Positions 1 through 64,000 of a stretch of DNA of 64,000 bases are shown here, piece after piece. Location: the NCBI GenBank assembly GCA_035943695.1, contig DASZBW010000022.1, positions 4,102 to 68,101 of the forward strand, in the 5' to 3' direction. The translations under genes and the position numbers were made by a program. Position 1 is the stretch's first letter. Each line of letters starts with the position of its first letter. This stretch comes from Acidobacteriaceae bacterium (GTDB taxonomy: Bacteria > Acidobacteriota > Terriglobia > Terriglobales > Acidobacteriaceae). Below the pieces are notes generated by a model, which searched no databases, was not told where the DNA came from, and saw nothing but the letters and a program-made list of their open reading frames with translations.

Positions 1-867
1 ACCAACGAGCTCGAGTACGGGGCAACGCAGAGACTCTTTCTCCGCCGCACCGGAGTTCAGGCTTGCCGCGCACCTGGCACTTCCGCCGACGCCACAGAGA
101 TTCTCGGCTCCGCCGGCCAAGATGACGATGGTTCGGCCGTTCCTGCGCAAACGGCGGGTCGCGTAGAGCCCGTAGTCTCGCAATGCAGCAGTCGTGAATG
201 GATTAGCTGGTACGTGGCTCAGAAGTATTTCTTCGATCCCACTTTCGGTGGTGCGGTTGTCGCGAACGGTCCCCGCGGATTGTTATCGACCACGCTGGGA
301 CTCTCAGGAATCTCGTTCCTTACCGGGCCGCGCACGATTTCGCCCATCGTCTCTCGCCTTCGTCTCCGCACGTCCGATAAGACAGACATTGAATGGGACT
401 TCGACTACGACACCTGTTCATCCTCAGTTTCAGCCGCTACCACCACGAATAAAACGCTGCCCTGCGAACGTAAGTTCACTTCCAATAACGTTTTTATCGA
501 TGTACACCAGGGAAACGTGGCCGGTGGCGTAGTGTATGCGCGGCTCAACGCTCCCGCTCGCTCCTACGTCGACGGTGTACTTTCCGCGGTTGCCGACTTC
601 GACCAGATGCGCGTCAACCTCGGGTACGGCACAGCCACACGGCCGGGCTTCAGCGCCCTCGCCTCCGCCGGAATCGATATCGACGTAGGGTCGGTGCAGT
701 ATGGCTCGGTACTCACCTCTTACAACTGGAACTGCTGCGGGGTCAGCGTGGAATACCGGAAGTATGAACTGGGCTCGACTCGAAATGACAACGGGTACAA
801 ATTCAATTTCACCCTCGCCAATATCGGCAGCGCAGGCAATATTCGCCACTCCGGGCAGCCCTTCTAG
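1..867 (+). CDS. lptD: LPS-assembly protein LptD, C-terminal part (runs off the window start)
   Basis: Frame is open from base 1 (TNELEYGATQRL...) into the 214..867 ORF. Beta-barrel-like alternation with C-terminal YNWNCCGVSVEYRKY...FNFTLANIG, resembling acidobacterial LptD. Confidence 0.7.
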   Translation, partial: TNELEYGATQRLFLRRTGVQACRAPGTSADATEILGSAGQDDDGSAVPAQTAGRVEPVVSQCSSREWISWYVAQKYFFDPTFGGAVVANGPRGLLSTTLGLSGISFLTGPRTISPIVSRLRLRTSDKTDIEWDFDYDTCSSSVSAATTTNKTLPCERKFTSNNVFIDVHQGNVAGGVVYARLNAPARSYVDGVLSAVADFDQMRVNLGYGTATRPGFSALASAGIDIDVGSVQYGSVLTSYNWNCCGVSVEYRKYELGSTRNDNGYKFNFTLANIGSAGNIRHSGQPF

Positions 868-939
868 CGTGCTGCCATCCTTTGCCGCAGCACGTCCAAC
901 TCAAAAGCAGAACAGTCTGGGTGAGATAATAGAGTCTAT

Positions 940-1950
940 ATGTTGAACCGTCTCAAACCTCTATGGGCCGCTGGATTCGCCCTGTCGATAGGCGCACTCG
1001 GGTGCCACGCCCAGCCTCCGGCCCAGGCATCTCCGGCGTCTGCATCGGCGGGCAGCCAGCCCGTTCAGGTTGGCGTCAAGCTTTCGCCTGAGCTCGCTCG
1101 CCGTATTGAAGTGATGATTCGCAGCAAGTCTGACGTGCCGACCGAATACAACATCACCATCGGTGTGCCGGCCAAGAGCGACATCAGCGGGTTTGATCTT
1201 ATCGATGTCTCGTTTGCACCGGATGGCAAGCCGCTCAAGACAGCCCCTTTCCTGCTTTCCATCGACGGTAAAACACTCGCTCAGCTAAACCGCTTCGACA
1301 TCAGTCAGGATCCTGCTGCCAAGGTGTCCGCCGCGGGCCGTCCGTCCCGTGGCGGCCCTGCGAACGCACCGGTAACCATCGTCGGCTTCGATGACCTTGA
1401 GTGCCCCTTCTGCGCCATCATGAACGCCACGCTCTTCCCTGCCGTCACGAATCGATATAAGGATCAAGTTCGGATCGTCTATCGCGACTTTCCTCTCGAA
1501 GATCTTCATCCGTGGGCAAAGCGCGCGGCCATCGATGCGAACTGCGTCGCCGCTTCCTCCACTACGGGTTATTGGAACTTCGTCGACTACGTCCACGCGC
1601 ACGCGGCAGAGATCGCTGGGACAGAAAAGTCCGTTGAGAAGGCGGACAAGAACCTCGATCAGATCGCGCTCGACGAAGGCAAACGGCAGAAGGTCGATCA
1701 GCCCAAGCTCACGGCATGCGTGCTGAAGCAGGATGCATCCGGCGTCAATGCATCCATTCTGCAAGGGGAGGCTGATCCTCTGCGTCTCAACCAGGCTCCA
1801 GTCCTGTTCATCAACGGCGAAAAGATAGAAGGGATCAAGCCGATCGAGGTGATTTACCGTATCATCGACGAGGCCCTCATCGCGGCCGGCCAGACGCCGC
1901 CTCCACCGGCGATCCCGTCTGTGACACCGGCAGCAAAACCGGGCAGTTGA
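940..1950 (+). CDS. DsbA-family thioredoxin-fold lipoprotein
   Basis: Lipobox GALGC; FDDLECPFC (CxxC); YRDFPL..HPWA..AA motif. Confidence 0.85.
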   Translation: MLNRLKPLWAAGFALSIGALGCHAQPPAQASPASASAGSQPVQVGVKLSPELARRIEVMIRSKSDVPTEYNITIGVPAKSDISGFDLIDVSFAPDGKPLKTAPFLLSIDGKTLAQLNRFDISQDPAAKVSAAGRPSRGGPANAPVTIVGFDDLECPFCAIMNATLFPAVTNRYKDQVRIVYRDFPLEDLHPWAKRAAIDANCVAASSTTGYWNFVDYVHAHAAEIAGTEKSVEKADKNLDQIALDEGKRQKVDQPKLTACVLKQDASGVNASILQGEADPLRLNQAPVLFINGEKIEGIKPIEVIYRIIDEALIAAGQTPPPPAIPSVTPAAKPGS

Positions 1951-2026
1951 TCGCCCCGTGAAACAGGGCTCGGTGATCTCGACTCCAGTACGCACCGCAA
2001 TACAGTCGCAAACAGGATGGACAATT

Positions 2027-3130
2027 ATGCGTAGTAGAACTATGAGTACCGCTGGCCGCATCAATCTGCCGACTGAACACTTCCGCGGCATGCGCGCCGC
2101 TGCTGCCCTGCTCCCTGTGGCCTTGATCGCTGTGGCTGGCTGCAAGCGCCCTCCTGCAGCGGATGTCGTCGCCACTGTGAACGGGCATGCCATTATGCGT
2201 TCTCAGCTGGACAACATGTACCGCGCACAACTGGCGCAGGCGCAGAATCGGCAGTCCTCACCGGAAGAGGCCGATGCGCTTCGCCTCAGCTCAGTTCGCG
2301 AACTCATCAACGAGGAGATTTTCGTCGAACGGGCTGCAAAGATGAATCTTACGGCGACCCCCGAAGAAGTCGATGCGAAGATCAATGAACTGAAGGCTCA
2401 CTTCCCTACGGAAGAACAATTCGAACAGCAACTCAAAGCTTCCAACCGGTCGCTCGATGACCTGAAGCGCGATGTGCGGCAGTCGCTGACCATCGAGAAG
2501 CTGCTCAACAAAGAGATCAAATCGAAGGTTACCGTTACCGATGCTGACGTGACCAGGTACTTCGACCAGCACAAGGCGGAATTCGACAACATCGAGCCGA
2601 CGTACCACCTCGCGATGATCCGCGTTACCAGTGTGCCTTCCCCCCAGCCCGCGAATCTGCAGGGCAGCAAGGCAACGAGCGACGCTGAAGCGAAGCGGAA
2701 GATCGAGGCGCTGAAGAATCGGCTCGATTCCGGCGAAGACTTCGGCACCATCGCGGCAAACTTCTCTGAAGATCCGAACACAGCCTCAAGCGGAGGCGAT
2801 CTCGGATTCCTGCGCGAGAGCCAGATGCGTTCTGACCCCACGGTCGGCACGGCCTTGTTGAAACTGAACCCCGGCCAGGTCAGCGAGATTTTTCCGCTGA
2901 TCGACGCTCAAAGCAAAAAGTCGGTCGGTTACTCCATCTACAAGATGCTCGAGCGTGAACCAGCCGGTCAGCGCGAAATCTCTGATCCCGGTGTGCAGCA
3001 ACAGATTCGCCAGTTACTGCGCGACAGCCGTTCGCAGCTGATCCAGAACGCTTACTTCGAGATGCTGCACGATCAGGCGAAGGTTGAAAACTTCTTCGCC
3101 GAAGAAATCTTCAAGAACGACGCAAAGTAG
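2027..3130 (+). CDS. SurA/PrsA-like parvulin peptidyl-prolyl isomerase (lipoprotein); start approximate
   Basis: Lipobox VAGC; VVATVNG SurA N-domain; GEDFGTIAANFSEDP..SGGDLG parvulin motif. Confidence 0.85.
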   Translation: MRSRTMSTAGRINLPTEHFRGMRAAAALLPVALIAVAGCKRPPAADVVATVNGHAIMRSQLDNMYRAQLAQAQNRQSSPEEADALRLSSVRELINEEIFVERAAKMNLTATPEEVDAKINELKAHFPTEEQFEQQLKASNRSLDDLKRDVRQSLTIEKLLNKEIKSKVTVTDADVTRYFDQHKAEFDNIEPTYHLAMIRVTSVPSPQPANLQGSKATSDAEAKRKIEALKNRLDSGEDFGTIAANFSEDPNTASSGGDLGFLRESQMRSDPTVGTALLKLNPGQVSEIFPLIDAQSKKSVGYSIYKMLEREPAGQREISDPGVQQQIRQLLRDSRSQLIQNAYFEMLHDQAKVENFFAEEIFKNDAK

Positions 3131-3217
3131 AGGGCGGTATCTCGGATTTCGATTCTCTGCGGGTACCCCCAAGTGCGTGGCGCGGCCTGCAACGACATAA
3201 GTGCCTTCGGTTTCGCC

Positions 3218-4039
3218 TCAACTCTCGTCTGTCCTGAGGCTCCATAGAATCTGGCGCAGAATGCCTGCCCAGGCGGCGGCGTCGTTGGCATCCGCTCCCA
3301 TTCTCCGAACCAGCCGCCGTACATTTTCGGCGCTGCTGTTGGCGGCGTGCCGTCGGGTGTATTCCGTCTTGTCCATGACCTCGATCAACAGGGCGGTCAT
3401 TCGCTCCAATGTGGCGGCTTCTGCCGGGGTTGAAGTGGGAGGGGAGAGCGACGGAGCGTCTTTATTTATGTGGTCTGGCTCCTCCTGCTCACGCACAAGC
3501 TCGTAGAGACAAACCGCCACAGCCTGCCCCAGGTTCATGGAAGGATGGCGGATGCCTTCATGCTGATACATGGGAATTGTGAGCAGCCAATTGCAGTGGC
3601 TCAACTCTTCGTTGCTGAGGCCGGTCTTTTCCGATCCAAACAGGAGGGCAACCCGCCGCGCTTGAGAGACGAGCTCTATCGTGGACTGCGCTGCGAGGAC
3701 AGGCGATTGCTGGAGTTCAGTCCGCATCGCCGGCGCGGCTTGAGCAAGGGTGAGCAGCGGATGCTGAAGATCGCGCTCCCCTACTGCGGTTGTCCCGACG
3801 ACCAGCGTGCAATCGGCGACTGCATCCGCGACGCTACTGTAAATTGCAGCATTCTCCATCACCACGGAGGCGTCGATCGCTGAGCGAGCGGCCTCGAAGG
3901 GCACGGCAAACTCATTGACCACCCTGAGGCGGCTGAAACCAAAGTCGTGCATGGCTCGCGCTACCGCACCGATATTGGCCGGGTTGCGCGCCCGCACCAG
4001 CACTACGCATACACGACTTAACTCCTCTGCGTTCAGCAT
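3218..4039 (-). CDS. SPOUT RNA methyltransferase, TrmJ/LasT family
   Basis: VVLVRARNPANIGAVARAM, LFGSEKTGLSNEEL and SMNLGQAV motifs. Confidence 0.9.
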   Translation of the reverse strand: MLNAEELSRVCVVLVRARNPANIGAVARAMHDFGFSRLRVVNEFAVPFEAARSAIDASVVMENAAIYSSVADAVADCTLVVGTTAVGERDLQHPLLTLAQAAPAMRTELQQSPVLAAQSTIELVSQARRVALLFGSEKTGLSNEELSHCNWLLTIPMYQHEGIRHPSMNLGQAVAVCLYELVREQEEPDHINKDAPSLSPPTSTPAEAATLERMTALLIEVMDKTEYTRRHAANSSAENVRRLVRRMGADANDAAAWAGILRQILWSLRTDES

Positions 4040-4118
4040 CTCTTCATTGTAAGGATTACGGGCCCGGTCTTCCGCAGAAGTCGCGCTTGGTTCGCCATGA
4101 TCCTGCTATTCTCAACGT

Positions 4119-4790
4119 GTGATTGAACTGGCGTTTTCTATTCTTGCGTCTGACTTTGCTCATCTTGCGGATGAGATCGCAGCTGCCGAGCGCGGCGGGG
4201 GCAGCATCATACACGTCGATGTGATGGACGGACATTTCGTCCCGAACATCACCTTCGGGCCTCCGATGGTGAAGGCGATCCGGCCCATCACGAAACTTCC
4301 GCTCGACTGCCATCTGATGATCGAGAATGCAGATGCGTACATCCCGGCGTTTGCCGAGGCTGGTGCGGACATGATCTCAGTGCAACAGGAGGCCTGCCGG
4401 CATCTGCATCGCACGCTGCAGGTGATTGCAAACCACAACGTACTTCCCGGCGTAGTCATCAATCCTGCAACTCCGGTTGAGACGCTGATTGAAGTGTTGC
4501 CGATGGTGCATTATGTGCTGGTGATGAGTGTCAACCCTGGCTTCGGCGGACAGAAATTTCTGCCGTTGGCGCTGGACAAGATTGCTCACCTGGCTGAGCT
4601 GCGCGAGGAGATGGGCCTGAACTTCCGCATTGAAGTGGACGGCGGGGTGGCTCACGATACGGTGGCTTCCGTGGTCCAAGCAGGAGCGGATATGCTGGTC
4701 GCGGGCTCTGCCATCTTCGCGCCGGGACACACCGAGCGGAACGCTGCGGAGTTCCTGCGGATTGCATGCGCTGCAGGTGCGGACAGCTAA
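4119..4790 (+). CDS. rpe: Ribulose-phosphate 3-epimerase
   Basis: SILASDF, HVDVMDGHFVPNITFG, DCHLM, MSVNPGFGGQ and EVDGG motifs. Confidence 0.97.
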   Translation: MIELAFSILASDFAHLADEIAAAERGGGSIIHVDVMDGHFVPNITFGPPMVKAIRPITKLPLDCHLMIENADAYIPAFAEAGADMISVQQEACRHLHRTLQVIANHNVLPGVVINPATPVETLIEVLPMVHYVLVMSVNPGFGGQKFLPLALDKIAHLAELREEMGLNFRIEVDGGVAHDTVASVVQAGADMLVAGSAIFAPGHTERNAAEFLRIACAAGADS

Positions 4791-4973
4791 CCAACCGAGC
4801 TGATTGCGAACGGATTCCGTGATCGAAAAGGCTTGCGTGGACTGAGTGAGTTTCCGTCCGCTGAACCGGCAAAAGCACGCTGGAGCCAGTAGAATAACGA
4901 CAGCCCCCACCTCGCCGAGTGGGTTGGTTGCCCGGCATTTTTTTTGAACAGGCGGCAGATGGAGTCTTCCTCG

Positions 4974-6854
4974 ATGACGCAACGCACCACCCTATGCAGC
5001 AGTGGATACAGCCAGCCAGCTCGTTCTTCCTTTTTTGATCTCCGCCTTGCGCTTGCTGCGGGCTTTACGGCCGCCGCGCTGATGACTGGCTCCCTGGCCG
5101 GGAACGCGCAGGAAGCAGCGACAGCGCCGGACGCTTCGGCGCAGACGTCTACCGCGCCTGATGCGACGCAGCCGGCGAACGACATTACGCTGAGCAACGA
5201 GAAGCCGGGCAAGACGCGCAAGCAGAAGGAAGACAAGATCGTCCAGTCGAAGGAGACGAGGAAGGCCGATAAGAAGCTCAAGAAGGATAACGTGCTGGCC
5301 GGAATGGATACCAAGCTCCCGGATAAAGCGCTCTACGACAAGGCCGAAGATGCAATCAAGCGCGGCCGTTTCGACGTGGGCCGTCTGGATCTGCAGACGC
5401 TGCTGAATACCTATCCCGACTCGCAATTCATCATGCGCGCCAAGCTCGCCGTGGCGGATAGCTGGTACAAGGAGGGCGGCACCGCAGCGCTGACCCAGGC
5501 GGAGCAGGAATATAAGGACTTCATCACCTTCTTCCCCAACGCCCCCGAAGCCGCGGAGGCGCAGATGCGCGTGGGGGACATCTACTTCCGCGAGATGGAC
5601 AAGCCGGATCGCGACTACACCACCACGATGCACGCCGAAGAAGAGTACCGGCTGATGCTGCAGCAGTTTCCGGATTCGCCGCTGGTACCGCAGGCGCAGC
5701 AGCACCTACGCGAGGTTCAGGAGGTTCTGGCCGCGCGGGAGGCGCGCATCGCCAACTTTTATGCGGAGCGCGAACCGCCCAACTATAACGGCGCGATTGC
5801 ACGCTACCAGACCGTCGCCGACAGCTATCCGCTTTATAGCCAGATGGACGACGTGCTGATCCACCTGGGCGATGCGTACGAGGCGCAGGCCAAGATGGCG
5901 CGTGCCATGAAGGCTCCGCCGAATGCCACCGAAACCTACAAGGCGCAGTTGGAATCGGGCAGAAGCAGGATCGTCCGCATCTACGAGGATCAGGCTGCGG
6001 CGGCCTACCGCAAGGTGGTGCTGGAGCACGCTGCGGCACCCCATGTGGAAGACGCAAAGGATCGCCTGGTCGAAATGGGTCTTCCTGTGCCTACGCCTAC
6101 TGCGGAACAGGTCGCGGCGAGCAGCGCGATTGAGAACAGCCGCGGGCAATACACATTGTCTAAGCGGGCTATCGGACTCTTTATGCACCGGGCGGACACG
6201 GTTCCGGCGGCCACGGTGGGCGCTCCCCCGCTGGAGGATCCCCCGCCTGTCAGCGCGGCGACGGTTGTCCGCAAATCGATCAACGACTTCAATACGGCGA
6301 TGAATCCGGATGCAGCTAAGGCTCCAGCGACCGAGTCCAGCGCAGCGGCTGATGCAAATGTGGGCGGCGCGAGTTCAACCGCACCGGCTCCGGCGCAGTC
6401 CGCAGAACCGCTTGCGCTGCAGGATGTTCCTGCCGCTGCAAACGTTCCTTCTACCATCAACAGCGCTCCTCTTGCGTCTCCGCCAGCCTCTGCGACGAGC
6501 GGAACTTCAATGGGGATCGAGATCGTTCGGCCGGGTTCGGAACCGCAAACGCCTGTGACGGCTCCGGCGACTCCGCCAGCCTTTCCTGGCACCGCTGGCA
6601 CAGCGACGCAGCTTGATCCTACGGGCGGGATTCAGCCAGTAGGCCCGGGTAGCTCAACCACGGCGATGGCCCCTGTCGAGAAGCCTGCAGTGGCCCCTGC
6701 TGTGATCAACGAGGCTGCCGGCAAGAAGATGCCTGCCGCGCAACTCGCATCGCCCGACGGCAAGAAGAAGCCTAAAGTCGCTTGCGATAAGACGGTAGAA
6801 TCGTGCAGCACGCACAAAAAGAAGAAGGGATTGAACAAGATCAACCCGCTGTGA
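4974..6854 (+). CDS. bamD: Outer-membrane protein assembly factor BamD with a long Pro/Ala-rich C-terminal extension
   Basis: TPR pattern (LQTLLNTYPDS, YKDFITFFPN, LMLQQFPDS, EARIANFY). Start placed at the ATG 9 nt after GGAG. Confidence 0.8.
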   Translation: MTQRTTLCSSGYSQPARSSFFDLRLALAAGFTAAALMTGSLAGNAQEAATAPDASAQTSTAPDATQPANDITLSNEKPGKTRKQKEDKIVQSKETRKADKKLKKDNVLAGMDTKLPDKALYDKAEDAIKRGRFDVGRLDLQTLLNTYPDSQFIMRAKLAVADSWYKEGGTAALTQAEQEYKDFITFFPNAPEAAEAQMRVGDIYFREMDKPDRDYTTTMHAEEEYRLMLQQFPDSPLVPQAQQHLREVQEVLAAREARIANFYAEREPPNYNGAIARYQTVADSYPLYSQMDDVLIHLGDAYEAQAKMARAMKAPPNATETYKAQLESGRSRIVRIYEDQAAAAYRKVVLEHAAAPHVEDAKDRLVEMGLPVPTPTAEQVAASSAIENSRGQYTLSKRAIGLFMHRADTVPAATVGAPPLEDPPPVSAATVVRKSINDFNTAMNPDAAKAPATESSAAADANVGGASSTAPAPAQSAEPLALQDVPAAANVPSTINSAPLASPPASATSGTSMGIEIVRPGSEPQTPVTAPATPPAFPGTAGTATQLDPTGGIQPVGPGSSTTAMAPVEKPAVAPAVINEAAGKKMPAAQLASPDGKKKPKVACDKTVESCSTHKKKKGLNKINPL

Positions 6855-6932
6855 AGCGGCGGGATCAGCCGTATACCTGTCGCGGGGCGGCGAGACTCGG
6901 CGAGTCTTTCGCGGCCGCAGCGCAAAATCCTG

Positions 6933-7343
6933 TTAGGTAGCCGGCACAGCGGCGGGCGCAGAACCTTTCGCTCGCTTCAGCACCATCGAACCACCTTGAA
7001 AATTCTCTGAATCGGACTTTTCACTGAGCTTGATCTCATCGCCGGTCACCTTTCCTTCGTGGGCGATGACCATGCCGTTGTAGGCGACATTGAACGTGAG
7101 TTTATCGCCATCGATCTTGCCGTCGGTAATCTCGACAGGAGGGTGACTGCCCTGCGGATCGGCTAACGTTCCCGTAACCTTGGTGCCGTCCTGCTTCAGC
7201 GTGCACACGAAATCAAGCACGAAGCTGCCATCAGCCGAGGTGAACTGGGCATCCCATGTGCCCGTCACGTCCGTGGCAGCAAAGGCGGATGCGGTGGTGA
7301 AGAGGACGAGTAAAGCGGCGCAGAGGCAGAGCAGTTTTTTCAC
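6933..7343 (-). CDS. Secreted hypothetical protein
   Basis: Signal peptide MKKLLCLCAALLVLFTTASAFA (GTG start); DVTGTW...LKQDGTKVTGTL beta-rich motif. Confidence 0.7.
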   Translation of the reverse strand: MKKLLCLCAALLVLFTTASAFAATDVTGTWDAQFTSADGSFVLDFVCTLKQDGTKVTGTLADPQGSHPPVEITDGKIDGDKLTFNVAYNGMVIAHEGKVTGDEIKLSEKSDSENFQGGSMVLKRAKGSAPAAVPAT

Positions 7344-7604
7344 GGTATGTCCCTCGGGTGCAGCTGGCAGGAAGATCATAGCCCATTCTTGTTACAGATG
7401 TCGCAATAGACTGAAATTCTTCGCAGAGACCTTGTTTCGGCAGATGTGAGCCGTGGTCGCAGCAATCTTCCGCCTGCGGCATCGGGGGGATGAGCGATTC
7501 TGACGAATTTCAGGCCATCTGAATTTGTCCGCACCGCGGCGGCAGAGGATGGAGTCTAATAAGATTGAGGCGATTACGGATCGCTATTCCCACACGATGG
7601 ACCG

Positions 7605-8894
7605 ATGATGACGTCTGCACTTGTACCCAGGCCGGAGCCGGAAGAAAGATCGTTCGACAGCACACTGGCCAGCGCGCAGACGACGATGATGTTCAGCGAG
7701 GTCATCTCGCTGGCGATCGACAGCTTCCGTGCCGGCAAGGCGCGCTTCCTGCTGACGATGCTGGGCATGGTCATCGGCTCGGCGTCGATCATCCTGGTGG
7801 TCACGGTGGGCATGACTGGCCGCGACTATGCGATCGCAACTATATCGAGCCTCGGTCCGAACAAGATCGAGATGCAGTTCAGCGGCGGTACGGTGATCGG
7901 GCCGGACAATACCAGTACGCCGGACTATATGACGCTCGAAGATATGCAGGCGGTGAAGCTTGCGATTCCGGGCATCGTGGCGTATTCGCCGATGCTCGAG
8001 GTGCATGACCGGATCAGCGTGGGAGGCGGAATTACGAGGGACGCCATGCTGCTCGGCGTCTACCCGCAATACAAGGAGGTGCGCGGACTCGTAGTCCTGG
8101 CGGGGCGATTTTTCGATGATCAGGATGCCTCCGCCCACGCGCACGTGGTCGTGATGAACAAGCCGCTGGCCATCGCATTGTTCGGCAGCGAATCTGCCGC
8201 GGTGGGCCAGAGGATCTCGATCAAGGGAGAGCCACTGGTAGTCGTCGGCGTCTTCAAGGAGAGCGTCGATACGTACGGAACATCCGAAATCAGCGATGAC
8301 ACAATGTTGATTCCATACGAAGTGGCACGTTTCTTTACCGGGACCGATTACGTAAAGGAAATCTTTTTCAAGATGGCCGACGCGGCGATGGTGAAGCCGG
8401 CCGCCAGTGACATAACCGAGCTAATACAAAGAAGGCACCGCCCCAATAGCGTCTATCGCGCGATGACGCTGACGGAAGTGCTGAAGGATACGGACATGGT
8501 TGCGAAGATTCTTACCATCGTTCTGTGGATCGCTGCATTCATCACGCTGATCGTCGCCGGGGTGGGCATTATGAACAGCATGCTGGCCAACGTTCAGGCG
8601 CGCATTCGTGAGATCGGCATTCGTAAGGCGCTGGGCGCTACGCGGCATGAGATTCGCACGCAATTCCTGACAGAAGCAGTATTCATGTCGCTCTCCGGCG
8701 GCATCATCGGAACCTTGTTGGGATTGGGGATACCCCTGGTGGTGCGGCTCCTGACGCCTTTCAAGCTGCCGGTGCCGTGGGAGGCTGCCGTGATCGCGCT
8801 GGCCACTTCGATGCTGGTGGGCGTAATCTTTGGCACCGTCCCGGCGAATCGCGCGGCTAAGCTCGATCCGGTGGAGACGTTGAAGTACGAGTAA
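7605..8894 (+). CDS. ABC transporter permease (MacB/FtsX-like)
   Basis: LTMLGMVIG, GVGIMNSMLANV..RIREIGIRKALGA and RAAKLDPVETLKYE motifs. Confidence 0.9.
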   Translation: MMTSALVPRPEPEERSFDSTLASAQTTMMFSEVISLAIDSFRAGKARFLLTMLGMVIGSASIILVVTVGMTGRDYAIATISSLGPNKIEMQFSGGTVIGPDNTSTPDYMTLEDMQAVKLAIPGIVAYSPMLEVHDRISVGGGITRDAMLLGVYPQYKEVRGLVVLAGRFFDDQDASAHAHVVVMNKPLAIALFGSESAAVGQRISIKGEPLVVVGVFKESVDTYGTSEISDDTMLIPYEVARFFTGTDYVKEIFFKMADAAMVKPAASDITELIQRRHRPNSVYRAMTLTEVLKDTDMVAKILTIVLWIAAFITLIVAGVGIMNSMLANVQARIREIGIRKALGATRHEIRTQFLTEAVFMSLSGGIIGTLLGLGIPLVVRLLTPFKLPVPWEAAVIALATSMLVGVIFGTVPANRAAKLDPVETLKYE

Positions 8895-8988
8895 GGTGTT
8901 ATCTTGATGCCTCCAACTCCGGGGCGGGAGATAATGGGATAGCAACGACCGCGATGAGCTTCTCCGCAGTCAGAAGGAATGGGCAGAG

Positions 8989-9903
8989 ATGAAGAAAGAA
9001 GTAGAAAATGACGCCGGGACCGAAGTAGAGCCGAAAGGCGACCGTCTGCAAAAGATTCTGGCGGCCGCTGGCATCGCGAGCAGGCGTAAGGCTGAGGAGA
9101 TCATCCTTGCTGGCCGCGTCCAGGTAAACGGGACTACCATCACCGAGCTGGGCACAAAGCACGATGCATCGCGCGACCATATCCGCGTCGACGGCAAGCT
9201 GCTGAAGGGGCCTGAAGCGCAGCGCTACTACATGCTGAACAAGCCGCGCGGATACGTCACGACGCTACATGATCCACAGAAGCGACCCACCGTGATGGAC
9301 CTGATGATCAAACCCAAGGCAGGTCCGCATGGCGACAACGTTCGGCTCTATCCAGTTGGCCGGTTGGACTACCTCTCAGAAGGCCTGCTGTTGATGACCA
9401 ACGACGGCGAGCTGGCAAATTCGCTCTCGAAGGCGGCGGCGGGTGTCGAGAAGACCTACCTGGTGAAGGTGAGCGGCGTGCCTCCCGATGCGGGGCTCGA
9501 TCAGATTCGGCGCGGCATCGTGATCGATCGCGGAAGGCTGGACGAGGTACGGGCAGGACGGCGCGACCGCATCGTCACGGCGCCGGCAAAAATTGAAGTG
9601 GCGCGCGGCGGCGACAATCCCTGGTACGAAGTGACACTGACTGAGGGCCGCAATCGTCAGCTCAGAAAAATGTTTGAAGAGATTGGGCACCACGTCGAAA
9701 AGATTCGTCGCATCGGCTACGGCGCATTGCGGCTGGACGTGGCCCCAGGCGAATTTCGTGAGCTGACACCGGGTGAGGTGATGGCTCTGGAGCGAGCGGC
9801 GAAGGGGAAGAAGGTCGTTCCGAAGAAAAAAGTTCCGGAGTACGCGCAGCTGAAATCTCCAGCCAAGAAGAAGCCGACCTTTGGGCGTCGCCCCGTGCGC
9901 TGA
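8989..9903 (+). CDS. rRNA pseudouridine synthase (RluB/RsuA family)
   Basis: S4 domain RLQKILAAAGIASRRKAEE; NKPRG; catalytic VGRLD; EGRNRQLRKM. Confidence 0.92.
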   Translation: MKKEVENDAGTEVEPKGDRLQKILAAAGIASRRKAEEIILAGRVQVNGTTITELGTKHDASRDHIRVDGKLLKGPEAQRYYMLNKPRGYVTTLHDPQKRPTVMDLMIKPKAGPHGDNVRLYPVGRLDYLSEGLLLMTNDGELANSLSKAAAGVEKTYLVKVSGVPPDAGLDQIRRGIVIDRGRLDEVRAGRRDRIVTAPAKIEVARGGDNPWYEVTLTEGRNRQLRKMFEEIGHHVEKIRRIGYGALRLDVAPGEFRELTPGEVMALERAAKGKKVVPKKKVPEYAQLKSPAKKKPTFGRRPVR

Positions 9904-10424
9904 GCATAAGCGATCTCCTGCCGGGACCATTCGCATTGTAGGATTATCTGCGATGAGCTACTACTCCTCAGATGGAGAGCTGTACGAAGGGTGGTCGACC
10001 GGCAGATGGTTTGGCGAGGGTAGTGGGTCAGCCCTCTATGGTGCCTGATGCTTTATGGCGGGGTGTGGATTCTTGCGCAAAGGATCTGGCCACGCCTCGC
10101 CTGATAGCGGATCGTCCACGCACTGCAAGGTGGTGCGCTGCGGAGCTCTCTGTCTGGCGCACGACAATGAGCCGCCTTCGGCAAAATAATATTTGACTGC
10201 CATGCACCATTAAGCCTAAAACTACAGCGCGGATTTTTTAATCGAACTGTGGACGACAAAATGAGGTCTCATGCATCCAAATAGAGTCAGCCAGGCAAGC
10301 GATTGCATTTCAAGATGGAATGGTCAATCGCGGACCCGGTTGAACCGATAGAGGAACGACGAAACAAAGAGGCGGACTCAGCAGCCCGAGCACGATCGCT
10401 GAGGAAGTAAAGGAGCAGTACAAA

Positions 10425-10901
10425 GTGGCAATCGAAAAAGCAACATTTGGAGCTGGGTGTTTTTGGGGCGTAGAGGCGCGCTTCGCAGAGATGCCAGGAG
10501 TATTGGATACAGCCGTTGGATACGAGGGCGGAGACCTGGAACATCCGACGTATAAAGAAGTTTGTACTGACCGCACAGGACACGCGGAGGTTGTGCAGGT
10601 GACGTTCGATCCTTCGCGGCTCTCGTACGATACGCTGCTGGATGCATTCTTTGCACTGCATGACCCAACGCAGGTGAATCGGCAGGGGCCGGATTGGGGA
10701 TCGCAGTATCGTAGCGCTATCTTCACTCACTCGGGCGAGCAAGCCGTCGAAGCCAAGGCGAAGATAGCCGAGTTGAATGCGACGGGAGCCTACCGCAAAC
10801 CGATCGCGACGCAGGTAGTCCCTACTACGGGCTTCTGGCGTGCGGAGGAGTATCACCAGCGTTACCTGGAAAAACGCGGCATGGTGCACTGCCACATCTA
10901 G
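10425..10901 (+). CDS. msrA: Peptide methionine sulfoxide reductase A
   Basis: GAGCFWG, GHAEVV, DPTQVNRQGPDWGSQYRS and AEEYHQRY motifs. Confidence 0.96.
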   Translation: MAIEKATFGAGCFWGVEARFAEMPGVLDTAVGYEGGDLEHPTYKEVCTDRTGHAEVVQVTFDPSRLSYDTLLDAFFALHDPTQVNRQGPDWGSQYRSAIFTHSGEQAVEAKAKIAELNATGAYRKPIATQVVPTTGFWRAEEYHQRYLEKRGMVHCHI

Positions 10902-10930
10902 TTGCAGCGATAGCCACCAAAAAACGTGGA

Positions 10931-10963
10931 AAATGGCGGCAGGAAATAATCCTGCCGCCATTT
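10931..10963. terminator. Bidirectional intrinsic terminator between msrA and egtD
   Basis: Perfect 13-bp inverted repeat AAATGGCGGCAGG-aaataat-CCTGCCGCCATTT between convergent genes. Confidence 0.8.
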
Positions 10964-10983
10964 GTTTGCTCGCTGAAATGTAT

Positions 10984-12021
10984 CTAAACTGCAACGGCAA
11001 GTGTGACGGCAAAGAGACTTCCGGAATCGGTGAAGGTGCGGGTAGGCGTAAATCCGCTCTCGCCGAGTAAAGCCGCAATCGTAGCGGGAGTAAATTTGTA
11101 GCTGTTCTCGGTATGAATCGTTTCGCCACTGAAGAAGTTGATGTGCATGGCCGGGCCCACTTCGTTCTCAGGGATGGTGACCCGTTGCGGGCTCAGCGAC
11201 TCAAGATGCATCTCTATCCTGGACTGCGTGGGGTTCCACAACGCACGGTGGCTAAATTGTTCGGGCCGGAAGTTCGCGCCGAGATCGCGATTCAGCCGGA
11301 GCAGAACATTCTGATTGAAGGCCGCAGTCACGCCCTGCTTATCGTTGTATGCCGCGAGCAAGGTGGAAACGGATTTAGCAGCATGCGTCGCTTCAGCCTG
11401 GCACGGCGCTAGGTCCGTCCCCAACAATAGCGCGTCGCCCGGCAGAAGCTGGGCACGCAACCCAGCCAATATCGAGCGACCCTCCGCAGGCGAGAAATTG
11501 CCTATGCTCGATCCAATATAGAGCGCGAGCACATGCTCGTCGGCGCTGCGAGCGATGCAATATCCGTCCGTAACATAGTTGGCGACACAGGGCTGCACCG
11601 CTACACCAGGAATTGCGGCCTCAAGCTGCACCTGCGCTTCGTCCAGCGCGGACGGGCTGATGTCGATTGGCTGGTAGGAGACGGCACCCTGACGAGACGC
11701 CAACGCTTGCAGCAGAACGCCGGTCTTCGTTGCGGTCCCCGCCCCCAACTCCGCAATTGTGAGATTACCGCCGACGCAATCGAAGATGTCGTCAGCGTGA
11801 GCGACAAAAATCGCGCGCTCAGCCCGCGTCAAATAATACTCCGGCAACACTGTGATCTGCTCAAAAAGGCTCGACCCTGCTTCGTCATAAAACAACCACG
11901 GCGCAAGGGTTTTGGGCGACGAGAGCAGACCCCTGCGTGCTTCTTCCGCAACGGCCTGTGGAATCTGCTCGATGCATGCGACGGATTTTTGCGATGCGAG
12001 ATTTGCAGCAGATGGGGGCAC
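10984..12021 (-). CDS. egtD: L-histidine N-alpha-methyltransferase
   Basis: FYDEAGSSLFEQITVLPEYYLTRAE, ELGAG, GSSIGNF, AYNDKQGVTAAFN and IHTENSYKF motifs; adjacent to egtB. Confidence 0.93.
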   Translation of the reverse strand: MPPSAANLASQKSVACIEQIPQAVAEEARRGLLSSPKTLAPWLFYDEAGSSLFEQITVLPEYYLTRAERAIFVAHADDIFDCVGGNLTIAELGAGTATKTGVLLQALASRQGAVSYQPIDISPSALDEAQVQLEAAIPGVAVQPCVANYVTDGYCIARSADEHVLALYIGSSIGNFSPAEGRSILAGLRAQLLPGDALLLGTDLAPCQAEATHAAKSVSTLLAAYNDKQGVTAAFNQNVLLRLNRDLGANFRPEQFSHRALWNPTQSRIEMHLESLSPQRVTIPENEVGPAMHINFFSGETIHTENSYKFTPATIAALLGESGFTPTRTFTDSGSLFAVTLAVAV

Positions 12022-12131
12022 AAGGACTCTCAGGGCAAAGGTGATTTCGTATTGGTTGGATGCTCACGCCACGCACCAGGACTGACTAATTTTCCGGATG
12101 GCCGCAGGCCCTGCCAAACCCTCGTAAAAAA

Positions 12132-13520
12132 CTACGAAGCATCGCGCGCCAGGCGCAAACCGGAGAACTGCCACCGCGTGCCGGGCGCAAAGAAGTTTCG
12201 ATAGGTCGCTCGAATGTGAGACGCGGGCGTAACGCAAGAGCCACCGCGCAGGATGATCTGCGACGACATGAACTTGCCGTTATATTCGCCCAGCGCACCA
12301 GGCAGCGGACGATACCCGGGATACCCGGTGTAAGCCGAGGAAGTCCACTCCCATACGTCACCGAAGATCTGTTGCACTCCAGGGAGCGACGAGGCTCGCA
12401 TAGGATGAAGCTGGCCAGCCTCAAGCAGGTTGGCAGCAGCGGCACCATCGCGGGACATCCCGGGATGACTTGCCGCAAACTCCCATTCAAATTCCGTCGG
12501 CAGGCGTGCGCCGGGAATGCGTCGCTCTACCCAGCGCGCATAGGCGTCCGCCTCAAAAAAACTCAGGTGGCACACCGGCGTGTCCGAAAGCTGGTCCAAC
12601 GATTCCCAGCCGCGCAGCGTGAAGATGCGCCAGCCTGATGAAGCTCCAGGATCGCGTTGCCAGTAGAGTGGCGCCTGCCAGTTCTCCTCGCGAATCGTCG
12701 TCCAGCCTTCCGAGAGCCACAGTTCCGGCCGCGTATAGCCGTTGTCGTCGATGAACGCAAGATATTCGGCGCACGTCACCAACCGGGTTGCGAGCGAGAA
12801 AGGAGCAATGAATACCGGATGTCGCGGAGTTTCGTTATCGAAGCAAAACTCGTCAATCGCATTGGCGCTGGGCGAGAGACCTATCTCTGCCAGCCCTGGC
12901 GAAAAGTTCACCCAGGCCAACGGAAGAGCGATGCTGCCATCCTCAAGCGCAGCGACAGACTCACGATAGACAGGATGCAGCGGATTGGTGAAGAAGGCGT
13001 GCTTGATATCGGCCGCAATCAACTCCTGGTGCTGCTGCTCATGTTCCAGCCCCAGCCGGATGCGTCGTGCCATATCTGCATAGTCTGCAAGACCTGACGT
13101 GTCTTCGAGCAGCCGGGCGATCCCCGCGTCCACATATTCGCGATAGGCGATGATATCCGCAAGCGGAGGACGGGAGAAACTTGCTCGCAGCGACTTGGCC
13201 GGCATATCGCCCAACGAGTTGTAGTAGGAGTTGAAGAGCCAGTGGAAGTCAGGATGAAAATCTTTGTACCCAGCCAGATATTCCCGCAGCACAAAGGTCT
13301 CGAAAAACCAGGACGTATGCGCCAGATGCCACTTTGCAGGGCTGGCCTCCGCGCACGATTGCACCATTAAGTCCTCAGGCGAGAGCGGCGCAGTCAACGC
13401 GAGCGATGCTTCGCGAACCTTCCGATACCGAGCGAATAAATCTGGACAAGCGCCCGCAACTGTAGCAGCAGGCTGCGCACTAGAACCAATAGCTGACGAT
13501 GGCATGCTGCGTTTCCTCAT
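12132..13520 (-). CDS. egtB: Ergothioneine sulfoxide synthase
   Basis: SPAKWHLAHTSWFFE, FNSYY and HEQQHQE motifs; C-terminal FGE-like domain (ILRGGSC, RATYRNFF, QFSGLRLA). Confidence 0.93.
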   Translation of the reverse strand: MRKRSMPSSAIGSSAQPAATVAGACPDLFARYRKVREASLALTAPLSPEDLMVQSCAEASPAKWHLAHTSWFFETFVLREYLAGYKDFHPDFHWLFNSYYNSLGDMPAKSLRASFSRPPLADIIAYREYVDAGIARLLEDTSGLADYADMARRIRLGLEHEQQHQELIAADIKHAFFTNPLHPVYRESVAALEDGSIALPLAWVNFSPGLAEIGLSPSANAIDEFCFDNETPRHPVFIAPFSLATRLVTCAEYLAFIDDNGYTRPELWLSEGWTTIREENWQAPLYWQRDPGASSGWRIFTLRGWESLDQLSDTPVCHLSFFEADAYARWVERRIPGARLPTEFEWEFAASHPGMSRDGAAAANLLEAGQLHPMRASSLPGVQQIFGDVWEWTSSAYTGYPGYRPLPGALGEYNGKFMSSQIILRGGSCVTPASHIRATYRNFFAPGTRWQFSGLRLARDAS

Positions 13521-13695
13521 TCAAGTTGGACCAGCCGTTCGACGCCGGACGCCCGGGATCAGGTTGGCCGGTGTTCCAGTATGCAACACAGATTACCGCA
13601 AGCAGGAATCCATTAGATTGCACCTGCGATTGCCAAGCTTCAAAATCCACGTGTAAATGCGACTTTCGCTGAATGGAAAATCGGTCCTATGCAGA

Positions 13696-14304
13696 TTATT
13701 CCAACGCTTCGTTCACATCGCGCACAAGGTTTCGCAAATAGCTGCGGCGGTTCAACAACCCGACCATAGCGTCGCGGGCCGCAGCTTTAGCGTCAGCTTC
13801 GTCCGCATCGACTGCCGCATCCCAACGCCCCCACAAGATCTCAAGCTCCCGCTGCGTCGCGGCCATCTTCTCATCGAAAGCAGATTTTGCAGCCAGCAGA
13901 TCCGTGCGCAACTGCGGATCGTCTTCGCCGAACTTCTTCGCCGCCCGCATCTCTTCCAATTGCATATTCAGTTCGAACGCCTCTTCGAGCAAATCCGGCG
14001 GAACAATCTGCTGCTTCGCCCCGCCACTGGCACGCGCCGCCTCCGTTGCGGCCTTGGACTGCTCCTCCAGCTCCACGCCCTGCAGCTTTAGCAAATACTC
14101 GGTCCGCGCAATCGGATCCTTCAGCGTCCGGTATGCATCATTCAGCTGCGAAGACTCGGCCAGCGCCGCTGTCTGTTCCGCCGCAGGCCGCGCAGCGAAG
14201 CGATCCGGATGCAGCTTGCGGCTCATCGCATAGAACGTTTTTTCCAGCGCAGCAAGGTCCAGTACAAGATGCTGCGGGAGCGAGAATATCTGAAAGAAAT
14301 CCAT
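13696..14304 (-). CDS. hscB: Fe-S co-chaperone HscB
   Basis: MDFFQIF...LHPD J-domain; LNDAYRTLKDPIARTEYLL. Start reset to the ATG at 14304. Confidence 0.9.
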   Translation of the reverse strand: MDFFQIFSLPQHLVLDLAALEKTFYAMSRKLHPDRFAARPAAEQTAALAESSQLNDAYRTLKDPIARTEYLLKLQGVELEEQSKAATEAARASGGAKQQIVPPDLLEEAFELNMQLEEMRAAKKFGEDDPQLRTDLLAAKSAFDEKMAATQRELEILWGRWDAAVDADEADAKAAARDAMVGLLNRRSYLRNLVRDVNEALE

Positions 14305-14340
14305 GATCCATTCTAAGTCCGTGGGCGCATCCAAATCTTT

Positions 14341-15150
14341 ATGGCGTATATCGGCACGGCGGGATGGACGATCCCAAAGCAGTACGCGAAGCTCGCACCA
14401 GGCGATGGAACCCACCTGGAGCGGTACGCGCGCATCTTCAATTGCGTCGAGATTAACTCCAGCTTCCATCGTTCGCACCGAACCTCCACCTGGCAGCGAT
14501 GGGCGGATAGCACACCCGACAACTTTCGCTTCTCAGTGAAATTGACTAAGACAATCACCCATTTGCAGAAGTTGAGTGGGGACACCGCCGCGCTGGACGC
14601 TTTCTTTGCAGAGGTGGCCTCGCTGGGCAAAAAACTCAGCGTCATCCTGGTGCAATTGCCTCCCAAGCTTGCATACGGCGATTGTCCTGCAGTGGAATTC
14701 TTCGAGTTTCTCCGCGAACGGTGGCACGGCCCTATTGCACTTGAACCACGCAACGCATCCTGGTTCACAGAAGAAGCCGAGGAACTTCTGCTGCGGCACA
14801 GGATCGCCAGGGTCGCAGCCGACCCGCGACGACATGGTCCAATCGGCGAAAATGGTTTTGCAAAGCCCGGTGGTGGGCCTGGGCTAGAGTACTTCCGCTT
14901 GCATGGGTCTCCGCGAACCTACTACTCGCAGTATGAACCAGCCGCACTGAAAAGCCTGGCCAAGGCCATGAAGCCGTCCGCAGCGAAACAATCTCAGTGG
15001 GTGATCTTCGACAATACCGCTGTGGGCCATGCATTCGGCAATGCAGCCGACCTGCAACAAATGTTGAACGCTAAGCGTAGCGGCCAAAACCTAGACTTTA
15101 GGTCGAGAAGCTCGATCCGCAGCCGCAACTCTTGGTCGAGTGCGGATTGA
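14341..15150 (+). CDS. DUF72 (YecE-like) protein
   Basis: YIGTAGW, VEINSSFHR, LVQLPP, EPRNASW, YFRLHGSP and VIFDN motifs. Confidence 0.88.
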   Translation: MAYIGTAGWTIPKQYAKLAPGDGTHLERYARIFNCVEINSSFHRSHRTSTWQRWADSTPDNFRFSVKLTKTITHLQKLSGDTAALDAFFAEVASLGKKLSVILVQLPPKLAYGDCPAVEFFEFLRERWHGPIALEPRNASWFTEEAEELLLRHRIARVAADPRRHGPIGENGFAKPGGGPGLEYFRLHGSPRTYYSQYEPAALKSLAKAMKPSAAKQSQWVIFDNTAVGHAFGNAADLQQMLNAKRSGQNLDFRSRSSIRSRNSWSSAD

Positions 15151-15583
15151 TGAAGTTGAAGCCCTGCCGCATCAGCGTCTCCTCGTAGTCGAGGATCATG
15201 CCGTGCAAGTAGATGAAGCTCTTCGGGTCAACGAAGATGCGAATCGCGGGCGCGTCTGTCATCTCCGGATCGAGATGCGTCTGCGGAAATGCATACACAC
15301 GATCCCGCTCGCGTGGCTGCGTATCGAACTTAATGTTGTAGCTCAACCCCGAGCAGCCACCCCCGGTGATCCCCACGCGCAGGCCGCCAGCGTCCGGCGT
15401 AATCTTCTCCTTCGCCATCGCCACGCGAATACGCTTCAACGCACGCAGCGTCACCTGGATCCCCTTCGAGCCGGCAGCCTCGCCTTCAGCCGTCAGCACA
15501 GGCGAAGCCGGTGCAGCGGGCGCATGGGGCTGCGCAGCCGACGCACCGGTGGGTGTCTCCGTCTGTAGGGTCACCATCGCCAT
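15098..15583 (-). CDS. iscA: A-type Fe-S carrier IscA/HesB
   Basis: GITGGGCSGLSY and FINPHSTKSCGCGSSF motifs. Confidence 0.92.
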   Translation of the reverse strand: MAMVTLQTETPTGASAAQPHAPAAPASPVLTAEGEAAGSKGIQVTLRALKRIRVAMAKEKITPDAGGLRVGITGGGCSGLSYNIKFDTQPRERDRVYAFPQTHLDPEMTDAPAIRIFVDPKSFIYLHGMILDYEETLMRQGFNFINPHSTKSCGCGSSFST

Positions 15584-15587
15584 CGTC

Positions 15588-16010
15588 TTAGTGGGCCGCC
15601 GCGACCACTGCGCCAGCCTCTTCGGCAACGTGGTTCTTCTTCTTCCAGTCGCCAATCGCCGCGCGAATCGCATCTTCCGCAAGCACCGAGCAGTGAATCT
15701 TCACCGGAGGAAGCGCCAGCTCCTTCACGATGTCAGTGTTAGTAATAGTCAGCGCCTCGGAGACAGTCTTGCCCTTCACCCACTCCGTCGCCAGCGAGCT
15801 CGAAGCGATCGCCGAGCCGCAGCCAAAGGTTTTGAACTTCGCGTCCTCGATGACCTGAGTCTCGGGGTTGACTCGGATCTGGAGCCGCATCACGTCGCCG
15901 CACTCCGGCGCTCCGACCAGCCCGGTGCCTACTGCATCCGAAGCCTTGTCGAGCGTCCCGACATTCCGTGGATTCTCGTAATGATCGACTACCTTATCGC
16001 TGTATGCCAT
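15588..16010 (-). CDS. iscU: Fe-S scaffold IscU
   Basis: GAPECGDVM, KTFGCGSAIASSS and LPPVKIHCSVLAEDAI motifs. Confidence 0.97.
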   Translation of the reverse strand: MAYSDKVVDHYENPRNVGTLDKASDAVGTGLVGAPECGDVMRLQIRVNPETQVIEDAKFKTFGCGSAIASSSLATEWVKGKTVSEALTITNTDIVKELALPPVKIHCSVLAEDAIRAAIGDWKKKNHVAEEAGAVVAAAH

Positions 16011-16077
16011 GGTGTTTCTCCTTCGTAACTTATTTAGATGAAATTTCTAAACTTTCGGTGCGCTGTGTGGCCTGATC

Positions 16078-17406
16078 TTAGTGTGCGGCCCATTCGATCT
16101 TCGTCAGATCGATACCTTCCTTCACCATCTCGTACAGTGGGCTCAACTCCCGCAGCTTCAGCACCACATCAATCAGCTTGTCGGCAACGTAGTCCACTTC
16201 CGCCTTCGTGTTGAATCGCCCAAGACCAAAGCGAATCGATGAGTGCGCCACATCATCGCCCAGCCCCAGCGCCTTCAGCACATAGCTCGGTTCAAGCGTA
16301 GCCGACGTGCAGGCCGAGCCCGACGACACCGCAATGTCGTTGATGCCCATCAGCAGTGACTCGCCTTCGACATACACGAAGCTCATGTTGAGGTTGCCAG
16401 GCAGATGATGCTCCATATTCCCGTTCACCTGCGTATAGTCGAGCGCCTTCTCCAGCTTCGCCTTCAGATACTCGCGCAGTTCCAACTCGCGCTTGCCCTC
16501 GGCCTCCATCTCGTTCATGCAGATCTCGCACGCCGCGCCCAGCCCAACGATGCCCGGCACGTTCAGCGTGCCGGAGCGCATGCCGCGCTCATGGCCTCCG
16601 CCGTTGATCTGCTCTGTGATCTGCACCCGCGGATTGCGCCGCCGAACATACAGCGCACCCACGCCTTTCGGCCCATAAAGCTTGTGCCCGGAGAGCGAAA
16701 GCACGTCGATATTATCCGTCTGCACGTTGACGGGGATCTTGCCCACGGCCTGCACCGCATCCGTGTGGAAGAAGACGCCCTTCTCGTGGCAGATCTTTCC
16801 AATCTCGGCAATCGGCTGCACCACGCCGATCTCGTTATTCGCATACATGATGGAAACAAGAATCGTCTTATCCGGCCCTTCCGTCACGATCGCGCGCTTC
16901 AGGTCCACTACATCGATCAACCCATCCGCCTGCACCGGCAGATACGTCACCCGAAAGCCCTGCTTCTCGAGCTTCTTGCACGTGTCGAGAATGGCCTTGT
17001 GCTCCGTCACCTGCGTGATGATGTGGTTGCCCTTCTCGCGATACATCTCCGCGATGCCTTTCAGCGCCAGGTTGTTCGACTCCGTCGCTCCCGAAGTAAA
17101 AATAATCTCCTTCGCCGTCGCGCCAATCAGCTTGGCGATCTGCCCGCGCGCCGTCTCGACGGCAGACTCCGCCTCCCAGCCGAACTGGTGATTGCGGCTC
17201 GCCGCATTGCCGAACTTGCCGGTGAAGTAAGGCATCATCGCCTCGAGCACACGCGGATCCATCGGCGTGGTCGCATGGTTATCCATGTAGAGCGGAAGAT
17301 GCACGCCCTCCGGCAACGGCGTCGCCGAATTGCTGATGATGACGCCCCGGTTGCTCATGTCGCTGCCTGCGCCGTTCTGGCTGATGCCGTCGTTTTCAAT
17401 GCTCAT
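16078..17406 (-). CDS. iscS: Cysteine desulfurase IscS
   Basis: [27 protein letters not shown] (PLP lysine) and SSGSACTS motifs. Confidence 0.97.
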
Positions 17407-17484
17407 TGATTGCTCCTTCTATCGTTCGAATCTTTTCGTCTCACGTCAAAAATTTTATGCGGCGCCTTCGTCGCGCCCAAATCC

Positions 17485-17964
17485 CTAAGCCACAATCGTG
17501 ATCAAACCACCACCCACAGCCGCCTCATCTCCCTGCCGTCCTTCACTCTTCTCAATCAGGTCGCTGATGCGAATGTTACTCAGCAGGTCCTTGATGCTGT
17601 CATTCACCTTGCGCAGAGGTTCTTTGATGGTGCAATGTCCTGCCAGGTCGCAGGCTCCGTGAATCGTAATGCAGCTCGTAATAAACAGCGGCCCATCAAT
17701 CGCCCGAATCACCTCAAACGCCGAAATCTCCGCCGCCGGTCGTGCCAGCGCATATCCACCATTCGTCCCTGCGTGCGACACCAGCAGCCCGGCACGCGCC
17801 AGCGTCTGCAGAATCTTCGCCAGCAGCGGCGGAGGAATGTGATACGCCTGCGCAATATCTTTCGCGCTCTGCGACGCCAGAGCCGCATCCGGACCTGCTG
17901 ACTGCTCAGCTAGGTACTTGAGCGCCATCAAACCATAGTCGGCTTTTTTGGTCAGACGCAGCAT
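17485..17964 (-). CDS. Rrf2-family Fe-S cluster regulator (IscR-like)
   Basis: MLRLTKKADYGL start, G..GGY.LAR and C-x6-C-x5-C; first gene of the isc operon. Confidence 0.88.
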   Translation of the reverse strand: MLRLTKKADYGLMALKYLAEQSAGPDAALASQSAKDIAQAYHIPPPLLAKILQTLARAGLLVSHAGTNGGYALARPAAEISAFEVIRAIDGPLFITSCITIHGACDLAGHCTIKEPLRKVNDSIKDLLSNIRISDLIEKSEGRQGDEAAVGGGLITIVA

Positions 17965-18003
17965 TGAACTCTCGATAAGACACGGACGGCGATTCCAACC
18001 ACG

Positions 18004-18028
18004 TAATCCGACCGTATTGGTCCTACAT
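18004..18028. promoter_or_regulatory. Candidate Rrf2/IscR operator
   Basis: TAATCCGACCGTATTGGTCCTACAT contains the palindromic core GACC-N5-GGTC, 40 bp upstream of the regulator ATG; resembles type-1 IscR sites. Confidence 0.45.
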
Positions 18029-18213
18029 AAGTGTACGGCGGCCAGAGCCCAGTGGCAAGCCCGCGAGGGCCGGGAAGAAAGATACTCGCATATGCCTGAC
18101 ACTTTCCATGCAGCAACTCCCCGTCCCAGCGAAGAACCGCGGAAGAACTTTTCTCAATTTCGCGATTGACAAGCCGACGGAGCGAAGGCAAACTTTCCCA
18201 AAGCTCCTCCCTT

Positions 18214-18387
18214 ATGCCTAAAACGTGCAAACATCCCCAGGTCCGCGTCGTCGCCCGCGAAGAGGACGTCGAGTTTGTCGAGTGTCAACTATGTGGCGAG
18301 GTCTTCGACTCCGCCGAGTTTCCCGACATCCTGAATGAAGAGGACGCAGCGACGGAGAGCATCACAGCAAAGGACGAGGACACCTAG
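18214..18387 (+). CDS. Small acidic Cys-containing protein (zinc-ribbon-like)
   Basis: MPKTCKHPQVRVVAREEDVEFVECQLCGEVF: C-x-H...C-x2-C pattern; fills an otherwise empty gap. Confidence 0.55.
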   Translation: MPKTCKHPQVRVVAREEDVEFVECQLCGEVFDSAEFPDILNEEDAATESITAKDEDT

Positions 18388-18453
18388 CCTTTCCGACGCT
18401 TTCACCCGCTGATACTCACCTGAAAATTCCAACAAGCGACGGACGTTGCGGCC

Positions 18454-19044
18454 TTAGATAGCCTGAGGCTCCGGTGCACTTACCCGGCGGAAGACGATCC
18501 AGGCATACTGCGCAGCTGAAACAGGCGCCAGAATCGCAATCGCCCGCAGCAGTCCCAGCCGCAGCGGCCCAACCCCCATCCCCGGCCAAACCCGCTCCAC
18601 CAGCACTACTGTCAGCCCCACAATCTGCACCACGGTATTCAGCTTGCCCAGCAGGCTCGGTCGAAAGTCCCGCAGCGTCCCAATCGCAAACAGCAGGGTA
18701 GAGATCAGCAGAATTCCGAAGTCCCGGCTGAAGACCAGCACCGTCACGTAGCGGGGCACCAGGTTCATATGCGTCAACACCAGGAACAGCGTACTCAACA
18801 GCAGCTTGTCCGCAATCGGGTCCAGATATTGCCCCAATCGCGTATGCTGCGAAAGCCACCGCGCCAGCAGTCCATCGAACCCGTCACTGAAACCTGCCAG
18901 CACAAACAACCCAAACGCCAGCCTGTAGTGGCTATCCAGAATCGCAATCACCAGAAAGGGAATGATGAACAGCCGCATCAGCGTAAGCAGGTTGGGGGCA
19001 GCGCGAAACTGGGCGAGAAGATTCATTTCTGGGTGCAATCGCAA
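18454..19044 (-). CDS. CDP-alcohol phosphatidyltransferase
   Basis: PNLLTLMRL and DGFDGLLAR...G..LDPIADK signature. Confidence 0.93.
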   Translation of the reverse strand: MRLHPEMNLLAQFRAAPNLLTLMRLFIIPFLVIAILDSHYRLAFGLFVLAGFSDGFDGLLARWLSQHTRLGQYLDPIADKLLLSTLFLVLTHMNLVPRYVTVLVFSRDFGILLISTLLFAIGTLRDFRPSLLGKLNTVVQIVGLTVVLVERVWPGMGVGPLRLGLLRAIAILAPVSAAQYAWIVFRRVSAPEPQAI

Positions 19045-19129
19045 TCGTAGAGCATTTTGCCTCCCGGTGCAGCTACGTTTGCGGTTGCCCTAACCCCGCG
19101 CTTCCATTTACACTGGTTGAACGCACTAG

Positions 19130-19206
19130 AGGCGCGTAGCTCAGTTGGTTAGAGCGCTACCTTGACACGGTAGAGGTCAGGAGTTCGAGTCTCCTCGTGC
19201 CTACCA
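19130..19206 (+). tRNA. tRNA-Val (anticodon GAC)
   Basis: Cloverleaf: acceptor AGGCGCG/CGTGCCT, anticodon arm CTACC-TTGACAC-GGTAG, TTCGAG T-loop, encoded CCA. Confidence 0.97.
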
Positions 19207-19314
19207 CTTTCACGGCCTTGCACCACGCCGGGTTGGCTGCAGTGGGGAATTCAGAAACAACGATTCCCTCCGGCCGCGCGAAAGTCTCTCTGCGAAAAAG
19301 ATTGGAGTAACACC

Positions 19315-19506
19315 ATGGCAGCTAAATGTGATCTTTGCGGCAAAGGGCCGCAGTTCGGAAACAACATCTCCCACGCCAACAACACCACCCGCCGTCGCTG
19401 GAACGTAAACCTGCGACCGGTGAAGGCCAAGCTTGAGAACGGCGCCAACAAGCGCCTCCGGGTTTGCACCGGATGCATCAAGACCGGCAAGATCGTCAAA
19501 GCCTAG
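19315..19506 (+). CDS. rpmB: 50S ribosomal protein L28 (Cys-containing form)
   Basis: [29 protein letters not shown]...VCTGCIK. Confidence 0.97.
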
Positions 19507-19532
19507 ACCTGAAACTCTAAACGAAACAGGAC

Positions 19533-19566
19533 GCCCCAGCCGGCAGCAGCGCGGCTGGGGCTTTTC
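19533..19566 (+). terminator. Intrinsic terminator after rpmB
   Basis: GCCCCAGCCG-loop-CGGCTGGGGC followed by TTTT. Confidence 0.75.
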
Positions 19567-19583
19567 GTGTCTTCCGCCCTGTC

Positions 19584-20006
19584 CTACTTTTTCTCGAACG
19601 CCAGCGACGCACTGTTGATGCAGTACCGCATCCCCGTTGGCCGCGGCCCATCCGGAAACACATGCCCCAGGTGAGCCCCACACGTCGCGCAGGTCACTTC
19701 GACCCGCCGCATCCCCAGCGTCGAATCCTCATGAGCTTCAATCGCATCTGCCGACACCGGAAGCCAGAAGCTCGGCCACCCGCTGCCCGACTCAAACTTC
19801 TTATCCGAAGTAAACAGCGGAGCATTGCACCCTCCGCAGTGATACACGCCATCGTCGTGGTTATCCACCAGGGCCCCCGTAAAAGGCCGCTCCGTCCCCT
19901 TCTCCCGCATTACATGAAACTGCTCGGGCGTCAGCAGCTCCCGCCACTCCGCCTCCGTCTTTTGAACCCTCTGCTTCGCGACACCTGCATCCTGTGAATC
20001 AGCCAT
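19584..20006 (-). CDS. msrB: Peptide methionine (R)-sulfoxide reductase B
   Basis: [30 protein letters not shown] and RYCINS motifs. Confidence 0.96.
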
Positions 20007-20133
20007 AAAAACCCTCCTTGTAATTAGACGCTCCATCCATCAAGGCCAAACCGCGCCTGCAGCGCCAAATCCTCTCCGTGTTCTCTCATCTTTCTCCGTG
20101 CACCCTGTGATTCGCTCTCATCGTCTCTTGGCG

Positions 20134-20532
20134 TCAAGACCGCTGCGCAATCACTTCAATCTCCACCAAAGCGTCCTTCGGCAGCCGAGCCACCTCCACC
20201 GTAGACCGCGCCGGAGGCACCACCCCTTCCGGAGCCAAATATCCCGCATAGATCTCGTTCATCGCAACAAAGTCACCCATGTCCTTCAGGTAAACAGTAG
20301 TCTTCACCACATCCGCCAACGTCAATCCATCCGCCCTCAACACCGCAGCAAGATTCTCCAGCACTCGCGTAGTCTGTTCCCGTATCCCACCCTCCACCAA
20401 AACACCAGTCGCCGGATCCAGCGCCACCTGGCCCGAAGTAAACAGCAGCCCCCCCACACGCACCGCCTGCGAGTAAGGCCCAATCGCCGCCGGCGCCTCT
20501 ATCGTCGCCACCTTTATCTTGCTTTCTGCCAT
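20134..20532 (-). CDS. RidA/YjgF family enamine deaminase
   Basis: APAAIGPYSQAV, TSGQV and PARSTVEVARLPKDALVEIEVIA motifs. Confidence 0.93.
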   Translation of the reverse strand: MAESKIKVATIEAPAAIGPYSQAVRVGGLLFTSGQVALDPATGVLVEGGIREQTTRVLENLAAVLRADGLTLADVVKTTVYLKDMGDFVAMNEIYAGYLAPEGVVPPARSTVEVARLPKDALVEIEVIAQRS

Positions 20533-20704
20533 CTCTTCCCTCTCCTCTTCGATCTCGATTGTCACTCGCCGCCACGCACATTGCAAAGTCGCTTCGCCAA
20601 ACCCGCCCGTATGTAAACGACACAGCCCCACAAACCGCCAACATTGGTATATGCCTGCACAGCGGGTACCATAGCCTTAGTCTGTCTTAATTTCCAATCC
20701 GATC

Positions 20705-22600
20705 ATGTCTCTACTTCAATCGATGCCACCTACTGAACATCTGCAAACGCCCGGCTCTCCGCGCAATTCCGTCGATCCCCCCGGCGCGTCACTCCAAGGA
20801 TTCCGCAGCATTCTGCGCAGCAACGCCTGGCAGTATCTCGCCGTCCTCTTCTGCATCGCCTTCGGCATTACCATGATCCTCAACACCCAGATGGCCGGCG
20901 AGGGCGTCTGGTTCTGGTACACCAACGCCTTCCGCCACGGCGCCAAACTTTACAGCGACCTCCACCTCGCCATGCAACCCCTCTACATCCTCGAGTCCGA
21001 TGCATGGATACGCCTCTTCGGCATCAAGTGCTTCGTCTTCGAGATCCCCGCCGCCATCCACGTGGTCGCCTACGCCATCGCTATCTTCCTCGTTCTGCGC
21101 GAGTCCCGCTGGCCCGATTGGCAGAAGGCCGTCGTCCTTGCCAGCTCCTTCGCGCTCTGCCTCTTCGGCCACAACTATCGTCTCGACGATTACCACATCG
21201 TCGCCGAAGTCCTCATCTTCTACTCCTTCGCCACACTCCTCGTAATCGCCCGGACCCACTCACCCAGAAGGCAGACGCAGCTCGCAGCCCTCCTCGGCCT
21301 CCTCTCCGGCCTCACCATCACCAGCCGGGTCACCGACGGAGCCGCACTCCTGCTCGCCTCCTTCATCTGCCTCATGTTCCTCGTACAAACCCGCAGGCTC
21401 ATCCTCACCGCAGTCTTCGGCCTGGTCGCCGCACTCACCGTCCTCCTCATCGTCCACGCCACCGGCGACACCTTCGCCGCCTACATCTCCAGCACCCTCA
21501 TCAAAGCCGCCGGCAGCAAAGGAGGCACCGGCAGCATCTTCGCCGCTCCCCTGCTCCTCATCCGCAACGATATTGGCATTCTTCTCAGAGCCGGCAAGTG
21601 GCTCGTCGTCTTCATCCTCGCGCTCATAGCATTCGGCGCGCCCCTCCGCCTCCGATGGAAGCTCCGCGTCGGATTGATCGCTCTGCTTCAGCTGGCATTG
21701 GCCCTTGCCATCTCCGCCTTCATGTCGCACGCGTGGCGACTCCTCATCATCCACGGAGCCTTCATACCCGAGCTCGTGCTCTGCGCTGTCGCCATCACCT
21801 ACCTGCTGCCCTTCGTCGTAGTCGCCCGGCTCGCCCGCGCAACCCGCGCCCCCGCCAGCACCTCATGGGATCGCCGAGAAGTCTTGGTCATCCTCCCCCT
21901 CGCCATGTGGGCTTCTGCGTCCGCCGCATCCGCCGGCCAACCGCTCACGCAGTATTACGCCCCTGTAACCCTCCTGCTCCTCCTCTTCCCCATCCTCCAG
22001 CCCTTACCCCGCCAGGCAGCCTGGCTCAACGCATCCTTCCTGTCCGCAATGGCCCTCGTCGGACTCACCGCCCTCAGCTCAAAAGTCCTCAACCCGTACT
22101 CCTGGAACGACGCCGCCACCAGTCCCATGTTCACCCATCGCGTCTGGTATCGCCACCCGGTCTACGGCCCGCTCTACATCGATCGCGACGACCTCGCATT
22201 CAATCAATCCATCTGCGCCAGCGTCGGCCCCAGCACCGAGCTGCTCGGTCTGCCCTACCCCTACGCAAACTATTTCTGCGCCATCCCGCCCTGGCACGGA
22301 TACGTCCAGACCTACTTCGACACCACCCCTCGCGCCACCATCCAGCGCCTCATCGCCGAGCTTAATGCCGCTCCTCCCCAGTGGATCGTCTACCAACGCC
22401 AGCTCCACATCATGGCCGGCGCCGAAGGTCTCTACAACCACGGCCAGCCCCTCGCACAGCGAGACCTCGATACCGTCATCATGCAGAACATCGCCTCCCA
22501 CCGTTGGCAGCTCATCCAGAAACGAGACTACCCCGACATCCTCAACAAAGACGAATACCTCCCCGGCGACGGCTGGTACCTCATCCGCACACGTCCATAA
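20705..22600 (+). CDS. Polytopic membrane protein, possibly a GT-C-type glycosyltransferase
   Basis: About 12 hydrophobic segments, a KLYSDLHLAMQPL loop near the N-terminus and a soluble C-terminal domain. Family is inferred only. Confidence 0.55.
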   Translation: MSLLQSMPPTEHLQTPGSPRNSVDPPGASLQGFRSILRSNAWQYLAVLFCIAFGITMILNTQMAGEGVWFWYTNAFRHGAKLYSDLHLAMQPLYILESDAWIRLFGIKCFVFEIPAAIHVVAYAIAIFLVLRESRWPDWQKAVVLASSFALCLFGHNYRLDDYHIVAEVLIFYSFATLLVIARTHSPRRQTQLAALLGLLSGLTITSRVTDGAALLLASFICLMFLVQTRRLILTAVFGLVAALTVLLIVHATGDTFAAYISSTLIKAAGSKGGTGSIFAAPLLLIRNDIGILLRAGKWLVVFILALIAFGAPLRLRWKLRVGLIALLQLALALAISAFMSHAWRLLIIHGAFIPELVLCAVAITYLLPFVVVARLARATRAPASTSWDRREVLVILPLAMWASASAASAGQPLTQYYAPVTLLLLLFPILQPLPRQAAWLNASFLSAMALVGLTALSSKVLNPYSWNDAATSPMFTHRVWYRHPVYGPLYIDRDDLAFNQSICASVGPSTELLGLPYPYANYFCAIPPWHGYVQTYFDTTPRATIQRLIAELNAAPPQWIVYQRQLHIMAGAEGLYNHGQPLAQRDLDTVIMQNIASHRWQLIQKRDYPDILNKDEYLPGDGWYLIRTRP

Positions 22601-22742
22601 CAAACCATGGCAAAACACTACTTCTGTATCCGTATTCGCGAAAATTTATATTAGCGTGCGATCCAACTATCGCAAGAGCGCACAGCTAATCTAACCCAGA
22701 CGACGATTTTAATGTCGGCAACATAACAAGAATGAGGTTCCT

Positions 22743-23933
22743 TTGACCGCACTGCAATCCGCGCCCGTACACCAGGTCTCTGGAGAAAGCCGTCACTACC
22801 CAGAACTAGATGGAGTGCGCGGACTGGCAATTCTTGGGGTTCTTCTGGCACATGCTGCGAATTTTCTCGCGGTGGTGCCCGCGACTTCAGCGGGACATGT
22901 TCTGCTAACAATCTTCATGCCGGGTTGGGGAGGAGTTGACCTTTTCTTTACACTCTCTGGTTTTCTAATCACCGGAATACTACTGCGCACCCGAACTCGG
23001 TCGCATTATTTCTCATCCTTCTACATGAGGCGCGTTCTTCGCATCTTTCCTATCTATTATTTGTTCCTCATAGGAAGTGTTATATTTGCGCATTTTTCAC
23101 CGATGATGGCCCTGCGGATCCCTTCTAACCTGGAAACGCGCATCTCCTATTTTGTCTACCTGCAAAACTGGCCAATCTTCTGGCAGGGCTGGATGGGGCT
23201 CTCGACCTTTTGGGGTGCGTATTGGAGCCTTGCAGTCGAAGAGCAATTTTATATGGTTTGGCCGACCATCCTACGCTTCGTCAAACCCCGAATGGTGCTG
23301 CTCTTATGCATAGCAGCATTTCTATTGGGGTGGCCCGAGAGGCTCTATATGTTTCACCATGTCGGCCTAGCGTTGGGGGTCATGCAGTGGCCTTTTTCGC
23401 GACTGGATGGTCTGTTTGTCGGCGCAATCATAGCACTCTACAAAGAACTATACGGTCGTGCAATTCCCATTCGCTGGGCCACAATTAGTTTCCTGAGTGG
23501 AGCTGCCATATTCTTGCAAATCGCGGCAGCTCATTCGGTAGAGCTCGGAAATGGAAATGGCATCCACGTTTGGACATCTGGCGTGACTGCGTTTGCCTTG
23601 ATGTCAGGAGGCTTGATCGCTGCATCACAACATCGTATCGGCTGGTTACACCGCATTCTTACCGTTCGGCCCCTCGTTATCGCAGGTCGCTTAAGTTATG
23701 GGATGTACATTTACCATTTGACGATTTACCAGCTTATCGTATCGTTTCGGAGGCGCTTTATCATTCCTCAGGGGTTAGCCAATACAAATATTCTGGTGTG
23801 TTTGGCATGGATTGCATTTGCGATACTTGTTGTTACTGGCGTGGCCGAACTTAGCTTCCGCTTTGTTGAAGCTCCATTCCTGCGGCTCAAACGTTTCTTT
23901 CCATCGCCCGCCGCACCCGCCGTGCAAAACTAA
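22743..23933 (+). CDS. Acyltransferase family 3 (OafA-like)
   Basis: ELDGVRGLAI, GVDLFFTLSGFLIT, RRVLRIFP, WSLAVEEQFY and SYGMYIYH motifs. Confidence 0.92.
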   Translation: MTALQSAPVHQVSGESRHYPELDGVRGLAILGVLLAHAANFLAVVPATSAGHVLLTIFMPGWGGVDLFFTLSGFLITGILLRTRTRSHYFSSFYMRRVLRIFPIYYLFLIGSVIFAHFSPMMALRIPSNLETRISYFVYLQNWPIFWQGWMGLSTFWGAYWSLAVEEQFYMVWPTILRFVKPRMVLLLCIAAFLLGWPERLYMFHHVGLALGVMQWPFSRLDGLFVGAIIALYKELYGRAIPIRWATISFLSGAAIFLQIAAAHSVELGNGNGIHVWTSGVTAFALMSGGLIAASQHRIGWLHRILTVRPLVIAGRLSYGMYIYHLTIYQLIVSFRRRFIIPQGLANTNILVCLAWIAFAILVVTGVAELSFRFVEAPFLRLKRFFPSPAAPAVQN

Positions 23934-23975
23934 CTGCGGCCACCAGGCGGATGGACAAGCTGTCGTAACGGTCAG

Positions 23976-24023
23976 CTAAATCTTCTGCACCCGCTGCACG
24001 TCCCGCACACTCTGCACCCGCCG
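23976..24023 (-). repeat. Duplicate of the last 15 codons plus stop of rel
   Basis: 23980..24023 matches 25285..25328 at 42/44 nt; encodes RRVQSVRDVQRVQKI-stop. Confidence 0.85.
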
Positions 24024-24111
24024 AAGCGAAGTATGAGCAGCGGGAGATGAAAGACCGCCTCACATCCAACAGAAAAAATATCCTCTAAACGCCTGCCACG
24101 GATCCTTCACA

Positions 24112-25275
24112 ATGCATGAACACAAGACAGACCCTCAAAATTGGATCAAGCCCTACTATCGCTCATTCAATGGGCTTCGAGGACTGGCTGTAACCCTTGT
24201 TTTCTTTTGCCACTATGGCGGGTCTTTAGACAAGTTTACGTCCCAGGTGGGCTGGGTGGGTGTCGATCTGTTCTTCGTATTATCCGGTTTTTTAATCACC
24301 GGAATTCTTTTCGATTCGCTTGATAGTCCGCATTACTTTCGGGATTTCTACGTGCGGCGCGCATTGCGTATCTTCCCCATCTTCTATGGATTTTTTGGCG
24401 TTCTACTAATCGCCGCGCTCATTCTGCCTATTCACTTTCATCGGAGCATGCTCTCATTTGTCTTCTATGTCGGAAATCTCGTTACACCTTTGAGCAACCT
24501 GGACACGAATAACCCAACTTCAATCTGGATTTTCCGTCACGGCCGCCTATCAGAAATAGCCAATATCGGCACTCTATGGAGCCTTTGTGTAGAAGAGCAG
24601 TTCTACCTCATCTGGCCTGCAATAGTGTGGTGGGTCAGAGACCGCAGCCGCTTGATGAAGATCTGCATCCTTGTCTCCATCGCAACACTCGGCTGCCGCA
24701 TTTTATTAATGTGGTTACTCCCTGGAAAAGCGATATGGCATTACCAGCTCTATTGCAGCACCTATACGCGCTGCGATACGCTGCTTCTGGGCGCATGGCT
24801 CGCGCTGTACCTGCGTGGCGCCGTACTGTCGCTCGATCAACTTCGGCGGTATTCCAACACGCTTATGCTGTCTTCGCTTGCGGGCGTCATTGTGGGAAGA
24901 TCAATCTGGCGCTACGGAAATGCGTTGAACAATAGATTTATTCTTACTGGCGGCCTGACTCTGATTGCTCTCGCGGCAATGGGTTTAGTCCTGCGCGTCT
25001 TGGATGACACCAGCCGAATTTCACGCGTGTTGCGATGGCCCCCAATCGCTGGCCTCGGTGCAATAAGCTACGGCGTTTACTTTTTCCACTCCATCCCGTC
25101 GCCGATCTTGCACAGCTTTTCCGATACGCATCCAAGTCTAAGAAATATCATTCCTCCAGTTTGGTTTGCGTTGACCGTATCTATTGCATGGCTCAGCTTC
25201 CGCTTTTTTGAAACACCCTTCCTGCGATTAAAGAGGGTGCTTGCGCCACATAGGGCATCCATCATTGAGCGGTAG
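24112..25275 (+). CDS. Acyltransferase family 3 (OafA-like)
   Basis: FNGLRGLAV, GVDLFFVLSGFLIT, RRALRIFP, WSLCVEEQFY and SYGVYFFH motifs. Confidence 0.92.
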   Translation: MHEHKTDPQNWIKPYYRSFNGLRGLAVTLVFFCHYGGSLDKFTSQVGWVGVDLFFVLSGFLITGILFDSLDSPHYFRDFYVRRALRIFPIFYGFFGVLLIAALILPIHFHRSMLSFVFYVGNLVTPLSNLDTNNPTSIWIFRHGRLSEIANIGTLWSLCVEEQFYLIWPAIVWWVRDRSRLMKICILVSIATLGCRILLMWLLPGKAIWHYQLYCSTYTRCDTLLLGAWLALYLRGAVLSLDQLRRYSNTLMLSSLAGVIVGRSIWRYGNALNNRFILTGGLTLIALAAMGLVLRVLDDTSRISRVLRWPPIAGLGAISYGVYFFHSIPSPILHSFSDTHPSLRNIIPPVWFALTVSIAWLSFRFFETPFLRLKRVLAPHRASIIER

Positions 25276-25280
25276 TGCTA

Positions 25281-27797
25281 TCAGATCTTCTGCACCCGCT
25301 GCACATCCCGCACACTCTGCACTCGCCGCAGCTTATCCACCAGCCGGTTCAAGTGCCGCACATCCACCGTCTCCACCACAAAGTCGATCACCGCACCACC
25401 ATCCGCCGTAGCATTCGAAGCCGATGAGCGGATGTTCGTCCCATCATCCGAAATAATTGCCGTAAACTCCTTCAGCAACCCCGCGCGGTCGTCGCACAGA
25501 ATCGTAAGCTTCACCGGATAGGTCTGCGCCTTCGGCTTCCCTGCCGAACCCGCATCTCCGGGAATGGGTGCCCACTCAACCTGGATGCGCCGGTCAGACT
25601 CATACAACAAATTCTGCACATTAGGACAACTTCTTGCATGTACCGCGACGCCCTTACCCCGCGTCACATAACCGATAATCTCTTCCCCACGAATCGGATT
25701 ACAACAGCGCGCCCGATACACCAGCAGATCGTCCTGCCCCTCCACCTGCAGCGAGTCCGACCCCTTCCCGAAGAAGACCCGCTTCACCGCATCCGACATC
25801 TGATCCAGCGTATTGCCCACCACGCCCGGCTCACTCGCCGGCTCCGCAGCCGCCGTCGAACCCGGCTCCAGCCTATTCAGCACCTGCCGCGCCGAAAACT
25901 TCCCAAACCCAATCCCAGCCAGCAACTCCGCATGAGTCGTAACGCCATACTCCTGCGCCACCTTGTCGAAGTCCGCCTCGCTATGCTTCGAGAGCGCCAT
26001 CTTGAACTTCCGCGCCTCGCGGTCCAGCAGCTTCTGCCCAATCTCAATCGCGCGCTCACGCTGATGCTCATTGATCCAGTGCTTGATCTTGTTCCGCGCC
26101 CGCGAGCTCTTCGTAAAGCTAAGCCAGTCCCGGCTCGGCGCATGCCCCGTCTGCGTATTGATCTCAACAATGTCGCCATTCCGCAGCTTCGTCCGCAGCG
26201 GCACGATGCGCCCATTCACCTTCGCACCAATCGTAGTGTTGCCTACCTCCGTATGGATCGCATACGCAAAGTCGATCGGGCTCGCATCCTTCGGCAGCAC
26301 CACCACCTTGCCCTTCGGCGTAAAGGTGTAGACCTCATCCGGATACATGTCCATCTTCAGCGTGGACATAAACTCGTTCGGGTCCGACATCTCCCTCTGC
26401 CACTCCATCAGCTGCCGCACCCACGCCAGCCGAGCCTCATCCTTCGCGCTTACCGTATCACCAGCCTTATACTTCCAGTGCGCGGCGATCCCCTCCTCCG
26501 CCACGCGATGCATCTCCTCGGTCCGTATCTGCACCTCAAACTGGTGCCCACCCGGCGCAATCACAGTAGTGTGCAGCGACTGGTAAAGATTAGGCCGCGG
26601 CATCGCAATAAAGTCCTTGATACGCCCCGGCACCGGCCGCCAGATCGAGTGCAGCAGCCCCAGCACCGCATAGCAATCCTGCACACTCTGGCAGATAACC
26701 CGCAGCGCCAGCAGGTCATAAACCTGGTCCACCGGAATCTTCTGGTCGGAAAGCTTCTGTTGAATCGAATAAAGCCGCTTGATCCGCCACTCCACCCGCC
26801 CCGCCAGCTTGTGCTCTGCGAGCTTCGCCTCCAGGTCCTTCACTACACCGGCAAGAAACACCTCGCCCTCATGCCGCAGCGCATCCACCTCGTTCGAAAG
26901 CTGCTCATACACAAACGGATCGGTATACCGAAACGCCAGGTCCTCCAGCTCTCCACGCAGCTTACCCATGCCCAGCCGGTGCGCCAGCGGCGCAAAAATA
27001 TCCAGCGTCTCCTGCGCGATCTTCTGCTGCTTCTCCGGCTTCAGGTGTTCGAGCGTTCGCATATTGTGCAGCCGGTCCGCCAGCTTGATAATCACCACGC
27101 GAACGTCCGTCACCATCGCCAGCAGCATCTTGCGAATGTTCTCTGCCTGGTGGTCTTCGCGGTTCGCAAACTTGATCTTGTCCAGCTTCGTCACGCCCTC
27201 GACGATGTGCGCCACCTGCTCGCCGAACAGCTTTTCAATCTGCTCTGTCGTCACCTCGGTGTCTTCCACCGCATCATGCAGCAACCCCGCCGCAATCGCA
27301 GTCGAATCCATCTTCAGCTCCGCCAGCACCAGCCCCACCTCCAGCGGATGGATCGCATACGGCTCGCCCGAAGCGCGCTTCTGCCCTTCATGCTGTTCCA
27401 GGCAAAACGCCCATGCCTTGCGAATGATTTCGAGATCGTCGCCCGGCCGATTCTGATGCGCCTCATGCAGCAGCCGCGCAAACTTCGCGTCGATCTCGCT
27501 CACTTCAGCCGAGCTCACGCCAACCATATGTTCCGCCGAGCTATCTTCCACCGCAATCTCAACCGGCTCCGCTGCAACCTCAAGCGCAGTAACACCCTCC
27601 GCCGCCGGAATCTCTTCAGTCACCGCGGCAGAGCCCATCGGCACACCAGGACGCAGCGATTCAACCGGCTCAGCAGGCAGCGGAGCGAATTCCATCTCCT
27701 GCTCACTAGCCGTCGGATGCAGCTCGGAATCCATGCCCTCGACACGTGAGGGTGCAGCTTCGCCCCGTCTTCCGCGAGCCGCTGGAATGATTGCCAT
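25281..27797 (-). CDS. rel: Bifunctional (p)ppGpp synthetase/hydrolase Rel (start may be 27734)
   Basis: RASGEPYAIHP, LLHDAVED (HD), KLADRLHNMR, YQSLHT and EVQIRT motifs; TGS and ACT domains. Confidence 0.96.
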   Translation of the reverse strand: MAIIPAARGRRGEAAPSRVEGMDSELHPTASEQEMEFAPLPAEPVESLRPGVPMGSAAVTEEIPAAEGVTALEVAAEPVEIAVEDSSAEHMVGVSSAEVSEIDAKFARLLHEAHQNRPGDDLEIIRKAWAFCLEQHEGQKRASGEPYAIHPLEVGLVLAELKMDSTAIAAGLLHDAVEDTEVTTEQIEKLFGEQVAHIVEGVTKLDKIKFANREDHQAENIRKMLLAMVTDVRVVIIKLADRLHNMRTLEHLKPEKQQKIAQETLDIFAPLAHRLGMGKLRGELEDLAFRYTDPFVYEQLSNEVDALRHEGEVFLAGVVKDLEAKLAEHKLAGRVEWRIKRLYSIQQKLSDQKIPVDQVYDLLALRVICQSVQDCYAVLGLLHSIWRPVPGRIKDFIAMPRPNLYQSLHTTVIAPGGHQFEVQIRTEEMHRVAEEGIAAHWKYKAGDTVSAKDEARLAWVRQLMEWQREMSDPNEFMSTLKMDMYPDEVYTFTPKGKVVVLPKDASPIDFAYAIHTEVGNTTIGAKVNGRIVPLRTKLRNGDIVEINTQTGHAPSRDWLSFTKSSRARNKIKHWINEHQRERAIEIGQKLLDREARKFKMALSKHSEADFDKVAQEYGVTTHAELLAGIGFGKFSARQVLNRLEPGSTAAAEPASEPGVVGNTLDQMSDAVKRVFFGKGSDSLQVEGQDDLLVYRARCCNPIRGEEIIGYVTRGKGVAVHARSCPNVQNLLYESDRRIQVEWAPIPGDAGSAGKPKAQTYPVKLTILCDDRAGLLKEFTAIISDDGTNIRSSASNATADGGAVIDFVVETVDVRHLNRLVDKLRRVQSVRDVQRVQKI

Positions 27798-28008
27798 ATC
27801 TCATTATAGAAGGCACCTCTTAACGCTGTTAGCAAAACATCAAAAGCCTGCCATCCCACCCGCCCGAACCGGAATATCCCGAGAAATTCCGTCCGCGACC
27901 CCGCGAGCAATCGAAACATCTGCGCGACGAAAGTTTGCGCGCAGAATGGGCATTGATCGCTTCGCCACCCCAAGGCTCAAAACTAGCGCTACGTGTTTGA
28001 ATGTACGA

Positions 28009-29217
28009 ATGACCGAAGTGGAACGAGTTGAGGCACAACCCCCGGCGGCGCGATTTGAGAGCGTAGACCTTCTGCGTGGCCTTTCGATTCTCGCTGTGGT
28101 GCTGCTTCATTCCTGGCTACGCTTCTTTCTGAACGACGTACACGTGGGCACACGGTTGCCGAGATGGCTGGCGCAGCTCCTCCTGCGTAACGGCGGCAAT
28201 GGCGTCACTATATTCTTCGCCATCTCCGGCTTTCTGATCACGCTCACCAGCCTCCGGCGATTTGGGAGCCTGAGCCGGATGCAGCTTGGGCGTTTTTACA
28301 GAATCCGCTTTGCACGAATCGCTCCCCTGCTGCTGCTGCTGCTCACCGTCTTGTGCCTGCTGCACTGGGCCGCCCTCTATTCCCATGCCTTCGCGCCATG
28401 GCATGTGAAGAAGAACATTGGACTGCCGCGAGCATTGTTCTCCGCTCTAACGTTTCATCTCAACTGGCTCGAAGCGAAGGCCGGGTACCTCCCCGCGAAT
28501 TGGGACGTCCTGTGGTCCTTGAGCGTGGAGGAGATGTTTTATCTCTTCTTCCCGCTCGCCTGTGTGGCGTTTGTCGGACGCAGGTCGCCTCTACGAAAGG
28601 TTGGATGGCCGCTCCTGTTCCTCCTGGCAGGAGTCCTGCTTGTACTCGGACCCTGGGCACGATCGGTTTGGATCACCACCGATATCGGACGCGAGAAAAG
28701 CTATCTCGGCGGGATGAACGCAATAGCAATGGGATGCCTGGCGGCTCTGCTTTGCGATCGACTCGCGCATACGAGACAGCTCGCACGCCGATGGACTTTC
28801 GTCGCTGAGGCCGCCGGATGGGTGCTCATCGCGTGGATGGCCACCTGGCCGCGCTGGGCATGGCTGCATGGCGCAAGCCAGTTTCTAGGACGCACCGACC
28901 TCGATGACACACTGCTGCCACTCGCAGTCTGCCTTGTAATGGTTGCGACAGTACTGCGCGGTTCCAGCGGCGGAGGATGGCTCACCGCACCCCTTCGATG
29001 GTTCGGACGCCATAGCTACGAGGTGTACCTCACCCATGAATTTCTCGTCCTGCTCGGCGTAATAGCCTTCTTGCGCTGGCATGGAACCCATCCAGCGTTC
29101 TGGGTAGCCGGCATCACACTTTCAACGGCACCATTAGGATGGGCGGTGGCACACTACTTCTCGGAGCCGATGAATCGACGACTACGCGGACCAAGTCCCA
29201 CGAAGCCACGTTCCTGA
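28009..29217 (+). CDS. Acyltransferase family 3 (OafA-like)
   Basis: VDLLRGLSI, GVTIFFAISGFLIT, RFARIAP, WSLSVEEMFY and SYEVYLTH motifs. Start reset to the ATG at 28009. Confidence 0.9.
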   Translation: MTEVERVEAQPPAARFESVDLLRGLSILAVVLLHSWLRFFLNDVHVGTRLPRWLAQLLLRNGGNGVTIFFAISGFLITLTSLRRFGSLSRMQLGRFYRIRFARIAPLLLLLLTVLCLLHWAALYSHAFAPWHVKKNIGLPRALFSALTFHLNWLEAKAGYLPANWDVLWSLSVEEMFYLFFPLACVAFVGRRSPLRKVGWPLLFLLAGVLLVLGPWARSVWITTDIGREKSYLGGMNAIAMGCLAALLCDRLAHTRQLARRWTFVAEAAGWVLIAWMATWPRWAWLHGASQFLGRTDLDDTLLPLAVCLVMVATVLRGSSGGGWLTAPLRWFGRHSYEVYLTHEFLVLLGVIAFLRWHGTHPAFWVAGITLSTAPLGWAVAHYFSEPMNRRLRGPSPTKPRS

Positions 29218-29419
29218 TCGCCTGGATGCGCCCTGTTTGATCCGTATCAGCAAACATCGCTGTACATGCTTAGGTCCAGTGCCTGAACCCTTCGCCCCTC
29301 TACGTCACATTTACAACGCCCATAGATGCCACCGCTCAACGATGCGCGCGGACGTACTATAAATCCAGGGAGCAAACCCCTGCTCCTCCTCGCGTATCTC
29401 CCGAACGAAAGGCCCGCAC

Positions 29420-30481
29420 GTGAAGTTCTTCGCCACCCTGCTGCTCCTCGCTCTCCTCTGCGCCGCCTTCGTGGGCTACACACTCGACGTCCCCATAGGC
29501 CCACCCTCCGGCACACCTGACACCTCATCCACCTACGTCGACATCGCCCCCGGCACCGGCACCCAGGCCATCGCCGAAAAGCTGGAGCAGGCCCACGTCC
29601 TCCGCTCCCGCTACGCCTTCGACCTCCTCCGCCTCCTCAAAGGCGGCAAGCTCATCGCCGGCGAGTACCGCTTCAACCACCCCGCCACCGCCGCCGAGGT
29701 CTACGACCGCATGGCCCACGGAGACACCTACTCCATCGCCCTCACCATACCCGAGGGCTACAACATCTTCGACATCGCCCAGGCCGTAGCCTCCACCGGC
29801 TTCGCCTCCCGCGACACCTTCCTCGCCGCCGAGCGCACCCAAACCAGCCTCATCGCCGACCTCGCCCCCCACGCCCCCTCGCTCGAGGGCTACCTCTTCC
29901 CCGACACCTACCGCCTCCCCCGCACCGCCACACCCACTACCATCCTCGCCGCCATGGTCCACCGTTTCCGCCAAGTCTCCGCGCAGCTAGGCCTGCCCGC
30001 CGACCCCACCTCCAACCGCACCGTCATCCTCGCCTCGCTCATCGAAAAAGAGGTCAGCCAGCCCTCCGAGCGCCCTCTCGTCGCCGGCGTCTTCACCAAC
30101 CGCCTCGCGCAAAACATCCCCCTGGCCACCGACCCCAGCATCGTCTACTCCGCCCTGCTCAACAACCGCTACCGAGGCACCATCTACGCCTCCGACCTGC
30201 AGGCCGACTCCCCCTACAACACCTACCGCCGCCCTGGTCTCCCCCCCGGCCCCATCGCCAACCCCGGCGTCGCCGCGCTCAAAGCAGCCATCTCCCCCGC
30301 CCCCACCGACTACCTCTACTTCGTAGCCGACGCGCAAGGCCACAGCCAGTTCTCCGCCACCCTCAAAGAACACGCCGCCCAGGTCCAGATCTACCGCAAA
30401 GCCATCGGCGAACCCACGTCCCCGCCGAAACCCCATTCCCCACAGCGCCCGCCATCCGCCAGCCATCGCCGAAAAAAATAG
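29420..30481 (+). CDS. mltG: Endolytic transglycosylase MltG
   Basis: AGEY, TIPEG, LEGYLFPDTY, ASLIEKE, DSPYNTY...GLPPGPIANPG and YLYFVA motifs. Confidence 0.94.
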   Translation: MKFFATLLLLALLCAAFVGYTLDVPIGPPSGTPDTSSTYVDIAPGTGTQAIAEKLEQAHVLRSRYAFDLLRLLKGGKLIAGEYRFNHPATAAEVYDRMAHGDTYSIALTIPEGYNIFDIAQAVASTGFASRDTFLAAERTQTSLIADLAPHAPSLEGYLFPDTYRLPRTATPTTILAAMVHRFRQVSAQLGLPADPTSNRTVILASLIEKEVSQPSERPLVAGVFTNRLAQNIPLATDPSIVYSALLNNRYRGTIYASDLQADSPYNTYRRPGLPPGPIANPGVAALKAAISPAPTDYLYFVADAQGHSQFSATLKEHAAQVQIYRKAIGEPTSPPKPHSPQRPPSASHRRKK

Positions 30482-30624
30482 CCCGAAACCTACCATCGCC
30501 ACGCGCATCTAACTGATATTGCTCAGCCTGCTGTCTCTTTGCCCGTCTGTCGCGGATCGCAACAGATATACTTTACGCTTGGGCTCACGAGCAGCAGACC
30601 CGCAGAGCTGAAAGGAACGCACGC

Positions 30625-31605
30625 ATCCGAAGCATCCATTCCAGACGCTGTATAGCCACGGCACTCCTTGCGCTCACACCGGCACTCACCGGCTGTTCCG
30701 CCTTCCGAAGTGTCGCCAAATATCTGGCGGTCCATAAGCATGCCGTGCTCAAGACCCATCCTCCCGACGTAGTCCTCACCAGCTCCATGGACGAACTGCT
30801 CAAGCAGATCGACAACCGCTATACCGCCGTCGACACCATCACGAGTCGCCAAGTCGAAATGGACCTGTGCTGGGGCGGCGGGACGGACGGCATACAGAAC
30901 TGTTCCAACTTCAGCGGTTACATCGTCGTCCAGAAGCCCGAAAAGATTCTCGTCGTCCTCAAGCTCCCCGTCGTAGGCAGCGCAGCCCTCAATATGGCCT
31001 CAGACGGCAGGGCCTTCAAGATGAAGGTCCCACCCTATAACTGCGCCATCGTCGGCTCCGATGAAGTCACCAGCAGCTCCCAGAAGGGCATCTACGCGCT
31101 TCGCCCCAGCGCAATCCTCGACTCCATGCTGATTCGCGGCATCCGGGCCAACCAGGTCGTCTCCATGACCCAGGACAGCCGCACCCTGCCCGACCCCAAA
31201 AACCGCAAGAGCCTCATGCTCGAACCAGACTACGACATCGAATTCCTCTCCCAGCCTGCCGGTCAGATCGCCAGCACCCTCCGCGTGCTCCACACCAGCC
31301 GAGTCAACCTGCTGCCCTACCGACAGGACATCTACAACCCGGAAGGCAAAATCGTCACGACAGCCTTCTACAGCAACTACCAGAAGTTCGGCGACATCAA
31401 CTTCCCCACAAAGATCGAAATTCAACGCCCGCTCGACGAACTCAAACTCACCATCACCCTCAGCAAGACCGTCTTCAACCAGACCCTGCCGGCGGACCAG
31501 TTCGACATCGATATCCCCGCCACCTACAAAACCTACAAAATGGACGACCCATCCATCGCCGCTACAGTCCCGTGCGGCGCGCATGCGACGCAATCGCCGC
31601 ATTGA
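30625..31605 (+). CDS. LolA/LolB-like (DUF4292-type) lipoprotein; start uncertain (ATC 30625 or GTG 30745)
   Basis: The open frame includes a signal peptide and lipobox LTGC upstream of the GTG. Beta-rich body ending FNQTLPADQFDI. Confidence 0.6.
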   Translation: MRSIHSRRCIATALLALTPALTGCSAFRSVAKYLAVHKHAVLKTHPPDVVLTSSMDELLKQIDNRYTAVDTITSRQVEMDLCWGGGTDGIQNCSNFSGYIVVQKPEKILVVLKLPVVGSAALNMASDGRAFKMKVPPYNCAIVGSDEVTSSSQKGIYALRPSAILDSMLIRGIRANQVVSMTQDSRTLPDPKNRKSLMLEPDYDIEFLSQPAGQIASTLRVLHTSRVNLLPYRQDIYNPEGKIVTTAFYSNYQKFGDINFPTKIEIQRPLDELKLTITLSKTVFNQTLPADQFDIDIPATYKTYKMDDPSIAATVPCGAHATQSPH

Positions 31606-32851
31606 TCTCCAGCGCCAACCCCAGCGCCGCCCGCCCATCCTCCACCGTCACCTCTGGCTCCCGCCGCGTCCGCACCGCCTCCAGAAAAGCCTCAATCTCC
31701 AGCCGCAGCGGCTCCCCCGCCTCCACCGCAACCTTCCGCATCTCCATCCCCCCCGAAGGATGTTCACCAACCCTCTGACCATCCGCTGTCGAACTCTTCC
31801 CCACCCCCAAAACTCCGGGTGCCCCATCCTTCGCAGCCTCATCGCGAAGGGTGGAGTCCAACATCTTCGCCGCGATCTTCCCCAAATCCGCTCCCGTCAC
31901 ATCGATCACCAACAAATCCTGCCGCGCAAAGTCCAGCGAAAGATACTGCCGCGGCTGAAAGAACCGCATCTTCCGTACCCGCTCCGTACTCACCCGGCTC
32001 GCAGTAAAGTTCGCCACACAGCCGTTCTCAAACTCCAGCCGCACATTCGCGATATCCACCTTATTCGACAACACCGGAAGCCCTACCGCCCGAACCTCCC
32101 GCACCGGCACACCTACCAGGTTCATCACAATATCCAGGTCATGGATCATCAAATCCAGCACCACATCGACATCCAGCGACCGCGGCGTAAACACGCTCAT
32201 CCGGTGCACCTCAAAGAACATCGGCTTGTTCAGCAGCCCACGCACCGCCCGCACCGCCGGGTTGAACCGCTCCAGATGCCCCACCTGCACCACGCGCCCT
32301 AGCTTCTGCGACAGCGCCACAATCTCATCCGCCTCAGCCAGCGTAGCCGCCAACGGCTTCTCGATCAGCACATCCACACCCGCCGCCATCAACTCCCGCG
32401 CACAAGCCAGATGATGCACCGTAGACACACAAACCGAAGCCGCCGAAATCCCCCTGAGGCCTCCTCTCTGTTTGTCATTCTGAGCGGAGCGAAGAACCCC
32501 CGCATCTCCTCCCACAGAGCCACCAACCCCGGGTGCCCCATCCTTAGCAGCCTCATCGCTAAGGGTGGGATCCACAAAGCCCGCATCACCTACTCCGGGT
32601 GCCCCATTCATGCGCGCATTTTGCGCATGAGTGGGATCGACAAATCCCGCACCCCCACCCTCCCCCATTAGACACTCAGCAACCGAAGCATACCCACGCA
32701 CCCCAAAGTCCGCCTCAGCCCGCCCTCGAGCCCCAGCATCGGGATCAATCACCGCCGCCAGCTCCACCGGATATCCCGCCACCTCCAGCTCGCGATAAAC
32801 CCGCAGATGGTTCCGCCCGAACGCCCCCGCGCCCACCACCACCACCCGCAT
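31562..32851 (-). CDS. Gfo/Idh/MocA oxidoreductase (possibly GnnA-like UDP-GlcNAc 3-dehydrogenase) with repeat-derived inserts
   Basis: MRVVVVGAGAFG, LIEKP, GHLERFNPA and DLMIHDLD motifs. Start reset to the ATG at 32851. Confidence 0.88.
   Translation of the reverse strand: MRVVVVGAGAFGRNHLRVYRELEVAGYPVELAAVIDPDAGARGRAEADFGVRGYASVAECLMGEGGGAGFVDPTHAQNARMNGAPGVGDAGFVDPTLSDEAAKDGAPGVGGSVGGDAGVLRSAQNDKQRGGLRGISAASVCVSTVHHLACARELMAAGVDVLIEKPLAATLAEADEIVALSQKLGRVVQVGHLERFNPAVRAVRGLLNKPMFFEVHRMSVFTPRSLDVDVVLDLMIHDLDIVMNLVGVPVREVRAVGLPVLSNKVDIANVRLEFENGCVANFTASRVSTERVRKMRFFQPRQYLSLDFARQDLLVIDVTGADLGKIAAKMLDSTLRDEAAKDGAPGVLGVGKSSTADGQRVGEHPSGGMEMRKVAVEAGEPLRLEIEAFLEAVRTRREPEVTVEDGRAALGLALEINAAIASHARRTGL
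31817..31855 (+). repeat. Palindromic element family A, inside the Gfo gene
   Basis: GGGTGCCCCAT-CCTTCGC-N9-GCGAAGG-GTGG. Confidence 0.9.
32473..32662 (+). repeat. Composite insert in the Gfo gene: one family B copy (32473-32505) and two family A copies (32531, 32597; 66-bp period)
   Basis: TGTCATTCTGAGCGGAGCGAAGAACCCCCGCAT is identical to 44339-44371; two GGGTGCCCCAT...GTGGGAT hairpins follow. Confidence 0.9.
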
Positions 32852-32883
32852 TACGGACTGTTCGCCATCCCGCAGTCCGCACT

Positions 32884-32933
32884 CCCCGGCGAGCGGTCCC
32901 GGCTCGCCGGGGTGAAGCGAAGCGGTGGAACCT
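32884..32933 (+). repeat. 11-bp-stem hairpin with a family-B-like tail (family D)
   Basis: CCCCGGCGAGC-N7-GCTCGCCGGGG followed by TGAAGCGAAGCGGTGGAACCT. Confidence 0.6.
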
Positions 32934-33000
32934 CTTTCTCCACCGCCCCCCACAGCTTCCTGTTCCTTGTACCTTACTCCCTGCTCCCTGCCCTCCGGCA

Positions 33001-33213
33001 CTACTTCACCGAACCCTCAACCGCCGACCTGCAACGCCCATACAGCTCCAGCAGCTCCGTAACCTGATCCTCTGCCTTCGCCGAAGCCGCCGCCCCAAAA
33101 CCCACGCCGCCGCTAGCCGCCTTCGCGCCCACATGCGCCTGCGCCGCCACAAACTTTAGCAGATCCAAAGCAATATCCTCAGTCCGCCGAGCTCCATTGT
33201 TCACTTCACTCAT
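33001..33213 (-). CDS. Small hypothetical protein
   Basis: 70 aa, helical ends with a Gly/Ala linker; ATG start; same strand as the downstream Gfo gene. Confidence 0.6.
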   Translation of the reverse strand: MSEVNNGARRTEDIALDLLKFVAAQAHVGAKAASGGVGFGAAASAKAEDQVTELLELYGRCRSAVEGSVK

Positions 33214-33403
33214 CGTCGATTCCCTCTCTCAATTTCCACCCCGATCTTAAAGTCCCACCCCACCCCAAAGCAAATCGCCAATCTGCCACAATGCCTCTCC
33301 ATCCGAATTCCACGCATTATCTCGGGGAACATTCCGTCCTGCATCTCCGTCTATATAGGAAGAACACAACAGCACCGCCGCAGGTTTGCCAGGAGATAAG
33401 ACC

Positions 33404-34630
33404 ATGCCCCGCACGATCTCCCACCCCACGCCACCTGCAAGTTCACTCGCCTCACTCTTCCTTCTACTCGCCGCTTTTTTCACCGCCGTCACACCATACG
33501 CGACAGCCCAGTTCGACGACATCACCCTCGCCACCATCGCCTCCACAGATCAAATACAGCAATGGCTCCGCAGCGGAGATCCCCGCCGAATCGCCTGGGG
33601 AGCCCACTTCGCCCGCGAACAAAACGACCAGCCCGCACTCGCACTCATAGCCCAGATGCTCACAGGCTGGAGAGCTCCGCAAGCATCGCAGGATCAAGCA
33701 TTGCCCAACCGCCCCACATTTGAGCAACAAGCCCCCACCGTTGCCATGCTCGATGCACTCATCCAACGCAACCGTGCGCTGCCGACGGATGCCATCGCAA
33801 CCCTTGCCCCGTTCTTCCCCGCGCAGGCAGCACTCCTCGCCAAAAATCTCTCTGCGACGGACGCAACGCCCCTGCTTCTGTCCTGGTACGCCCATCGCTC
33901 CAGCGACGACCGCGGCAGCCTTGCACACGTCGCAGCCATCATACTCAGCCACTCACCGCCCCCCGCCTTCGCCGCCACTGTCCTCGCCGAATCCGAGGAG
34001 ACGCTGTACATCTCCGTCTTCTCAAAACCCGACGGTCTCGGTTTCGGCTCGGGCGGGTCCTTCATCGGTTCTGGCGTACCCTTGCCACCCCCAGCCTGGC
34101 CACCAGTCTTCAACTATGTCCTCACCGAGGACTTTCAGCAAACACCGCAGACGAAGCCCGCGAAAGCGGACGAATGCCAACCGCCGGCTCCCCCGCCACC
34201 CCGAAGCTTAGATCCCATCTTCGCCGACGCCGCTGGCGATCACATTCGCTACCACCGCTACGACCTGCTGAAGTATCCCAGCGTATCCGGCGGCGTAAGT
34301 GCTCTCAACGACAAAAATCGCCACTACCTGTTAGCCCAGATGCTAGGAGTAACCGACGACCAGATTCCCTGGAATCCCACCACCTTCACCTCCATTGTCT
34401 GGCACAGCGACGGTCAATACCTTACCGAAGCCGCTGGCTTCGCAGCAGCCGAAGAAGCCAAACTCCGCGCCTCCGTCCAGGCCATCGAGTCACACGGCCT
34501 GCTCACGCCCGAAGAAGCCGCCTCCGTCCGCCCAAAACTCTCCATCACCATTCAAGACCTCCGCGAACCCAGCGGCCCACCGCTGCCACAACTGACCTTC
34601 GCGGATCTGCGTACTACCCTCTCCCATTGA
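33404..34630 (+). CDS. Secreted hypothetical protein
   Basis: Long ORF with the local codon bias and an N-terminal signal peptide (..PYATA-QF); no recognised family. Confidence 0.65.
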   Translation: MPRTISHPTPPASSLASLFLLLAAFFTAVTPYATAQFDDITLATIASTDQIQQWLRSGDPRRIAWGAHFAREQNDQPALALIAQMLTGWRAPQASQDQALPNRPTFEQQAPTVAMLDALIQRNRALPTDAIATLAPFFPAQAALLAKNLSATDATPLLLSWYAHRSSDDRGSLAHVAAIILSHSPPPAFAATVLAESEETLYISVFSKPDGLGFGSGGSFIGSGVPLPPPAWPPVFNYVLTEDFQQTPQTKPAKADECQPPAPPPPRSLDPIFADAAGDHIRYHRYDLLKYPSVSGGVSALNDKNRHYLLAQMLGVTDDQIPWNPTTFTSIVWHSDGQYLTEAAGFAAAEEAKLRASVQAIESHGLLTPEEAASVRPKLSITIQDLREPSGPPLPQLTFADLRTTLSH

Positions 34631-34655
34631 CCCACATCCGGCACGGAGCAAGCGT

Positions 34656-35843
34656 CTACTCGATCGATCCAGCCCGCACCCCGCACAAAATCTCATACGC
34701 AATTGTGCCCGCCAGCCGAGCATGATCCTCCGCCGTAACTCCATCCCCCAGCAGCACCACTTCGTCCCCCACCCGAACTCCCTCAATCCCCGTCACATCC
34801 ACCATCGTCAGATTCATCGACACCCGCCCCACAATCTCCGCCCTCCGCACCACCCCATCCGCACCCCGCACCCCTACCCACCCACCACCACGTTCATTCG
34901 TCGATGACAACTCCCGCCGCAGCCCATCCGCATACCCCACCCGCAGCAACGCCACCCGCATGGCGTGTTCCGCAGTAAACATAGCGTTATACCCAAACGT
35001 CTCCCCCGCCACCGCATCGCGCACATCGATCACCCGAGTCTTCCAAGTCATCACCGGCTCCAGTGCCCCCCGCACCCTGCCACGCACCTCACCACCAGCA
35101 ATCGGCAGACAATACCCATACAGCGCAATCCCACACCGCACCATAGCCCGCGCACCCACACTCTTCGCCAGCTCCACCAGCCACCCCGCCTCCGCACCCT
35201 CCGCCGCATTATCCACGCTGGAAGAACTCCCCGCATGAACCCACCCCAGCCTCAGCCCACGCCCCCGCACCTGCGCCACCGCCGCCTCAAACCTCTTCTC
35301 CTGCGCCCGCGTCAACTCCTGGTCCCCAACCTCCGCCGCCGCAAAGTGCGTCATCACCCCATCCACCTCAACCCCGCCAGCCTTCATCGCATCCAGCAAA
35401 TCATCCATCGCCGCGCCGGCACGAACCCCCTGCCGACCCATCCCCGTCTCAATCTCCACATGCACCCGCACACCGGACCCAGCCAGCCACCCCACCTGCT
35501 CCGCAGTCCACACCACCGGCGTCAACCCACACGCCACAATCTCCCCCACATCCTCCCGCAAAATCCCACACATCACCAAAATCCCCGGCCCACTCTCACA
35601 AACGCCCCCAGCCACATCGAGCGCCGCCCTCACCCGCGCTCCCTCATTCGCCGTCCCCACCCCCAGCCACTTCGCGCCAGCCCGCGCCAGCTCCACCGAG
35701 CACAACTCCAACCCATGCCCGTAAGCATTCGCCTTCACCACCGCAAGCACAGCAGTCTCGGCACCGGCAGCCTCGCTCACCACGCGATAGTTCTCCGCCA
35801 GCCTCTCCCGCGAAATCTCCATCCAGCTCGTCATTCGCTCCAC
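34656..35843 (-). CDS. alr: Alanine racemase
   Basis: AVVKANAYGHG (PLP lysine), HVEIETGMGRQG, MTHFA, GYADG, VGRVSM and IAYEILC motifs. Confidence 0.95.
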   Translation of the reverse strand: MERMTSWMEISRERLAENYRVVSEAAGAETAVLAVVKANAYGHGLELCSVELARAGAKWLGVGTANEGARVRAALDVAGGVCESGPGILVMCGILREDVGEIVACGLTPVVWTAEQVGWLAGSGVRVHVEIETGMGRQGVRAGAAMDDLLDAMKAGGVEVDGVMTHFAAAEVGDQELTRAQEKRFEAAVAQVRGRGLRLGWVHAGSSSSVDNAAEGAEAGWLVELAKSVGARAMVRCGIALYGYCLPIAGGEVRGRVRGALEPVMTWKTRVIDVRDAVAGETFGYNAMFTAEHAMRVALLRVGYADGLRRELSSTNERGGGWVGVRGADGVVRRAEIVGRVSMNLTMVDVTGIEGVRVGDEVVLLGDGVTAEDHARLAGTIAYEILCGVRAGSIE

Positions 35844-36527
35844 TCACACACCCGCAATATCCCCCGCCTCCAGCACCTGCTTCGCATACCCATGCTTCGC
35901 CACCGCAAGCATAGCCCTTCCCATCTGATCCGTCGTCGTCACATGCTTCGGAAACATCCGCAGCAACATCGGCAGCACCGGTCGCATCGCCGCATACATC
36001 CCTCGATACCAACCCGTCTTCGAAACAATCCCATCCCGCGGCACAATCATCCCCGGTCGAAACATATACGCCGCCTTGAACCCCATCGACAGCAGCCAAT
36101 CCTCCGTCTCACCCTTCACCCGCGCCCACATCGCTCGCCCATTCGAGTTCGTCCCCGCACCCGACACATACAAAAACGTCATCCCATCCCCGTACACCGA
36201 AGTCGGATTCACCCGCAGCAAAGTCCGCGCCGCCGACGTCGTCATCTCAAACGTCACCCGCCGATACTCCGCCTCCTTCATCTCCACCGCCGAAACCCCC
36301 ACGCAGAACAGGCATGCGTCATACCCCATCAACTCGCCCTCCACTCGCGAAAGATCCGCCAGGTCCGCCGCCACCACCTCACGCACCTTCTCACTCCTCC
36401 GTCCCAACCCCGGCGCCGTCGCCTTCCTCACCACCGACACCACAGCCGTCACCTCCCGGTCCAGCACACACTCCCGCAACACCCCTTGCCCCACCATCCC
36501 CGTAGCCCCAAACAAAATCACCTTCAA
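35844..36527 (-). CDS. NAD(P)-binding epimerase/dehydratase-like protein
   Basis: ILFGATGMVG, YVSGAG, WARVKGETE and FRPG motifs. Confidence 0.85.
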   Translation of the reverse strand: MKVILFGATGMVGQGVLRECVLDREVTAVVSVVRKATAPGLGRRSEKVREVVAADLADLSRVEGELMGYDACLFCVGVSAVEMKEAEYRRVTFEMTTSAARTLLRVNPTSVYGDGMTFLYVSGAGTNSNGRAMWARVKGETEDWLLSMGFKAAYMFRPGMIVPRDGIVSKTGWYRGMYAAMRPVLPMLLRMFPKHVTTTDQMGRAMLAVAKHGYAKQVLEAGDIAGV

Positions 36528-36557
36528 CGCAACCCGTCCTTCCGCCGCACAACTCCA

Positions 36558-36801
36558 GCTTCTAAGTGGTCAAAGCTTCAGAGCTTCCACGTAAGCCAGG
36601 GCTTCAGCCGTGACCTCCGCAGTAGCCCCCTTCAACGCAACATCTAAGCTCTCGCTTCTAGGTAAGCCAAGGCTTCAGCCGTGACCTGTACAGTAGCCCC
36701 TCCAACGCAACATCCAAGCTCTCGCTTCTAGGTAAGCCAAGGCTTCAGCCTTGGCCCTCTCCAGCCTACATACAACGGGGGCTTTAGCCCCTGGGGCATG
36801 C
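36558..36801 (+). repeat. About 70-bp tandem array ending in a complete family C element (36728-36801)
   Basis: Units start GTAAGCCA at 36591, 36662 and 36732, each followed by GGCTTCAGCC; the last continues to GGGGCTTTAGCCCCTGGGG. Confidence 0.85.
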
Positions 36802-36845
36802 TCTCTTCGCTGCGCCACATCAATCCAAATTCCCACACCACCAGC

Positions 36846-38228
36846 CTAATACCCACCCGCATCCCCACCCGTAGCCGCATTCGCGAACAAAGTGTAATCC
36901 GACAGATAAACCAGCTCCACCGTCCCCGTAGGCCCATTCCTCTGCTTGGCGATAATGATCTCCGCCTTCCCCTTCAAATCCTCATTCTCCCGGTCGTAGT
37001 ACTCCGGCCGATGAATAAACGCCACCACGTCCGCATCCTGCTCAATCGATCCCGACTCACGAAGATCGCTCAGCAGCGGCTTATGATCCCCCGTCCTCTG
37101 CTCACTCCCACGCGACAGCTGACTCAGCGCCACCACCGGCACCTTCATCTCTTTGGCCAGCGCCTTCAGTCCACGCGAGATCGAACTAACCTCCTGCGTC
37201 CGATTTTCAAATCCCTTCTTCCCCGTAGGATTCGACCCCGTCATCAGCTGCAGATAGTCCACCATAATCAAATCCAGCCGCCCCTCCTGCTGCTTCAGTC
37301 GCCGCGCCTTCGCCCGCATCTCCGCCAGCGAGATCCCCGGCGTATCGTCGATAAACATCTTCGACTCCATCAGCCGCTCCAGCGCACTCAGCAGTTTGCC
37401 CTTATCTTCCTTCGGCAGAAATCCCGTCTGAATCTTCCGCGAATTCACCTGCGCCTCACTAGCCAGCAACCGCCTTAACAAACTCTCCTTCGACATCTCC
37501 AGCGAGAACACCGCCACGACTTTCCCATCGCGAATCGCCGCATTCTGCGCAATGTTGATCGCCCAGGCAGTCTTTCCCATACTCGGACGAGCCGCAATAA
37601 TAATCAGCTCCGACTCCTGCAACCCACTCGTCATCCGGTCGAACTCGATGAAGTGCGTCGCCAGCCCCGTAATCTCCCGCCCCTGCTCATACAGCTTGTC
37701 GATCGACCCGAAGCTCGAAGCAACAATATCTCCAATCCCCGACAACCCGCGCGAGATCGCCGAGTCCGCCACCTCCGCCAGCAGCGCCTCCACATCGCCC
37801 AGCAGCGTAATCGCGTCTTCCCCATGGTCGCCCGCCCGCGTCCCCGCCTCGTGGAAGATACCCATCAACTGCCGCAGCAGGCTCTTGTCCTTCACAATCC
37901 GGACATAGCTCTCAATATTGAAATTCCGCGGAATCCCCTCCGTCAGGTAAGCCAGATAAGCCGGCCCCCCAATCGAATCCAGCTCCCGCTTTCGCCGCAA
38001 CTCCTCCCCCACCGTCAGCGCATCCACCCCATGCCCGCGCGCCATCAACTCGATCATGCAGCGATACAGCCGCTGGTGCGAATCCAGCGAAAAGTCCTCC
38101 GCCAACAGCCGCGCCGTCGCATCCGAGATCGCCACACCATCCAGCAGCATCGCGCCCAGCACCGCCACCTCAATATGCAGCGAAGCCGGAGCCGCATCCA
38201 ACGAACCCAATTGTGCCAACGAAGCCAT
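36846..38228 (-). CDS. dnaB: Replicative DNA helicase
   Basis: AARPSMGKT (Walker A), FSLEM, VDYLQLM, LSQLSR, DLRESGSIEQDAD and IAKQRNGPTG motifs. Confidence 0.97.
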   Translation of the reverse strand: MASLAQLGSLDAAPASLHIEVAVLGAMLLDGVAISDATARLLAEDFSLDSHQRLYRCMIELMARGHGVDALTVGEELRRKRELDSIGGPAYLAYLTEGIPRNFNIESYVRIVKDKSLLRQLMGIFHEAGTRAGDHGEDAITLLGDVEALLAEVADSAISRGLSGIGDIVASSFGSIDKLYEQGREITGLATHFIEFDRMTSGLQESELIIIAARPSMGKTAWAINIAQNAAIRDGKVVAVFSLEMSKESLLRRLLASEAQVNSRKIQTGFLPKEDKGKLLSALERLMESKMFIDDTPGISLAEMRAKARRLKQQEGRLDLIMVDYLQLMTGSNPTGKKGFENRTQEVSSISRGLKALAKEMKVPVVALSQLSRGSEQRTGDHKPLLSDLRESGSIEQDADVVAFIHRPEYYDRENEDLKGKAEIIIAKQRNGPTGTVELVYLSDYTLFANAATGGDAGGY

Positions 38229-38334
38229 ACCCGATTATCCCCCTCGTCCACCCTGAGCAAAAAGAGCCGCCTTAGTGGGAAATCTCACCATTTCGCAGAA
38301 GTAGATCGCGAAGGTCCTGTGGGGTTCCCAGCCC

Positions 38335-38455
38335 GGTGCCCCATTCATGACAACATCATCGTCATGAGTGGGGTCCGCCGCGTCCGGGTGATAGCCGTCC
38401 GACAGCCGGATACCTGGGTGCCCCATTCATGACAGCACTATCGTCATGAGTGGGG
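38335..38455 (+). repeat. Two family A hairpins upstream of dnaB (38335-38373, 38416-38455)
   Basis: GGTGCCCCAT-TCATGAC-N9-GTCATGA-GTGGGG twice. Confidence 0.9.
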
Positions 38456-38569
38456 GTCTCCGTCGCCACGGTCATAACCTTCCGCCAGCTGATTACTCTG
38501 CACCACCCCCATTCAATGGCATAATGACTCAAACCCCAGGCGCACCAGCCCAACGGAGTCCACCCAACC

Positions 38570-38869
38570 ATGCCCTCCAGCAAGCCACTCGAAATCCCCG
38601 CCGCCGCCACCCGCGACCCCGGCTCCTTCGAAGTCCTCCGCGTATGGATCGCCGAGCAGGGCCAGCACGTCTCCATCCGCTCCGGCGCCTGGGAAGACCC
38701 CTTCGCCTGGGGCATCGTCCTCGCCGATCTCGCCCGCCACATCGCCCTCGCCCAGCAACTCCACACCCCCACCACCGACATCGAAGCCTTCGTCGAGCGC
38801 CTCCTCGAAGGCTTCCACGCCGAAATCGAAAACCCCACCGACGAACCCGAAGGCGAAGTCACCCAATAG
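38570..38869 (+). CDS. DUF5076-like small protein
   Basis: EVLRVWIA...WEDPFAWGIVLADLARHIA motif; strong codon bias. Confidence 0.7.
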   Translation: MPSSKPLEIPAAATRDPGSFEVLRVWIAEQGQHVSIRSGAWEDPFAWGIVLADLARHIALAQQLHTPTTDIEAFVERLLEGFHAEIENPTDEPEGEVTQ

Positions 38870-38922
38870 CCCTCCTCGAAATCTCGCCGCGCTATACTGA
38901 CCCGTCCGCAAAAGAGGTCATC

Positions 38923-41900
38923 GTGCAGCGTTCTGAGCAGTCGTTCCTCCTGTCTTCCATTCGACGTTCTATCCCATTCCACTCCACTAAAATTTCCCTT
39001 GCCCTCCTCCTCGCTGCTTCTTATCCGCACAGCCCTCACGCTCTCGCCCAGAGCGCCGCTCCAGTCCAAGCCGCAACGTCCTCTCAGGCGCAGACCGAAA
39101 TCGATCCCACCCAGATTCGCAAGGTTGGCGGCAGCGTTTCCCCACCCGTTCTAACCTTCCATGTCGCACCCAGGTTCAGCCCACAAGCCCGCGCAGCCAG
39201 ATTTTCCGGCACTGTCCTGGTCGGAGCCATCATCGACACTTCTGGCACCCCGAGGAACGTGCACATAGTCCAAGGCCTCGGCATGGGGCTCGACGAATCC
39301 GCTGTAGACGCAGTCACCCAATTCCGCTTCAAACCCGCGATGGAGAGTGGCAAGCCCGTGCCCGTCCAGATCAACATCCGAGTCAACTTCCAGATCGATA
39401 AAAGTCAGAATGACGATGCATCGTCGAAGCCCGAAGCAATAGCCCCCGCGGCGAAATCATCTGACCTCTCGCCGGCACCCGCCCCCAACGCGCCACCAGC
39501 CGCAGCCCCGCTCACAGCGACCTCAACCGACCCCTACGCCGCCGAACCCATCGTCATCCTCAACATCGAGCATCTCTTCAGCATGGCCGCCGACGGCACC
39601 GGTTGGATGGAACATACATTCGACGCACGCCTTCAGTCCGACACCGCCGTCAAGCAGTACGGCGTCCTCACCGTCCCTTACGCCAGCGCCTCCCAACAAG
39701 TTGAACTCCAATATGTCCGCGCACGTCATCCCGACGGCACCGTCACCGAAACCCAGATCTCTGAAGCCATGGACATGCCCAGCCCCGTCACCCGCGAGGC
39801 TCCGTTCTACAGCGATCAAAAAGAACTGCAGCTGCCCATTCGCAACCTGCGCGTAGGCGACACGCTCGAGTTGAAATACCGCATCGTGCGCACCCGCGCC
39901 GAAGTCCCCGGCCAGTTCTGGGCCCAGGAAATCTTCTCCGACGCCGCAGTCGTCCTCTCCCAAACCATCGAGCTGCGCGTCCCCGCAGGCCTGGCCGTCA
40001 ACGTGTGGAGTCCCACCGTCAAGCCGGTCGAATCCACCTCAAGCCCCACCGCAGAAGCCCCCGCTCAACACATCTATCGCTGGACTCATTCTCAGCTTCA
40101 ACCCACCGCAGGCAAAGCAGCCGAAGCAGCAGCAGCCGCAAAAAAGAAAGTCCTTTGGACTCCGGAGCAGGAGATTGACGCTGCGCAAGGCAAGCTCCCC
40201 ACCATCGCCTGGAGTACCTTCAAATCCTGGCAGCAGGTCGGCGCATGGTACCGCTCGCTCGAAGCAGACCGCATCGTCCCCGACACTCTCAGAGCAAAGG
40301 CCGCCGAGTTGACCGCCGGCAAGACCACCGACGAAGCCAAAGCGCACGCACTCTACGATTACGTCGCTACCAACATTCGCTACATCGGCGTGGGATTCGG
40401 CATCGGCCGCTTCCAGCCCCACACCGCATCGGAGATCCTCGCCAACCAATACGGCGACTGCAAGGATAAGCACACACTCTTCGCCGCGCTCCTTGCAGCC
40501 GAAAATATCCACGCCGATGCGGTCCTCATCGGTGCAGGCATTCGTTTCAATCCCGACGTCCCCTCACCCTCGGCCTTCAACCACCTCATCACCCATCTCA
40601 CCTTGAACGGCAAGCCCGTATGGCTCGACACCACCGCCGAGGTCGCCCCCTGGGGAATGCTCGTCTCCACCACCCGCGACAAGCAATCACTCGTCATTCC
40701 CTCCGCACCCTCCGCAGAAGCTACCATCGTCCGCACCCCACTCGAACCCGCCATCCCCGACGCCCTGAGCCTGGAGGCTTCTGGATCGCTGGACACAAAT
40801 GGCATCTCGTCCTCTCACCTGGTCCTGACATTCCGAGGCGATGGCGAGATTGCGGCCCGCTCCGTCTCCCGCAGGATCCAGCCCGCGCAATACGACAAGC
40901 TCGCCGAAATTCTTGCCAAAACAATGGGCTTCTCCGGATCCGTAACCAACGCTGAGATCACACGCCCCACAGACACCACCCAGCCTTTCAAACTCAGCTT
41001 CGACTACAAACGCGAGAAGGCAGGCGACTGGGCTCGCCTCCGCACCCTTCCCGAAGTGATTCCCGTCAGCTTGCCGCGCGTCACAGATTTCGATCCCCCC
41101 GTCCGCGCGATCCAGCTGGGACTCCCCCGCACGCAGGACTCCACCTCCTCCATGAAGCTGCCTGCTGGCTGGAACGCCATCATGCCCCCTTCCTTCCACA
41201 CAGAATGCCGGTACGCGATCTACGACATGACCTACCGCCTCGAAGGCAATACCATCTATGCCACGCGCCACGTCGCGGTCCTGGCGAAAGAAGTCCCGGT
41301 CAGCCAATGGAAGGCGTACAAATCATGGATTGACGCAGTGAATCCAGCCAACCAGGCGGCGATTCAACTCGTCCCTGCCAGGAATATGCCGTCTGGCTCG
41401 ACGACTTCCTCGACCTCACCCTCTTCTGCCGCACCCGGGCAGACCCGCGCTCTCGGCGATATCCACACGCCTTCCCCGACCGAACCAAGGACGAAACAGA
41501 TTCAGGATGCGCTCGACGATCCCCGTCCCGGCCCCAAGAACAGCGTCGCCTACGCGCTGGCCATCAACAACAGCCATCTCGCAGACGCGCAACTGCTCGT
41601 CGACCAGGCTCTCTCCCTGCAAGAGCAGCAGGCAGCCGACGCGATATCCGGCGGTGATACCGGCAAAATCAGCCAGCAGATGCGCGCCCTCGCCAGCTTC
41701 TGGGATACGGCCGAGTTCCTCTACTACCGCACCCACAATTTCGCCAGGGCCGAACGCTACGGCCGCGCAGCATGGGAGCTGAATCCCAGCCAGGTTATGG
41801 CCATCCATCTCGCCTTCATCTATCAGGCCGAACATAAGCCCCAGGAAGCAATCGCCCTCTTTCGTATGGCGCTCAGCGACAGTCCAACCCCCGCCGCACT

Positions 41901-42288
41901 CGACGCAATCCAGAGTCACCTCGCCACTCTCGGTTCTCCAGACGCCGAACCTCTCCCCATTGACATCGTCACACCCTTGCCCGATGCCAGGCTCCCCACC
42001 CTCGCGCCGGACGACGAGCCCCTGGTCGACATCGTACTCAGCCATGCCTTGCCGCCCGCTCTTACCTGGCTCAAAGCGAGTGCTGCGCAAAAGCAGGCAC
42101 TGAGCCTCCCCATTCAATCCGCACTGGCATCCTGGCTTCCCGATGAAGGCCCAGAGCTGGTGCTTCGTCACGCAGAGGTCTCCTGCACCACCGGCAATAC
42201 ACCCGCCTGCGCCCTGCATTCCATCGTCCCGCACCCACACCCGCCCACAGCAAACGGGCAAACCCGGTCAATCGCGCCAAAGCAGTAG
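38923..42288 (+). CDS. Secreted TonB-C-terminal + DUF3857 + transglutaminase-like + TPR multidomain protein
   Basis: GTG start after AAGAGG. TonB_C (G.V.V.AIIDTSGTPRNV..LDESAVDAV.QFRFKPA); YGDCKDKHTL / FNHLI / WLDTT Cys-His-Asp triad; TPR helices near the C-terminus. Confidence 0.8.
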   Translation: MQRSEQSFLLSSIRRSIPFHSTKISLALLLAASYPHSPHALAQSAAPVQAATSSQAQTEIDPTQIRKVGGSVSPPVLTFHVAPRFSPQARAARFSGTVLVGAIIDTSGTPRNVHIVQGLGMGLDESAVDAVTQFRFKPAMESGKPVPVQINIRVNFQIDKSQNDDASSKPEAIAPAAKSSDLSPAPAPNAPPAAAPLTATSTDPYAAEPIVILNIEHLFSMAADGTGWMEHTFDARLQSDTAVKQYGVLTVPYASASQQVELQYVRARHPDGTVTETQISEAMDMPSPVTREAPFYSDQKELQLPIRNLRVGDTLELKYRIVRTRAEVPGQFWAQEIFSDAAVVLSQTIELRVPAGLAVNVWSPTVKPVESTSSPTAEAPAQHIYRWTHSQLQPTAGKAAEAAAAAKKKVLWTPEQEIDAAQGKLPTIAWSTFKSWQQVGAWYRSLEADRIVPDTLRAKAAELTAGKTTDEAKAHALYDYVATNIRYIGVGFGIGRFQPHTASEILANQYGDCKDKHTLFAALLAAENIHADAVLIGAGIRFNPDVPSPSAFNHLITHLTLNGKPVWLDTTAEVAPWGMLVSTTRDKQSLVIPSAPSAEATIVRTPLEPAIPDALSLEASGSLDTNGISSSHLVLTFRGDGEIAARSVSRRIQPAQYDKLAEILAKTMGFSGSVTNAEITRPTDTTQPFKLSFDYKREKAGDWARLRTLPEVIPVSLPRVTDFDPPVRAIQLGLPRTQDSTSSMKLPAGWNAIMPPSFHTECRYAIYDMTYRLEGNTIYATRHVAVLAKEVPVSQWKAYKSWIDAVNPANQAAIQLVPARNMPSGSTTSSTSPSSAAPGQTRALGDIHTPSPTEPRTKQIQDALDDPRPGPKNSVAYALAINNSHLADAQLLVDQALSLQEQQAADAISGGDTGKISQQMRALASFWDTAEFLYYRTHNFARAERYGRAAWELNPSQVMAIHLAFIYQAEHKPQEAIALFRMALSDSPTPAALDAIQSHLATLGSPDAEPLPIDIVTPLPDARLPTLAPDDEPLVDIVLSHALPPALTWLKASAAQKQALSLPIQSALASWLPDEGPELVLRHAEVSCTTGNTPACALHSIVPHPHPPTANGQTRSIAPKQ

Positions 42289-42306
42289 CGAAGGTTGGCA
42301 CCCCCC

Positions 42307-42343
42307 TTGAAGACTCGCTCCAACTTAGCTAAGATAACTTAGC
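42307..42343 (+). promoter_or_regulatory. Sigma70-type promoter with palindromic operator for the TA module
   Basis: TTGAAG-17 nt-TAAGAT; the perfect palindrome CTTAGCTAAG (42324-42333) overlaps the -10 box. Confidence 0.6.
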
Positions 42344-42360
42344 AGGATAGGAGCCGCCCC

Positions 42361-42618
42361 ATGGCGACAGCCACCATCTTCGAAGCCAAGACCAATCTCT
42401 CCGCCCTCATCAAAAAGACCCAGGCGGGCGAGACAGTCATCATCACCTCCGGCCGCAACAAAACCCCCGTAGCCAAACTCACCCCCATCGACCCCGCCCA
42501 GCCAGTCGTCAAAAAGCGTCTTGGCGTCATGGAAACTCCAGGCTTCGTCCTGCCGGACTCCTTCTGGGAACCGCTGCCACCCGGTTGGGATGGCGAGACT
42601 GAGAGTGAAAGCGAGTGA
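42361..42618 (+). CDS. Phd/YefM-family antitoxin
   Basis: TIFEAKTNLSALI...GETVIIT..KTPVAKLTP. Confidence 0.9.
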   Translation: MATATIFEAKTNLSALIKKTQAGETVIITSGRNKTPVAKLTPIDPAQPVVKKRLGVMETPGFVLPDSFWEPLPPGWDGETESESE

Positions 42619-43001
42619 ACGTTTTGCTCGACACCCATACCCTGGTTTGGGCCGTACTCTCTCCCCCCAAACTCAGTAAGGCAGCAGCATACGTTGTCGC
42701 AGACCCAACGATTGAAATCTTCGTCTCTGCAGCCTCTGCCTGGGAGATTGCGACAAAAGTCCGTCTCGGTAAATTTCCCGAAGCCATACCCTTTGAAGGG
42801 CGTTTTCTCGATACGGTAGCTGAAGCTGGTTACACCCTCTTGTCCATAGAACCAGAAACAGCGCTTCGCGCAGGGCGTCTCATAGCCGATCACGGCGACC
42901 CCTTCGACCGCATCATCGCCGCGCAGGCTCTCGCCCTCGACATCCCCGTCATCAGCAAAGACCAGCAGCTGGACCAGTTCAACATCCGCCGCATCTGGTA
43001 G
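42615..43001 (+). CDS. vapC: VapC/PIN-domain toxin
   Basis: LLDTH, SAASAWEI, HGDPFDRIIAAQA and ISKD motifs; 4-nt overlap with the antitoxin. Confidence 0.92.
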   Translation: MNVLLDTHTLVWAVLSPPKLSKAAAYVVADPTIEIFVSAASAWEIATKVRLGKFPEAIPFEGRFLDTVAEAGYTLLSIEPETALRAGRLIADHGDPFDRIIAAQALALDIPVISKDQQLDQFNIRRIW

Positions 43002-43033
43002 CGCGACGTCTCCCACATGCATCCAACTCCACC

Positions 43034-43939
43034 ATGCCCGCACCCACCTCAGGCCGCGTCCGCATCGGCATCTCCGGCTGGAGCTACAAAGGCTGGCGCG
43101 GTACCTTCTACCCGCCCAAGCTCCCCCACAAAAAAGAACTAGCCCACGCCGCCACTCTCTTCCCCTCCGTCGAGATCAACGGCACCTTCTACTCCATGCA
43201 GCGCCCCTCCAGCTTCCTCAACTGGGTCGCAGAAACCCCACCCAACTTCGTCTTCGCCATCAAGGGCAGCCGCTACATCACCCACATGCTCAAGCTCCGC
43301 AACGTCGAGCAGGCCCTCGCCAACTTCTTCGCCTCCGGCCCCCTCGCCCTCGGCCCCAAACTAGGCCCCATCCTCTGGCAGTTCCCCCCGAACCTCGCCT
43401 TCAACCCGGAAAAATTCGAAGCCTTCTTCCACCTCCTCCCCACCACCACCGCCTCTGCCGCCGACCTAGCCCGCCGCCACGACGAGCGCCTCACCGGCCG
43501 TGCCTTCACCGAAGCAGGCCGCACCCGCCGCATCCGCCACGCCGTCGAGATCCGCCACGAATCCTTCCGCACCCCCGCCTTCATCCAACTCCTCCGCCGC
43601 TACAATATCGCCCTCGTCTGCGCCGACACTGTCGACTGGCCCCTCCTCATGGACGTCACCTCGGACTTCGTCTACTGCCGCCTCCACGGTGGCGAAGTCC
43701 TCTACACCAGCGGCTACTCCGACGCCGATCTCGACCTCTGGGCCACCCGCATAGCCGCCTGGGCCCGAGGCCAGGACTGCGACCGCACCCACGCCCTCAA
43801 CACCTTTGCCCACCCCACCCCATGCCGCCCCCGCCTCACTCGCGACGTATACGTCTACTTCGACAACGACGCCAAAGTCCACGCCCCCTACGACGCCCAA
43901 AACCTAATCACCCGCGTCAACACCCTCCTCGCACAGTAA
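43034..43939 (+). CDS. DUF72 (YecE-like) protein
   Basis: IGISGWSY, VEINGTFY, LWQFPP, EIRHESF, YCRLHG and YVYFDNDAK motifs. Confidence 0.9.
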   Translation: MPAPTSGRVRIGISGWSYKGWRGTFYPPKLPHKKELAHAATLFPSVEINGTFYSMQRPSSFLNWVAETPPNFVFAIKGSRYITHMLKLRNVEQALANFFASGPLALGPKLGPILWQFPPNLAFNPEKFEAFFHLLPTTTASAADLARRHDERLTGRAFTEAGRTRRIRHAVEIRHESFRTPAFIQLLRRYNIALVCADTVDWPLLMDVTSDFVYCRLHGGEVLYTSGYSDADLDLWATRIAAWARGQDCDRTHALNTFAHPTPCRPRLTRDVYVYFDNDAKVHAPYDAQNLITRVNTLLAQ

Positions 43940-43959
43940 CTCCTCACCCCGATCACACC

Positions 43960-43999
43960 GGTGCCCCATTCATGACAGTCTCACCGTCATGAATGGGGC
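43960..43999 (+). repeat. Family A hairpin between the convergent DUF72 and mnmG genes
   Basis: GCCCCATTCATGAC-N9-GTCATGAATGGGGC (14-bp perfect stem). Confidence 0.9.
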
Positions 44000-44021
44000 C
44001 TACCTCCGCAGCCAGCCCCCG

Positions 44022-46535
44022 TTACGCGGTCTTCCGCCGCCCCTGAATCTCAATAAAACAATTCACCAGGCTCACCGCCGCCGGCGTCACTCCCTGAATC
44101 CGCCCAGCCTGCCCCAGCGTTCTCGGCCGCACCCGCCCCAGCGTCTCCACCATCTCCCTGCTCAACCCCGAACAAGCCGCATAATCGAACCCAACCGGAA
44201 TCACCCTTTCCTCATCCCGCTTCAGCTTCGCCATCGTCTTCTTCTGCTGCTCCAGATACCCCGCATACTTGATCTCCGTCTCCACCGTCTTCATCTCATT
44301 CCGAACCCACGCCGGAAGTCTCCCACTGGCGACGGACGTGTCATTCTGAGCGGAGCGAAGAACCCCCGCATTTTCTCCGGCCACCCAAACACCCCCTCCG
44401 CTCATCCAAACTCCCAATTCCTCCACCCCACCCACCACCTCATGCAAGACCGGCCACAACCCCTCCACCATAACCTCCGGCCTCTTCAAAACCTGCGCCC
44501 AGGTCTGCCCCTTCATCTCCGAAACATCCCCGCGCAAAGCCCCCCCCAACATCTCCACCAAAGCCTCAGCCCGCTCCCCCACCCGCATCTCCAACACCCG
44601 CGCAAACGCCTCCGCCCGAGCCATCTTCGCCTCATGCGCCGCCCACGCAACATCATCAATCAGCCCCAGCCGCCGCCCATACACCGTCAGCCGACGATCC
44701 GCATTATCAATCCTCAAATGCAGCCGAAACTCCGCCCGCGAAGTAAACATCCGGTAAGGCTCATTCGTCCCCTTCGAGATCAAATCATCAATCAAAATCC
44801 CCGTATACCCCTCCGTCCGATCCAGCGTAAACCCTGCAAACTCCCCCCACCCCAAAACTCCGGGTGCCCCATCCATCGCAGCCTCACCGCGATGGGTGGG
44901 ATGTAAGACCTCCGCTTCCCCCACCAAAGCCTTTGCCCATAAGGCAGCATTAATTCCCGCCATCAACCCCTGGCAAGCCGCCTCTTCATACCCACTCGTC
45001 CCATTGATCTGCCCCGCCAGAAACAGCCCGGCAAACTTCTTCACTCCCAGCGTCCTATCCAGCTCCGTCGGGTCAATAGCGTCATACTCGATCGCATACC
45101 CCGGCCGCAACATCTCTGCATTCTCCAGCCCAGGTATCGACCGCACCATCGCCACCTGCACCTCCATCGGCAGGCTGGTCGACATGCCATTCACATAAAC
45201 CTCATGCGTATTCAGCCCCTCCGGCTCCAGAAAAAACTGGTGCTGCGTCTTCTCCGGAAACCGCACGATCTTGTCCTCAATCGAAGGACAATACCGCGGC
45301 CCCGTCGCATGAATCTGCCCCGTATACATCGGCGACCGGTGCGCATTCTCCCGGATCAGCCGCATCGTCTCCGGCGACGTCGTAGCAATATAGCAACTCA
45401 CCTGCCGCAACTCCGGCACCCAGCTCCCACCCCCGCATCCCGCCGTAGAAGAGAGAACGGGCCAGGCCGAGCGTAGCGGAGAAGGTATCGCCTCTAGGTA
45501 CCCCAAGGCTTCAGCCTTGGGTCTCTCTGCCACGGCCGAAGAACAAGAGGCTTTAGCCTCTGGGGTATGCCCTCCGTCCGCCGCGCCGACAGCCTCATTC
45601 TGAGCGAAGCCGCGTGCCCCATCCATCGCAGTCTCATCGCGATGGGTGGGATGCAAATCTCCCCGTGCCCAATTCCTGCCAGTCCTATCGTCATGAGTGG
45701 GCGCCAACCCCGTTCCCCGCTTCAACCCCGCCCGAAAACTAAACGGAGTAGGATCCACATCCCCAGGCTGCTCCTCAAACCTCGTCCAATCAATCGTCCG
45801 CCCATCCAGCCGCGGCGGAGTCCCTGTCTTCAACCTGCACTCCCGCAGCCCCAGCCGCTTCAGCGCCTCCCCCAGCAACACGCTCGCCGGCTCCCCACTC
45901 CGCCCCGCCGCGTACTGCTGCTCCCCACAATGAATCAACCCATTCAAAAACGTCCCCGTAGTCACCACCGTAGCCCGCGCATAAACTACCCGCCCATCCC
46001 GCAGCCGCACGCCCACCACCCGCCGCTGCCTGTGCTCCTGGGCAAAGCTCCCACCCACAACATTGTCATCCTCAGCAGCGCCAGTAAAAACATTGTCATC
46101 CTGAGCGGAGCGCAGCGCAGTCGAAGGACCTGCGGTTCCTTCCTCCACCACCACATCCACCACCTCAGCTTGCTTAATAAACAAGCCCTTCTGCCCCTCC
46201 AGCACCTCCCGCATCTTCACCCGGTAAAGCGCCTTATCGCACTGCGCCCTCGGCGACCAAACAGCCGGCCCCCGCGAAGTATTCAGCAGCCGAAACTGGA
46301 TCCCACAAGCATCCGCCACTTCACCCATCACTCCACCCAGCGCATCCACCTCCCGCACCAGGTGTCCCTTAGCGATCCCGCCAATCGCCGGATTACAACT
46401 CATCTGCGCAATCAAATCCAGATTCAGCGTAAACAACGCCGTCCGCAGCCCCATCCGCGCCGCCGCCATAGCCGCCTCGCACCCCGCATGACCCGCCCCC
46501 ACCACCACCACATCAAACTCTTCCGTAAATCCCAT
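44022..46535 (-). CDS. mnmG: tRNA uridine-34 carboxymethylaminomethyl modification enzyme MnmG (GidA) with four repeat-derived in-frame inserts
   Basis: [58 protein letters not shown] and [12 protein letters not shown] all intact; 837 aa. Confidence 0.96.
44339..44371 (+). repeat. Family B element inside mnmG
   Basis: 33/33 identical to 32473-32505; read as [10 protein letters not shown] in both genes. Confidence 0.9.
44862..44902 (+). repeat. Family A element inside mnmG
   Basis: GGGTGCCCCAT-CCATCGC-N9-GCGATGG-GTGGGAT. Confidence 0.9.
45420..45715 (+). repeat. Composite insert in mnmG: family C (45494-45570), B fragment (45596-45610), family A (45614-45652) and degenerate A (45665-45701)
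   Basis: Direct similarity to the intergenic copies at 36728, 46635 and 38416. Boundaries approximate. Confidence 0.85.
46059..46137 (+). repeat. Family B element with an abortive upstream copy, inside mnmG
   Basis: AACATTGTCATCCTCAGC, then AACATTGTCATCCTGAGCGGAGCGCAGCGCAGTCGAAGGACCTGCGGTT; the tail is shared with 48163-48212. Confidence 0.85.
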
Positions 46536-46570
46536 CCCCCAATTCTACGTTTTTCCACCCATCACCCCCA

Positions 46571-46744
46571 CTATCATCCTGCCATTCTGCCCCCGTACTA
46601 TCACCGTGCCATTCTGAGCCGCCTAGTATCACCGTGTCATTCTGAGCGAAGCGAAGAACCCCCGCATTTCGCCTTTGCTCTGCTTTACCTTTGCCTCAGC
46701 CTTTGCCCGTTCCTGCTGTCATCCTGAACGCAGCGAAGTATCCC
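46571..46744 (+). repeat. Intergenic family B copies (46635-46667, 46717-46744) preceded by two degenerate junction copies
   Basis: CTATCATCCTGCCATTCTG / CTATCACCGTGCCATTCTGAGC / GTATCACCGTGTCATTCTGAGCGAAGCGAAGAACCCCCGCAT. Confidence 0.8.
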
Positions 46745-47235
46745 GATACGTCCGCCCAACCTCAACCTCCCGAACCTTTCTCCCACAGCCCACCGTCCCC
46801 CGACGACCTGTCAGCCTCAACTAAAAGCTGTCAGCGGATCGATAAACCTGCCGCCCTCCCGCCGAAAACCTGTCAACCCCCACCCACCCACATCGTGGAT
46901 ACAACCCATTCAAATACAGTAACTTAAGCCAAACCACCGCATGGCGAGCAGTTACGGTCAATCTCGTATAATAGAACTAGATGAAAAAAGCGAGGCGCCA
47001 TCAGCCTAAACGGCGCTTCAAAAACAGTGGTTCAATGACAACACTGGTGTGGCTATCTGTATACACCGATCACTAAATATTTACATTGCAGTAACTTAGA
47101 GATATATAGGGGGGGGAGGGGGAGTATGGTAAACAAGCCACAACAGAACATCCAGCCAGCCTTACCCAGCCGCCGACCCCTCGCGCCGTCCAGGAAGAAC
47201 CCGGCCTCCAGGATCACATCCTCCGCAGGCCTCCC

Positions 47236-48060
47236 ATGACGAACTACTTCAACTATTTCACCGAGATTGAAGACCGCTTCCAGCAGCGCCGAGGCTCCCT
47301 CCTCATGCTCTCCACCCTCGACTGGGCCCTCATCGAGACCTGGCGCGAAGCCCAGGTCCCCCTTGAAGCCGTCCTCCGAGGCATCGACACTGCCTTCGAT
47401 AAACACGACGCCCAGCTCGCCCGCGCCGGAGCCCGTCGCCCCCGCAAAGTCAACGGCCTCGCCTGGTGCGCCCAGGCCGTCCTCGAAGCCGTCGAGCAAT
47501 CCCGCGAAGCCGCCATCGGCACCGCACCCACCACCACCGAATCCCGCGACTCCGGCTTCGAAGCCGCCCGCATCGCCGCCTACCTCAACCGCAACGCCAC
47601 CCAACTCGAGGCTGCCGCAAACCACGCACCAGCAGCAGCTCAGACCGCCGCCCGCCTTCGCACCCTAGCAACGCAACTCCAAGCCGCCCCCGAACCCGAC
47701 TCGTCCTCCCCCGCGCCCCTGTTATCATCCCGCAGCGAAGCGGAGGGATCTGCTTCTCCATCCGCAACCACTCGCGAGCCCCTCGGCCTCGAAGATGGAG
47801 CCATCAGCCTGGAGATGTTAGACCGCACCCTCACCGTCCTCGAAGAAAAGCTCTACACCTCCCTCCTAGCCTCCGCCCCCGAAGATCAGCTGGTAGCCCT
47901 CCGCGCCCAGGCCGACCGCGAACTCGCCCCCTACCGCGGCAAGATGCAAGCCGTCCAGATCAAGCAGGTCCAGCAACAGCTCCTGCAAAAGCGCCTCCTC
48001 GAAGCCCACAAACTCCCCCGCCTCAGCCTCTTCTACATGCCTCACGAAGAGGAGGCCTGA
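47236..48060 (+). CDS. Hypothetical protein with a possible DnaD/DnaB_2-like N-terminal domain
   Basis: Strong codon bias. F..RRG...LS.LD..LIE.W....P.E.VLRGI..AF pattern; domain call is inference. Confidence 0.65.
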   Translation: MTNYFNYFTEIEDRFQQRRGSLLMLSTLDWALIETWREAQVPLEAVLRGIDTAFDKHDAQLARAGARRPRKVNGLAWCAQAVLEAVEQSREAAIGTAPTTTESRDSGFEAARIAAYLNRNATQLEAAANHAPAAAQTAARLRTLATQLQAAPEPDSSSPAPLLSSRSEAEGSASPSATTREPLGLEDGAISLEMLDRTLTVLEEKLYTSLLASAPEDQLVALRAQADRELAPYRGKMQAVQIKQVQQQLLQKRLLEAHKLPRLSLFYMPHEEEA

Positions 48061-48091
48061 TGCGCAATCTCGAATCCAGCCCCGCTCCGTC

Positions 48092-48212
48092 AAGTTGATA
48101 GATATTCAAGATTATGAAGTTGATAGATATTGGAGGTTACGAAGCAGATAGAGATTGAAGATTGTCATCCTGAGCGAAGGCGCAAAGCGCCGTAGTCGAA
48201 GGACCTGCGGTT
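48092..48212 (+). repeat. 25-bp x3 AT-rich tandem array abutting a family B element
   Basis: AAGTTGATAGATATT at 48092 and 48117, degenerate third unit at 48142, then TGTCATCCTGAGCGAAGG...AGTCGAAGGACCTGCGGTT. Confidence 0.8.
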
Positions 48213-48276
48213 TCCCATAGCAGAGTTGTCGAAGCACCGTTTCACAACCAGAAGTCGAGACGAGAGGAGCACCGTG

Positions 48277-49566
48277 ATGGCCGACGCCGCAAACGTACCA
48301 GAACAAGATCGCGCCACACCACCCTGCCCCCACTTCGGCCCCTGCGGCGGCTGCCAGCTCCAGCACCTCACCTACCCCGCACAGCTTGCCCTCAAAGCCG
48401 CCCGTCTCAACCAACTCCTCGCCGCCACCAATCTCACGATCCCCGAACTCCAACTCCACGCCTCACCCCCACTTGCCTACCGCAACCGCATCCGCCTCAC
48501 CCTCGCCGAACACGCTGGCCAACTACGCGCCGGCTACCTCACCGCAAACGCACCGCAGCCAGCACTCACCGACATCGCGCCAGCATCCTCCAGCAACCAA
48601 CCCACCTTCCTCGCCATCACCCAGTGCCCCATCGCCGCACCCATGCTCTGGCGCACCACCGAAGCACTCCTCACGATCCTCAACAACCAGCCAGACTTTT
48701 GGCTCCGCAACCCCCGATTCAAGCTCGACCAGCTCGAACTCTTCACCACAGCCGACGAGTCCGCCCTCCAGTTCACCCTCCATCTCCGCACCGCTGCCAA
48801 ATCCCTGCCCACACAAATCACAGCGGCCTTCACCACCCTCTGCGAAACCCTCCGCACCGAACTCCCCCAACTCACCGGCGCATCCGTCGCCCTCCTCCCC
48901 CTCGCCAGCAAAGACCGCAGCCGCCGCAACGAACTCCCCCGCCCCGGTCCAACCTGGGGAGCCCCCGGCCTCCTCTACCCTGTCTCACAAATCGCCCCCA
49001 GCACTGCAGAACCCGCCACCAACTGGGTCCCCCGCGGGGCCTTCTTCCAGATCAACCGCTTCCTCATCCCCAAGCTCCTCTCGCTCGTCACCGAAGGTCG
49101 CAGCGGCCAACTAGCCTTCGACCTCTACGCCGGAGTCGGCCTCTTCTGCCGCGCCCTCGCCCACAGCTTCACCCGCGTCACCGCAGTCGAGATCGCCGAA
49201 CCAGCCGCCTCCGCCCTCGCCTCCACCAAGCTGCGCAACCTGCAAGCCGTCAAAGCCACCACTCTCGACTTCCTCCGCACCGCCGTCCTAGACCGCGACC
49301 GTCCCGACCTCATCGTGCTCGACCCACCGCGCACCGGCGCAGGCCCTGAAGTCTGCGCCCTGCTGGCCCGCATCGCCGCGCCCACGCTGGTCTACGTCTC
49401 CTGCTCCCCCGAAACCCTCCCGACCGATCTCACCACCCTCGCCACCTCCGGCTACACGGTTACCGAACTCCACCTCCTCGATCTCTTCCCCCAGACCAAC
49501 CACATCGAGACCATAGCCATCCTTACCCGCACCGCTTCCACTATCCCAAACCACGCCCCAGTGTGA
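48277..49566 (+). CDS. 23S rRNA (uracil-5)-methyltransferase, RlmD/TrmA family (no TRAM domain)
   Basis: CPHFGPCGGC, YRNRI, FFQIN, DLYAGVG, LDPPR, YVSC and DLFPQT.HIE motifs. Confidence 0.92.
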   Translation: MADAANVPEQDRATPPCPHFGPCGGCQLQHLTYPAQLALKAARLNQLLAATNLTIPELQLHASPPLAYRNRIRLTLAEHAGQLRAGYLTANAPQPALTDIAPASSSNQPTFLAITQCPIAAPMLWRTTEALLTILNNQPDFWLRNPRFKLDQLELFTTADESALQFTLHLRTAAKSLPTQITAAFTTLCETLRTELPQLTGASVALLPLASKDRSRRNELPRPGPTWGAPGLLYPVSQIAPSTAEPATNWVPRGAFFQINRFLIPKLLSLVTEGRSGQLAFDLYAGVGLFCRALAHSFTRVTAVEIAEPAASALASTKLRNLQAVKATTLDFLRTAVLDRDRPDLIVLDPPRTGAGPEVCALLARIAAPTLVYVSCSPETLPTDLTTLATSGYTVTELHLLDLFPQTNHIETIAILTRTASTIPNHAPV

Positions 49567-49596
49567 TTGAATCGGTGACGAAGGGCGGGCAGCCTG

Positions 49597-52407
49597 TTGC
49601 GGCAAATCTCTGGCACCTCCAGACCCGAATCCGAGAGCCGCGAAGCACGCGAGCGACGCCTCTGGCCCCGCGCCCCCCGCGTGGAACCACTGCAATTCCG
49701 CCGAGCCCCGCTGCTAGCCGCAGCCATCGCCTTCGCCCTCGGCGAAGCCCTGACGCAAATCCCGCCAGCAGCACCACGCTCCACGCTGCTCTTCATCGCC
49801 GGCATCAGCGCCCTCATCGCACTAATCCTCGTCGCCCGGCGCAAAGCACCACGGCTCGCAGCCGCCGCAGTCCTCGCCCTCTGGATCGCCGCCGGCCTCT
49901 GGTCCGCCCAGCTCGAACCCTCGCCCGCACCGCAGACCGCGCTGCTAGCCTACGCCGACGGCCTCAGCCGCAGCGTAGAAGGCCGCATCGTCCGCATCCG
50001 CACGCTACCGCCGCGCACTGGCCCCAGCAACGCCGACTCCGACCCCGATCAGTGGGACCAAACCGGAATCCCATCGACCGCAATCGACTTGGACGTCACC
50101 GCCGTCGAACAAGTCACACCCGACACATCGAGCATGCAGCCGATCACCGGCGGCATCCGCGTAACCCTCTTCGCAGACCATGCCGAGCACCAACAACCGG
50201 CTCTGCACTGCGGCGATGTCGTCGACATGCCCCTCCGCCTCCGCCCCCCCGAACGCTACCGCGATCCAGGCGTCTGGCAGTACGCCGACTATCTGCTCGA
50301 TCAAAAGATCGCCCTCACGGCCTCCACTTCACCCGAGAAGCTGCGCACGATCGCGTCGCCCCGAAGCTTTTCCTCGACCGCACACTGCCGCATCTTCGCC
50401 GCACAAAGCTGGGCCGCCGCACGCCTGCTCGCCTTCGTCTCCTCCGCACCCAACCGCCATCTCCCCGCCTTCCTTCGCCTCACTCCCGACGACGCAGGCA
50501 TGCTCAACGCCATGCTCTTCGGGGACCGCTCGCGCCTGACACACACGCTGCGTCTTGGCTTCGAACGCACCGGCTCCTTCCATCTCTTCGTCGTCTCCGG
50601 CATGCACGTCGCCCTGCTCGCAGGCATGCTCCTGTGGCTCGCACGCCGCTTTCGCTTCAGCAACTCGATCACAACCGTAGTCACGCTCATACTCGTCTCC
50701 GCCTACGCACTCATCACTGGCTTCGGCGTCCCCGTCCAGCGCGCGCTCCTGATGACTGCAGTCTTCCTGATCGCCCGCCTGCTCTCCCGCGAACGCAACA
50801 CCCTCAATGCCCTCGGCGCAGCCGCCCTTGCCGTGCAGGTCAACACCCCGCACGCCATCTTCGAAGCCAGCTTCCAGATGACCTTCCTCTCCATCGTCGC
50901 CATCGCAGGTATCGCCATCCCGCTCGGCGAACGCAGCTTCCTCCCCTATGCCACCGCCGTACGCGGACTACATCAACGCTGGCGCGACACAACCCTCCCC
51001 CCGCGCTTGACGCAGTTCCGCGCCATGACCCAGCTGTGGACCGAGAGCCTCAACGAGGCCTTCGGCTGGCCCATCGCTGCCCTCCCCGCAAGAACGATTC
51101 GCATCGCCATCTTCATCGCAGAACTAGCCCTGATCGGCCTGGTCGCCGAAACAGTGATGGTTCTGCCTATGGCACTCTACTTCCATCGCGCCACCGTCTT
51201 CGCGCTACCCGCAAACATGTTCAGCATTCCACTGGTGGCAATCCTCGTGCCGCTCGGCCTTGCAACCTTCCTCGCGGCCCTCATCAGCCCATACCTCGCC
51301 ACGCTACCCGCATCCGCACTCGCACTTCCGCTCCATAGCATTACGAACATCATCCACCGCATCAGCAGTCAACAATCCGCCGACCTCCGCGTCCCCGGAC
51401 CTACACTCGGACACGCGCTCATCGCGCTCGCCTGCTTCGCCTTCTGCTGCTGGGCCGTGCGACGTTCCCGGATCTGGGCATGGACCTCCATCGCAGTCCT
51501 CCCACTTGCAGCCGCAATCGTACTCTGGCCATCCGCACCCACGGTTCAGCCCAACCGCCTCGAAGTAACCGCCATCGACGTAGGCCAGGGCGACTCACTT
51601 CTGGTCGTCGCACCCACCGGCCAGACCATGCTGATCGACGCCGGAGGACCCACGGGTGCAGCCGCAAATGCCGAGAACGCCGCAGGCCTCACCTCCAACA
51701 CCAGCTTCGATATCGGCGACCAGGTAGTCTCCCCCTACCTCTGGTCCCGCCACCTCCGCCGCCTCGATGTAGTTGCCCTCACCCACGCACACTCGGACCA
51801 CATGGGCGGCATGCCCGCCATACTCCGCAACTTTCGCCCCCGCGAGCTCTGGGTAGCCGTCGACCCCAACTCCGCACCCTACCGCGCTCTGCTCGCGGAA
51901 GCCGCTACCCTGGGCATCCACGTACGGCATCTTCGCGCAGGCGACCGCATCGCGTGGAGCAGCGTCGATATCTCCGTCCTCGCGCCAACCAGCACTTACA
52001 CAAACATCGGTCCTCCCATCAACAACGACTCGCTGGTCATGCGCATGCAGTTCGGCAAGTCATCCGTCCTGCTCGAAGGCGATGCCGAAGCACCCAGCGA
52101 ACGCGCAATGGCATCCGCAGCGCGCAGCGGCCTCGGCGCGGCTCTAGGTCCCGATAGCCTGCTGAAGGTAGGCCACCACGGCAGCATGACCTCCACCGCC
52201 CCGGAGTTCCTCTCGCTCGCCGCCCCGCGGGACGCCGTAATCTCCGTAGGTCGTCAGAACACCTTCGGCCATCCCAGGCCGGAGATCCTCGAGCGTCTGG
52301 CAGCACAGCACACGCGCATCTTCCGTACCGACCAATCCGGCCTGACGACATTCCTGCTCTCGAGCGACGGCGGAATCGTCGTCGCTCCGCCCGCGTCTAA
52401 TCCTTAG
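49597..52407 (+). CDS. comEC: ComEC/Rec2 competence protein (start uncertain)
   Basis: HLFVVSGMHV competence domain, DVGQGDS, THAHSDH and KVGHHGS metallo-beta-lactamase domain. Confidence 0.93.
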   Translation: MRQISGTSRPESESREARERRLWPRAPRVEPLQFRRAPLLAAAIAFALGEALTQIPPAAPRSTLLFIAGISALIALILVARRKAPRLAAAAVLALWIAAGLWSAQLEPSPAPQTALLAYADGLSRSVEGRIVRIRTLPPRTGPSNADSDPDQWDQTGIPSTAIDLDVTAVEQVTPDTSSMQPITGGIRVTLFADHAEHQQPALHCGDVVDMPLRLRPPERYRDPGVWQYADYLLDQKIALTASTSPEKLRTIASPRSFSSTAHCRIFAAQSWAAARLLAFVSSAPNRHLPAFLRLTPDDAGMLNAMLFGDRSRLTHTLRLGFERTGSFHLFVVSGMHVALLAGMLLWLARRFRFSNSITTVVTLILVSAYALITGFGVPVQRALLMTAVFLIARLLSRERNTLNALGAAALAVQVNTPHAIFEASFQMTFLSIVAIAGIAIPLGERSFLPYATAVRGLHQRWRDTTLPPRLTQFRAMTQLWTESLNEAFGWPIAALPARTIRIAIFIAELALIGLVAETVMVLPMALYFHRATVFALPANMFSIPLVAILVPLGLATFLAALISPYLATLPASALALPLHSITNIIHRISSQQSADLRVPGPTLGHALIALACFAFCCWAVRRSRIWAWTSIAVLPLAAAIVLWPSAPTVQPNRLEVTAIDVGQGDSLLVVAPTGQTMLIDAGGPTGAAANAENAAGLTSNTSFDIGDQVVSPYLWSRHLRRLDVVALTHAHSDHMGGMPAILRNFRPRELWVAVDPNSAPYRALLAEAATLGIHVRHLRAGDRIAWSSVDISVLAPTSTYTNIGPPINNDSLVMRMQFGKSSVLLEGDAEAPSERAMASAARSGLGAALGPDSLLKVGHHGSMTSTAPEFLSLAAPRDAVISVGRQNTFGHPRPEILERLAAQHTRIFRTDQSGLTTFLLSSDGGIVVAPPASNP

Positions 52408-52451
52408 CGGTCAGGCGCAGCGGACCGGTAGGCCATCAATGGAGGTAGCCC

Positions 52452-52733
52452 ATGGAAATCTCCCGCACCACAAATACTGGACCTTCCATTCCCACGTCCA
52501 CACAGGAGCAGGCCGCGGAGCAGAAGCTCATTCGCCGCCTCCAGATGATGATGAACCTCGTCATGCAGACCATCGCACAGGATAGCTCGCTCTCCGTCGA
52601 TGAAGCCTCGCAGATGATCGCAGATTCGCGCAAAGCCGCGCTCGCCATGTTCCCCGGCAAGGAGCTCGCCTACGACCTCATCTGGCGTCCACGCTTCCAG
52701 CGCCTGATGCGCGAACGCTTTCGCATCATGTAA
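52452..52733 (+). CDS. Small helical hypothetical protein
   Basis: 93 aa, GGAGG RBS, typical codon usage. Confidence 0.7.
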   Translation: MEISRTTNTGPSIPTSTQEQAAEQKLIRRLQMMMNLVMQTIAQDSSLSVDEASQMIADSRKAALAMFPGKELAYDLIWRPRFQRLMRERFRIM

Positions 52734-52779
52734 CGCGATGCGGCAGGTAGAATGGCACGGATGAGCGACGCAGCGATAT

Positions 52780-54060
52780 GTGCAGACGATGACTGAAGCC
52801 ACGAATCCGCGCACGCTGCGCACCCATCAGACCATTACTCTCGTCCTGCTCTTCCTCGCAGGCGTGGTCAACTTTCTCGACCGCACCTCGCTCTCAATCG
52901 CAAACACCACGGTACGCACAGAGATGCACCTGAGCGCGACCCAGATGGGCTGGCTGCTCTCAGCCTTCTCGCTCGCCTACGGTCTAGCTCAACTTCCGCT
53001 GATCGGCCTGCTCGATCGCGCCGGTACACGCGTGGCGCTGGGTGGCGGCCTTATAGTGTGGTCGGCGGCGCAGATGCTCACTGGATTCGTCTTCACCTTC
53101 CCACTCTTTGTCGGGTTACGAATCGTTCTCGGCATTGGCGAAGCTCCTTTCTACCCCGCAGGCATACGCAGCGTCCGCGAGTGGTTCTCCGCGGAGACGC
53201 GCGCCCGAGCCACCGCCATCATGAGTTCCTCGCAGAACTTTGGCCTGGCGGTCGCTCCACCCATCCTCACCGCCATCATGCTCTCGCTCGGGTGGCGCCA
53301 GATGTTCATCGCACTCGGCGCAGCCGGTCTACTCGTAGCTCTTGCGTGGATCGGACTGCACCGCAGCCGCAACAACACGTCTTTCCGCGAGCCCCAGCAA
53401 GAACTCGAGCCCGCGGAGAGCAGTTCCGCAACGTCTTCGAAAGCCGCATGGAGTCTGCTCATCCGTCAGCGCACCGTATGGGGCATGATGCTCGGATGGG
53501 GCGGCATCAACTACACCGCATGGCTCTACCTCTCCTGGCTACCCGCGTTCCTCCAACAGCAGCGCCACCTTTCCCTGGGGCGAACCGGCTGGCTCTCAGC
53601 TATACCGTTTCTCGCGGGAGCAATGGGCATGCTCACCAGCGGAGCTCTCTCCGATGCACAGGCCCGCGCAGGTGCACCGCTCGCCAAAGTGCATCGGCGC
53701 AACATAATCGCTGGCATGGTCATCTCCGCACTCAGCACATTCCTCGTAGCACACAGCCACACCACGACCGAAGCGGTTGCCGGCATCAGCGCCGCGATGT
53801 TTTGCATCCACTTCGCGGGCACATCCGGCTGGGGATACGTGCAGACAATCAGCCCCCTGCGCTACGTCGCATCTTTATGCGCCCTGCAGAACTTCGCCGG
53901 CTTCATGATCGCCTCAGCCGCGCCAGTGCTGACAGGCTGGCTCCTCGACCGCACCCACTCGTTCACACTTGCGCTTGGCGTCTGCTCCGTCGTCGCGCTT
54001 CTCGGCGCCATCAGCTACGCCACTCTCGCCGCGCCAGACGGGATGCGGCTCGAAGTTTAA
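52780..54060 (+). CDS. MFS transporter (anion:cation symporter-like)
   Basis: NFLDRTSLSIA, GLLDRAGTR, RIVLGIGEAPFYP; about 12 TM segments. Confidence 0.9.
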   Translation: MQTMTEATNPRTLRTHQTITLVLLFLAGVVNFLDRTSLSIANTTVRTEMHLSATQMGWLLSAFSLAYGLAQLPLIGLLDRAGTRVALGGGLIVWSAAQMLTGFVFTFPLFVGLRIVLGIGEAPFYPAGIRSVREWFSAETRARATAIMSSSQNFGLAVAPPILTAIMLSLGWRQMFIALGAAGLLVALAWIGLHRSRNNTSFREPQQELEPAESSSATSSKAAWSLLIRQRTVWGMMLGWGGINYTAWLYLSWLPAFLQQQRHLSLGRTGWLSAIPFLAGAMGMLTSGALSDAQARAGAPLAKVHRRNIIAGMVISALSTFLVAHSHTTTEAVAGISAAMFCIHFAGTSGWGYVQTISPLRYVASLCALQNFAGFMIASAAPVLTGWLLDRTHSFTLALGVCSVVALLGAISYATLAAPDGMRLEV

Positions 54061-54251
54061 ATTCGTATCCCAGTCACAACCCATCCATCGCATCCATCCA
54101 TGCGGACAAGTCTGCGCAATCCGTTTCAACATCTGCACATTTTTGCGGTCTAGACCGCAGCAACATGGCTGGTTATACTCTGGCAATCACCGGGCCCCAG
54201 CTAACTGCATCGCCTGTCGCTGTGCAGTGTCCAAACATCATCGGAGCCTCC

Positions 54252-55358
54252 ATGCGCATCTTCAAACTTTGTAAATTGATTCCCGTTGCCCTCGTCCTCG
54301 CAACGACCTCCTCCGCCTTCGCCGACTACACCTACCAGGAGACCACGCAGATCACCGGCGGCTCGATCGTCAGCATGATGAAGCTGGCCGGAACATTCAG
54401 CTCCCAGGCACGCAAAGCGGGCGACCCCGTAGTCTCGACCCTGTACCTCAAGGGCAATCGCCTCGCCCGCGTCTCCGCCGACAGCATGGAGATCATCGAT
54501 CTCGACAAGCAGAACGTCACCCATGTCGACATGGTGAAAAAGACGTATACCGTCATCACCTTTCAGCAGATGAAGGACCAGGTAGCGAAGGCGCGCCAGC
54601 AGATGCAGCAAACCACCGCGCAGCCATCCACCGCACCGGCCACCAATAACAATGTTCAGATGAGCTTCGACGTAAAAGTCCGCGAGACCGGAGCCAGCAA
54701 GCAGGTCAGCGGCCTCGACGCGAAAGAGGCCATCATGAACATGACCATGAACGCCACCGACAAGACCACACAGCAGACCGGCGCCATGGCCGTCACCAAC
54801 GACCTCTGGCTGGTGCCCGAGATTCCCGGATACAAACAGATCGGCGAATTCTACGCACGCATGGGCAAGGAGATGGGTTCCATCACCGCAGGCGTAGGCC
54901 TCGACCTCAGCAAAATGCTGGCGCAGAATCCCGGAGCTTCGCAGGCGCTGACCGACATGGGCAAGGAGATGCAGAAGATCAAAGGCGTGCCCGTCCTGCA
55001 AATCATGCGCATGGGAACGACGATCAACGGCCAGCCTCTCCCCGCGGCATCCGAGGCCCCGCTCCCACCCGACAATACGCCAGCCATGCCCAGCGGCAGC
55101 GACATCGCAAAGCAGTCCGCCGCCTCTGCAATCACCAGTCGCCTCGGCTCATTCGGAGGCTTCGGCGGCTTCGGCCACAAGAAGCAACCGCCCCCACCAC
55201 CCGCAGACCCAACTCCAGCGACAGCGGCCACCCCCACCAGCGCGATCCTCATGGAATCGCAAACCACCATCTCCAGCTTCTCCTCAGCCGCCGTCGACGC
55301 ATCGCACCTCGAAGTGCCATCGGGCTTCAAACAGGTCCAGGCGGAGGGGACGCGCTAG
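54252..55358 (+). CDS. Secreted hypothetical protein (DUF4412-like)
   Basis: Signal peptide ..TSSAFA-DY; ends VDASHLEVPSGFKQV. Start reset to the ATG at 54252. Confidence 0.7.
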   Translation: MRIFKLCKLIPVALVLATTSSAFADYTYQETTQITGGSIVSMMKLAGTFSSQARKAGDPVVSTLYLKGNRLARVSADSMEIIDLDKQNVTHVDMVKKTYTVITFQQMKDQVAKARQQMQQTTAQPSTAPATNNNVQMSFDVKVRETGASKQVSGLDAKEAIMNMTMNATDKTTQQTGAMAVTNDLWLVPEIPGYKQIGEFYARMGKEMGSITAGVGLDLSKMLAQNPGASQALTDMGKEMQKIKGVPVLQIMRMGTTINGQPLPAASEAPLPPDNTPAMPSGSDIAKQSAASAITSRLGSFGGFGGFGHKKQPPPPPADPTPATAATPTSAILMESQTTISSFSSAAVDASHLEVPSGFKQVQAEGTR

Positions 55359-55452
55359 CTGGCCCGTCGCCCTACCGAACGGCACAAAATACGCTCCACT
55401 AGGGCATACGGTCACCCGCTTGTCGGACATGCGACAATCTTTGTAGCGACCT

Positions 55453-57837
55453 ATGCCCATACCAGCTGAAAATTCATCCACGACCGCGGCACCTGAGGCT
55501 CCGGTTGCGGTCCCCGCGCCAGCGCAGATCACCCCGGCTCTGCTAAAAACGCACAGCATCACACCCGACGAGTACGCCCGCATCGAAAAGCTGATGGGCC
55601 GCACCCCCAGCCTCACCGAGCTGGGCATCTTCTCCGTCATGTGGTCTGAGCACTGCTCCTACAAGTCCAGCCGCGTCCATCTCAAGCGCCTGCCCACCAA
55701 AGGCACACGCACCTCCGGCCCCGGCTCCGTAGTCCAGGGCCCCGGCGAGAACGCCGGCATCATCGACGTAGGCGACGGCTGGGCCTGCGCCTTCAAGATC
55801 GAATCGCATAACCACCCCAGCTACATCGAGCCGTACCAAGGCGCAGCCACAGGCGTCGGCGGCATCCTGCGCGACATCTTCACCATGAACGCCCGCCCCT
55901 TCGCCGTCATGGACTCCCTCCGCTTCGGCCCACTCGATGAAGCCGAACCCGACGAAACTCTCCGCCGCAAAAATCACGCCGTAGTCAACGGCGTAGTAGG
56001 CGGCATCGCGGGCTACGGCAACTGCTTCGGCGTCCCCAACCTCGGCGGCGAGACGCGCTTCGAGCCCTGCTACAGCGGCAACCCTCTGGTCAACGCCTTC
56101 GCCCTCGGCCTCGTCCGCACCGACGAGATCTTCTACGCCAAGGCCACCGGCGTCGGCAACCCCGTCCTCTACGTCGGCGCCAAGACCGGCCGCGACGGCA
56201 TCCACGGCGCAACCATGGCCTCCGAAGAGTTCACCGAAGGCTCCGAGCAGAAGCGCCCTAACGTACAGATGGGCGATCCCTTCATGGAGAAGCTTCTCCT
56301 CGAAGCCTGCCTAGAAGCCATGACCACCGGCGCAGTCCTCGGCATTCAGGACATGGGCGCCGCCGGCCTCACCTGCTCCACCTGCGAGATGGGCGCACGC
56401 GGCGAACTAGGCGTCTCCATTGAGCTCGACCGCGTCCCGCAGCGCGAGACCGGCATGACCAGCTACGAGATCATGCTCTCGGAATCGCAGGAACGCATGC
56501 TCCTCGTCGCCGACAAAGGCCGCGAACACGAAGTCCTTGCCGTCTTCGCCAAGTGGGGCCTCGACGCCTCCATCGTAGGCATCGTCACCGCCGACGACGT
56601 AATGCGTGTCACCCACCACGGCGAACTCGTAGCCGAGATCCCCAACAAAGCCCTCACCGACGACGCACCGGTCTACAACCGCCCTGTCGGCACCTGGAAG
56701 TCCCCCTTCCCACTCGATCCACCTGCCTCCGTCCTCGAAGCACTCAAGCAACCACGCGACTACACCGCCGACCTCAAAAAGCTCCTCGCCTCCGCCAATA
56801 TCTGCGACAAACGCTGGGTCTTCGAGCAGTACGACTCCATGGTCCAAACCAACACCGTCCAGGGCCCCGGCAGCGAAGCCGGCGTCATGCGCATCAAGAA
56901 CAATGACGGCCAGCCCCAGCGCGGCATCGCCATGGCCCTCGCCGGCAACGGCCGCTGGTGTTATCTCGACCCCAAACTCGGTGCCATGCACGCCGTAGCC
57001 GAAGCCGCCCGCAAGGTAGCCTGTACCGGCGCCACCCCCGTGTCGGCCACCAACTGCCTCAACTTCGGCAACCCCGAAAAACCCGAGATCATGGCGCAGC
57101 TCTCCTCAGCCATCGACGGCATCGCCGAAGCCTGTACCGCACTCGGCACCCCCGTCACCGGCGGCAACGTCAGCCTCTACAACGAGACTAAAGGCGAAGG
57201 CATCTATCCCACCCCGGTCATCGGAATAGTGGGCCTGCTCGACGACGTATCCAAAGCCGTGCCCAGCGGCTTCCAATCCATCGGCGCAAAGGTCCTGCTG
57301 CTCCAATCCACCGCAGGAACCCCAGCCGCACTGGACCAGGAGTTGGGCAGCTCCGACTTCGCCCGCACCAATCTCAATGAGTTTTGGGGCACACCTCCAT
57401 GGATCGACCTCGAAGCAGCCGCAGCCATGAACAAGGCCCTCGCCGCACTCGCCCAGCGCGGCCTCATTCGCTCAGCCGAAGACATCTCCGACGGCGGCCT
57501 CGCAGTAGCTCTGGCCCGCTCCACCTTCGTTAAAAACATCGGCGTCAAAGCCACCCTCGGCGCACTCTCCGAAGCTGAATACACCTCCGCACTCTTCGCC
57601 GAGAACGCCACAGAAGTCCTGGTCACCTGCGACTTCGAAGATTACGGCCACATCTGCACCCTCCTCGATGAGATGGGCGACCACATCTGGCCCCTCGACC
57701 TCGGCGAAACCATCCCCGACCAGGTCCAGATCTTCGCCGGCAGCATCCCCTTGATCGAAGCACCCATCACCGACCTCCGCCACCCCTGGTCCCACACCCT
57801 CGAATCGCAGCTAGCAGCGGAGGTCGTCACCGCATGA
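55453..57837 (+). CDS. purL: Phosphoribosylformylglycinamidine synthase subunit PurL (small type)
   Basis: [38 protein letters not shown] and DISDGG motifs. Confidence 0.97.
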
Positions 57838-59378
57838 TGGACATTGAAAACACCAAAGCGGTTATCGACACGGTGAATCCTGCTCCCTGTTCCCTGCTCA
57901 CTGTTCCCTCAGCCGTTGACGACGACGACGACTCCACCCCTTTCGACAAACTCCGCGAAGAGTGCGGCGTCATGGCCGTCTACGGCCACCCCGACGCCGC
58001 CCGCCTCACCTATTGGGGCCTCTACGCCCTGCAGCATCGCGGCCAGGAGTCAGGCGGCATCGCCTCCGCCGACGGCACCGACGTCAACGACATCAAGGGC
58101 ATGGGCCTCGTCTCCGAGATCTTCACCGACGACGTCCTCGCCCGCCTCCCCGGCCACATCGCCATCGGCCACACCCGCTACTCCACCACCGGCGACTCCG
58201 CCCTGCTCAACGCGCAGCCCATCTCCGTCGAGTCCACCAAGGGCCTCATCGCCATCGCCCACAACGGGAACCTCGTCAACCTCGGCAACTCCAGGGCACG
58301 CCTCGAGCGCGACGGCGCGCTCTTTCAGACGACCTCCGACTCCGAGATCATCGTCCAGCTCATCGCGCACTCCAAGTGCTCTATGCTGGTCGACTGCATC
58401 GCCGAATCGCTCGCCCAGGTCGAAGGCGCCTTCTCCATCGTCATGATGACGCGCAACCGCATCTTCGCCGCCCGCGATCCTCACGGCTTCCGCCCACTCT
58501 CCATGGGCCGCATCCCCGGTGTCGACGGCGCACCCGACACCTTCGTCTTCGCCTCCGAGACCTGCGCCTTCGATCTCCTCCACGCCAAGTACGAGCGCGA
58601 CGTAGAACCCGGCGAACTCGTCATGGTCTCCGAAGACGGCGTCACCAGCCGTCGCTACTCACCCCAGACCACCCCAAACGCCAGCTGCATCTTCGAGCAC
58701 GTATACTTCGCCCGCCCCGACTCCCGCATCTACGGCCGCTGGGTCCAGCAGTCCCGCGAAGAGATGGGCCGCCAGTTGGCCCGCGAGTCCGGCATCTCCG
58801 CCGACCTCGTCGTCCCCGTCCCCGACTCCGGCGTCACCGCCGCCATCGGCTACGCCGCAGAGAGCGGCATCCCCTTCAACCTCGGCCTCATCCGCAACCA
58901 CTACGTCGGCCGCACCTTTATCCAGCCAGAGCAGCGAGTCCGCGACTTCGGCGTCCGCATGAAGCTCAACCCCGTCCGCAGCCTGCTCGAAGGCAAGCGC
59001 GTCATCCTCATCGACGACTCCATCATCCGCGGGACTACATCCAGAAAAATCGTCCGCATGGTAAGAGCCGCAGGCGCAACCGAAGTCCACATGCGCATCA
59101 CCTGTCCACCCACCATCTCACCCTGCTTCTACGGCGTCGACACACCCAGCAAAAAAGACCTCATCGCCGCCAACAACACCGTCGAGCAGATCCGCGATTT
59201 TATCGAAGCCGACTCACTTGCCTATCTCTCCCTAGTCGGTCTCACGCATTCCTGCACCACCGGTGAGCCTGCAAACGGCCTGTCCCCCGCCAGCTTCTGC
59301 ACTGCCTGCTACACCGGCAACTATCCCACACAATGGGTCGACGTCGAAGAGATTCTGCCCGCGACAGTAGGCGCTTAG
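57834..59378 (+). CDS. purF: Amidophosphoribosyltransferase
   Basis: EECG (Ntn Cys), QHRGQE, GHTRYST, AHNG, VPDSG and [11 protein letters not shown] motifs. Confidence 0.97.
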
Positions 59379-59403
59379 CTCAGTCACCGCCGCAGCATCG
59401 CAG

Positions 59404-59784
59404 CTATTCGCCGCCCTTACAGCTCGCGCGAGCCTTCTCCAGCAGCTCCGGCGAATACTTCTCCGGTATCTTGACGAACTTGACGTTATCCTTCTGCGCC
59501 CGCTGCATCATGTCGTTCATCACGTCCTGCGTCTCCAGATAGACCTTCTGATCCAGCGTATAGTTCTGCGTTTCAATCACCGTCAACTTCCCCGTGACGG
59601 TTGCGGTCACAGCGACGCCCCAGAACATTCCCTTCGTCTTCTTGCCTTCCGCGAAGATCACGCAACTAGAGTTATGAGTCAGCATGCCCCACGCAGTCGG
59701 TTCCTGAGCCACCGGGTCCTTCGCAGAGGCAAAGCGGAACGAAGACGCGACAGTCAAGAGCAAGATGCAGCAACGAAGTTTCAT
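59404..59784 (-). CDS. Secreted hypothetical protein
   Basis: Signal peptide; ORF fills the gap with typical codon usage. Confidence 0.6.
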   Translation of the reverse strand: MKLRCCILLLTVASSFRFASAKDPVAQEPTAWGMLTHNSSCVIFAEGKKTKGMFWGVAVTATVTGKLTVIETQNYTLDQKVYLETQDVMNDMMQRAQKDNVKFVKIPEKYSPELLEKARASCKGGE

Positions 59785-59946
59785 ATAAGCCTCGGAATGA
59801 CTTCGATATCCTATCTGCCCAGAAAGCCCTCGTCAATTTGTCGGATCGGACGCGCAACCTAGCAGATCGTTTCGCAACAATCGACAGCAAAAAGAACAGC
59901 CACCGGATTCACCCAGTGGCTGTTCGACTACACGCTTACAACCCGA

Positions 59947-61425
59947 CTACAAGTTGGGAATGGTCCATTTCTGATTGCTCCCACCGGAACAATCGAGGAT
60001 GTCCAGCTGGATGCCATTCGTCGTGCTCGAACCCGGGATATCAAGGCAGCGTCCCGATCCCGCGTTGACCAGCGTACCGCCAACCGGAGTCCAGGTCTGG
60101 CTCCCTGCCCCGCTGCAGCTTTCCAGATCAACCAGGCTGCCGTTGCCGGTTCCGCCGCCAGCGACACTCACGCATTTCCCGTCAAACCGCACCGTGTGAT
60201 TGTAGATCTCCCACTGCTGCGACGAATTGTTGTTGCAGCCGTAGCTATCGACATGTGTTCCGCTGCTCGCCAAGCCTCCCTTGTCATCCAGGCACTTGCC
60301 AGAGATGCCCGAAGTGATCGCGCCCTGTGCCGGAGCCAGAAACTGCTGATTGGTCCCCGATCCGCAATCCCAGATGTCCAGCTGCGACGAGGTGTTGCCG
60401 CCCGGATCATCCAGGCAGCGGCCGGAAGTCGGATTCTTCAATGTTCCGTTGCTCTGCACCGTCCATTGCTGATTCGCTCCGCCGTTGCACGTGTAAAGAT
60501 CCACCAGGCTGCCGTTACCCGTTCCTCCGCCAACAACATCCAGGCAAAGATAATGCGTAATCACCCTGCCGCTGTTGAAGTTGAACTGCTGCCGGCCTGC
60601 ATTCGCGCAAGGGGTGATGTAAACCTTCGCGCCCGAGGTCAACGTCCCGCCATCCAGGCATTCGCCCGAGATACCCGAGTAGACATAACCGGTTGGCCGC
60701 GTCACGCTCCCAGCCACAGGATCCTTCACCCATCCGTTGCCGATCACAGTCAGGATCGCTCCGTCCCATGCATCCGAAAGTTTCTGGTAGCCGCCGTCAT
60801 TTGGGTGCAGCCCATCTGAAAGGTCGGACGTAGTCAGCGCGCTCGTATCCACCAGGATGATATGTTTCCCCGCACTAGCCCGCGAGTTGATGATGCCAGG
60901 AAGGGCATTGTTGAATGTAACAACCTGGGACTCTACGCTCGGTGTCGCGTTAACAATCAACTTCGCCACCAGCACCGTAGCGTCCGGCTCGTTAGAAAAT
61001 ATCTGGTCAATCAGCGACGCCAGCCTGTTCGGAGCATTCGCCACGTCATCATTCAGTCGCAGATCATTAATTCCCGCCAGCAGCAGTACAACATTCGGCT
61101 TGTAGCTGGCCAAAGCTGTATTCGTCAACGCCGCAATCTGAGCGATCTCGTAGCCCGAGTGTCCTTCATGGTCCGGATCAGCCGTTGGTCCATCGTTCAG
61201 CGTACCAACCATATCCACGGTTCCCACCTGCGTCGACAAAGAGCTGTAGAGATCCCCACGGTAGCCATTCCCCGTGCTGCTCTTATAACCAGCCGTAATC
61301 GAGTCGCCCAGGGGCATGATTCTGAGGTTGCTTGTCGATTGCGCAAGAGCCGGCAATCCAGTAAGAGCCAGCACTGCACTGGCCGCGAAACTACACACTA
61401 CCGAAATTCGGGGGAGGCGAAGCAT
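59947..61425 (-). CDS. Secreted SGNH hydrolase with two ricin-B lectin domains
   Basis: PLGDSIT, GIND and DGLHPN motifs; repeated CLD...C.G..NQ.W; AGGAG RBS before the ATG at 61425. Confidence 0.9.
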   Translation of the reverse strand: MLRLPRISVVCSFAASAVLALTGLPALAQSTSNLRIMPLGDSITAGYKSSTGNGYRGDLYSSLSTQVGTVDMVGTLNDGPTADPDHEGHSGYEIAQIAALTNTALASYKPNVVLLLAGINDLRLNDDVANAPNRLASLIDQIFSNEPDATVLVAKLIVNATPSVESQVVTFNNALPGIINSRASAGKHIILVDTSALTTSDLSDGLHPNDGGYQKLSDAWDGAILTVIGNGWVKDPVAGSVTRPTGYVYSGISGECLDGGTLTSGAKVYITPCANAGRQQFNFNSGRVITHYLCLDVVGGGTGNGSLVDLYTCNGGANQQWTVQSNGTLKNPTSGRCLDDPGGNTSSQLDIWDCGSGTNQQFLAPAQGAITSGISGKCLDDKGGLASSGTHVDSYGCNNNSSQQWEIYNHTVRFDGKCVSVAGGGTGNGSLVDLESCSGAGSQTWTPVGGTLVNAGSGRCLDIPGSSTTNGIQLDILDCSGGSNQKWTIPNL

Positions 61426-61632
61426 AGGGATACTCCTAGAGGGGATATAAGCTAGTCGCAAAAAGTTCGGCACAGCAACCCATCGCGCGGTGCTCGTTAG
61501 GCGACGACGGAACCATGGAATTTTATGCACGGCGAATGTATGCGCCCGACCCTGCGCGTGTCAATGCTTTCCTGCAAGATTTCGCGCCTGGGCCATCCAG
61601 GTACATCTGCGCCCGCAAAAGCAAGTTCAGCT

Positions 61633-61680
61633 TCGCCGTCACCGTTCCTTAATCGCCGTCACCGTTCCTTAATCGTCGTC
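61633..61680. repeat. 20-bp tandem duplication at the phosphoesterase stop codon
   Basis: TCGCCGTCACCGTTCCTTAA twice, plus a partial third copy. Confidence 0.8.
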
Positions 61681-62946
61681 CGGCGCCCCCGACCCCTTCT
61701 GATGCAGAAAGAAATCCTTCGTCAGCCGCGTAGGAATTGGGACAAAGGGCGCCGGCGCCTGCGTGTAGTCGAAGCAATCCCGAAAATCGTCCGCAGCGGT
61801 ATCGCGAGTCCCCAGCGTAGGCAATCCGAAGATCTCCTCCGTGTACCGCAGAAATCCACTCGCCTCATGCGTCGTATGCGACACATACCCACGCCGCGCA
61901 TACGGCCCAACCACGATCACCGGCACACGAAAGCCGAGGCCCATGTCATCGGTCTTCGGCGGCGCAACATGGTCATAGAACCCGCCCCAATCGTCCCACG
62001 CAATAAATATCGTCGTCGACTTCCAATACTTACTCTGCCCAATCGCGTTCACCACCGTCGCAACCCAATCCGGCCCCTGCGCCGGAGCCCCCGGATGATC
62101 GGAGTTATTCATCGCCGGCACAACCCACGTCACCTGCGCCAGATGTCCCGCCGCAATATCCGTCAGGATCGAAGTCTCCGGCGAGGTGACATCCTCATGC
62201 CAGTCCGCACCGAACCTTATATGCCGAATCGCCTGGTACGCGGACAGCATAAAGAAGAGATCATCATGCGCAGACGGCGCATAGTAGCGCCACGTAATTC
62301 CCTTCGCATCCAGCAGGTCCGCCATCGTCTTGTAGTCGAAGCACGGATATACCCCCGGCCGATCCGTCCCATTCGGCCCCACCAGCGGCACGCGCGCATT
62401 CGCCTTCGCATCGCAGCCCCAAACATTCCCACTCGGATTCTCGCTCGCCTTCCCGGACTGCCCCGCGATCATGTACTGATGCGCCACAAAGCTCGGCCCA
62501 GTGTTCGACTGAAACATCCGGTCGCCCAGCGTGTACTGCCGCGCCAGCGTCCAGTACGCCTCAATCTCTTTCGGCGAAATATACGAATAAGCGGTAGCAG
62601 CCACCTTCGCATCGGGCGCAAAGTTATCCATCTTGCCGCCGTCCCACTGCCTCCACCACCCCGTATGCGTGTGGTCCAGATCCGGTCCATTGCCCAGCGC
62701 AGTCGGCCGCAGCGGTATCGACGCGCCATGCAGCATCCCCGAGTTCACCGTATCCGCCCCAGGAAATCCATGGAACAGATGATCGAACGAGCGATTCTCC
62801 TGCATGATGACAACGATGTGCTGAATCGGCATCGCCACTGCGGATGCATCCACTCGATGCGTGCGCCGCGATACTACCGTAAACGCCGTATACCCCGCTA
62901 CAAAGGCGATCAATACGAGGATGACAAATCGTCCCGCAGCACGCAT
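61669..62946 (-). CDS. Phosphoesterase (phospholipase C/AcpA family)
   Basis: [27 protein letters not shown] and LGFRVP motifs. Confidence 0.9.
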
Positions 62947-62948
62947 GT

Positions 62949-63467
62949 CTACTCCGATGGCAGCCGAAGCGCAGCATAGTCGCATCCAGCAACCAACGCA
63001 AGCGCCTCCACCACAAGATTGTGGTCCTCCCGCTGCGCCAGCCCCGAGACAGTGACCGCACCAACGATTCCGGTACCGGCTACGTTGATCGGAAACGATC
63101 CGCCATGCGCCGCATACTCCTCCTCCGGCAGGTTGTAGCGCGCCCCAAACGTCATCCCCGACTGCGCCAGCAAACGCCCCACATGGTACGAGCTCTTATG
63201 GAACCGCGCGACAACAGCCGACTTCCGCGCCACCCACCGCTGATTCTCCGGCGTGGTCCCTGGCATCGCCGCAAAGAAAAGCTGCTGATGCGGTGCCCCG
63301 AACCGCCGCACATCGATCGCGACGCGGTGTCCACGCTCTATCGCCATTCCCCGCAACGTAGTCCCGATCACCCAGGCAATCTCCGGCCCAAAACGGCTCA
63401 GAGCGAGCTCCGCCTCCTGCTTCGCAATGGCAGTGATATCCGCAGCAATCTCGTCGTTGGTTGGCAT
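62949..63467 (-). CDS. Heme-degrading domain protein (UPF0303, GlcG/HbpS superfamily)
   Basis: [22 protein letters not shown] and VTVSGL.Q.EDH motifs. Confidence 0.85.
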
Positions 63468-63583
63468 CAATCTCCTGTCATGCCACCCATGGAAACTAAA
63501 ACGACGCATCCACAGGCGACAGCAACAGAATACCCACCTTCCACCGTCAATACACTATGTTTTTGCGGCCGCTATACCCCACG

Positions 63584-64000
63584 TCACGATTGACCGATCA
63601 GCACCCCGGCCGCAAACACCAGCCCGCCCCCGACAATCACCTGCAGGCAGCTCAACGCGAAGCTCGTCTTGAAGTATCGATGCCGGATGAGCGCGATCAC
63701 TACCAGTTCGATGCCAACCACCGCATACGCCCAGGTGAGCGCGGTATGAACGTCGGGGATAAGAAACGGCAGCGTATGCAGGAACCCACCGATGAATGTC
63801 ATCAGCCCCGTAATCAGCCCACGGAACACCGGCTTGCCGCGCCCGGTCAGCTCGCCGTCATCTGACAGCCCCTCGGAGAAGGCCATCGAGATTCCCGCCC
63901 CCACCGCCGACGCCGCACCGATCAGAAACACCGTATGCGAGTTATGGGTAGCAAATGCAGTAGCGAAGATAGGTGCCAGCGTCGAGACCGAGCCATCCAT
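63584..64000 (-). CDS. VIT1/CCC1-type iron exporter (MbfA-like), C-terminal part; runs off the window end
   Basis: MDGSVSTLAPIFA, GAGISMAFSEGLSDDG..TGRG and VGIELVVIA.IR.RY motifs. Confidence 0.8.
   Translation of the reverse strand: MDGSVSTLAPIFATAFATHNSHTVFLIGAASAVGAGISMAFSEGLSDDGELTGRGKPVFRGLITGLMTFIGGFLHTLPFLIPDVHTALTWAYAVVGIELVVIALIRHRYFKTSFALSCLQVIVGGGLVFAAGVLIGQS

Follow-up and report, generated by a model that had tools for sequence, protein, structure and literature searches.

How does a conserved dehydrogenase come to carry, within its coding frame, repeats that also stand between genes and in an unrelated gene, and does it stay functional with them? To our knowledge, palindromic repeats that are translated within functional proteins are textbook material only for Rickettsia and have been seen sporadically for REPs. 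The locus considered here lies in a stretch of 64,000 nt from an Acidobacteriaceae bacterium (GCA_035943695.1, contig DASZBW010000022.1, positions 4,102-68,101 of the forward strand), hereafter the window. An earlier note on this DNA had reported repeat-derived inserts in the following gene, which was delimited from the ORF list, its translation, Pfam, PDB match and dN/dS.

31562..32851, minus strand: GnnA-like Gfo/Idh/MocA oxidoreductase gene

The ORF encodes 429 aa from the ATG at 32851 (start MRVVVVGAGAFG). The stop-to-stop frame continues without a stop as far as a GTG at 33001, from which the database gene call of 479 aa begins. The NAD(P)-binding GxGxxG motif of the Rossmann domain is present as GAGAFG at aa 7-12, and the structure model has a pLDDT of 96-98 over aa 1-60 of this domain. 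Pfam assigns the GFO_IDH_MocA N-terminal domain, PF01408, with 75.9 bits (cut-off 24), the match being split in two stretches by an insert, and the C-terminal domains PF22725 (36.5 bits) and PF02894 (30.8 bits), both above cut-off.

The suspicion that this enzyme is GnnA-like has been upheld. A profile search gave 7bvj as the best PDB match by sequence (E 1.2e-48), and Foldseek placed 7bvj and 7bvk, annotated as GnnA, first (E 1.5e-24, TM 0.84-0.88 on target), with the next fold family six orders of magnitude behind (E 2.4e-18). Both entries are GnnA, the UDP-GlcNAc 3-dehydrogenase of Acidithiobacillus ferrooxidans, which by sequence and fold is the closest characterised homologue. It has the EKP and DxxxH motifs and the two-domain Gfo/Idh/MocA architecture in common with the window protein. 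In contrast, GnnA is 321 aa long and has about 1 and 12 residues at two loops where the window protein has 69 and about 45, and the whole structure alignment reaches only about 26% identity. The top NCBIfam match was NF040723, the equivalog model for archaeal UDP-GlcNAc 3-dehydrogenase, at 164 bits and thus below its cut-off of 450, and the window protein matched none of the bacterial GnnA models in the NCBIfam search.

The residues E164-K165-P166 (EKP) and D233..H237 (D-x3-H, in DLMIHDLD) are invariant in 120 orthologues, the ORF is intact in those that bear inserts, the core has a dN/dS of 0.13-0.29 against relatives, and synteny around the gene is conserved. By its dN/dS the core is under purifying selection, and the earlier note's proposal that the inserts are tolerated is supported by all four observations. 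Its author had also allowed for a pseudogene, which the intact ORF and the low dN/dS contradict. The gene product is predicted to be a functional, GnnA-like, NAD-dependent sugar-nucleotide 3-dehydrogenase, and this prediction forms part of the explanation favoured below.

The dehydrogenase gene holds three family A hairpin repeats of about 45 nt and one family B repeat, all in frame and all in two loops.

32450..32662, minus strand: loop-1 insert region, about aa 64-134, between the helix at aa 57-63 and the strand at aa 137-140 of the Rossmann domain
32595..32640, minus strand: family A hairpin copy 1a (match 32591-32640), stem TCATGCGC, translates to DPTHAQNARMNGAPG
32529..32574, minus strand: family A hairpin copy 1b (match 32525-32574), stem CCTTAGC, translates to DPTLSDEAAKDGAPG
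32473..32512, minus strand: family B copy, non-hairpin, encodes a 12-aa stretch
31769..31861, minus strand: loop-2 insert region, about aa 331-361, between the strand at aa 312-317 and the invariant HPS motif at aa 364
31796..31870, minus strand: family A copy 2 (hairpin 31815-31860, match 31811-31860), stem CCTTCGC, encodes 19 aa

As RNA, copies 1a, 1b and 2 fold with -21.1, -18.4 and -19.5 kcal/mol (z -3.7, -2.4 and -2.7, respectively), whereas the two strands of the family B copy give z-scores of -0.4 and -0.06. The 66-bp family A tandem described earlier proved correct as to spacing, with copies 1a and 1b 66 nt apart, but not as a recent duplication. The two are only 62% identical and their stems are different yet fully paired, so they are two subfamily members side by side, and recent tandem duplication of A at loop 1 is ruled out. 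The further family A copy that had been placed near the C-terminus is copy 2; its 3' extension is common to a copy in mnmG at 44841-44915 (family D2), with 83% identity over 75 nt.

Loop 1 measures 69 aa in the window protein against 0-11 aa in repeat-free orthologues, in line with the roughly 65 extra residues originally counted. Equal loop lengths in orthologues lacking the repeats would have spoken against insertion; in the alignments, such orthologues are much shorter at the loops, and empty loop-2 alleles occur in L081, L082 and L084 (alignments A1 and A3). A structure model, the other check proposed at the outset, was built from 120 sequences after a first one from 22 sequences had been discarded as too poor (pLDDT 54). 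In this AF2 model pLDDT falls below 50 at aa 73-122 (loop 1) and 341-359 (loop 2) and exceeds 90 in the core, and the inserts are accordingly predicted by the model to be disordered, floppy extensions of surface loops. Judging from the open frame, they are probably translated as extra peptide; the gene is absent from the RNA runs searched. One junction peptide of the predicted protein reads MNGAPGVGDAGFVDPTLSDEAAK.

The same repeats recur elsewhere in the window, both within the 837-aa mnmG gene and between genes.

44022..46535, minus strand: mnmG, carrying families A and B
44863-44908, 45613-45658 and 45664-45709, minus strand: family A in mnmG, the last a decayed copy
44339-44378 and 46094-46133, minus strand: family B in mnmG
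43960..44005, minus strand: intergenic family A copy with a perfect 15-bp stem, just 3' of the mnmG stop codon
38335..38462, minus strand: two intergenic family A copies upstream of dnaB
46635..46756, minus strand: two intergenic family B copies upstream of mnmG

Family A thus has 9 copies in 64 kb. Its core gave 7 matches in the window where shuffles predict 0.18, and the family B core gave 3 where shuffles predict 0, so that chance is excluded. The B copy of the dehydrogenase had been called identical to one in mnmG and read in the same frame. This holds for the 24-nt core (mnmG copy 44340-44363), identity over 40 nt being 95%, and the same 10-aa peptide is read in both genes in the same frame. 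With both families present in mnmG as well as between genes, the phenomenon is not confined to a single gene, as the earlier note had concluded from finding the same inserts in two unrelated genes.

The family A hairpin consists of 13 pairs and a 7-nt loop. Its feet are conserved (5' ..CAT-CCCAC and 3' ATGGGGCACCCGG), and its 7-8 bp stem varies by subfamily and remains complementary. In an alignment of 24 copies the feet CCCA(C) and (A)TGGGGCA were invariant and at least five stem subfamilies were present. Covariation is evident from the 7 of 13 pairs that changed on both sides (52 cells), and 98.4% of cells were paired, a percentage inflated by preselection of the copies for at least 6 paired positions, compared with 32-46% in slid controls. 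The folding energies of the repeat hairpins have z-scores of -2.4 to -4.0. An assignment of the sense strand, as RNA, to the functional role from its G-U pairs was withdrawn, given that antisense hairpins are equally or more stable; the strands fold about equally well, and for this reason the active strand cannot be told.

Word depth in the metagenome is 430-1600 at the repeats and about 14 in unique sequence, a 30- to 100-fold excess, and contigs break at them. An artefact of short-read metagenome assembly, in which chimeric joins run through the repeats, or a pseudogene has to be weighed, because independent contigs of the source run do end within repeats, at 31825-31846 and 32476-32502, where only about 21-27 nt are shared between them. 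However, independent assemblies of other samples (L081, L083 and L084) give the same order and frame at loop 1, namely A, a second A in L083, and then B. Contigs of megabase scale from other species also carry A at both loops, for example L001 on a 3.36-Mb contig, and the ORF is intact with dN/dS below 0.3. An artefact or pseudogene is, in view of this, extremely improbable.

In the metagenome sample, the copies have a marked orientation polarity. The sense strand lies on the G-rich strand in 47/55 family A copies (p 8e-8) and in 17 of 19 family B copies, and copies are co-oriented in 66 of 72 loci. REPIN-like inverted doublets and a REPtron architecture were rejected, as only 6/72 loci had both orientations and none of these flanked a transposase-sized ORF. 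Stems of the TCATGAC type leave a single sense frame free of TGA, as read directly from the sequence. The frame used reads PTH..(M/K)(N/D)GAPG in family A and a 10-aa peptide in family B, and the same frame is used in unrelated genes of other metagenomes, which encode a beta-propeller protein, a BlaR1-type M56 peptidase and a sigma-70 region-4 protein.

An insert with a strong hairpin might also never reach the protein. Bypass elements and some splicing elements have such a hairpin, and the insert could be lost from the mRNA in the manner of an intron, or the ribosome could jump over it as in translational bypass. Elements dealt with in either way would escape the constraint to keep a frame open, but all insert-bearing orthologues examined keep it open and stop-free over dozens of independent states, which counts against removal, and no known ribozyme or intron family was matched. 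This alternative is very improbable, and translation of the inserts seems the better reading.

The distribution of the inserts was followed in about 120 Acidobacteriaceae orthologues, in which length variation is confined to the two loops. Loop 1 is filled in 51 and loop 2 in 29 of the 124 tips of the tree, and by Fitch parsimony the minimum number of state changes is 18 for loop 1 and 21 for loop 2, on an NJ tree without bootstrap support and with filled and empty states set by regular expressions. Loop-2 states are near random over the tree, with 21 changes compared with 26 for shuffled tips. The number of elements per loop ranges from 0 to 3, and insertions follow ECM by 0, 2, 5 or 6 aa, depending on the lineage. 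At 98.4% core identity, P0106 is empty and P0085 filled. The scars in the empty P0106 and P0100 are not the same, an indication of imprecise deletion. Empty alleles keep the ancestral motif ARAELKR(V/I)D. The best reading of these sequences is that inserts have been gained and lost repeatedly on a time scale of 1-2% protein divergence, with both gains and imprecise losses visible. No target-site duplication was visible in the comparisons of filled and empty alleles. Homology-guided targeting was considered for loop 2, where the native CATCC(C/T)(A/T)C of the HP(S/T) codons resembles the 5' foot; as loop 1 has nothing comparable, it is unsupported.

The same data could be read as one ancient insertion per loop, followed by vertical descent, hairpin-preserving evolution (compensatory, or by intra-strand conversion) and occasional deletion. 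All filled alleles do use the same two loops, nearly all in the same orientation and frame, the empty P0106 and P0100 are clearly secondary deletions, and L005 and L010 have a stem subfamily and downstream residues in common. However, filled lineages are interleaved with empty ones that keep ARAELKR(V/I)D, which deletion could not recreate. The lineage-specific junctions and the almost random loop-2 states also fit poorly with a single origin, as does the difference in offset and stem between the second A copies of the window and L083. A single ancient insertion in each loop is for these reasons unlikely.

Retention for a host function would offer another account, whereby hairpins or peptides stabilise mRNA, pause translation between subdomains, or serve as a protein interaction or linker module. 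Its appeal lies in the stems that stay paired across copies, genic ones included, in the copy that immediately follows the mnmG stop codon, in the position of a 3' stem-loop, and in the consistent use of one frame encoding a hydrophilic peptide. Against this stand the presence/absence differences between orthologues at 98% core identity, the variable number and composition of elements in the loops, the predicted disorder of the peptide, and the lack of any Rfam family match to the repeats at gathering or permissive thresholds. Moreover, some lineages read this DNA in different frames (HEWGTQ, VGHP), and conservation thus does not concern the peptide as such. We regard a host function as quite unlikely, slightly more so than the single ancient insertion.

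Rather, it seems likely that selfish, REP/RPE-like palindromic elements entered a functional GnnA-like enzyme and were filtered by selection to permissive loops and a stop-free frame. Family A is a REP-like hairpin and family B an unstructured companion repeat. Such small dispersed repeats would spread genome-wide, in intergenic and genic DNA alike, with a single orientation towards the G-rich strand. Where the gene hit is essential or useful, surviving copies would need a permissive loop, a length divisible by three and a TGA-free frame. In the dehydrogenase they would have colonised two indel-tolerant surface loops, where surviving copies would be translated as hydrophilic, disordered extensions and would be nearly neutral.

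Among the closest known repeats are REPs of the GTAG- and CGTC-tagged superfamilies. They are imperfect palindromes of 20-40 bp with high copy number and subfamilies with different stems, and are mostly extragenic; intragenic REPs encoding 20-80 aa occur in uvrA, uvrB and dnaE of O. terrae, Thauera and R. conorii (PMC3733652). Family A is likewise a short imperfect palindrome, dispersed in high copy number and divided into subfamilies. It differs in its feet, which are CCCAC and GGGGCACC instead of the GTAG/CGTC tetranucleotide (found in none of the 24 aligned copies), and in that copies are mostly single or in direct orientation, unlike the inverted doublets of REPINs and BIMEs. The 64-kb window contains no RAYT (Y1 transposase) gene and, among its Pfam-scanned ORFs, no transposase of any kind.

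The Rickettsia palindromic elements (RPEs) are dispersed in intergenic DNA and in frame in unrelated housekeeping genes, and are thought to be tolerated in surface regions (PMC10969869; PMC3733652). Family A resembles them in behaviour only, as dispersed palindromes that lie between genes and in frame within unrelated genes. It has no sequence similarity to RPEs, and does not belong to RPE-1 to RPE-10, with an element of about 45-75 nt and a host in the Acidobacteriaceae. RPEs are about 100-150 bp and each encodes a conserved peptide, whereas family A spans about 45-55 nt, keeps its feet constant while its stem varies, and in this gene is rapidly gained and lost at the same two loops. The hosts differ as well, RPEs residing in obligate intracellular alphaproteobacteria and family A in free-living soil Acidobacteriaceae. 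MITEs with in-frame fusions, such as Coxiella QMITE, ERIC and Anabaena MITEs, are small non-autonomous repeats that can be translated in host ORFs (PMC10969869; PMC5896051). Measuring 70-300 bp, these have terminal inverted repeats as well as target-site duplications, while family A is a single hairpin of less than 60 nt with neither, its filled and empty alleles differing without duplication.

As to mobilisation, TnpA Y1/RAYT enzymes of the IS200/IS605 type recognise hairpins that lie subterminally, and their strong bias in orientation is coupled to the replication fork; Y1 class 3 genes with atypical flanking structures occur in Acidobacteria (PMC6006769). The link is one of analogy, as the window has no Y1 gene, no conserved target tetranucleotide was seen, and the class 3 foot CnGA does not match family A. 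It is plausible that the elements move as single-stranded DNA at the replication fork. Strand asymmetry in this lineage is exceptionally strong, with a third-position GC skew of about 0.7. The wider claim, that A and B are mobilised as ssDNA at the fork with a flux high enough for the same permissive loops to be hit repeatedly in parallel lineages, is doubtful. If true, A and B would be a main and still active source of change in loop length among the housekeeping proteins of soil Acidobacteriaceae, and might be moved by a non-RAYT enzyme so far unrecognised.

The insert DNA had no match among PLSDB plasmids, INPHARED phages or IMG/VR contigs, and the 66-aa insert peptide had none among the 5.8 billion proteins covered by a word-indexed search. 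With phmmer, run exhaustively against 1.84 billion representatives, only 4 weak matches were obtained, to short ORFs. The repeat peptides are too short for significance across such libraries, and generality was therefore judged from DNA; with these searches near-empty, the genome-wide fraction of genic copies is known from small samples only.

If correctly read, the translated palindromes of these abundant, free-living soil bacteria are the counterpart of the Rickettsia elements. For one well-conserved enzyme, numerous natural alleles with and without inserts are at hand, some of them differing at 98% identity. These amount to a natural experiment in the tolerance of an enzyme loop for disordered insertions, and they make the dynamics by which such elements are inserted and deleted accessible to study. 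In practice, the repeats break metagenome assemblies, inflate protein lengths and split domain matches, and in the annotation of Acidobacteria they may be mistaken for pseudogenisation or novel domains.

The neighbours of the dehydrogenase gene are alr, a 70-aa ORF, a gene for a LolA-like or DUF4292 protein, and YceG/MltG. If GnnA-like, the enzyme may be needed for lipid A, as the earlier note suggested; it would then oxidise UDP-GlcNAc at C3, and the lipid A would contain GlcN3N. Among the ORFs of the 64-kb window scanned with Pfam there is no lpx gene and no GnnB-type (DegT) aminotransferase, a partner that could lie elsewhere in the genome. The sole aminotransferase among them is a class-V IscS-like gene.

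The dehydrogenase is encoded on the minus strand, and its stop-to-stop frame is open as far as a GTG at 33001, which is the start of the public 479-aa gene call. Two kinds of repeat lie within the gene, namely family A, a hairpin repeat, and family B, an unstructured companion.

31562..32851, minus strand: Gfo/Idh/MocA oxidoreductase ORF, 429 aa from MRVVVVGAGAFG
31811-31860, 32525-32574 and 32591-32640: family A copies in the dehydrogenase, ~50-nt unit, from repeat finding in the gene
32473-32512: family B copy in the dehydrogenase, with the unit on the plus strand being TGTCATTCTGAGCGGAGCGAAGAACCCCCGC
44022..46535: mnmG, 837 aa, carrying family A and family B copies

The window holds nine copies of family A and five of family B, with seven core matches for family A versus 0.18 expected by chance and three for family B versus 0. 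Because copies of both families occur in the dehydrogenase, in mnmG in the same frame, and in intergenic DNA, the earlier note was correct in observing that the two genes carry repeat inserts in a common frame. The family B copies of the two genes are identical over a 24-nt core, 95% identical over 40 nt, and share a 10-residue reading. Family A in mnmG is likewise read in the dehydrogenase frame, giving two readings of 14 residues each. Between genes, a family A copy with a perfect 15-bp stem directly follows the mnmG stop codon, two family A copies lie upstream of dnaB, and two family B copies lie upstream of mnmG. The earlier note also described a family A "tandem" at loop 1 (32450..32662, about aa 64-134). 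Two copies are indeed adjacent there, but their identity is just 62% and their stems differ (TCATGCGC versus CCTTAGC), which rules out a fresh tandem duplication and indicates two elements of different subfamilies. At 837 aa, mnmG presumably encodes a longer protein than the typical MnmG. At least six of its segments derive from repeats, and the insert load varies between relatives, with orthologues of 761 aa (locus L081) and 834 aa (L082).

The 5' part of family A consists of the foot (..CAT)CCCA, a C/A mismatch, a 7-8 bp stem and a 7-nt loop, and the 3' part of the complementary arm followed by the foot TGGGGCACCCGG. When 24 copies from the window and from related loci were aligned without gaps, standard pairs filled 98.4% of the pair cells, a percentage inflated by the preselection of these copies for at least six paired positions; with slid partner columns as a control, pairing was only 32-46%. 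What is informative in the covariation is change on both sides of a pair, for example C-G replaced by U-A in 12 of the 24 copies. Seven of 13 pairs (52 cells) are changed in this way, and the inner stem is almost without one-sided changes. Folding energies of the three dehydrogenase copies range from -18 to -21 kcal/mol (z -2.4 to -3.7), and since the opposite strand folds equally well or better, the hairpin alone does not tell which strand acts. Family B shows no significant folding on either strand (z -0.4 and -0.06), and neither repeat matched a family in Rfam. In the source metagenome, word depth is 430-1600 at the repeats versus ~14 in the unique sequence on either side, and independent contigs end within the repeats, indicating that these are high-copy elements in the source community. 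Additional hairpin subfamilies combine CCCAC and GGGGCACC feet with short or unrelated stems (L081 8285-8316; L011, L002, L006 site 1). The stem subfamily CCCACATCTC..GAGATGTGGGG is read as PTSQNRDVGHP or SHVSESRHGAPG, and the subfamily CCAAGC..GCTTGG as PPKRSLDGAPG. The common feet of these subfamilies point to a putative superfamily defined by its feet.

The encoded protein exceeds the Pfam cut-offs for the Gfo/Idh/MocA Rossmann domain and for both C-terminal domain models, and the Rossmann match falls in two stretches with extra sequence between them. A profile of the orthologues matched PDB entries 7bvj and 7bvk, titled UDP-N-acetylglucosamine 3-dehydrogenase GnnA of A. ferrooxidans, at E 1e-48; these structures have at most 1-2 residues at the loop-1 position and ~12 at the loop-2 position. 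The AlphaFold model, built from 120 orthologues (pLDDT 76.7, pTM 0.75), has a confident core (>90), and confidence drops precisely over aa 73-122 and aa 341-359. The same two entries were the top Foldseek matches (E 1.5e-24, TM 0.84-0.88 on the target), followed by the next family at 2.4e-18. Loop 1 is preceded by a helix (aa 57-63) and followed by a strand (aa 137-140), a position at the N-terminal strand end of the Rossmann fold, which in this fold generally faces away from the cofactor. Loop 2 (31769..31861, about aa 331-361) lies between a strand (aa 312-317) and an invariant HPS motif at aa 364. GnnA is the closest relative of the dehydrogenase, so the label "GnnA-like" is justified. Membership in GnnA and the role in lipid A that the earlier note had considered stay hypothetical, because the sole matching curated equivalog, an archaeal one, scores 164 bits versus a cut-off of 450, and the window ORFs scanned with Pfam include no DegT-type aminotransferase or lpx gene. 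The optional N-terminal extension (window 32852-33001; L084 8-70) reads PEGREQGVRYKEQEA and that of orthologue P0003 reads PKDREQGIGNREQED; a GTGNREQGT-like motif also occurs inside an unrelated beta-propeller protein (L112). This suggests that the extension may represent another short repeat family, with a CTCCCTG heptamer.

The source organism is an uncultured, Granulicella-like Acidobacteriaceae bacterium from soil. Among 77 species-level orthologous loci, length variation is limited to the two loops and the termini, with baseline lengths of 0-11 aa for loop 1 and ~0-12 aa for loop 2, and the orthologue of 12 species contains repeat-derived sequence. The repeat-free orthologues have much shorter loops, which disposes of the alternative that loop lengths are the same without the repeats. 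In a neighbour-joining tree of 124 tips (the window protein, 119 database orthologues and four outgroups), loop 1 is filled in 51 tips (family A in 26, B in 18 and both in 7) and loop 2 in 29, with filled and empty states interleaved. The minimum number of state changes under Fitch parsimony is 18 for loop 1 and 21 for loop 2; with shuffled tips, loop 2 would need 26. Empty alleles in many branches keep a conserved ARAELKR(V/I)D motif, which is missing from filled alleles; the junction of the insert lies 0, 2, 5 or 6 residues past the ECM motif depending on the lineage; and the second elements of the nearest relatives differ and sit at different offsets. Together, these features point to inserts that were gained repeatedly and independently. 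The empty alleles P0106 and P0100 occur among close filled relatives, P0106 sharing 98.4% core identity with the filled P0085. Both are losses: neither retains the ancestral motif, and the two are not alike, as expected from imprecise deletion. Some lineages read the insert DNA in another frame (HEWGTQ, VGHP), indicating that the conserved entity is the DNA element and not the peptide.

The possibility that the gene is a pseudogene is contradicted by the intact ORFs of insert-bearing orthologues, by a dN/dS of 0.13-0.29 over 329 shared codons, and by the invariance of EKP and DLMIHDLD in 120 sequences. The neighbourhood is also kept in relatives (mnmG ... dnaB - alr - 70-aa ORF - gene - LolA-like - YceG ... 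relA). Although short-read contigs break in the repeats, an assembly artefact is unlikely because independent assemblies reproduce the loop-1 order of A, (in L083 a second A), then B, and because species on megabase-scale contigs carry family A at both loops. The earlier note's interpretation of repeat-derived, in-frame inserts in a functional-looking gene stands, with translation of the inserts and activity of the enzyme both predicted from sequence.

The common stems of the TCATGAC type contain TGA in two of three sense and two of three antisense frames. The sole open sense frame, PTH..MNGAPG, is the observed one and yields a hydrophilic, glycine/proline-rich peptide. Purifying selection would leave, from a larger insertion flux, those copies that are in frame, divisible by three in length and sited in loops. 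The filled/empty comparisons revealed neither a target-site duplication nor a shared target motif. An unbiased scan of metagenomes, using a 15-mer from the family A 3' foot, returned 120 loci, including 35 true hairpins. At least three of the 35 sit within unrelated genes that have Pfam support, again in the observed frame (a beta-propeller lactonase-like protein, a BlaR1-type M56 peptidase and a sigma-70 region-4 protein); the other 32 are mostly without a spanning long ORF and on that basis look intergenic.

Every copy in the window, nine of family A and five of family B, is on the same strand. In a metagenome sample, the CCCAC...GGGGCACC strand is the locally G-rich strand for 47 of 55 family A copies (p 8e-8; 32 versus 1 where absolute skew is >0.05), family B is oriented to the G-rich strand in 17 of 19 copies, and all copies are co-oriented in 66 of 72 loci. 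Within the window, plus-strand third-position GC skew is -0.43 to -0.80 in every Pfam-supported gene from 25-59 kb, whatever its orientation, and AT3 skew in the same region (25281-59378, relA to purF) is +0.07 to +0.77. Genes at 1-13 kb (1-13500) have almost no skew (absolute value up to 0.15). The change is abrupt within one contig, and its magnitude looks far beyond usual replication skews. Median local absolute skew in 7-kb loci (L001-L080) is 0.23 in insert-carrying versus 0.06 in insert-free species (Mann-Whitney p 8e-5, without phylogenetic correction). Such orientation polarity is shown by the IS200/IS605 and RAYT single-strand, replication-coupled elements (PMC6006769), and by analogy the repeats may be mobilised in this manner. 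No IS200/IS605- or RAYT-type gene was found in the window, family A is without the GTAG/CGTC tags of classical REPs, and inverted doublets are rare. In behaviour, families A and B resemble Rickettsia palindromic elements and the REPs recorded inside genes of a few genomes (PMC10969869, PMC3733652). Judged by sequence, size and tags, family A belongs to neither, and no description of it was found in the searchable literature.

Further repeats and genes in the window include the following.

36583-36777, between dnaB and the next gene: third repeat family, 70-nt unit, ~2.8 tandem copies
45463-45522, within mnmG: related copy of the third family
46565-46647, intergenic, upstream of mnmG: 28-nt tandem repeat, 3 copies, abutting a family B copy
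48092-48163, intergenic, upstream of a TrmA-like gene: 25-nt tandem repeat, 2.9 copies
4944-6854: BamD/YfiO-like ORF, 636 aa
38446-42288: TonB_C-DUF3857-transglutaminase protein, 1280 aa
49597-52407: ComEC, 936 aa
10984-13520: EgtD/EgtB-like pair, His-specific methyltransferase and FGE-sulfatase/DinB_2 protein
16078-18102: IscR-IscS pair
22743-23933, 24112-25275 and 27733-29217: three acyltransferase_3 family genes

The third repeat family contains the hairpin CCAAGGCTTCAGCCTTGG. The BamD/YfiO-like, TonB_C-DUF3857-transglutaminase and ComEC ORFs are presumably long for their families; none contains a family A or B copy, so their length comes from other sequence. The EgtD/EgtB-like pair suggests ergothioneine synthesis; it and the IscR-IscS pair are unremarkable. 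The three acyltransferase_3 genes are without strand skew and have a GC3 of 0.53-0.62 versus 0.7-0.88 in their neighbours, and two of them have repeated segments in common; the three have the appearance of recent acquisitions or duplicates.

Follow-up and report, generated by a model that had tools for sequence, protein, structure and literature searches.

The hairpin repeat named Family A, present nine times in the 64-kb stretch of DNA that was analysed (the window), most probably consists of REP elements that are recognised and spread in Acidobacteriaceae by a cognate RAYT. REPs are repetitive palindromic DNA elements. RAYTs (REP-associated tyrosine transposases, also known as TnpA_REP) belong to the HUH/Y1 enzymes and cleave DNA in single-stranded form; a RAYT gene with copies of its cognate REP on either side is termed a REPtron. 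On this reading Family A would be a further REP/RAYT family, in soil Acidobacteriaceae, of a kind that is already known.

Hairpin structure and copies in the window

The Family A unit was composed of a foot, (CC)GGGTGC, a 12-bp stem and a 9-nt loop, AGYCTCAYC. The stem comprised CCCAT and 7 variable base pairs and was closed by GTGGG, with a conserved T.G wobble; because CCCAT pairs with GTGGG, the stem was 12 bp long and not 7 bp, as the original prediction had it. Like a REP, the unit is a short palindrome that folds into a stable hairpin, with a folding energy as DNA of -10 to -14 kcal/mol on both strands. In an alignment of 66 copies, 97% of the stem cells were paired, and both-side changes were found at 7 of the 12 stem pairs, in 141 cells, a value reached in none of 500 shuffles. 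Family-wide, 26 distinct 7-bp arms were found, all perfectly complementary. The foot CCGGGTGCCCCAT and the 3' GTGGG were conserved by sequence, so that the claim of recognition by structure rather than sequence held for the inner 7 bp only.

When the window was searched with GGTGCCCCAT-N23-GTGGG (two mismatches or fewer), exactly nine matches were obtained, all on the + strand, starting at 31818, 32532, 32598, 38335, 38417, 43960, 44863, 45613 and 45664. Shuffled sequence gave a mean of 0.13 matches, and nine were reached in none of 100 shuffles. A covariance model run over the whole window with filters off recovered the same nine copies and nothing more above noise. The copies were clumped, with nine inside 14 kb and none in the remaining 50 kb. 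Pattern search and shuffles thus bore out the nine copies with five perfectly complementary stem variants that had been predicted, and the 9-nt loop was present in every copy; the arms were all as described, and seven of the nine coordinates had been off by one base.

Three copies were located in frame in a gene for a Gfo/Idh/MocA-family oxidoreductase (31562..32851, - strand). Copy 1 (31813..31865, core 31818-31855; arms CCTTCGC/GCGAAGG; 66.7 bits) reads on the minus strand as STLRDEAAKDGAP, copy 2 (32527..32579; arms CCTTAGC/GCTAAGG; 69.6 bits) as PTLSDEAAKDGAP, and copy 3 (32593..32645; arms TCATGCG/CGCATGA; 49.4 bits), which has the divergent loop CGCATTTTG, as PTHAQNARMNGAP. Copies 4 (38330..38382; 60.7 bits) and 5 (38412..38464; 57.7 bits), both with arms TCATGAC/GTCATGA, shared the intergenic region between dnaB (-) and a TonB_C/DUF3857/transglutaminase-like gene (+), copy 5 being a direct repeat 82 nt past copy 4. 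Copy 6 (43955..44007; arms TCATGAC/GTCATGA; 61.9 bits) was found in the convergent intergenic region between a DUF72 gene (+) and the 3' end of mnmG (-); here ATGGG replaces GTGGG, which makes the palindrome perfect. The remaining three were in frame in mnmG/gidA (44022..46535, - strand), each with a 13-residue reading: copy 7 (44858..44910; 71.1 bits) at insertion hot spot 3 (aa 546-558), copy 8 (45608..45660; 67.8 bits) at hot spot 2 (aa 296-308), both with arms CCATCGC/GCGATGG, and the decayed copy 9 (45661..45711; 33.5 bits), a direct repeat 51 nt past copy 8. The predicted flank common to the copies at 31818 and 44863 was real (CCCCAAAACTCC, family D2). Six of the nine copies were therefore in frame inside minus-strand genes, not extragenic as all had been taken to be.

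Association with RAYT genes

The window holds no RAYT gene, in agreement with the earlier statement that no candidate enzyme is encoded there, and the link to RAYT therefore rests on other genomes. A contig found through the hairpin alone (L067) carries a 178-aa ORF that matched Pfam Y1_Tnp and NCBIfam NF047646, 'REP-associated tyrosine transposase', with 111.6 bits (cutoff 80); as an IS200 transposase it scored 32.5 bits, below the cutoff of 55. The ORF contains the motifs HVH and YIHRNP. Identical hairpins were present on both of its sides, the downstream one containing the stop codon of the ORF. A second RAYT adjoining a hairpin was found in L075. Among 80 metagenomic RAYT relatives, 48 had a model match within 150 nt of the gene, 16 of them on both sides. 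Hairpin density was 2.46/kb beside the RAYT gene and 0.15/kb elsewhere in the same loci, a 16-fold difference. No adjacent model match was seen in the other 32 loci, which may use sibling hairpins. The same repeat thus flanks RAYT (Y1/HUH) genes as in a REPtron. The linkage check against RAYT/TnpA-REP genes suggested at the outset was thereby positive, and of the two options originally offered, a mobilising nuclease is the one supported.

The foot GGGTGCCCCA was common to all RAYT-flanking hairpins inspected (about 40). While the foot, GGGTGCCCCA(T)…(G/A)TGGG, was constant, the inner stem and loop varied with RAYT lineage, and in some REPtrons the stem GTGG was followed by a second small hairpin. 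Among 30 downstream hairpins, 17 had the opposite orientation to their upstream partner.

REP/RAYT REPtrons have been described in Escherichia, Pseudomonas and Stenotrophomonas (Nunvar 2010/2013; Bertels & Rainey 2011, PMC3116915; Quentin 2018, PMC6006769). Family A shares with them a short hairpin repeat in which the foot is conserved and the stem varies but stays paired, dispersal mainly between unidirectional and convergent genes, a Y1/HUH transposase gene above the NCBIfam RAYT cutoff flanked by the same hairpin, and hairpin variants that go with different RAYT lineages. Unlike REPtrons, in which GTAG/GTGG stands 0-2 nt 5' of the hairpin, Family A has the foot GGGTGC; its 5' foot is CCGGGTGC, GTGG is confined to the 3' half of the stem, and a GTAG/GTGG/CGTC tetranucleotide tag was absent from the 5' end of the hairpin. 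It further differs in its long (12-bp) stem, conserved T.G pair and conserved 9-nt loop, and in that clustered copies are direct repeats and not inverted doublets. Direct orientation was seen throughout, in the nine window copies as in the close pairs (spacing 51-160 nt), and no REPIN-type inverted doublet was found among them.

Di Nocera et al. (2013, PMC3733652) describe as TIRYTs (TIRtrons) the RAYT-like genes found in T. saanensis, K. versatilis, A. capsulatum and G. mallensis, which are flanked by terminal inverted repeats; they report the motif GGGGWSAS and families only moderately abundant. Phylum and kind of gene are the same, the flanking repeats can likewise belong to dispersed families, and the inverted downstream hairpins observed here would look like a terminal inverted repeat. 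TGGGGCACC of Family A does not fit the GGGGWSAS consensus. A literature search for the Family A motif returned unrelated primers only.

Genomic distribution and copies within genes

Beyond the window, the family was widespread: the hairpin pattern was present in more than 117 8-kb blocks among the matches listed, nearly all of these blocks belonging to Granulicella, Edaphobacter, Tunturiibacter and other Acidobacteriaceae. Genes in the loci were called with a codon model trained on the window, with a Pfam check on eight proteins; the genic and intergenic shares are therefore approximate, with 66% of 171 copies intergenic and about a third within coding sequence or at its margin, another difference from REPtrons. 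Intergenic copies were found in 23 convergent, 42 '++', 18 '--' and 6 divergent contexts.

Enrichment in convergent and unidirectional regions, a strongly conserved stem with compensatory changes, and a T.G pair that would be a G.U wobble only in + strand RNA are all compatible with an RNA element, that is, a terminator, a stabiliser of mRNA 3' ends or a regulatory stem-loop whose stem covaries because the copies fold in RNA. We nevertheless consider such an element, which the original prediction had left as an option, very unlikely, since either orientation relative to genes is seen ('++' and '--', and both inside genes), about a third touch coding sequence, and vertically inherited copies in MnmG have lost pairing. 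None of the nine window copies was followed by a T tail or was among the terminator-like sites, and an Rfam scan of the window at the gathering score returned one tRNA and no match at the hairpins. The window derives from a soil metagenome, and no RNA run was found to contain it.

The Gfo/Idh/MocA gene contains one copy of another repeat family besides its three Family A copies; GFO_IDH_MocA was matched in two stretches, the Rossmann domain being split by repeat-derived sequence. MnmG of the window is 837 aa long compared with about 630, a gain of about 215 aa in four places. Alignment with the PDB sequence of E. coli MnmG placed the four in-frame insertions at aa 133-170, 270-375, 534-567 and 694-747; they hold the three Family A copies together with other repeat families. 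An AlphaFold model of this protein (40-sequence alignment) had a mean pLDDT of 43.5 and was unusable, so no surface-loop claim rests on it and the PDB sequence alignment was used instead.

MnmG orthologues ranged from 672 to 902 aa, with four insertion hot spots whose sites were empty or filled; nested insertions and hairpin deletions were found, and the presence of Family A varied between close orthologues, some being without the insert. The comparisons yielded one clean empty/filled pair, in which the insertion measured 69 nt and so exceeded the conserved core of 43 nt; they revealed no transposition event and neither a target site nor a target-site duplication. In the four MnmG genes tested, arm mutations in vertically inherited copies were uncompensated, and we therefore gave up the notion that selection maintains folding in every resident copy.

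Lhr, LigD, LigA, UvrC, PurL and an OPT transporter were among the further proteins with in-frame copies, for which four reading frames and both gene orientations were recorded. In the eight proteins checked, Pfam domains flanked the element on both sides or spanned its position. A peptide module, P-T-x-x-D-E-x-x-x-D-G-A-P, selected in host proteins, with the DNA palindromy incidental, would account for the in-frame peptide in six of the nine window copies and in 54 of 120 MnmG orthologues. Two thirds of copies are intergenic, though, orthologues without the insert exist, and in other frames or orientations this DNA gives different readings, for example PPMTIEPSRMGHP; because of these several frames the module was rejected as extremely improbable.

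Rickettsia palindromic elements (RPEs) are about 100-150 bp long and confined to Rickettsia, and no cognate transposase is known for them. Family A resembles them in behaviour only, as palindromic selfish DNA kept in frame in functional housekeeping genes, where it adds a peptide at tolerated positions. In contrast to RPEs it has a RAYT and is mostly intergenic, and sequence, size and taxon differ. RPEs are cited as in-frame repeats in ORFs in PMC3733652.

Strand polarity and proposed spread

The GGTGCCCCAT form was on the C-rich strand in 167 of 178 copies. The bias was also observed for intergenic copies against GC skew (108 to 5), for copies that the search pattern had not picked out (82 to 8) and at loci found via the RAYT protein (18 to 1). 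Since more than 90% of copies keep this form on the C-rich strand regardless of gene direction, the polarity is fixed relative to skew and not to genes, which favours a DNA-level process and argues against an RNA element. The G-rich strand was taken as the leading strand from the general rule and one chromosome coordinate; the 101 loci contained three tRNA genes, too few to set the leading strand by tRNA orientation. Polarity and in-frame genic copies were two points that the original prediction had missed.

A polarity of 92-96% relative to skew, a foot invariant across many genera and an orientation that switches with the skew domain in complete chromosomes might also be expected of a polar DNA signal of the KOPS/Chi kind, read unidirectionally by a chromosome-handling protein and kept in orientation by host selection, with RAYT as a domesticated maintenance enzyme. 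The clumping of copies in the window and their variable presence between close orthologues speak against such a signal, and insertion into essential coding sequence together with the decay of old copies fits a selfish element better; we regard a host-selected signal as very unlikely.

Spread of REP elements by RAYT, the reading that we prefer, could proceed as follows. RAYT would bind the folded hairpin in single-stranded DNA, recognising the foot through its sequence but the inner stem through its shape only; any paired stem would then be accepted, and lineages with new complementary arms could arise. As replication forks expose single-stranded DNA unequally on the two strands, new copies would enter one strand only, giving the polarity. 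Selection would purge copies that break promoters or reading frames, leaving 3' intergenic copies and in-frame copies in protein loops or linkers, as in MnmG, and resident copies would decay afterwards. To our knowledge, RAYT-driven proliferation of REPs has had no direct demonstration, even in E. coli.

IS200/IS605 elements (IS608, ISDra2) and their non-autonomous derivatives similarly rely on a Y1/HUH enzyme, for which subterminal hairpins in single-stranded DNA serve as recognition sites, and their insertion is coupled to the lagging-strand template, which results in strand bias (PMC6006769). By analogy, the polarity of Family A would be the footprint expected from insertion of this type. 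Unlike these elements, Family A has no distinct left and right ends, its unit being one hairpin of about 45-85 nt, and the L067 enzyme scores as RAYT, not as IS200 transposase. The cited REP literature reports no polarity of this kind. Tentatively, and at somewhat less than an even chance, we propose that the near-complete polarity is the footprint of RAYT insertion into one template strand of the fork and that this process is a major source of length variation in housekeeping proteins.

RAYTs cut and join REP DNA in vitro, while the mechanisms of dissemination in the cell 'are not known yet' (PMC3686654). With its invariant foot, freely varying paired stems and polarity above 90%, Family A lends itself to tests of transposition that is replication-coupled and structure-guided, for which it supplies a clean natural data set together with a defined substrate. 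If the footprint reading is true, the polarity would constitute the first natural evidence, on a genome scale, of the way in which RAYTs spread REPs. The insertion process would also explain variation in protein length across a dominant soil phylum, comparable in scale with the Rickettsia RPEs, as in the size range of MnmG and the colonised LigA, LigD, UvrC and Lhr. The repeats put disordered segments into essential enzymes, and they inflate and fragment gene calls in genomes and MAGs of Acidobacteriaceae, creating spurious 'hypothetical proteins'. Annotation and protein-family work on Acidobacteriaceae, which are abundant in soil, should mask Family A repeats.

Family A hairpins within and beyond the window

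Nine matches, all on the + strand, were found for GGTGCCCCAT-N23-GTGGG in the whole window when no more than 2 mismatches were accepted (starts at 31818, 32532, 32598, 38335, 38417, 43960, 44863, 45613 and 45664); shuffled sequence yielded a mean of 0.13 matches. The five complementary arm pairs, fixed 9-nt loop, decayed ninth copy and common flank CCCCAAAACTCC of the original prediction were all present in the window sequence, although seven of its nine coordinates were wrong by one base. A covariance model search of the window with all filters off returned the same nine copies and no others. Since CCCAT pairs with GTGGG, the stem is 12 bp long, including a conserved T.G pair; the folding energy as DNA was -10 to -14 kcal/mol on either strand. 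The copies had been taken as extragenic, but six of the nine were inside genes of this soil-metagenome contig. Copies 31818, 32532 and 32598 were in a minus-strand Gfo/Idh/MocA oxidoreductase ORF, whose Rossmann domain was matched as two separate stretches, and copies 44863, 45613 and 45664 were inside mnmG/gidA. All six were in frame and read P-T-x-x-D-E-x-x-x-D/N-G-A-P. Of the three intergenic copies, two separated dnaB from a TonB_C/DUF3857 gene divergent to it, and one lay between a DUF72 gene and mnmG, which are convergent.

Other repeats were also observed in the window. The D5 repeat (TGTCATTCTGAGCGGAGCGAAGAACCCC) had five copies (32473-32512, 44339-44378, 46094-46133, 46635-46674 and 46717-46756), two of them in frame as GVLRSAQND within the same Gfo/Idh/MocA and MnmG genes as Family A; this peptide was also found in many MnmG orthologues. 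The four copies of the D3 repeat (…TAAGCCAAGGCTTCAGCC…), at 36556-36756 and 45463-45522, comprised a tandem array of three, each about 70 nt long, between the 35844-36527 gene and dnaB, and a fourth inside mnmG insertion 2. The segment 22743-25275 had a lower GC content (0.54) and contained a pair of paralogous ORFs, each about 390 aa long, with a 60-nt repeat (D17) in common. A codon model whose training set was the remainder of the window did not call these ORFs as genes; they may have been acquired horizontally.

When the pattern GTGCCCCAT-N7-AGYCTCAYC-N7-RTGG was scanned over one genome per species, at least 117 blocks matched, and the taxa among the matches listed were nearly all Granulicella, Edaphobacter, Tunturiibacter and unnamed Acidobacteriaceae. 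The conserved unit was CCGGGTGCCCCAT-N7-AGYCTCAYC-N7'-GTGGGAT in 186 distinct copies among the matches listed, with no conservation in the flanks. Every frame match was tallied regardless of its arms; among the matches listed, 147 had fully complementary 7-bp arms, 46 had a single mismatch between the arms, 5 had two and 12 had at least three, and at least 26 distinct perfect arms were present. In a 66-sequence alignment, 97% of cells were paired (about 42% in slid controls), pair 15-39 was T.G in 61 of the 66 copies, and both-sided changes occurred at 7 of 12 stem pairs (141 cells), a level reached in none of 500 shuffles. With strong covariation in the alignment and at least 117 blocks, neither of the two outcomes that would speak against the predicted family, a lack of covariation or a small number of copies, was therefore seen. 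Among the matches listed, exact hairpin matches were also observed on contigs labelled as Gammaproteobacteria or Rhodanobacteraceae MAGs (fetched loci L083, L093, L095, L016 and L055), one of which, CAVUSA010000003.1 (1.67 Mb), had three separate hairpin blocks. These occurrences reflect either mislabelled taxonomy or binning, or true presence outside Acidobacteriaceae.

A RAYT enzyme and its flanking hairpins

A motif scan of all retrieved loci revealed a 178-aa ORF in locus L067, whose contig had entered the dataset solely via the hairpin pattern. The ORF matched Pfam Y1_Tnp and scored 111.6 bits (cutoff 80) against NCBIfam NF047646, 'REP-associated tyrosine transposase' (RAYT), and only 32.5 bits against the IS200 model; it carried the motifs PEHVHLL, WQDRYFD and YIHRNP. 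Two identical Family A hairpins flanked the gene on its own strand, and its stop codon fell within the downstream hairpin. A second RAYT, 68 nt from a hairpin, was recovered in L075 by tblastn with the L067 protein. As predicted, no such enzyme is encoded in the window, where tblastn with the L067 RAYT gave no match.

A metagenome scan with the L067 RAYT detected 191 relatives, and 80 loci were retained. By the covariance model, 48 of these 80 loci had a hairpin no more than 150 nt away from the gene and 16 had one on each side, so that the suggested linkage to RAYT genes was found in metagenomic loci as well as in L067 and L075. Hairpin density was 2.46/kb beside the RAYT gene vs 0.15/kb elsewhere in the same loci. 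Upstream hairpins were on the same strand as the gene in 35 cases and on the opposite strand in 3; downstream hairpins were direct in 13 and inverted in 17. All RAYT-flanking hairpins inspected had the foot GGGTGCCCCA(T) and (G/A)TGGG in common; their inner stem (6-10 bp) and loop (4-9 nt) varied by RAYT lineage. This layout is the REPtron arrangement, and Family A forms a branch within a larger superfamily, to which the 'THVSEARHGAP' repeat of MnmG orthologues also belongs.

A second hairpin, small and GC-rich, came after many of the RAYT-flanking hairpins. In REPtrons it lay just after GTGGG, e.g., CATCGACCG-ACAG-GTCGACC, as in L067 (1390-1460 and 810-880), L120, L121, L123, L134, L187 and L192; a degenerate second hairpin was also observed behind window copy 38335. 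Canonical REPs likewise have GTGG ahead of a hairpin, so the mobile unit of Family A may be bipartite, with a length of about 70-85 nt as opposed to the 43-nt core alone.

Genic copies and turnover in mnmG

Among the matches listed, 66% of 171 copies were intergenic, 25% were inside called genes and 9% were at gene edges; genes covered about 78% of the scanned sequence, showing that genic copies were depleted. Copies per kb of intergenic DNA were about 1.0 in convergent, 0.6-0.8 in unidirectional and 0.2 in divergent regions among the matches listed, and the same convergent/unidirectional preference is reported for REPs in Di Nocera 2013 (PMC3733652). Genes with intragenic copies included those for Lhr, LigD, LigA, UvrC, a UvrD/AddB-like helicase, PurL, an OPT transporter and a molybdopterin oxidoreductase; in these, Pfam domains flanked the element on both sides or spanned its position. 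The peptide was PTxxDExxxDGAP in G-rich-coding genes, and a 27-letter sequence or GCPILRSLTAKGG in C-rich-coding genes. A functional peptide module was excluded, as the same element was read in multiple frames.

The window MnmG (837 aa) aligned to E. coli MnmG (PDB 9hip, 3cp2) in five collinear blocks with four insertions, at aa 133-170, 270-375, 534-567 and 694-747. The 120 closest MnmG proteins were 672-902 aa long with four insertion hot spots, and 54 of them had between one and four copies of the Family A peptide. The states seen at hot spot 3 were an empty site (L[AS]VKGEDGF), occupation by Family A variants or by sibling families, a nested insertion within the loop, and hairpin deletions. 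The nested form, PTHR-SATPTSKDRSPGTPVT-TMDGAP, was another repeat within the Family A loop (orthologues P0080, P0053 and P0056; hot spots 2 and 3), and partial deletions in P0114 and P0115 had removed the loop or one arm. An empty/filled pair with 92% nucleotide identity differed by a 69-nt in-frame insertion. Three mnmG genes of a clade with a vertically inherited hot-spot-3 copy had uncompensated arm mutations. Such mutations in inherited copies indicate that the covariation arises among source lineages, in which pairing would be needed for mobility, and is not produced by selection on each resident copy.

Strand polarity and relation to known systems

The window + strand was strongly C-rich (GC skew -0.3 to -0.45 at 16000-64000), an extreme strand asymmetry. 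At third codon positions, G made up about 60-70% in genes on the minus strand, and C 60-78% in most of those on the plus strand, indicating that codon usage in the window depends on gene orientation. The skew changed sign within 4000-16000: it had a weak positive value at 4-12 kb, and beyond about 16 kb it was strongly negative; this change could be a replication terminus, an origin or a rearrangement boundary.

Among the matches listed, the GGTGCCCCAT form was on the C-rich strand of the 8-kb block in 167 of 178 copies, and intergenic copies were on the C-rich vs G-rich strand by 108 to 5. The polarity was 82 to 8 in copies not chosen by the search pattern and 18 to 1 in loci recovered via the RAYT protein. 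RAYT genes were on the C-rich strand in 32 cases and on the other in 4. In complete chromosomes, copy orientation flipped together with the skew domain. Intergenic copies lay 42 times between '++' genes and 18 times between '--' genes among the matches listed, and intragenic copies were seen in both gene orientations. Orientation was thus largely fixed to skew but not to genes, showing that polarity is a property of the DNA strands and not of transcripts or peptides. The few copies on the G-rich strand (L036, L040, L090, L097 and L109) had loops shifted towards G/T (GGCTGTATC, GGCTTTATC, GGTCTTATC), as expected if they had been exposed for a while to the opposite strand-specific mutation pressure, e.g., after local inversions.

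Recognition by a mobilising nuclease and action as an RNA element had both been proposed. The RAYT linkage favours the former. An RNA element is unlikely, since orientation to transcription was mixed, no T tail followed the window copies and resident copies decayed in place; an Rfam search of the window gave no match for Family A. A polar DNA signal selected by the host fits poorly with copies that were clumped in the window, polymorphic in presence between orthologues and inserted in essential genes. By behaviour and enzyme, Family A is very probably a REP-RAYT system. Its polarity agrees with that described for IS200/IS605 elements (PMC6006769), for which the lagging-strand template is the insertion target; the G-rich strand was assumed to be the leading strand from the general rule and one chromosome coordinate.

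Described REPs are defined by a 5' GTAG/GTGG tag, which Family A lacks, and Family A is not a doublet as REPINs are. No report of the Family A motif was found in a literature search, nor of strand polarity of REPs in the REP literature examined. Di Nocera et al. 2013 (PMC3733652) already described a group of RAYT-like genes specific to Acidobacteria, with inverted repeats on either side, as well as REPs lying inside repair genes; the repeats of that acidobacterial group are possibly the Family A hairpin. Two features of Family A deserve specialist attention, namely its polarity and the scale of its in-frame colonisation.

Follow-up and report, generated by a model that had tools for sequence, protein, structure and literature searches.

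Strand-locked, REP-like elements of an Acidobacteriaceae genome and their probable spread as single-stranded DNA

The closest described counterparts of the elements reported here belong to the REP/RAYT system (TnpA_REP) of Enterobacteria, Pseudomonas and Stenotrophomonas, in which REPs, BIMEs, REPINs and REPtrons are distinguished and in which, by convention, the active strand of a REP is the one that carries the 5' tail. REPs are occasionally found inside genes (PMC3733652). Y1 transposases act on single-stranded DNA; with IS608 and ISDra2, the lagging-strand template is both the source of excision and the target of insertion (PMC3333891, PMC6006769). The acidobacterial enzymes were classed as TIR-associated 'TIRYTs' by Di Nocera et al., with an abundant associated repeat family for one Koribacter gene only.

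In the current study, a 64-kb stretch of Acidobacteriaceae DNA (hereafter the window) was analysed together with related loci. Judged by their sequence, its repeats are REP-type elements of several families, of a kind present in soil Acidobacteria, and their strand-locked orientation is real and extends far beyond the window. The reading that we favour, with a probability of roughly 60%, is that REP elements are spread by RAYT enzymes as single-stranded DNA at replication, hence the strand lock.

Anatomy and arrangement of the elements in the window

Family A is an imperfect palindrome of approximately 43 nt, with a stem of 12–14 bp that includes a conserved T.G wobble, a loop of 5–9 nt, a conserved 5' tail, (C)GGGTG, and sharp borders at −4 and +38. 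If REPs are defined as imperfect palindromes of 20–45 nt in which a conserved tail precedes the foot of the hairpin on its 5' side, family A fits this description. As single-stranded DNA it has a predicted fold of −10 to −17 kcal/mol, while the stem pairs 9/31, 11/29, 13/27, 14/26 and 15/25 are 91–99% Watson-Crick with two to three pair types each; when the partner is shifted by one, this falls to 1–34% for four of the five pairs and to 66% for 9/31. Single-strand folding and compensatory stem pairs together indicate that the hairpin is real. Its predicted stability is nearly equal on both strands, differing by at most about 3 kcal/mol in either direction. Beyond the hairpin no conserved flanks and no target motif were found, no event of transposition was seen, and the one filled/empty pair inspected displayed no target duplication.

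Family B is a compact unit of approximately 36 nt that starts with TTGTCATTCTGAGCG, for which we found neither a convincing hairpin nor a linked enzyme, while family C is a two-hairpin module. No Rfam family matches the elements. Two copies in the window have a common 22-nt 5' extension. The features of the window are as follows.

31562..33001, − strand: GFO/IDH/MocA oxidoreductase host gene, 479 aa
31818..31863, + strand: family A copy, in frame in the GFO/IDH/MocA gene (−), encoding ...STLRDEAAKDGAPGV...
32473..32512, + strand: family B copy in the GFO/IDH/MocA gene, immediately 5' to an A copy
32532..32577, + strand: family A copy in the GFO/IDH/MocA gene
32598..32643, + strand: family A copy in the GFO/IDH/MocA gene, direct tandem with 32532
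36583..36809, + strand: family C 70-nt tandem array of 2.8 units, hairpin CCAAGGCTTCAGCCTTGG plus C2 module GGGGCTTTAGCCCCTGGGGCATGC, intergenic
38335..38380, + strand: family A copy, intergenic, between divergent dnaB and TonB-like genes
38417..38462, + strand: family A copy, intergenic, direct tandem with 38335
43960..44005, + strand: intergenic family A copy between mnmG and a convergent DUF72 gene; its stem is perfect and lacks the T.G wobble
44022..46535, − strand: mnmG/gidA host gene, 837 aa, four in-frame insert blocks
44339..44378, + strand: family B copy in mnmG, encoding ...GVLRSAQND...
44863..44908, + strand: family A copy in mnmG, encoding a 15-residue segment
45463..45577, + strand: family C and C2 modules in mnmG, coding
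45613..45658, + strand: family A copy in mnmG, with a B fragment (45595–45620) before it
45664..45709, + strand: family A copy in mnmG, degenerate and no longer a hairpin
46059..46133, + strand: family B fragment (46059–46080) and B copy (46089–46133) in mnmG
46565..46756, + strand: 28-nt tandem of truncated B heads (46565–46647), then B copies 46635–46674 and 46717–46756, intergenic
47720..47759, + strand: B2-type copy TGTTATCATCCCGCAGCGAAGCGGAGGGATCTGC, assigned by sequence, inside the + strand ORF 47236–48060 and in the same reading direction
48158..48212, + strand: intergenic family B copy that contains an additional internal hairpin GGCGCAAAGCGCC, upstream of a trmA-like gene
57879..57909, + strand: 4.4-unit array of heptamers (CCTGCTC/CCTGTTC) within the N-terminal extension of purF (+ gene); few relatives found

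The first-pass annotation had stated that all repeats of the window share one orientation, and this was confirmed. Searches with nhmmer profiles placed nine of nine family A copies and seven or eight of eight family B copies on the + strand (a fragment at 45595 is the uncertain eighth), the only minus-strand family A matches in the window being weak self-palindrome echoes; family C is likewise on + in four of four cases (the 70-nt tandem at 36583–36777 and the copy at 45463–45522). Self-BLAST of the window returned 17 repeat pairs, 17 direct and none inverted, 15 of them within 31–48 kb. The + reading is found, as had also been described, in − strand genes (GFO/IDH/MocA and mnmG), in + strand genes (ORF 47236–48060 and purF) and in intergenic spacers. 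Concerning the claim that copies occur only in the C-rich part, the A, B and C copies are confined to 31.8–48.2 kb and do sit in a C-rich stretch of the + strand; this stretch begins at approximately 16 kb, however, and not at 31 kb, and its 16–31 kb portion is without copies, from which it follows that C-richness alone is no predictor of copies. The same annotation had assigned most genes between 31 and 47 kb to the − strand, which was not borne out as about half lie on each, and no counterpart of its family D was identified in the window.

Six of the nine A copies and four of the eight B copies of the window are in-frame parts of mnmG or the GFO oxidoreductase gene. MnmG is interrupted by four in-frame insert blocks (residues 133–170, 270–375, 534–567 and 694–747) and measures 837 aa versus the usual length of about 630 aa, with lengths of 672 to 902 aa across relatives; the GFO/IDH/MocA protein has 479 aa versus 343 aa in the syntenic ortholog of locus L242, which is without both insert blocks. 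Pairs of MnmG that are 97–98% identical in the core have unlike inserts, and one hairpin element was found inserted within the loop of an A copy, both of which indicate that turnover is fast. Since the elements are short and contain hardly any stop codons, copies landing in permissive protein surface loops would be kept in frame, and they may accumulate at such loops, as in mnmG and the GFO oxidoreductase gene, and even nest in each other's loops.

Orientation relative to GC skew in relatives

A scan of genome contigs provided an external sample of at least 120 Acidobacteriaceae loci with family A, derived from many genomes with several loci per genome. Family A is on the C-rich strand in 106 of the 120 external loci listed, and all 14 exceptions have an absolute skew below 0.07. 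The first-pass annotation had proposed that orientation be plotted against GC skew, random orientation, or one set by gene strand only, being the results that would speak against its view; in the nearest version of this comparison, made on the external loci, orientation flips with the sign of local skew. At an absolute GC skew of at least 0.10 (58 loci among the matches listed), 34 loci carry + copies at negative skew, 24 carry − copies at positive skew and none is discordant in either direction (34/0/0/24; p = 8e-17), which is not a random pattern.

All 86 family A copies in the high-skew loci listed are on the C-rich strand, and 26 of these 86 are genic: 16 lie in genes of the same strand and 10 in genes of the opposite strand, the remaining 60 being intergenic. 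Pfam-confirmed host genes on the C-rich strand in relatives encode TsaD, OPT and RsmE. As the copies occur in genes of either strand or between genes, gene direction does not explain the lock, and the transcription-linked alternative once offered for it is contradicted by the same skew polarity of all 26 genic copies.

Further samples behave in the same manner. The complete chromosome OZ243923.1, sampled twice, is opposite in both orientation and skew at 80 kb and at 3.48 Mb. In loci selected by family B, and thus independently ascertained, GGTGCCCCA heads favour the C-rich strand by 22:1, while other head variants in A-selected loci do so by 37:1, family B by 57:4 (high-skew metagenome contigs) and family C by 20:0. 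In the low-skew relatives L241–L243, B2-type elements occur in both orientations, as do family B and one weakly matching A copy in L241. Between 20 and 59 kb, genes of either direction have a + strand GC3 skew of −0.3 to −0.9, and AT skew is positive; the skew is therefore strand-wide and not transcriptional. The GGGTGCCCC head is conserved across many genera.

RAYT genes and the origin of the strand lock

The 64-kb window contains no RAYT gene, and the link to these enzymes accordingly rests on relatives. Employing Acidobacteria Y1 transposase sequences (PMC3733652, supplement 5) as queries, matches were obtained in four A-selected loci. Three of them have an A or A-like copy approximately 55–125 nt upstream of the RAYT gene on the same strand, the match in L018 being weak. 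Locus L081 has an intact RAYT gene with family C modules on both sides, the same modules as in the window array at 36583..36809. In Terriglobus saanensis (L244) the RAYT gene is bracketed by GGGGTGCCCCATGTCCGGATTTTCGGACATGGG and its inverse, and two Terracidiphilus-like RAYT genes have tandem GGGTGCCCC hairpins 60–150 nt upstream. RAYT genes flanked by the GGGTGCCCC head were seen in L244 (inverted pair), L245, L246, L080, L023 and, weakly, L018. These RAYT proteins pass the NCBIfam model NF047646 (REP-associated tyrosine transposase) at 90–105 bits, the cutoff being 80, as well as Pfam Y1_Tnp (PF01797). The gene neighbourhood, in which same-head hairpins flank NF047646 genes in relatives, thus backs the earlier suggestion of RAYT involvement, and would suggest that RAYT moves these elements.

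The single-stranded, replication-coupled spread that had been proposed is supported by an orientation that tracks the sign of skew and not the gene strand, together with the RAYT neighbours in relatives. The elements would be non-autonomous and most likely copied by single-copy RAYT-class HUH (Y1) tyrosine transposases, which would recognise the folded hairpin in single-stranded DNA. Because the replication fork would offer such DNA asymmetrically, copies would end up, or would only persist, in one polarity relative to fork movement. Taking the G-rich strand as the leading strand by general rule, by the excess of A over T on the C-rich strand and by the direction of mnmG and dnaB, the C-rich strand is probably the lagging strand, and the 5'-GGGTG-hairpin reading would always be on this C- and A-rich strand, which in the window is the + strand from approximately 16 kb. 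We infer that the lock arises at insertion. Under this strand assignment the 5'-tail reading on the C-rich strand corresponds to the leading-strand template; should the active strand be the one with this reading, the polarity may run counter to that of IS608. Either the REP convention is not transferable to these elements, or the lock reflects loss and not insertion.

It is possible, though distinctly less probable than the reading we favour, that the lock is made after insertion: elements would insert either way, and copies whose recognisable strand is on the exposed lagging-strand template would then be removed by RAYT-mediated precise excision or hairpin-stimulated deletion, so that only the protected orientation accumulates. 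An analogous argument of orientation-dependent loss has been made for the attC sites of chromosomal integrons. The position of the 5'-tail reading on the presumed leading-strand template, which is exposed least as single-stranded DNA, agrees with such loss, as does the quick turnover of inserts between near-identical MnmG genes, which implies that loss is frequent, and the lagging-strand template favours IS608 excision as well (PMC3333891). However, passive hairpin deletion would not distinguish orientations given the near-equal stability on both strands, neither excision footprints nor empty-site polymorphisms of opposite polarity were seen, and a lock that is near absolute (86/86 among the matches listed) would demand very efficient purging.

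The near-absolute polarity versus skew in three unrelated families, and the conservation of the GGGTGCCCC head, would also suit polar signals selected by the host, such as KOPS, Chi or sites for replication or repair proteins, whose function needs one orientation to the fork. This is improbable, as copy content is unlike between genomes 97–98% identical in MnmG, copies decay (45664) and form uneven clusters with none in 16–31 kb, no KOPS or Chi consensus match was recognised by eye, and copies flank RAYT genes as selfish REPs do.

It is more doubtful still that orientation follows transcription, the elements serving as terminators or mRNA stabilisers (RNA hairpins) that take their direction from the host gene or an adjacent one. 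Most genic copies of the window lie in − strand genes, and in RNA read from the + strand a G.U pair would take the place of the T.G wobble; against this, the window copies keep one orientation whether they lie in genes of one strand or the other or in spacers between divergent or convergent genes, the high-skew loci listed hold 16 co-oriented and 10 opposite copies of a single skew polarity, and Rfam offers no matching family. Chance or local segmental duplication in one 16-kb cluster, to which the clustering in 31.8–48.2 kb, the direct tandems (32532/32598, 38335/38417 and 45613/45664) and the shared 22-nt extension might point, is refuted by the 58 of 58 independent high-skew loci listed, from dozens of genomes, that obey the rule, and by the independently ascertained heads, for which it also holds.

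Comparison with known systems

With KOPS and Chi the elements share a strong strand skew relative to replication, seen here via GC skew; those short motifs, bound by FtsK or RecBCD, are evenly spaced along the genome, whereas the copies described here are clustered and variable between close relatives. MITEs carry the terminal inverted repeats of DDE-type IS elements and a target-site duplication; here no conserved flanks were found beyond the hairpin, and no duplication is visible at the single filled/empty pair inspected. Integron attC sites offer a possible analogy in the strand-specific recognition of a folded single strand via stem imperfections, and their orientation relative to replication matters for activity, but they are recombined by the tyrosine recombinase IntI in one array and are neither dispersed nor inside genes.

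Rickettsia palindromic elements (RPEs), of about 100–150 bp, are likewise palindromic in-frame inserts in housekeeping genes that add peptides at permissive sites and vary between close relatives; the elements described here are set apart by host phylum and size, and to our knowledge RPEs have neither a transposase nor a reported replichore polarity.

The IS200/IS605 family (IS608, ISDra2) and its gene-less PATEs would be analogous in HUH Y1 chemistry on single-stranded DNA hairpins, are alike in having no terminal inverted repeats, and would be alike in an orientation dictated by replication direction, here locked to skew. They have unlike subterminal hairpins at the left and right ends, with or without tnpA/tnpB between them, and differ in that our elements consist of one hairpin of approximately 43 nt with no internal transposase gene and no distinct left and right ends. 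The strand with the 5'-tail reading is here probably the leading-strand template, which would reverse the rule that applies to IS608.

Concerning REP/RAYT, the tail is GGGTG and not GTAG or CGTC as in known REPs, and copies are singlets or direct tandems and not the inverted doublets that make up REPINs and BIMEs (the window self-BLAST gave no inverted pair, and no external locus listed has exact A-pattern matches on both strands). Most window copies are intragenic and in frame, unlike the extragenic location of REPs, and the near-absolute polarity versus GC skew has no reported equivalent in the REP literature compared. The elements nevertheless resemble REPs in being short, imperfect palindromes whose stems contain mismatches and whose 5' tail is conserved, in their high copy number with several families per genome (nine A copies in 64 kb here), and in a single-copy Y1/HUH gene flanked by its own REPs, seen here in relatives and as an inverted pair in T. 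saanensis.

Repeat copies and strand asymmetry in the window

Profile searches of both strands of the window placed the main repeat families on the + strand in every case. The repeats concerned are as follows.

Repeat families and arrays in the window
Family A (~43-nt hairpin with a 5' GGGTG tail): nine copies, all on the + strand
Family B (~36 nt): seven or eight copies, all on the + strand
Family C (two-hairpin module): a 70-nt tandem array and one dispersed copy, all on the + strand
47720-47759: B2-type unit (a variant of family B), inside a + strand ORF
57879-57909: heptamer array, in the N-terminal extension of purF

When the whole window was compared with itself by short-word BLAST, 17 direct and 0 inverted repeat pairs were recovered, 15 of the 17 lying inside 31-48 kb. 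Together, these searches bear out the observation of the first-pass annotation that a single orientation is kept across - strand genes, + strand genes and spacers. Its further statement that copies are confined to the C-rich part of the window needs a correction: the C-rich zone starts at 16 kb and the 16-31 kb segment is therefore C-rich yet free of copies. Gene calls placed about half of the genes at 31-47 kb on each strand, contrary to the assertion that most are on the - strand, and no repeats corresponding to the family D reported there were identified in the window. A B-like match on the - strand at 85-129 (E = 1.2) is weak and on inspection looks like chance.

Several local arrays accompany these copies. 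The heptamer family comprises only three arrays in all sequence searched; in the purF N-terminal extension (57834-57960) the heptamer array is joined by a (GAC)5 run encoding DDDDD, before the conserved catalytic start. A 28-nt tandem of three units at 46565-46647 is made of truncated family B heads (GTGCCATTCTGAG), which suggests that partial family B units were amplified locally. Upstream of a trmA-like gene, a 25-nt AT-rich tandem at 48092-48163 (AAGTTGATAGATATTGAAGATTACG, 2.9 units) directly adjoins a family B copy on its 5' side.

The window has a G+C content of ~60% and its nearest relatives are soil and peat Acidobacteriaceae such as Granulicella, Terracidiphilus and Edaphobacter. Its + strand is near neutral over roughly the first 16 kb and shows a strong C excess over the remainder (GC skew -0.15 to -0.45), with a positive AT skew. 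For most genes at 20-59 kb the + strand GC3 skew lies between -0.3 and -0.9, and since such values are common to - strand genes (alr, dnaB, mnmG, relA/spoT) and + strand genes (comEC, purL, purF) the asymmetry is a property of the whole strand and not of transcription. In bacteria, G and T are usually enriched on the leading strand; applying this rule to the skew of the window, we infer that the + strand is the lagging strand here, which agrees with the direction of mnmG and dnaB. The direction of rpoBC, gyrA and parAB was also tried for fixing the leading strand and gave too few matches within high-skew loci.

A DnaA-box scan found no cluster in the window (7 one-mismatch matches against 6.5 expected) and there is therefore no origin inside it, in keeping with the unbroken skew; the AT-rich spacer beside mnmG is accordingly unsupported as oriC. 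Within this spacer (46760-47235), which separates mnmG from the next gene, the motif CTGTCA(G/A)C occurs three times and the repeat GCAGTAACTTA twice; it also contains the run GGGGGGGGAGGGGGAG and a TATAAT-like box with a small hairpin after it. Given the lack of a DnaA-box cluster, a regulatory role or a small-RNA gene is probable.

The asymmetry changes abruptly between 1-16000 and 16000-64000. At 1-13 kb the GC3 skew of the + strand is about 0 to +0.13 and the genes are ordinary housekeeping ones (rpe, surA-like, bamD, lolE-like, rluD-like, egtD/egtB). An origin or a simple inversion does not account for the change near 16 kb; recombinational import from a relative of low skew is a possibility. 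Within the skewed region, a tandem pair of Acyl_transf_3 paralogs (22743-23933 and 24112-25275) has a low G+C (0.50) and is almost unskewed. Behind each paralog comes one copy of a 44-nt repeat (23980-24023 and 25285-25328, 95% identical), and the segment 22743-25332 seems to have been acquired or duplicated recently. DUF72 is represented by two paralogs, at 14341-15150 in the unskewed part and at 43034-43939 in the skewed part. A phosphoesterase gene has at its 3' end a 20-nt tandem repeat (61633-61680; 2.4 units of TCGCCGTCACCGTTCCTTAA at 96% match) that overlaps its last codons.

Orientation relative to skew and gene strand in other genomes

Scanning one genome per species with the family A pattern returned at least 120 loci of up to 8 kb each, most of them 8 kb. 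Family A was found on the C-rich strand in 106 of the 120 loci listed, and all 14 exceptions have |skew| < 0.07. Orientation flips with the sign of the local skew in loci of |skew| >= 0.10: among those listed, 34 carry the element on the + strand with negative skew, 24 on the - strand with positive skew and none is discordant (p = 8e-17), so that random orientation was not seen in these 58 loci. The same high-skew loci hold 86 copies, of which 60 are intergenic, 16 are in same-strand genes and 10 in opposite-strand genes; polarity relative to skew is identical in all 86, and orientation following gene strand, the alternative raised by the first-pass annotation, was likewise not seen among the genic copies. 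Genes were called by strand-specific codon models, which recovered all Pfam-confirmed genes of the window; a codon-usage caller trained on mixed genes was discarded, having mis-called - strand genes owing to the strand skew. Host genes on the C-rich strand were verified for TsaD, an OPT transporter and RsmE, in which the element is read, for example, as GAPS...

The other families behave similarly. Preference for the C-rich strand is 57:4 for family B in high-skew metagenome contigs, 20:0 for family C modules and 37:1 for other head variants in the loci selected on family A. Heads of the GGTGCCCCA type, scored in loci selected on family B and thereby removing the circularity of selecting on family A, gave 22:1. 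On the complete chromosome OZ243923.1 the element lies on the - strand at 80 kb (skew +0.25) and on the + strand at 3.48 Mb (skew -0.27). In three low-skew relatives (L241-L243) B2-type elements occur in both orientations, as do family B and one weakly matching family A copy in L241; the strand lock is demonstrable only where skew is strong.

Element anatomy and in-frame inserts

An information profile of 138 copies revealed sharp family A borders at -4 and +38, a conserved (C)GGGTG tail, an outer stem CCCCATYC/GRGTGGG and a variable inner stem; the outer stem of these copies, including its T.G wobble, is fixed by the search pattern that collected them, and the wobble is present in 8 of the 9 family A copies of the window, whose detection did not depend on that pattern. 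Each of the five inner stem pairs is Watson-Crick in 91-99% of 116 distinct sequences and uses two or three pair types; when the partner is shifted, four of the five drop to 1-34% and pair 9/31 to 66%. As single-stranded DNA, family A folds into hairpins of 12-14 bp (-10 to -17 kcal/mol). Judged on these sequence features, its anatomy is that of a REP; it differs from an IS end and probably from a MITE. The family C module comprises two hairpins, and family B is a compact unit of ~36 nt with sharp borders and a hairpin that is weak at best. Rfam holds no family matching any repeat, either for the whole window at the gathering threshold or for 31.5-48.4 kb at E <= 1. An exact 27-nt family B core occurs in metagenome contigs of 28% to 68% G+C, a spread that places family B well outside Acidobacteriaceae, and in some of these contigs the core forms inverted pairs with long hairpins; family B may be part of a much wider element family.

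The mnmG ORF of the window encodes 837 aa and, aligned to solved MnmG structures, falls into five blocks separated by four inserts.

Inserts in the MnmG of the window
Residues 133-170, 270-375, 534-567 and 694-747: match exactly the A, B and C copies

Among 120 acidobacterial homologues MnmG varies from 672 to 902 aa, and the four sites are hypervariable (0-150 aa each) and hold peptides derived from families A, B and C. Insert gain and loss must be fast, as pairs 97-98% identical in the conserved core have unlike insert content. Depending on frame, 64-99% of family A copies are without stop codons, which accounts for the tolerance of in-frame copies. A GFO/IDH/MocA oxidoreductase of 479 aa in the window has a syntenic ortholog of 343 aa in the low-skew relative L242; the two share 71% identity across the main part of the alignment, and the ortholog is without both insert blocks. 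The mnmG genes of L242 (1798-3939) and L243 (601-2736) share 89% DNA identity, and one of them has a 39-nt hairpin element (CCCCAACGAGCAAAGATCGCTCGCTGGGG) within the loop of a family A copy; a DNA-level search of the loci for nested A copies yielded tandem pairs only, nesting being seen in this comparison. The B2-type elements of these two genes occupy unlike hot spots and are oppositely oriented; GC skew is almost nil in both genomes. An exact-protein look-up of the window MnmG and DnaB matched no record, and the locus is present in no RNA-seq run. The repeat elements lengthen and diversify housekeeping proteins, are a source of recurrent 'junk' peptides in Acidobacteria proteomes and can mislead gene callers, codon models already failing on genomes this skewed.

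RAYT transposases and the proposed route of spread

RAYT-like Y1 transposases were described by Di Nocera et al. in Terriglobus, Granulicella, Acidobacterium and Koribacter (PMC3733652), and the acidobacterial Y1 sequences of that supplement served as tblastn queries. Homologues were found in four of the 120 listed loci selected on family A. Three of these loci (L080, L023, L018) hold truncated genes, each preceded at ~55-125 nt by a same-strand copy that is of family A or similar to it, the match in L018 being weak. In the fourth (L081, 2700-3480) the RAYT is intact (NF047646, 90.5 bits) and lies between direct copies of the C2 module and of the family C modules that also occur in the window, whereas an inverted REP pair is usually described for REPtrons. 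The T. saanensis RAYT, bracketed by GGGGTGCCCCATGTCCGGATTTTCGGACATGGG and its exact inverse, is such a classical REPtron, and tandemly arranged hairpins with a GGGTGCCCC head lie shortly upstream of two Terracidiphilus-like RAYT genes. Each of these proteins passes the NCBIfam model NF047646, 'REP-associated tyrosine transposase' (90-105 bits, cutoff 80), and Pfam Y1_Tnp. No RAYT gene was found in the 64-kb window by tblastn with the published acidobacterial RAYTs or by an HUH/Y motif regex, the latter being too strict, as it missed RAYTs of the loci that tblastn found.

Repeat polarity ignores genes and follows the inferred replication strand. A weaker hairpin on the exposed strand is ruled out as its cause, the folding energies of the two strands being nearly equal (a difference of ~3 kcal/mol at most, in either direction). 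Since Y1/HUH transposases act on single-stranded hairpins, and IS608 and ISDra2 are excised from and inserted into the lagging-strand template (PMC3333891, PMC6006769), a replication-coupled ssDNA route would be the most economical explanation. The lock would be compatible both with biased insertion and with orientation-dependent loss after unbiased arrival. In E. coli REPs the active strand carries the 5' tail; were this so here, the active strand would lie on the leading-strand template, the reverse of IS608, which would favour loss or another substrate. Such reversed polarity would point to action on the leading-strand template or nascent lagging-strand DNA.

Our most far-reaching reading, to which we give slightly less than an even chance (about 0.45), is that the REP singlets of Acidobacteriaceae are mobilised by RAYTs and undergo strand-specific insertion at the replication fork, producing a near-absolute replichore polarity, perhaps the reverse of that of IS608, and that the same elements routinely enter coding sequence in frame. 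Since RAYTs were discovered, the way in which REPs spread has been a standing question: cleavage of REP ssDNA by the E. coli enzyme is known in vitro, while movement in vivo and coupling to replication are undemonstrated (PMC3333891). REP singlets have a definable orientation, which inverted doublets do not, and a strict lock is therefore a natural experiment. If true, the proposed insertion at the fork would provide the first genome-scale in vivo signature of replication-coupled REP/RAYT spread, until now hypothesised only from E. coli biochemistry, and routine in-frame colonisation would generate hypervariable peptide inserts in housekeeping proteins. The lock spans dozens of genomes and predicts a flip at the origin and terminus as well as a strand preference of the RAYT; the elements could also mark replication direction in fragmented metagenome bins, and the findings are relevant to research on ssDNA transposition and genome architecture.

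Already on record are REPs and RAYTs, the occurrence of REPs within genes, and palindromic elements inserted in frame (RPE). The REP/RAYT literature consulted (PMC3333891, PMC3116915, PMC3733652, PMC6006769, PMC8266576) describes neither a superfamily of singlet or direct-tandem REPs with near-absolute replication-strand polarity nor colonisation of coding sequence to this degree. The nearest hint is provided by the tandem REP arrays of P. fluorescens SBW25, which are forward at ~2 Mb and reverse at ~4 Mb.

Follow-up and report, generated by a model that had tools for sequence, protein, structure and literature searches.

The question raised by this locus is why the mnmG gene of a soil Acidobacteriaceae bacterium is a quarter over normal length, and what the additional sequence consists of. 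In the window, i.e., the whole stretch of DNA analyzed (64 kb), ORF 44022-46535 on the minus strand encodes a complete MnmG (gidA product) of 837 aa. Pfam searches recognized GIDA (E 2.4e-156) as well as GIDA_C_1st and SAM_GIDA_C, and the protein matched the structures of E. coli MnmG with an E value of 8e-170. All 45 of the 45 columns that are invariant among 100 diverse MnmG sequences are retained, C47 and C416 included, which bears out the preliminary description of an 837-aa ORF with intact catalytic motifs; by its domains, conserved cysteine pair, FAD motif and fold the protein belongs to MnmG/GidA. The AlphaFold model, for which an alignment of 100 diverse MnmG representatives was used, reached a pLDDT of 81.6 and a pTM of 0.84, with core pLDDT values of 95-98 and TM scores of 0.87-0.93 against solved MnmG structures (an alternative run with 40 close relatives gave a pLDDT of 48 and was discarded as unusable). 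A pLDDT below 50 is confined to the inserts, which are the only low-confidence segments and are flanked by well-predicted strands or helices; such values mean that AlphaFold assigns no confident structure there and are no proof of exposure or harmlessness. Judged from this model, the MnmG core is native-like despite the four inserts. A scan of the mnmG region for promoters and terminators returned nothing above chance.

The alignment with E. coli MnmG falls into five blocks, which places the inserts at aa 133-170, 270-375, 534-567 and 694-747 of the query, matching E. coli MnmG between residues 152 and 153 and at positions 251-257, 414-420 and 543-559; their sizes are about 38, 101, 29 and 20-39 aa. 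On the minus strand, the first insert, S1 (46026..46139; aa 133-170), lies at a beta-hairpin turn with pLDDT <50 at aa 137-166, S2 (45411..45728; aa 270-375) has pLDDT <50 at aa 274-372, S3 (44835..44936; aa 534-567) has low pLDDT at aa 550-561, and S4 (44331..44402; about aa 712-735), the window coordinates of which were measured against the family baseline, has low pLDDT at aa 714-719. These alignment-derived ranges are close to those given for the four inserts in the preliminary description, and the insert peptides quoted there are correct. In 99 diverse MnmG proteins, the median lengths of the corresponding loops are 10, 17, 16 and 25 aa, as compared to 48, 119, 45 and 65 aa here. Relative to the Acidobacteriaceae baseline of 10, 17, 16 and 41-48 aa, S4 is indeed present as an insert, but it adds only about 20 aa.

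The DNA of the inserts consists of short repeats that recur in intergenic regions and in two further genes of the window, with element boundaries identical inside and outside genes. In line with a high copy number, sequencing depth in the source metagenome rises 10- to 150-fold within the repeat cores. Family B is a hairpin with a 13-bp stem and the head CCGGGTGCCCCA, and throughout the B superfamily this conserved head is followed by a variable, covarying stem. The head reads CCGGGTG and then CCCCA in all copies, GTAG being found only at the copy at 43957, on the other strand. Covariance-model scores of B range from 62 to 75 bits (E 1e-16 to 1e-20), 5 of the 13 stem pairs carry compensatory changes among 9 copies (a score reached by 0 of 500 shuffles), and the folding energy lies between -10 and -19 kcal/mol. 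There are 8-9 B copies in the 64-kb window, with six of nine being intragenic, and 23 across the loci of relatives. An inverted-repeat search at seed 8 misses these hairpins because of a fixed C.A mismatch. Since B folds about equally well on both strands, the active strand cannot be inferred from it; an early idea on the strand, derived from a position with G.T versus C.A, was dropped when another stem position proved oppositely biased.

Family A is a 27-nt unit with the fold ATYCT-GA-[GCGNAGC]-GA-AGRAT, the tip of which is the GCGNAGC mini-hairpin, an ultra-stable DNA structure (PMC13037366). In this tip, GCG-N-AGC, the central nucleotide is free (C in 58, A in 50, G in 28 and T in 13 copies), and tandem G.A pairs and a 5-bp stem enclose the tip; the stem covaries (stem pair T-A 76, C-G 65, T-G 2, C-A 1; Fisher 2e-37). 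ViennaRNA DNA folding of A gave no significant hairpin, and the structure is apparent from sharp unit boundaries and covariation across 150 copies. The earlier characterization of the repeats as hairpins holds for A only via the G.A pairs and a covariation-supported GNA triloop. The A unit is present far beyond Acidobacteriaceae, in contigs of very different GC content. Family C is a double hairpin.

The content of the four sites can be read in terms of these families. S1 is made up of a long A variant (46089-46137) and a partial duplicate of the A core (46059-46081); this variant is also found intergenically at 48158..48212 on the plus strand, with the internal hairpin GGCGC-AAA-GCGCC. S2 harbors two B copies on the minus strand, one decayed (45661-45707) and one intact (45604-45661), an A remnant (45591-45612), a C double hairpin (45482-45574) that matches 36716-36805, and about 70 nt outside A, B and C, which agrees with the previous observation that one insert stacks three families; comparison with the closest relative shows stepwise accretion at this site. 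S3 consists of one long-form B (44841-44924) and S4 of one A unit (44337-44378), which at 44337-44373 is identical in 36 of 37 positions with the intergenic copy 46633-46669 and in 38 of 40 with a copy inside another gene (32473-32512).

The four intergenic sites listed in the preliminary description (43960, 46635, 36728 and 38416) are all true copies. The first is a B hairpin on the minus strand (43951..44008); it lies 14 nt past the stop codon of mnmG, in the spacer shared with the convergent DUF72 gene, and with -16 to -19 kcal/mol it is more stable than any other copy. Upstream of mnmG lies an A-derived cluster on the plus strand (46564..46751), composed of three tandem 27-28-nt units from the 5' part of A (46564-46646), a full A (46633-46669) and a diverged A (46715-46751). 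Three tandem C units (36583..36805, plus strand) occupy the spacer between dnaB and an NAD-binding gene, and two direct B hairpins (38326-38383 and 38408-38465, minus strand) the spacer upstream of dnaB. Moreover, in-frame copies occur in two other genes of the window and in two more in relatives. The Gfo/Idh/MocA oxidoreductase gene (31562..33001, minus strand) is the second colonized gene and carries two in-frame inserts, namely A (32473-32512) and two B copies (32523-32580 and 32589-32646) at 32453-32659 and a long B at 31796-31870; in its product, the match to the Pfam Rossmann domain is split into two parts, and the C-terminal domain exceeds its normal length by about 22 aa. A diverged A at 47722..47766 on the plus strand is a putative in-frame insert in the gene 47236-48060 (plus strand, no Pfam family); its DNA has the orientation of the other A copies, and it therefore encodes a different peptide, LLSSRSEAEGSASP. 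The presence of the same families between genes and in other genes supports the earlier proposal that repeats of several unrelated families are colonizing a conserved gene in-frame.

The alignment of orthologues showed that the same four loops, short in the 99 diverse MnmG proteins, are insertion hot spots across 64 Acidobacteriaceae orthologues, many of which have empty sites. Altogether 88 expanded loops were found, filled with many families in both orientations and two frames, including nested and tandem copies, and there is turnover between close relatives: insert content varies even where the core is still 80-85% identical from one genome to the other, and one tandem B unit makes the difference between two near-identical MnmG proteins. 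With respect to its closest relative, the mnmG gene studied here shows one decayed B copy, gained copies and one double compensatory arm swap. The system extends across the family Acidobacteriaceae rather than being restricted to this genome, and cultured members such as Bryocella elongata DSM 22489 (833-aa MnmG), Tunturiibacter psychrotolerans X4BP1 and Granulicella sp. L60 have inserts as well.

Following this, we propose that the four extra segments are probably short, non-autonomous hairpin-forming repeats that landed inside mnmG and are tolerated as loops. Intragenic copies would survive only when in-frame, stop-free and located in loops where extra residues spare the fold, and MnmG would offer four such permissive loops. 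A loop that holds an element could then become a landing pad for more copies, beside or inside the first, and resident copies would subsequently duplicate in tandem, decay or get replaced. We infer that the inserts are transcribed and translated as flexible surface loops rich in Gly, Ala, Pro and Asp, and that the enzyme stays functional.

Among the alternatives, the best surviving one, in our estimation still rather unlikely, is that the intragenic hairpins were co-opted and are retained by selection, either for a role of the loop in MnmG or for a role at the DNA or RNA level such as pausing, mRNA stability, internal regulation, or signaling of replication or segregation polarity. The S3 site carries its B hairpin in 20 of the 40 closest relatives, the stems of this hairpin are conserved at silent sites (0.92 vs. 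0.73 in the rest of the gene), and paired substitutions preserve the hairpin while changing two amino acids; in addition, functional polar motifs typically show strict strand polarity. This silent-site conservation may be due to gene conversion or to a function at the nucleotide level and would then not be purely neutral. However, close relatives differ in content at each of the sites, one copy in the window is visibly decayed and many orthologues do without any insert at these sites, and the occurrence of various families, orientations and frames in one loop argues against a specific protein-level role.

Removal of the inserts before maturation, by intron-like excision, translational bypassing or inteins, so that the mature MnmG would have about 630 aa, is very improbable. 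Stable element hairpins could in principle be processing signals, but in 65 aligned orthologues all inserts are multiples of three and 0 of 3534 insert codons were in-frame stops, with about 100 expected and 83 and 118 found in the other frames; the alignment was limited to intact ORFs, which in part predetermines the zero count. Broken mnmG loci numbered at most 3 of 80, all in long-read MAGs. As excision from the mRNA would make it needless to keep the inserts in-frame and stop-free, and decayed copies without a hairpin are still retained in-frame, the pattern speaks against removal. Furthermore, no intein or Hint domain was found by Pfam in the 837-aa MnmG, no intron or other Rfam family was found at E<=1 in the 30-50 kb part of the window, and with 20-106 aa the inserts are below mini-intein size, which sets them apart from inteins and self-splicing introns. 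The preliminary description had left open either tolerance in surface loops or removal at the RNA or protein level; the latter is not borne out. The former is favored by the loops being short in diverse MnmG, hot spots in relatives and the sole low-pLDDT segments, and from sequence and predicted structure the inserts are best read as tolerated, translated loop insertions rather than removed segments.

A metagenome assembly in which repeats were misthreaded into mnmG is an even more remote explanation. Unitigs of the source run end inside the repeat cores, and short reads alone thus do not span every insert; against this, unitigs connect unique gene sequence to the repeats at either side of the sites with zero mismatches, reproducing the gene-repeat junctions exactly, no empty-site joint was found among them, independent assemblies (isolates and long-read MAGs) show the same families at the same four sites, and the reading frame is preserved through all four inserts. 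Ordinary loop expansion or low-complexity drift with a coincidental likeness to repeats was likewise rejected as barely credible, since loops do reach 42, 36, 21 and 68 aa in the diverse MnmG set, but the inserts share 95-97% DNA identity over 37-40 nt with intergenic and other-gene copies, match the covariance model at E 1e-16 to 1e-20, and fall into sub-families whose compensatory stem changes are common to copies with the same boundaries inside and outside genes.

If the four segments are landed repeats, the orientation of the copies bears on how they spread. Read relative to GC skew and not to an assigned leading strand, 34 of 35 A copies (11 of 12 loci; p=0.006) and 21 of 21 B copies (10 of 10 loci; p=0.002) are found on the C-rich strand. 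Of 71 unrelated viral contigs, 62 likewise have A on that strand (p=7e-11). This strict polarity suggests either replication-coupled mobilization via ssDNA (HUH/Y1-type, REP-like) or replication-dependent purging of one orientation. It is conceivable, and we put it forward tentatively, that both units, the CCGGGTGCCCCA-headed superfamily and the 27-nt unit built on GCGNAGC, are placed with strict replication-strand polarity by an ssDNA mechanism that prefers existing copies. A Pfam scan found no transposase or RAYT gene among about 50 ORFs of the window, and a search of 81 relatives' loci for a REPtron (opposed repeat heads around an ORF) gave nothing convincing. A caveat to the reading of polarity is that the window has an unusually strong and lopsided GC skew.

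In-frame palindromic repeats in genes have been reported as Rickettsia palindromic elements (RPE; Ogata et al., 2000; PMC10969869), and the analogy drawn before is apt: there, too, several palindromic families are found both in non-coding DNA and, in-frame, within housekeeping genes unrelated to one another, and the extra peptide sits at fold-compatible positions, as is predicted here by the model. By contrast, RPE hosts are obligate intracellular Rickettsiales whereas the host here is a free-living soil Acidobacteriaceae bacterium, the units measure 27-95 nt vs. about 100-150 nt, and they are stacked, nested and in tandem at hot spots and oriented to GC skew. There is no sign of shared ancestry, nor is a sequence relationship to be expected, and host, unit length and consensus set the repeats apart by description from RPE-1 to RPE-10. 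Intragenic REPs (GTAG/CGTC-tagged palindromes; Di Nocera et al., 2013) encode 20-80 aa and occur as singles, dimers and clusters in Opitutus terrae, Thauera and R. conorii (PMC3733652), and REPs can sit in-frame inside RAYT genes (PMC6006769). B resembles them as a short, high-copy, imperfect palindrome with compensatory stem variation and a conserved head adjoining a variable stem. It differs in having the head CCGGGTG-CCCCA in place of a GT[AG]G or CGTC foot, in being mostly intragenic in the window with no RAYT gene among the scanned ORFs, and in the lack of inverted doublets (REPIN/BIME): all window copies point the same way, with 32523/32589, 38326/38408 and 45604/45661 forming direct pairs of neighbors.

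In Acidobacteria, class 3 HuH-Y1 proteins have been described together with high-copy hairpins of an atypical kind (Quentin et al., 2018; PMC6006769), Solibacter usitatus having about 600 such hairpins that are thought to be handled by an ssDNA endonuclease (PMC6006769). With the same phylum and likewise high-copy hairpins, such a protein appears the most plausible kind of mobilizer for the B superfamily, which is a lead rather than a result. The reported 5' foot CnGA is, however, present in only some B copies: of the 9 copies, 5 have CGGA, TGGA (twice), TCGA or GAGA as the foot and the others a different sequence, and no class 3 tnpA gene was seen in the window or in relatives' loci. MITEs are marked by terminal inverted repeats, target-site duplication and a length of 70-300 bp. 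No target duplication was definable from comparisons of filled and empty sites, and the A cores of the window are single, whereas some viral contigs have pairs of opposed A cores separated by 20-50 nt. The GCGNAGC mini-hairpin is familiar as a motif of physical chemistry and also from a few origins and promoters. The A tip is exactly the GCG-N-AGC of the d(GCGNAGC) mini-hairpin (Hirao and co-workers), and no description of it as the core of a dispersed repeat was found in the searched literature.

Taken together, the polarized multi-family variant is undescribed, and its kind is already known from RPEs and intragenic REPs. Repeats inserted in-frame into housekeeping genes have largely been regarded as an oddity of Rickettsia and a few REP-rich species. 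Here the phenomenon is found at larger scale in a free-living, abundant soil lineage, with up to a quarter of a universally conserved enzyme being repeat-derived. For genome analysis this matters as the repeats make proteins longer, fragment assemblies from short reads, invite homopolymer errors in long-read MAGs and yield many spurious 'hypothetical' ORFs in Acidobacteria annotations. The locus also provides a natural system for the tolerance of enzymes to unstructured sequence, the origin of new loops and the mobilization of short hairpin repeats, and the fixed orientation to GC skew makes mobilization testable, as replication-coupled ssDNA insertion vs. orientation-dependent loss. If the polarized, ssDNA-based placement tentatively put forward above is true, the permissive loops of many Acidobacteriaceae enzymes would be fast-evolving landing pads, and the repeats would act as a general, ongoing engine of protein-loop expansion and not represent a few frozen accidents.

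Self-comparison of the window defined three short hairpin-forming repeat families, A, B and C, for none of which an Rfam match was found in the 30-50 kb part of the window. In family B, a 13-bp stem and its 9-nt loop form a hairpin that precedes CACCCGG on the gene-sense strand, so that the opposite strand begins CCGGGTGCCCCA. Of its nine copies (31.8-45.7 kb), mnmG and another ORF hold three each and the remaining three are intergenic; among the nine, both-side changes occur in 5 of the 13 stem pairs, a covariation reached by no shuffle, and the folding energy amounts to -10 to -19 kcal/mol on either strand. A covariance model scored 8/9 copies at 62-75 bits; the one not listed was the decayed copy at 45661. 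Family C is a double hairpin of about 90 nt with three tandem copies at 36583-36805 and one further copy within mnmG. Family A is a unit with sharp boundaries, GTCATYCTGAGCGNAGCGAAGRATC, for which folding with ViennaRNA showed no hairpin. Conservation stops at the edges of the unit (150 copies on other contigs), and its Y/R positions covary almost perfectly (T-A 76, C-G 65, T-G 2, C-A 1; Fisher 2e-37); thus, A reads ATYCT-GA-[GCGNAGC]-GA-AGRAT, i.e., a 5-bp stem, two G.A pairs and a GCGNAGC mini-hairpin tip that forms on one strand only. As DNA, this mini-hairpin is known to be extremely stable (PMC13037366). The 27-nt A core was also present in more than 120 viral or proviral IMG/VR contigs (L082-L161 and further loci) with a GC content from 32% to 71%, again with sharp boundaries and sometimes as two facing copies 20-50 nt apart, which shows that A is spread far more widely than the Acidobacteriaceae. 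Identifying A as a widely dispersed repeat with the GCGNAGC mini-hairpin at its core is an addition that is worth follow-up.

The ORF at 44022-46535 (minus strand, 837 aa) was identified as mnmG/gidA by Pfam (GIDA, E 2.4e-156, and both C-terminal MnmG domains) and by a match to E. coli MnmG structures (E 8e-170). Alignment to the 629-aa E. coli protein gave five aligned blocks; the four segments between them occur only in the query (aa 133-170, 270-375, 534-567 and 694-747), and their sum of about 207 residues equals the excess length. All 45 columns invariant in a diverse MnmG alignment are retained. The preliminary description had claimed that mnmG carries inserts made of palindromic repeats; four such inserts, S1-S4 from the N-terminal side and all on the minus strand, were confirmed, and their families occur between genes as well. 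S1 (~46026-46139) consists of a long-variant A and a partial duplicate, S2 (~45411-45728) of a decayed B, an intact B, an A remnant, C and about 70 unassigned nt, S3 (~44835-44936) of a long B, and S4 (~44331-44402, its extent being measured against the family baseline) of one A matching the intergenic copy at 46633 in 36/37 positions. One hairpin of the C element inside mnmG (45546-45561) has a T-rich tail and a terminator-like score on the sense strand, at a level that the scan would give by chance. Three tandem 27-28-nt units derived from the 5' part of A immediately precede the mnmG start (46564-46646), and the sole sigma-70-like match of the region (-35 ATGACA, -10 CAGAAT), at chance level, is made of these units. 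Structure prediction by AlphaFold failed with a shallow alignment; with 100 diverse sequences the model reached a pLDDT of 81.6 and a pTM of 0.84, with 94-99 for the core blocks, and the only segments below 50 (aa 137-166, 274-372, 550-561 and 714-719) were the four inserts. S1 lies in the turn that joins strand 125-131 to strand 171-178, S2 between helix 269-274 and strand 381-385, S3 after the long helix 516-537 and S4 between helices of the C-terminal domain; the model superposes on solved MnmG structures with a target-normalised TM of 0.87-0.93.

The sites occupied by the inserts are short loops in diverse MnmG proteins. In 99 such representatives, nearly all alignments break into the same five blocks as that to E. 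coli, and the four loops have medians of 10, 17, 16 and 25 aa and maxima of 42, 36, 21 and 68 aa, the longest again belonging to close relatives of the query. Acidobacteriaceae orthologues (64 sequences) have baseline loops of 10, 17, 16 and 41-48 aa, but these can extend to 104, 116, 74 and 85 aa and hold a wide assortment of peptides derived from repeats. B is read there in two frames (one giving PPxxMxPSWMGHP) and in reverse (GAPSFAASSERVG), A in reverse as LRSAQND and forward as CHPERSGAESKDL, and further hairpins share the CCGGGTGCCCCA head with different stems (HISESRYGAP, GAPRLDSETW). Long palindromes of GGGATTA heptamers are present as well, and lie in-frame in mnmG loops of L005 (3001-5502), L034, L014 and L011 with peptides like GIREQGLE...LIPNPYSLIP. 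Additionally, the relatives' proteins P0007 and P0010 have a fifth insertion site a few residues before the C-terminus (EPTSQIRDVGHPR / PTSHHRDAAHP), which the window gene lacks.

Turnover at these sites is quick. The genome loci nearest to the window, which comes from an Acidobacteriaceae bacterium, are MAGs at ~70-73% identity, followed by Granulicella, Bryocella and Edaphobacter; B is present at S3 in 20 of the 40 closest relatives (core identity 79-86%), and the other sites vary from genome to genome. Compared base by base with the closest relative (protein P0002, DNA in L081), the first B of S2 is orthologous, with an intact hairpin there and one broken by three substitutions in the window. 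S2 of the window has acquired a second B bordering an A unit, which the relative retains intact, along with C and more sequence behind it. The orthologous B at S3 shows paired arm changes (ATCGCG/CGCGAT against ATGACG/CGTCAT), and the relative carries a second B there. Two nearly identical MnmG proteins differ by one tandem B unit, and in locus L008 two B hairpins (3770-3866 and 4852-4951) have about 40 nt inserted in the loop, so that one element is nested in another. In five orthologues that share the S3 hairpin, a small sample, third-codon positions were 92% identical inside the element as compared to 73% elsewhere where the residue is the same, which is compatible with hairpin constraint or gene conversion among copies.

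All A and B copies of the window have a single orientation, despite host genes on both strands and intergenic sites, and the peptide contributed by an element therefore depends on the strand of its host gene. In the relatives' loci, orientation tracks local GC skew rather than the direction of mnmG. At |skew| ≥ 0.1, the GTCAT... strand of A lay on the C-rich strand in 34/35 copies (11/12 loci, p=0.006) and the B head lay on the C-rich strand in 21/21 copies (10/10 loci, p=0.002). In the independent IMG/VR set (GC 32 to 71%) the A core was on the C-rich strand in 62/71 cases (p=7e-11). The skew of the window itself is unusually strong and lopsided, with values of -0.15 to -0.45 across 48 kb irrespective of gene strand. 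Measured per 2 kb on the plus strand, it starts near zero or slightly positive over the first 12 kb, switches near 12000-14000 and stays at -0.15 to -0.45 from ~16 kb to the window end; at the relatives' mnmG loci it ranges from -0.34 to +0.34 over 8 kb. Elsewhere in the window, a stretch of lower GC (0.54) at 22000-29300 may be acquired DNA; paralogous adjacent Acyl_transf_3 genes (22743-23933 and 24112-25275) share segments of 139, 48 and 35 nt, and a third lies at 27733-29217. The pair of EgtD-like histidine methyltransferase and EgtB-like (DinB_2 and FGE-sulfatase) genes at 10984-13520 is likely an ergothioneine locus, and a tRNA gene is located at 19130-19203.

Two readings of the polarity may be proposed. 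Elements of the IS200/IS605 type insert through single-stranded DNA, as has likewise been proposed for REPs with Y1 (RAYT) enzymes, and the repeats could similarly enter single-stranded DNA at the replication fork. Alternatively, polarity could arise by loss: in hairpin-mediated slippage, a hairpin formed on one strand is expected to be lost preferentially when that strand serves as the template for lagging-strand synthesis, and a structure such as the GCGNAGC tip of A would then leave one orientation. No transposase was found among the roughly 50 window ORFs scanned or next to the repeat copies in the 81 relatives' loci.

The proposal that several repeat families colonise mnmG and are tolerated in loops was borne out; its alternative, removal of the segments at the RNA or protein level, is unsupported. 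Over 88 expanded loops (3534 codons) there were 0 in-frame stops, as compared to 83 and 118 in the other two frames of the same DNA; the aligned orthologues being intact ORFs only, the fair statement is that at most 3/80 loci are broken. These three (L002, L018 and L021) are long-read MAGs with frame changes beside homopolymer-rich B copies; the probable cause is homopolymer error within GGGG/CCCC runs of the repeats, although the loci may be real pseudogenes. Excision from the RNA would make selection for an open frame pointless. Protein splicing does require an open frame, yet Pfam detected no Hint domain in the window MnmG and the inserts are far below intein size; moreover, the decayed B copy, unable to fold, is still held in-frame. 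Taken together, the stop-free inserts, the lack of a Hint domain and the in-frame decayed copy lead us to take the inserts as translated, the argument being indirect. An assembly artefact was rejected: source-run unitigs extend from unique gene sequence into the repeats in exact agreement with the window, ending inside repeat cores where depth rises 10- to 150-fold, no empty-site joint was present among them, and matching families occupy matching mnmG sites in independent assemblies, isolates included.

In-frame copies in other genes, which the preliminary description had suggested looking for, were found. In the Gfo/Idh/MocA oxidoreductase ORF (31562-33001, minus strand) an A+B+B insert of 69 aa divides the Rossmann domain, and one more B lies within the C-terminal domain; the gene at 47236-48060 (plus strand) holds a diverged in-frame A, and in relatives B is in-frame in a 636-aa ORF and in an alpha/beta hydrolase. 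Rickettsia palindromic elements (RPE) insert in-frame in many genes (PMC10969869), GTAG/CGTC REPs located within genes, in Opitutus terrae and Thauera among others, encode 20-82 aa as singles, dimers or clusters (PMC3733652), and REPs are also in-frame within RAYT genes (PMC6006769). A third class of HuH-Y1 genes, accompanied by atypical hairpins in high copy number, is known from Acidobacteria (PMC6006769); these hairpins have a CnGA foot, which is seen in only some B copies. The REP head is GT[AG]G or CGTC, and that of B is neither; REPs form inverted doublets, whereas neighbouring copies here are direct; most window B copies are intragenic, and the host is unrelated to Rickettsia. A limited literature search, which is not proof of absence, returned no description of families A-C or of intragenic repeats in Acidobacteria.

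As dispersed repeats whose hairpins are under selection, the elements gather at a few permissive loops, cluster with each other, turn over quickly and have a fixed polarity. They would spread as non-autonomous elements, and selection would filter the intragenic copies by frame and position. The strict strand polarity of A and B is new here and worth follow-up. The kind of phenomenon is already known, but the elements fall outside the RPE and GTAG/CGTC REP families; the acidobacterial repeats are a new, well-developed variant of it.
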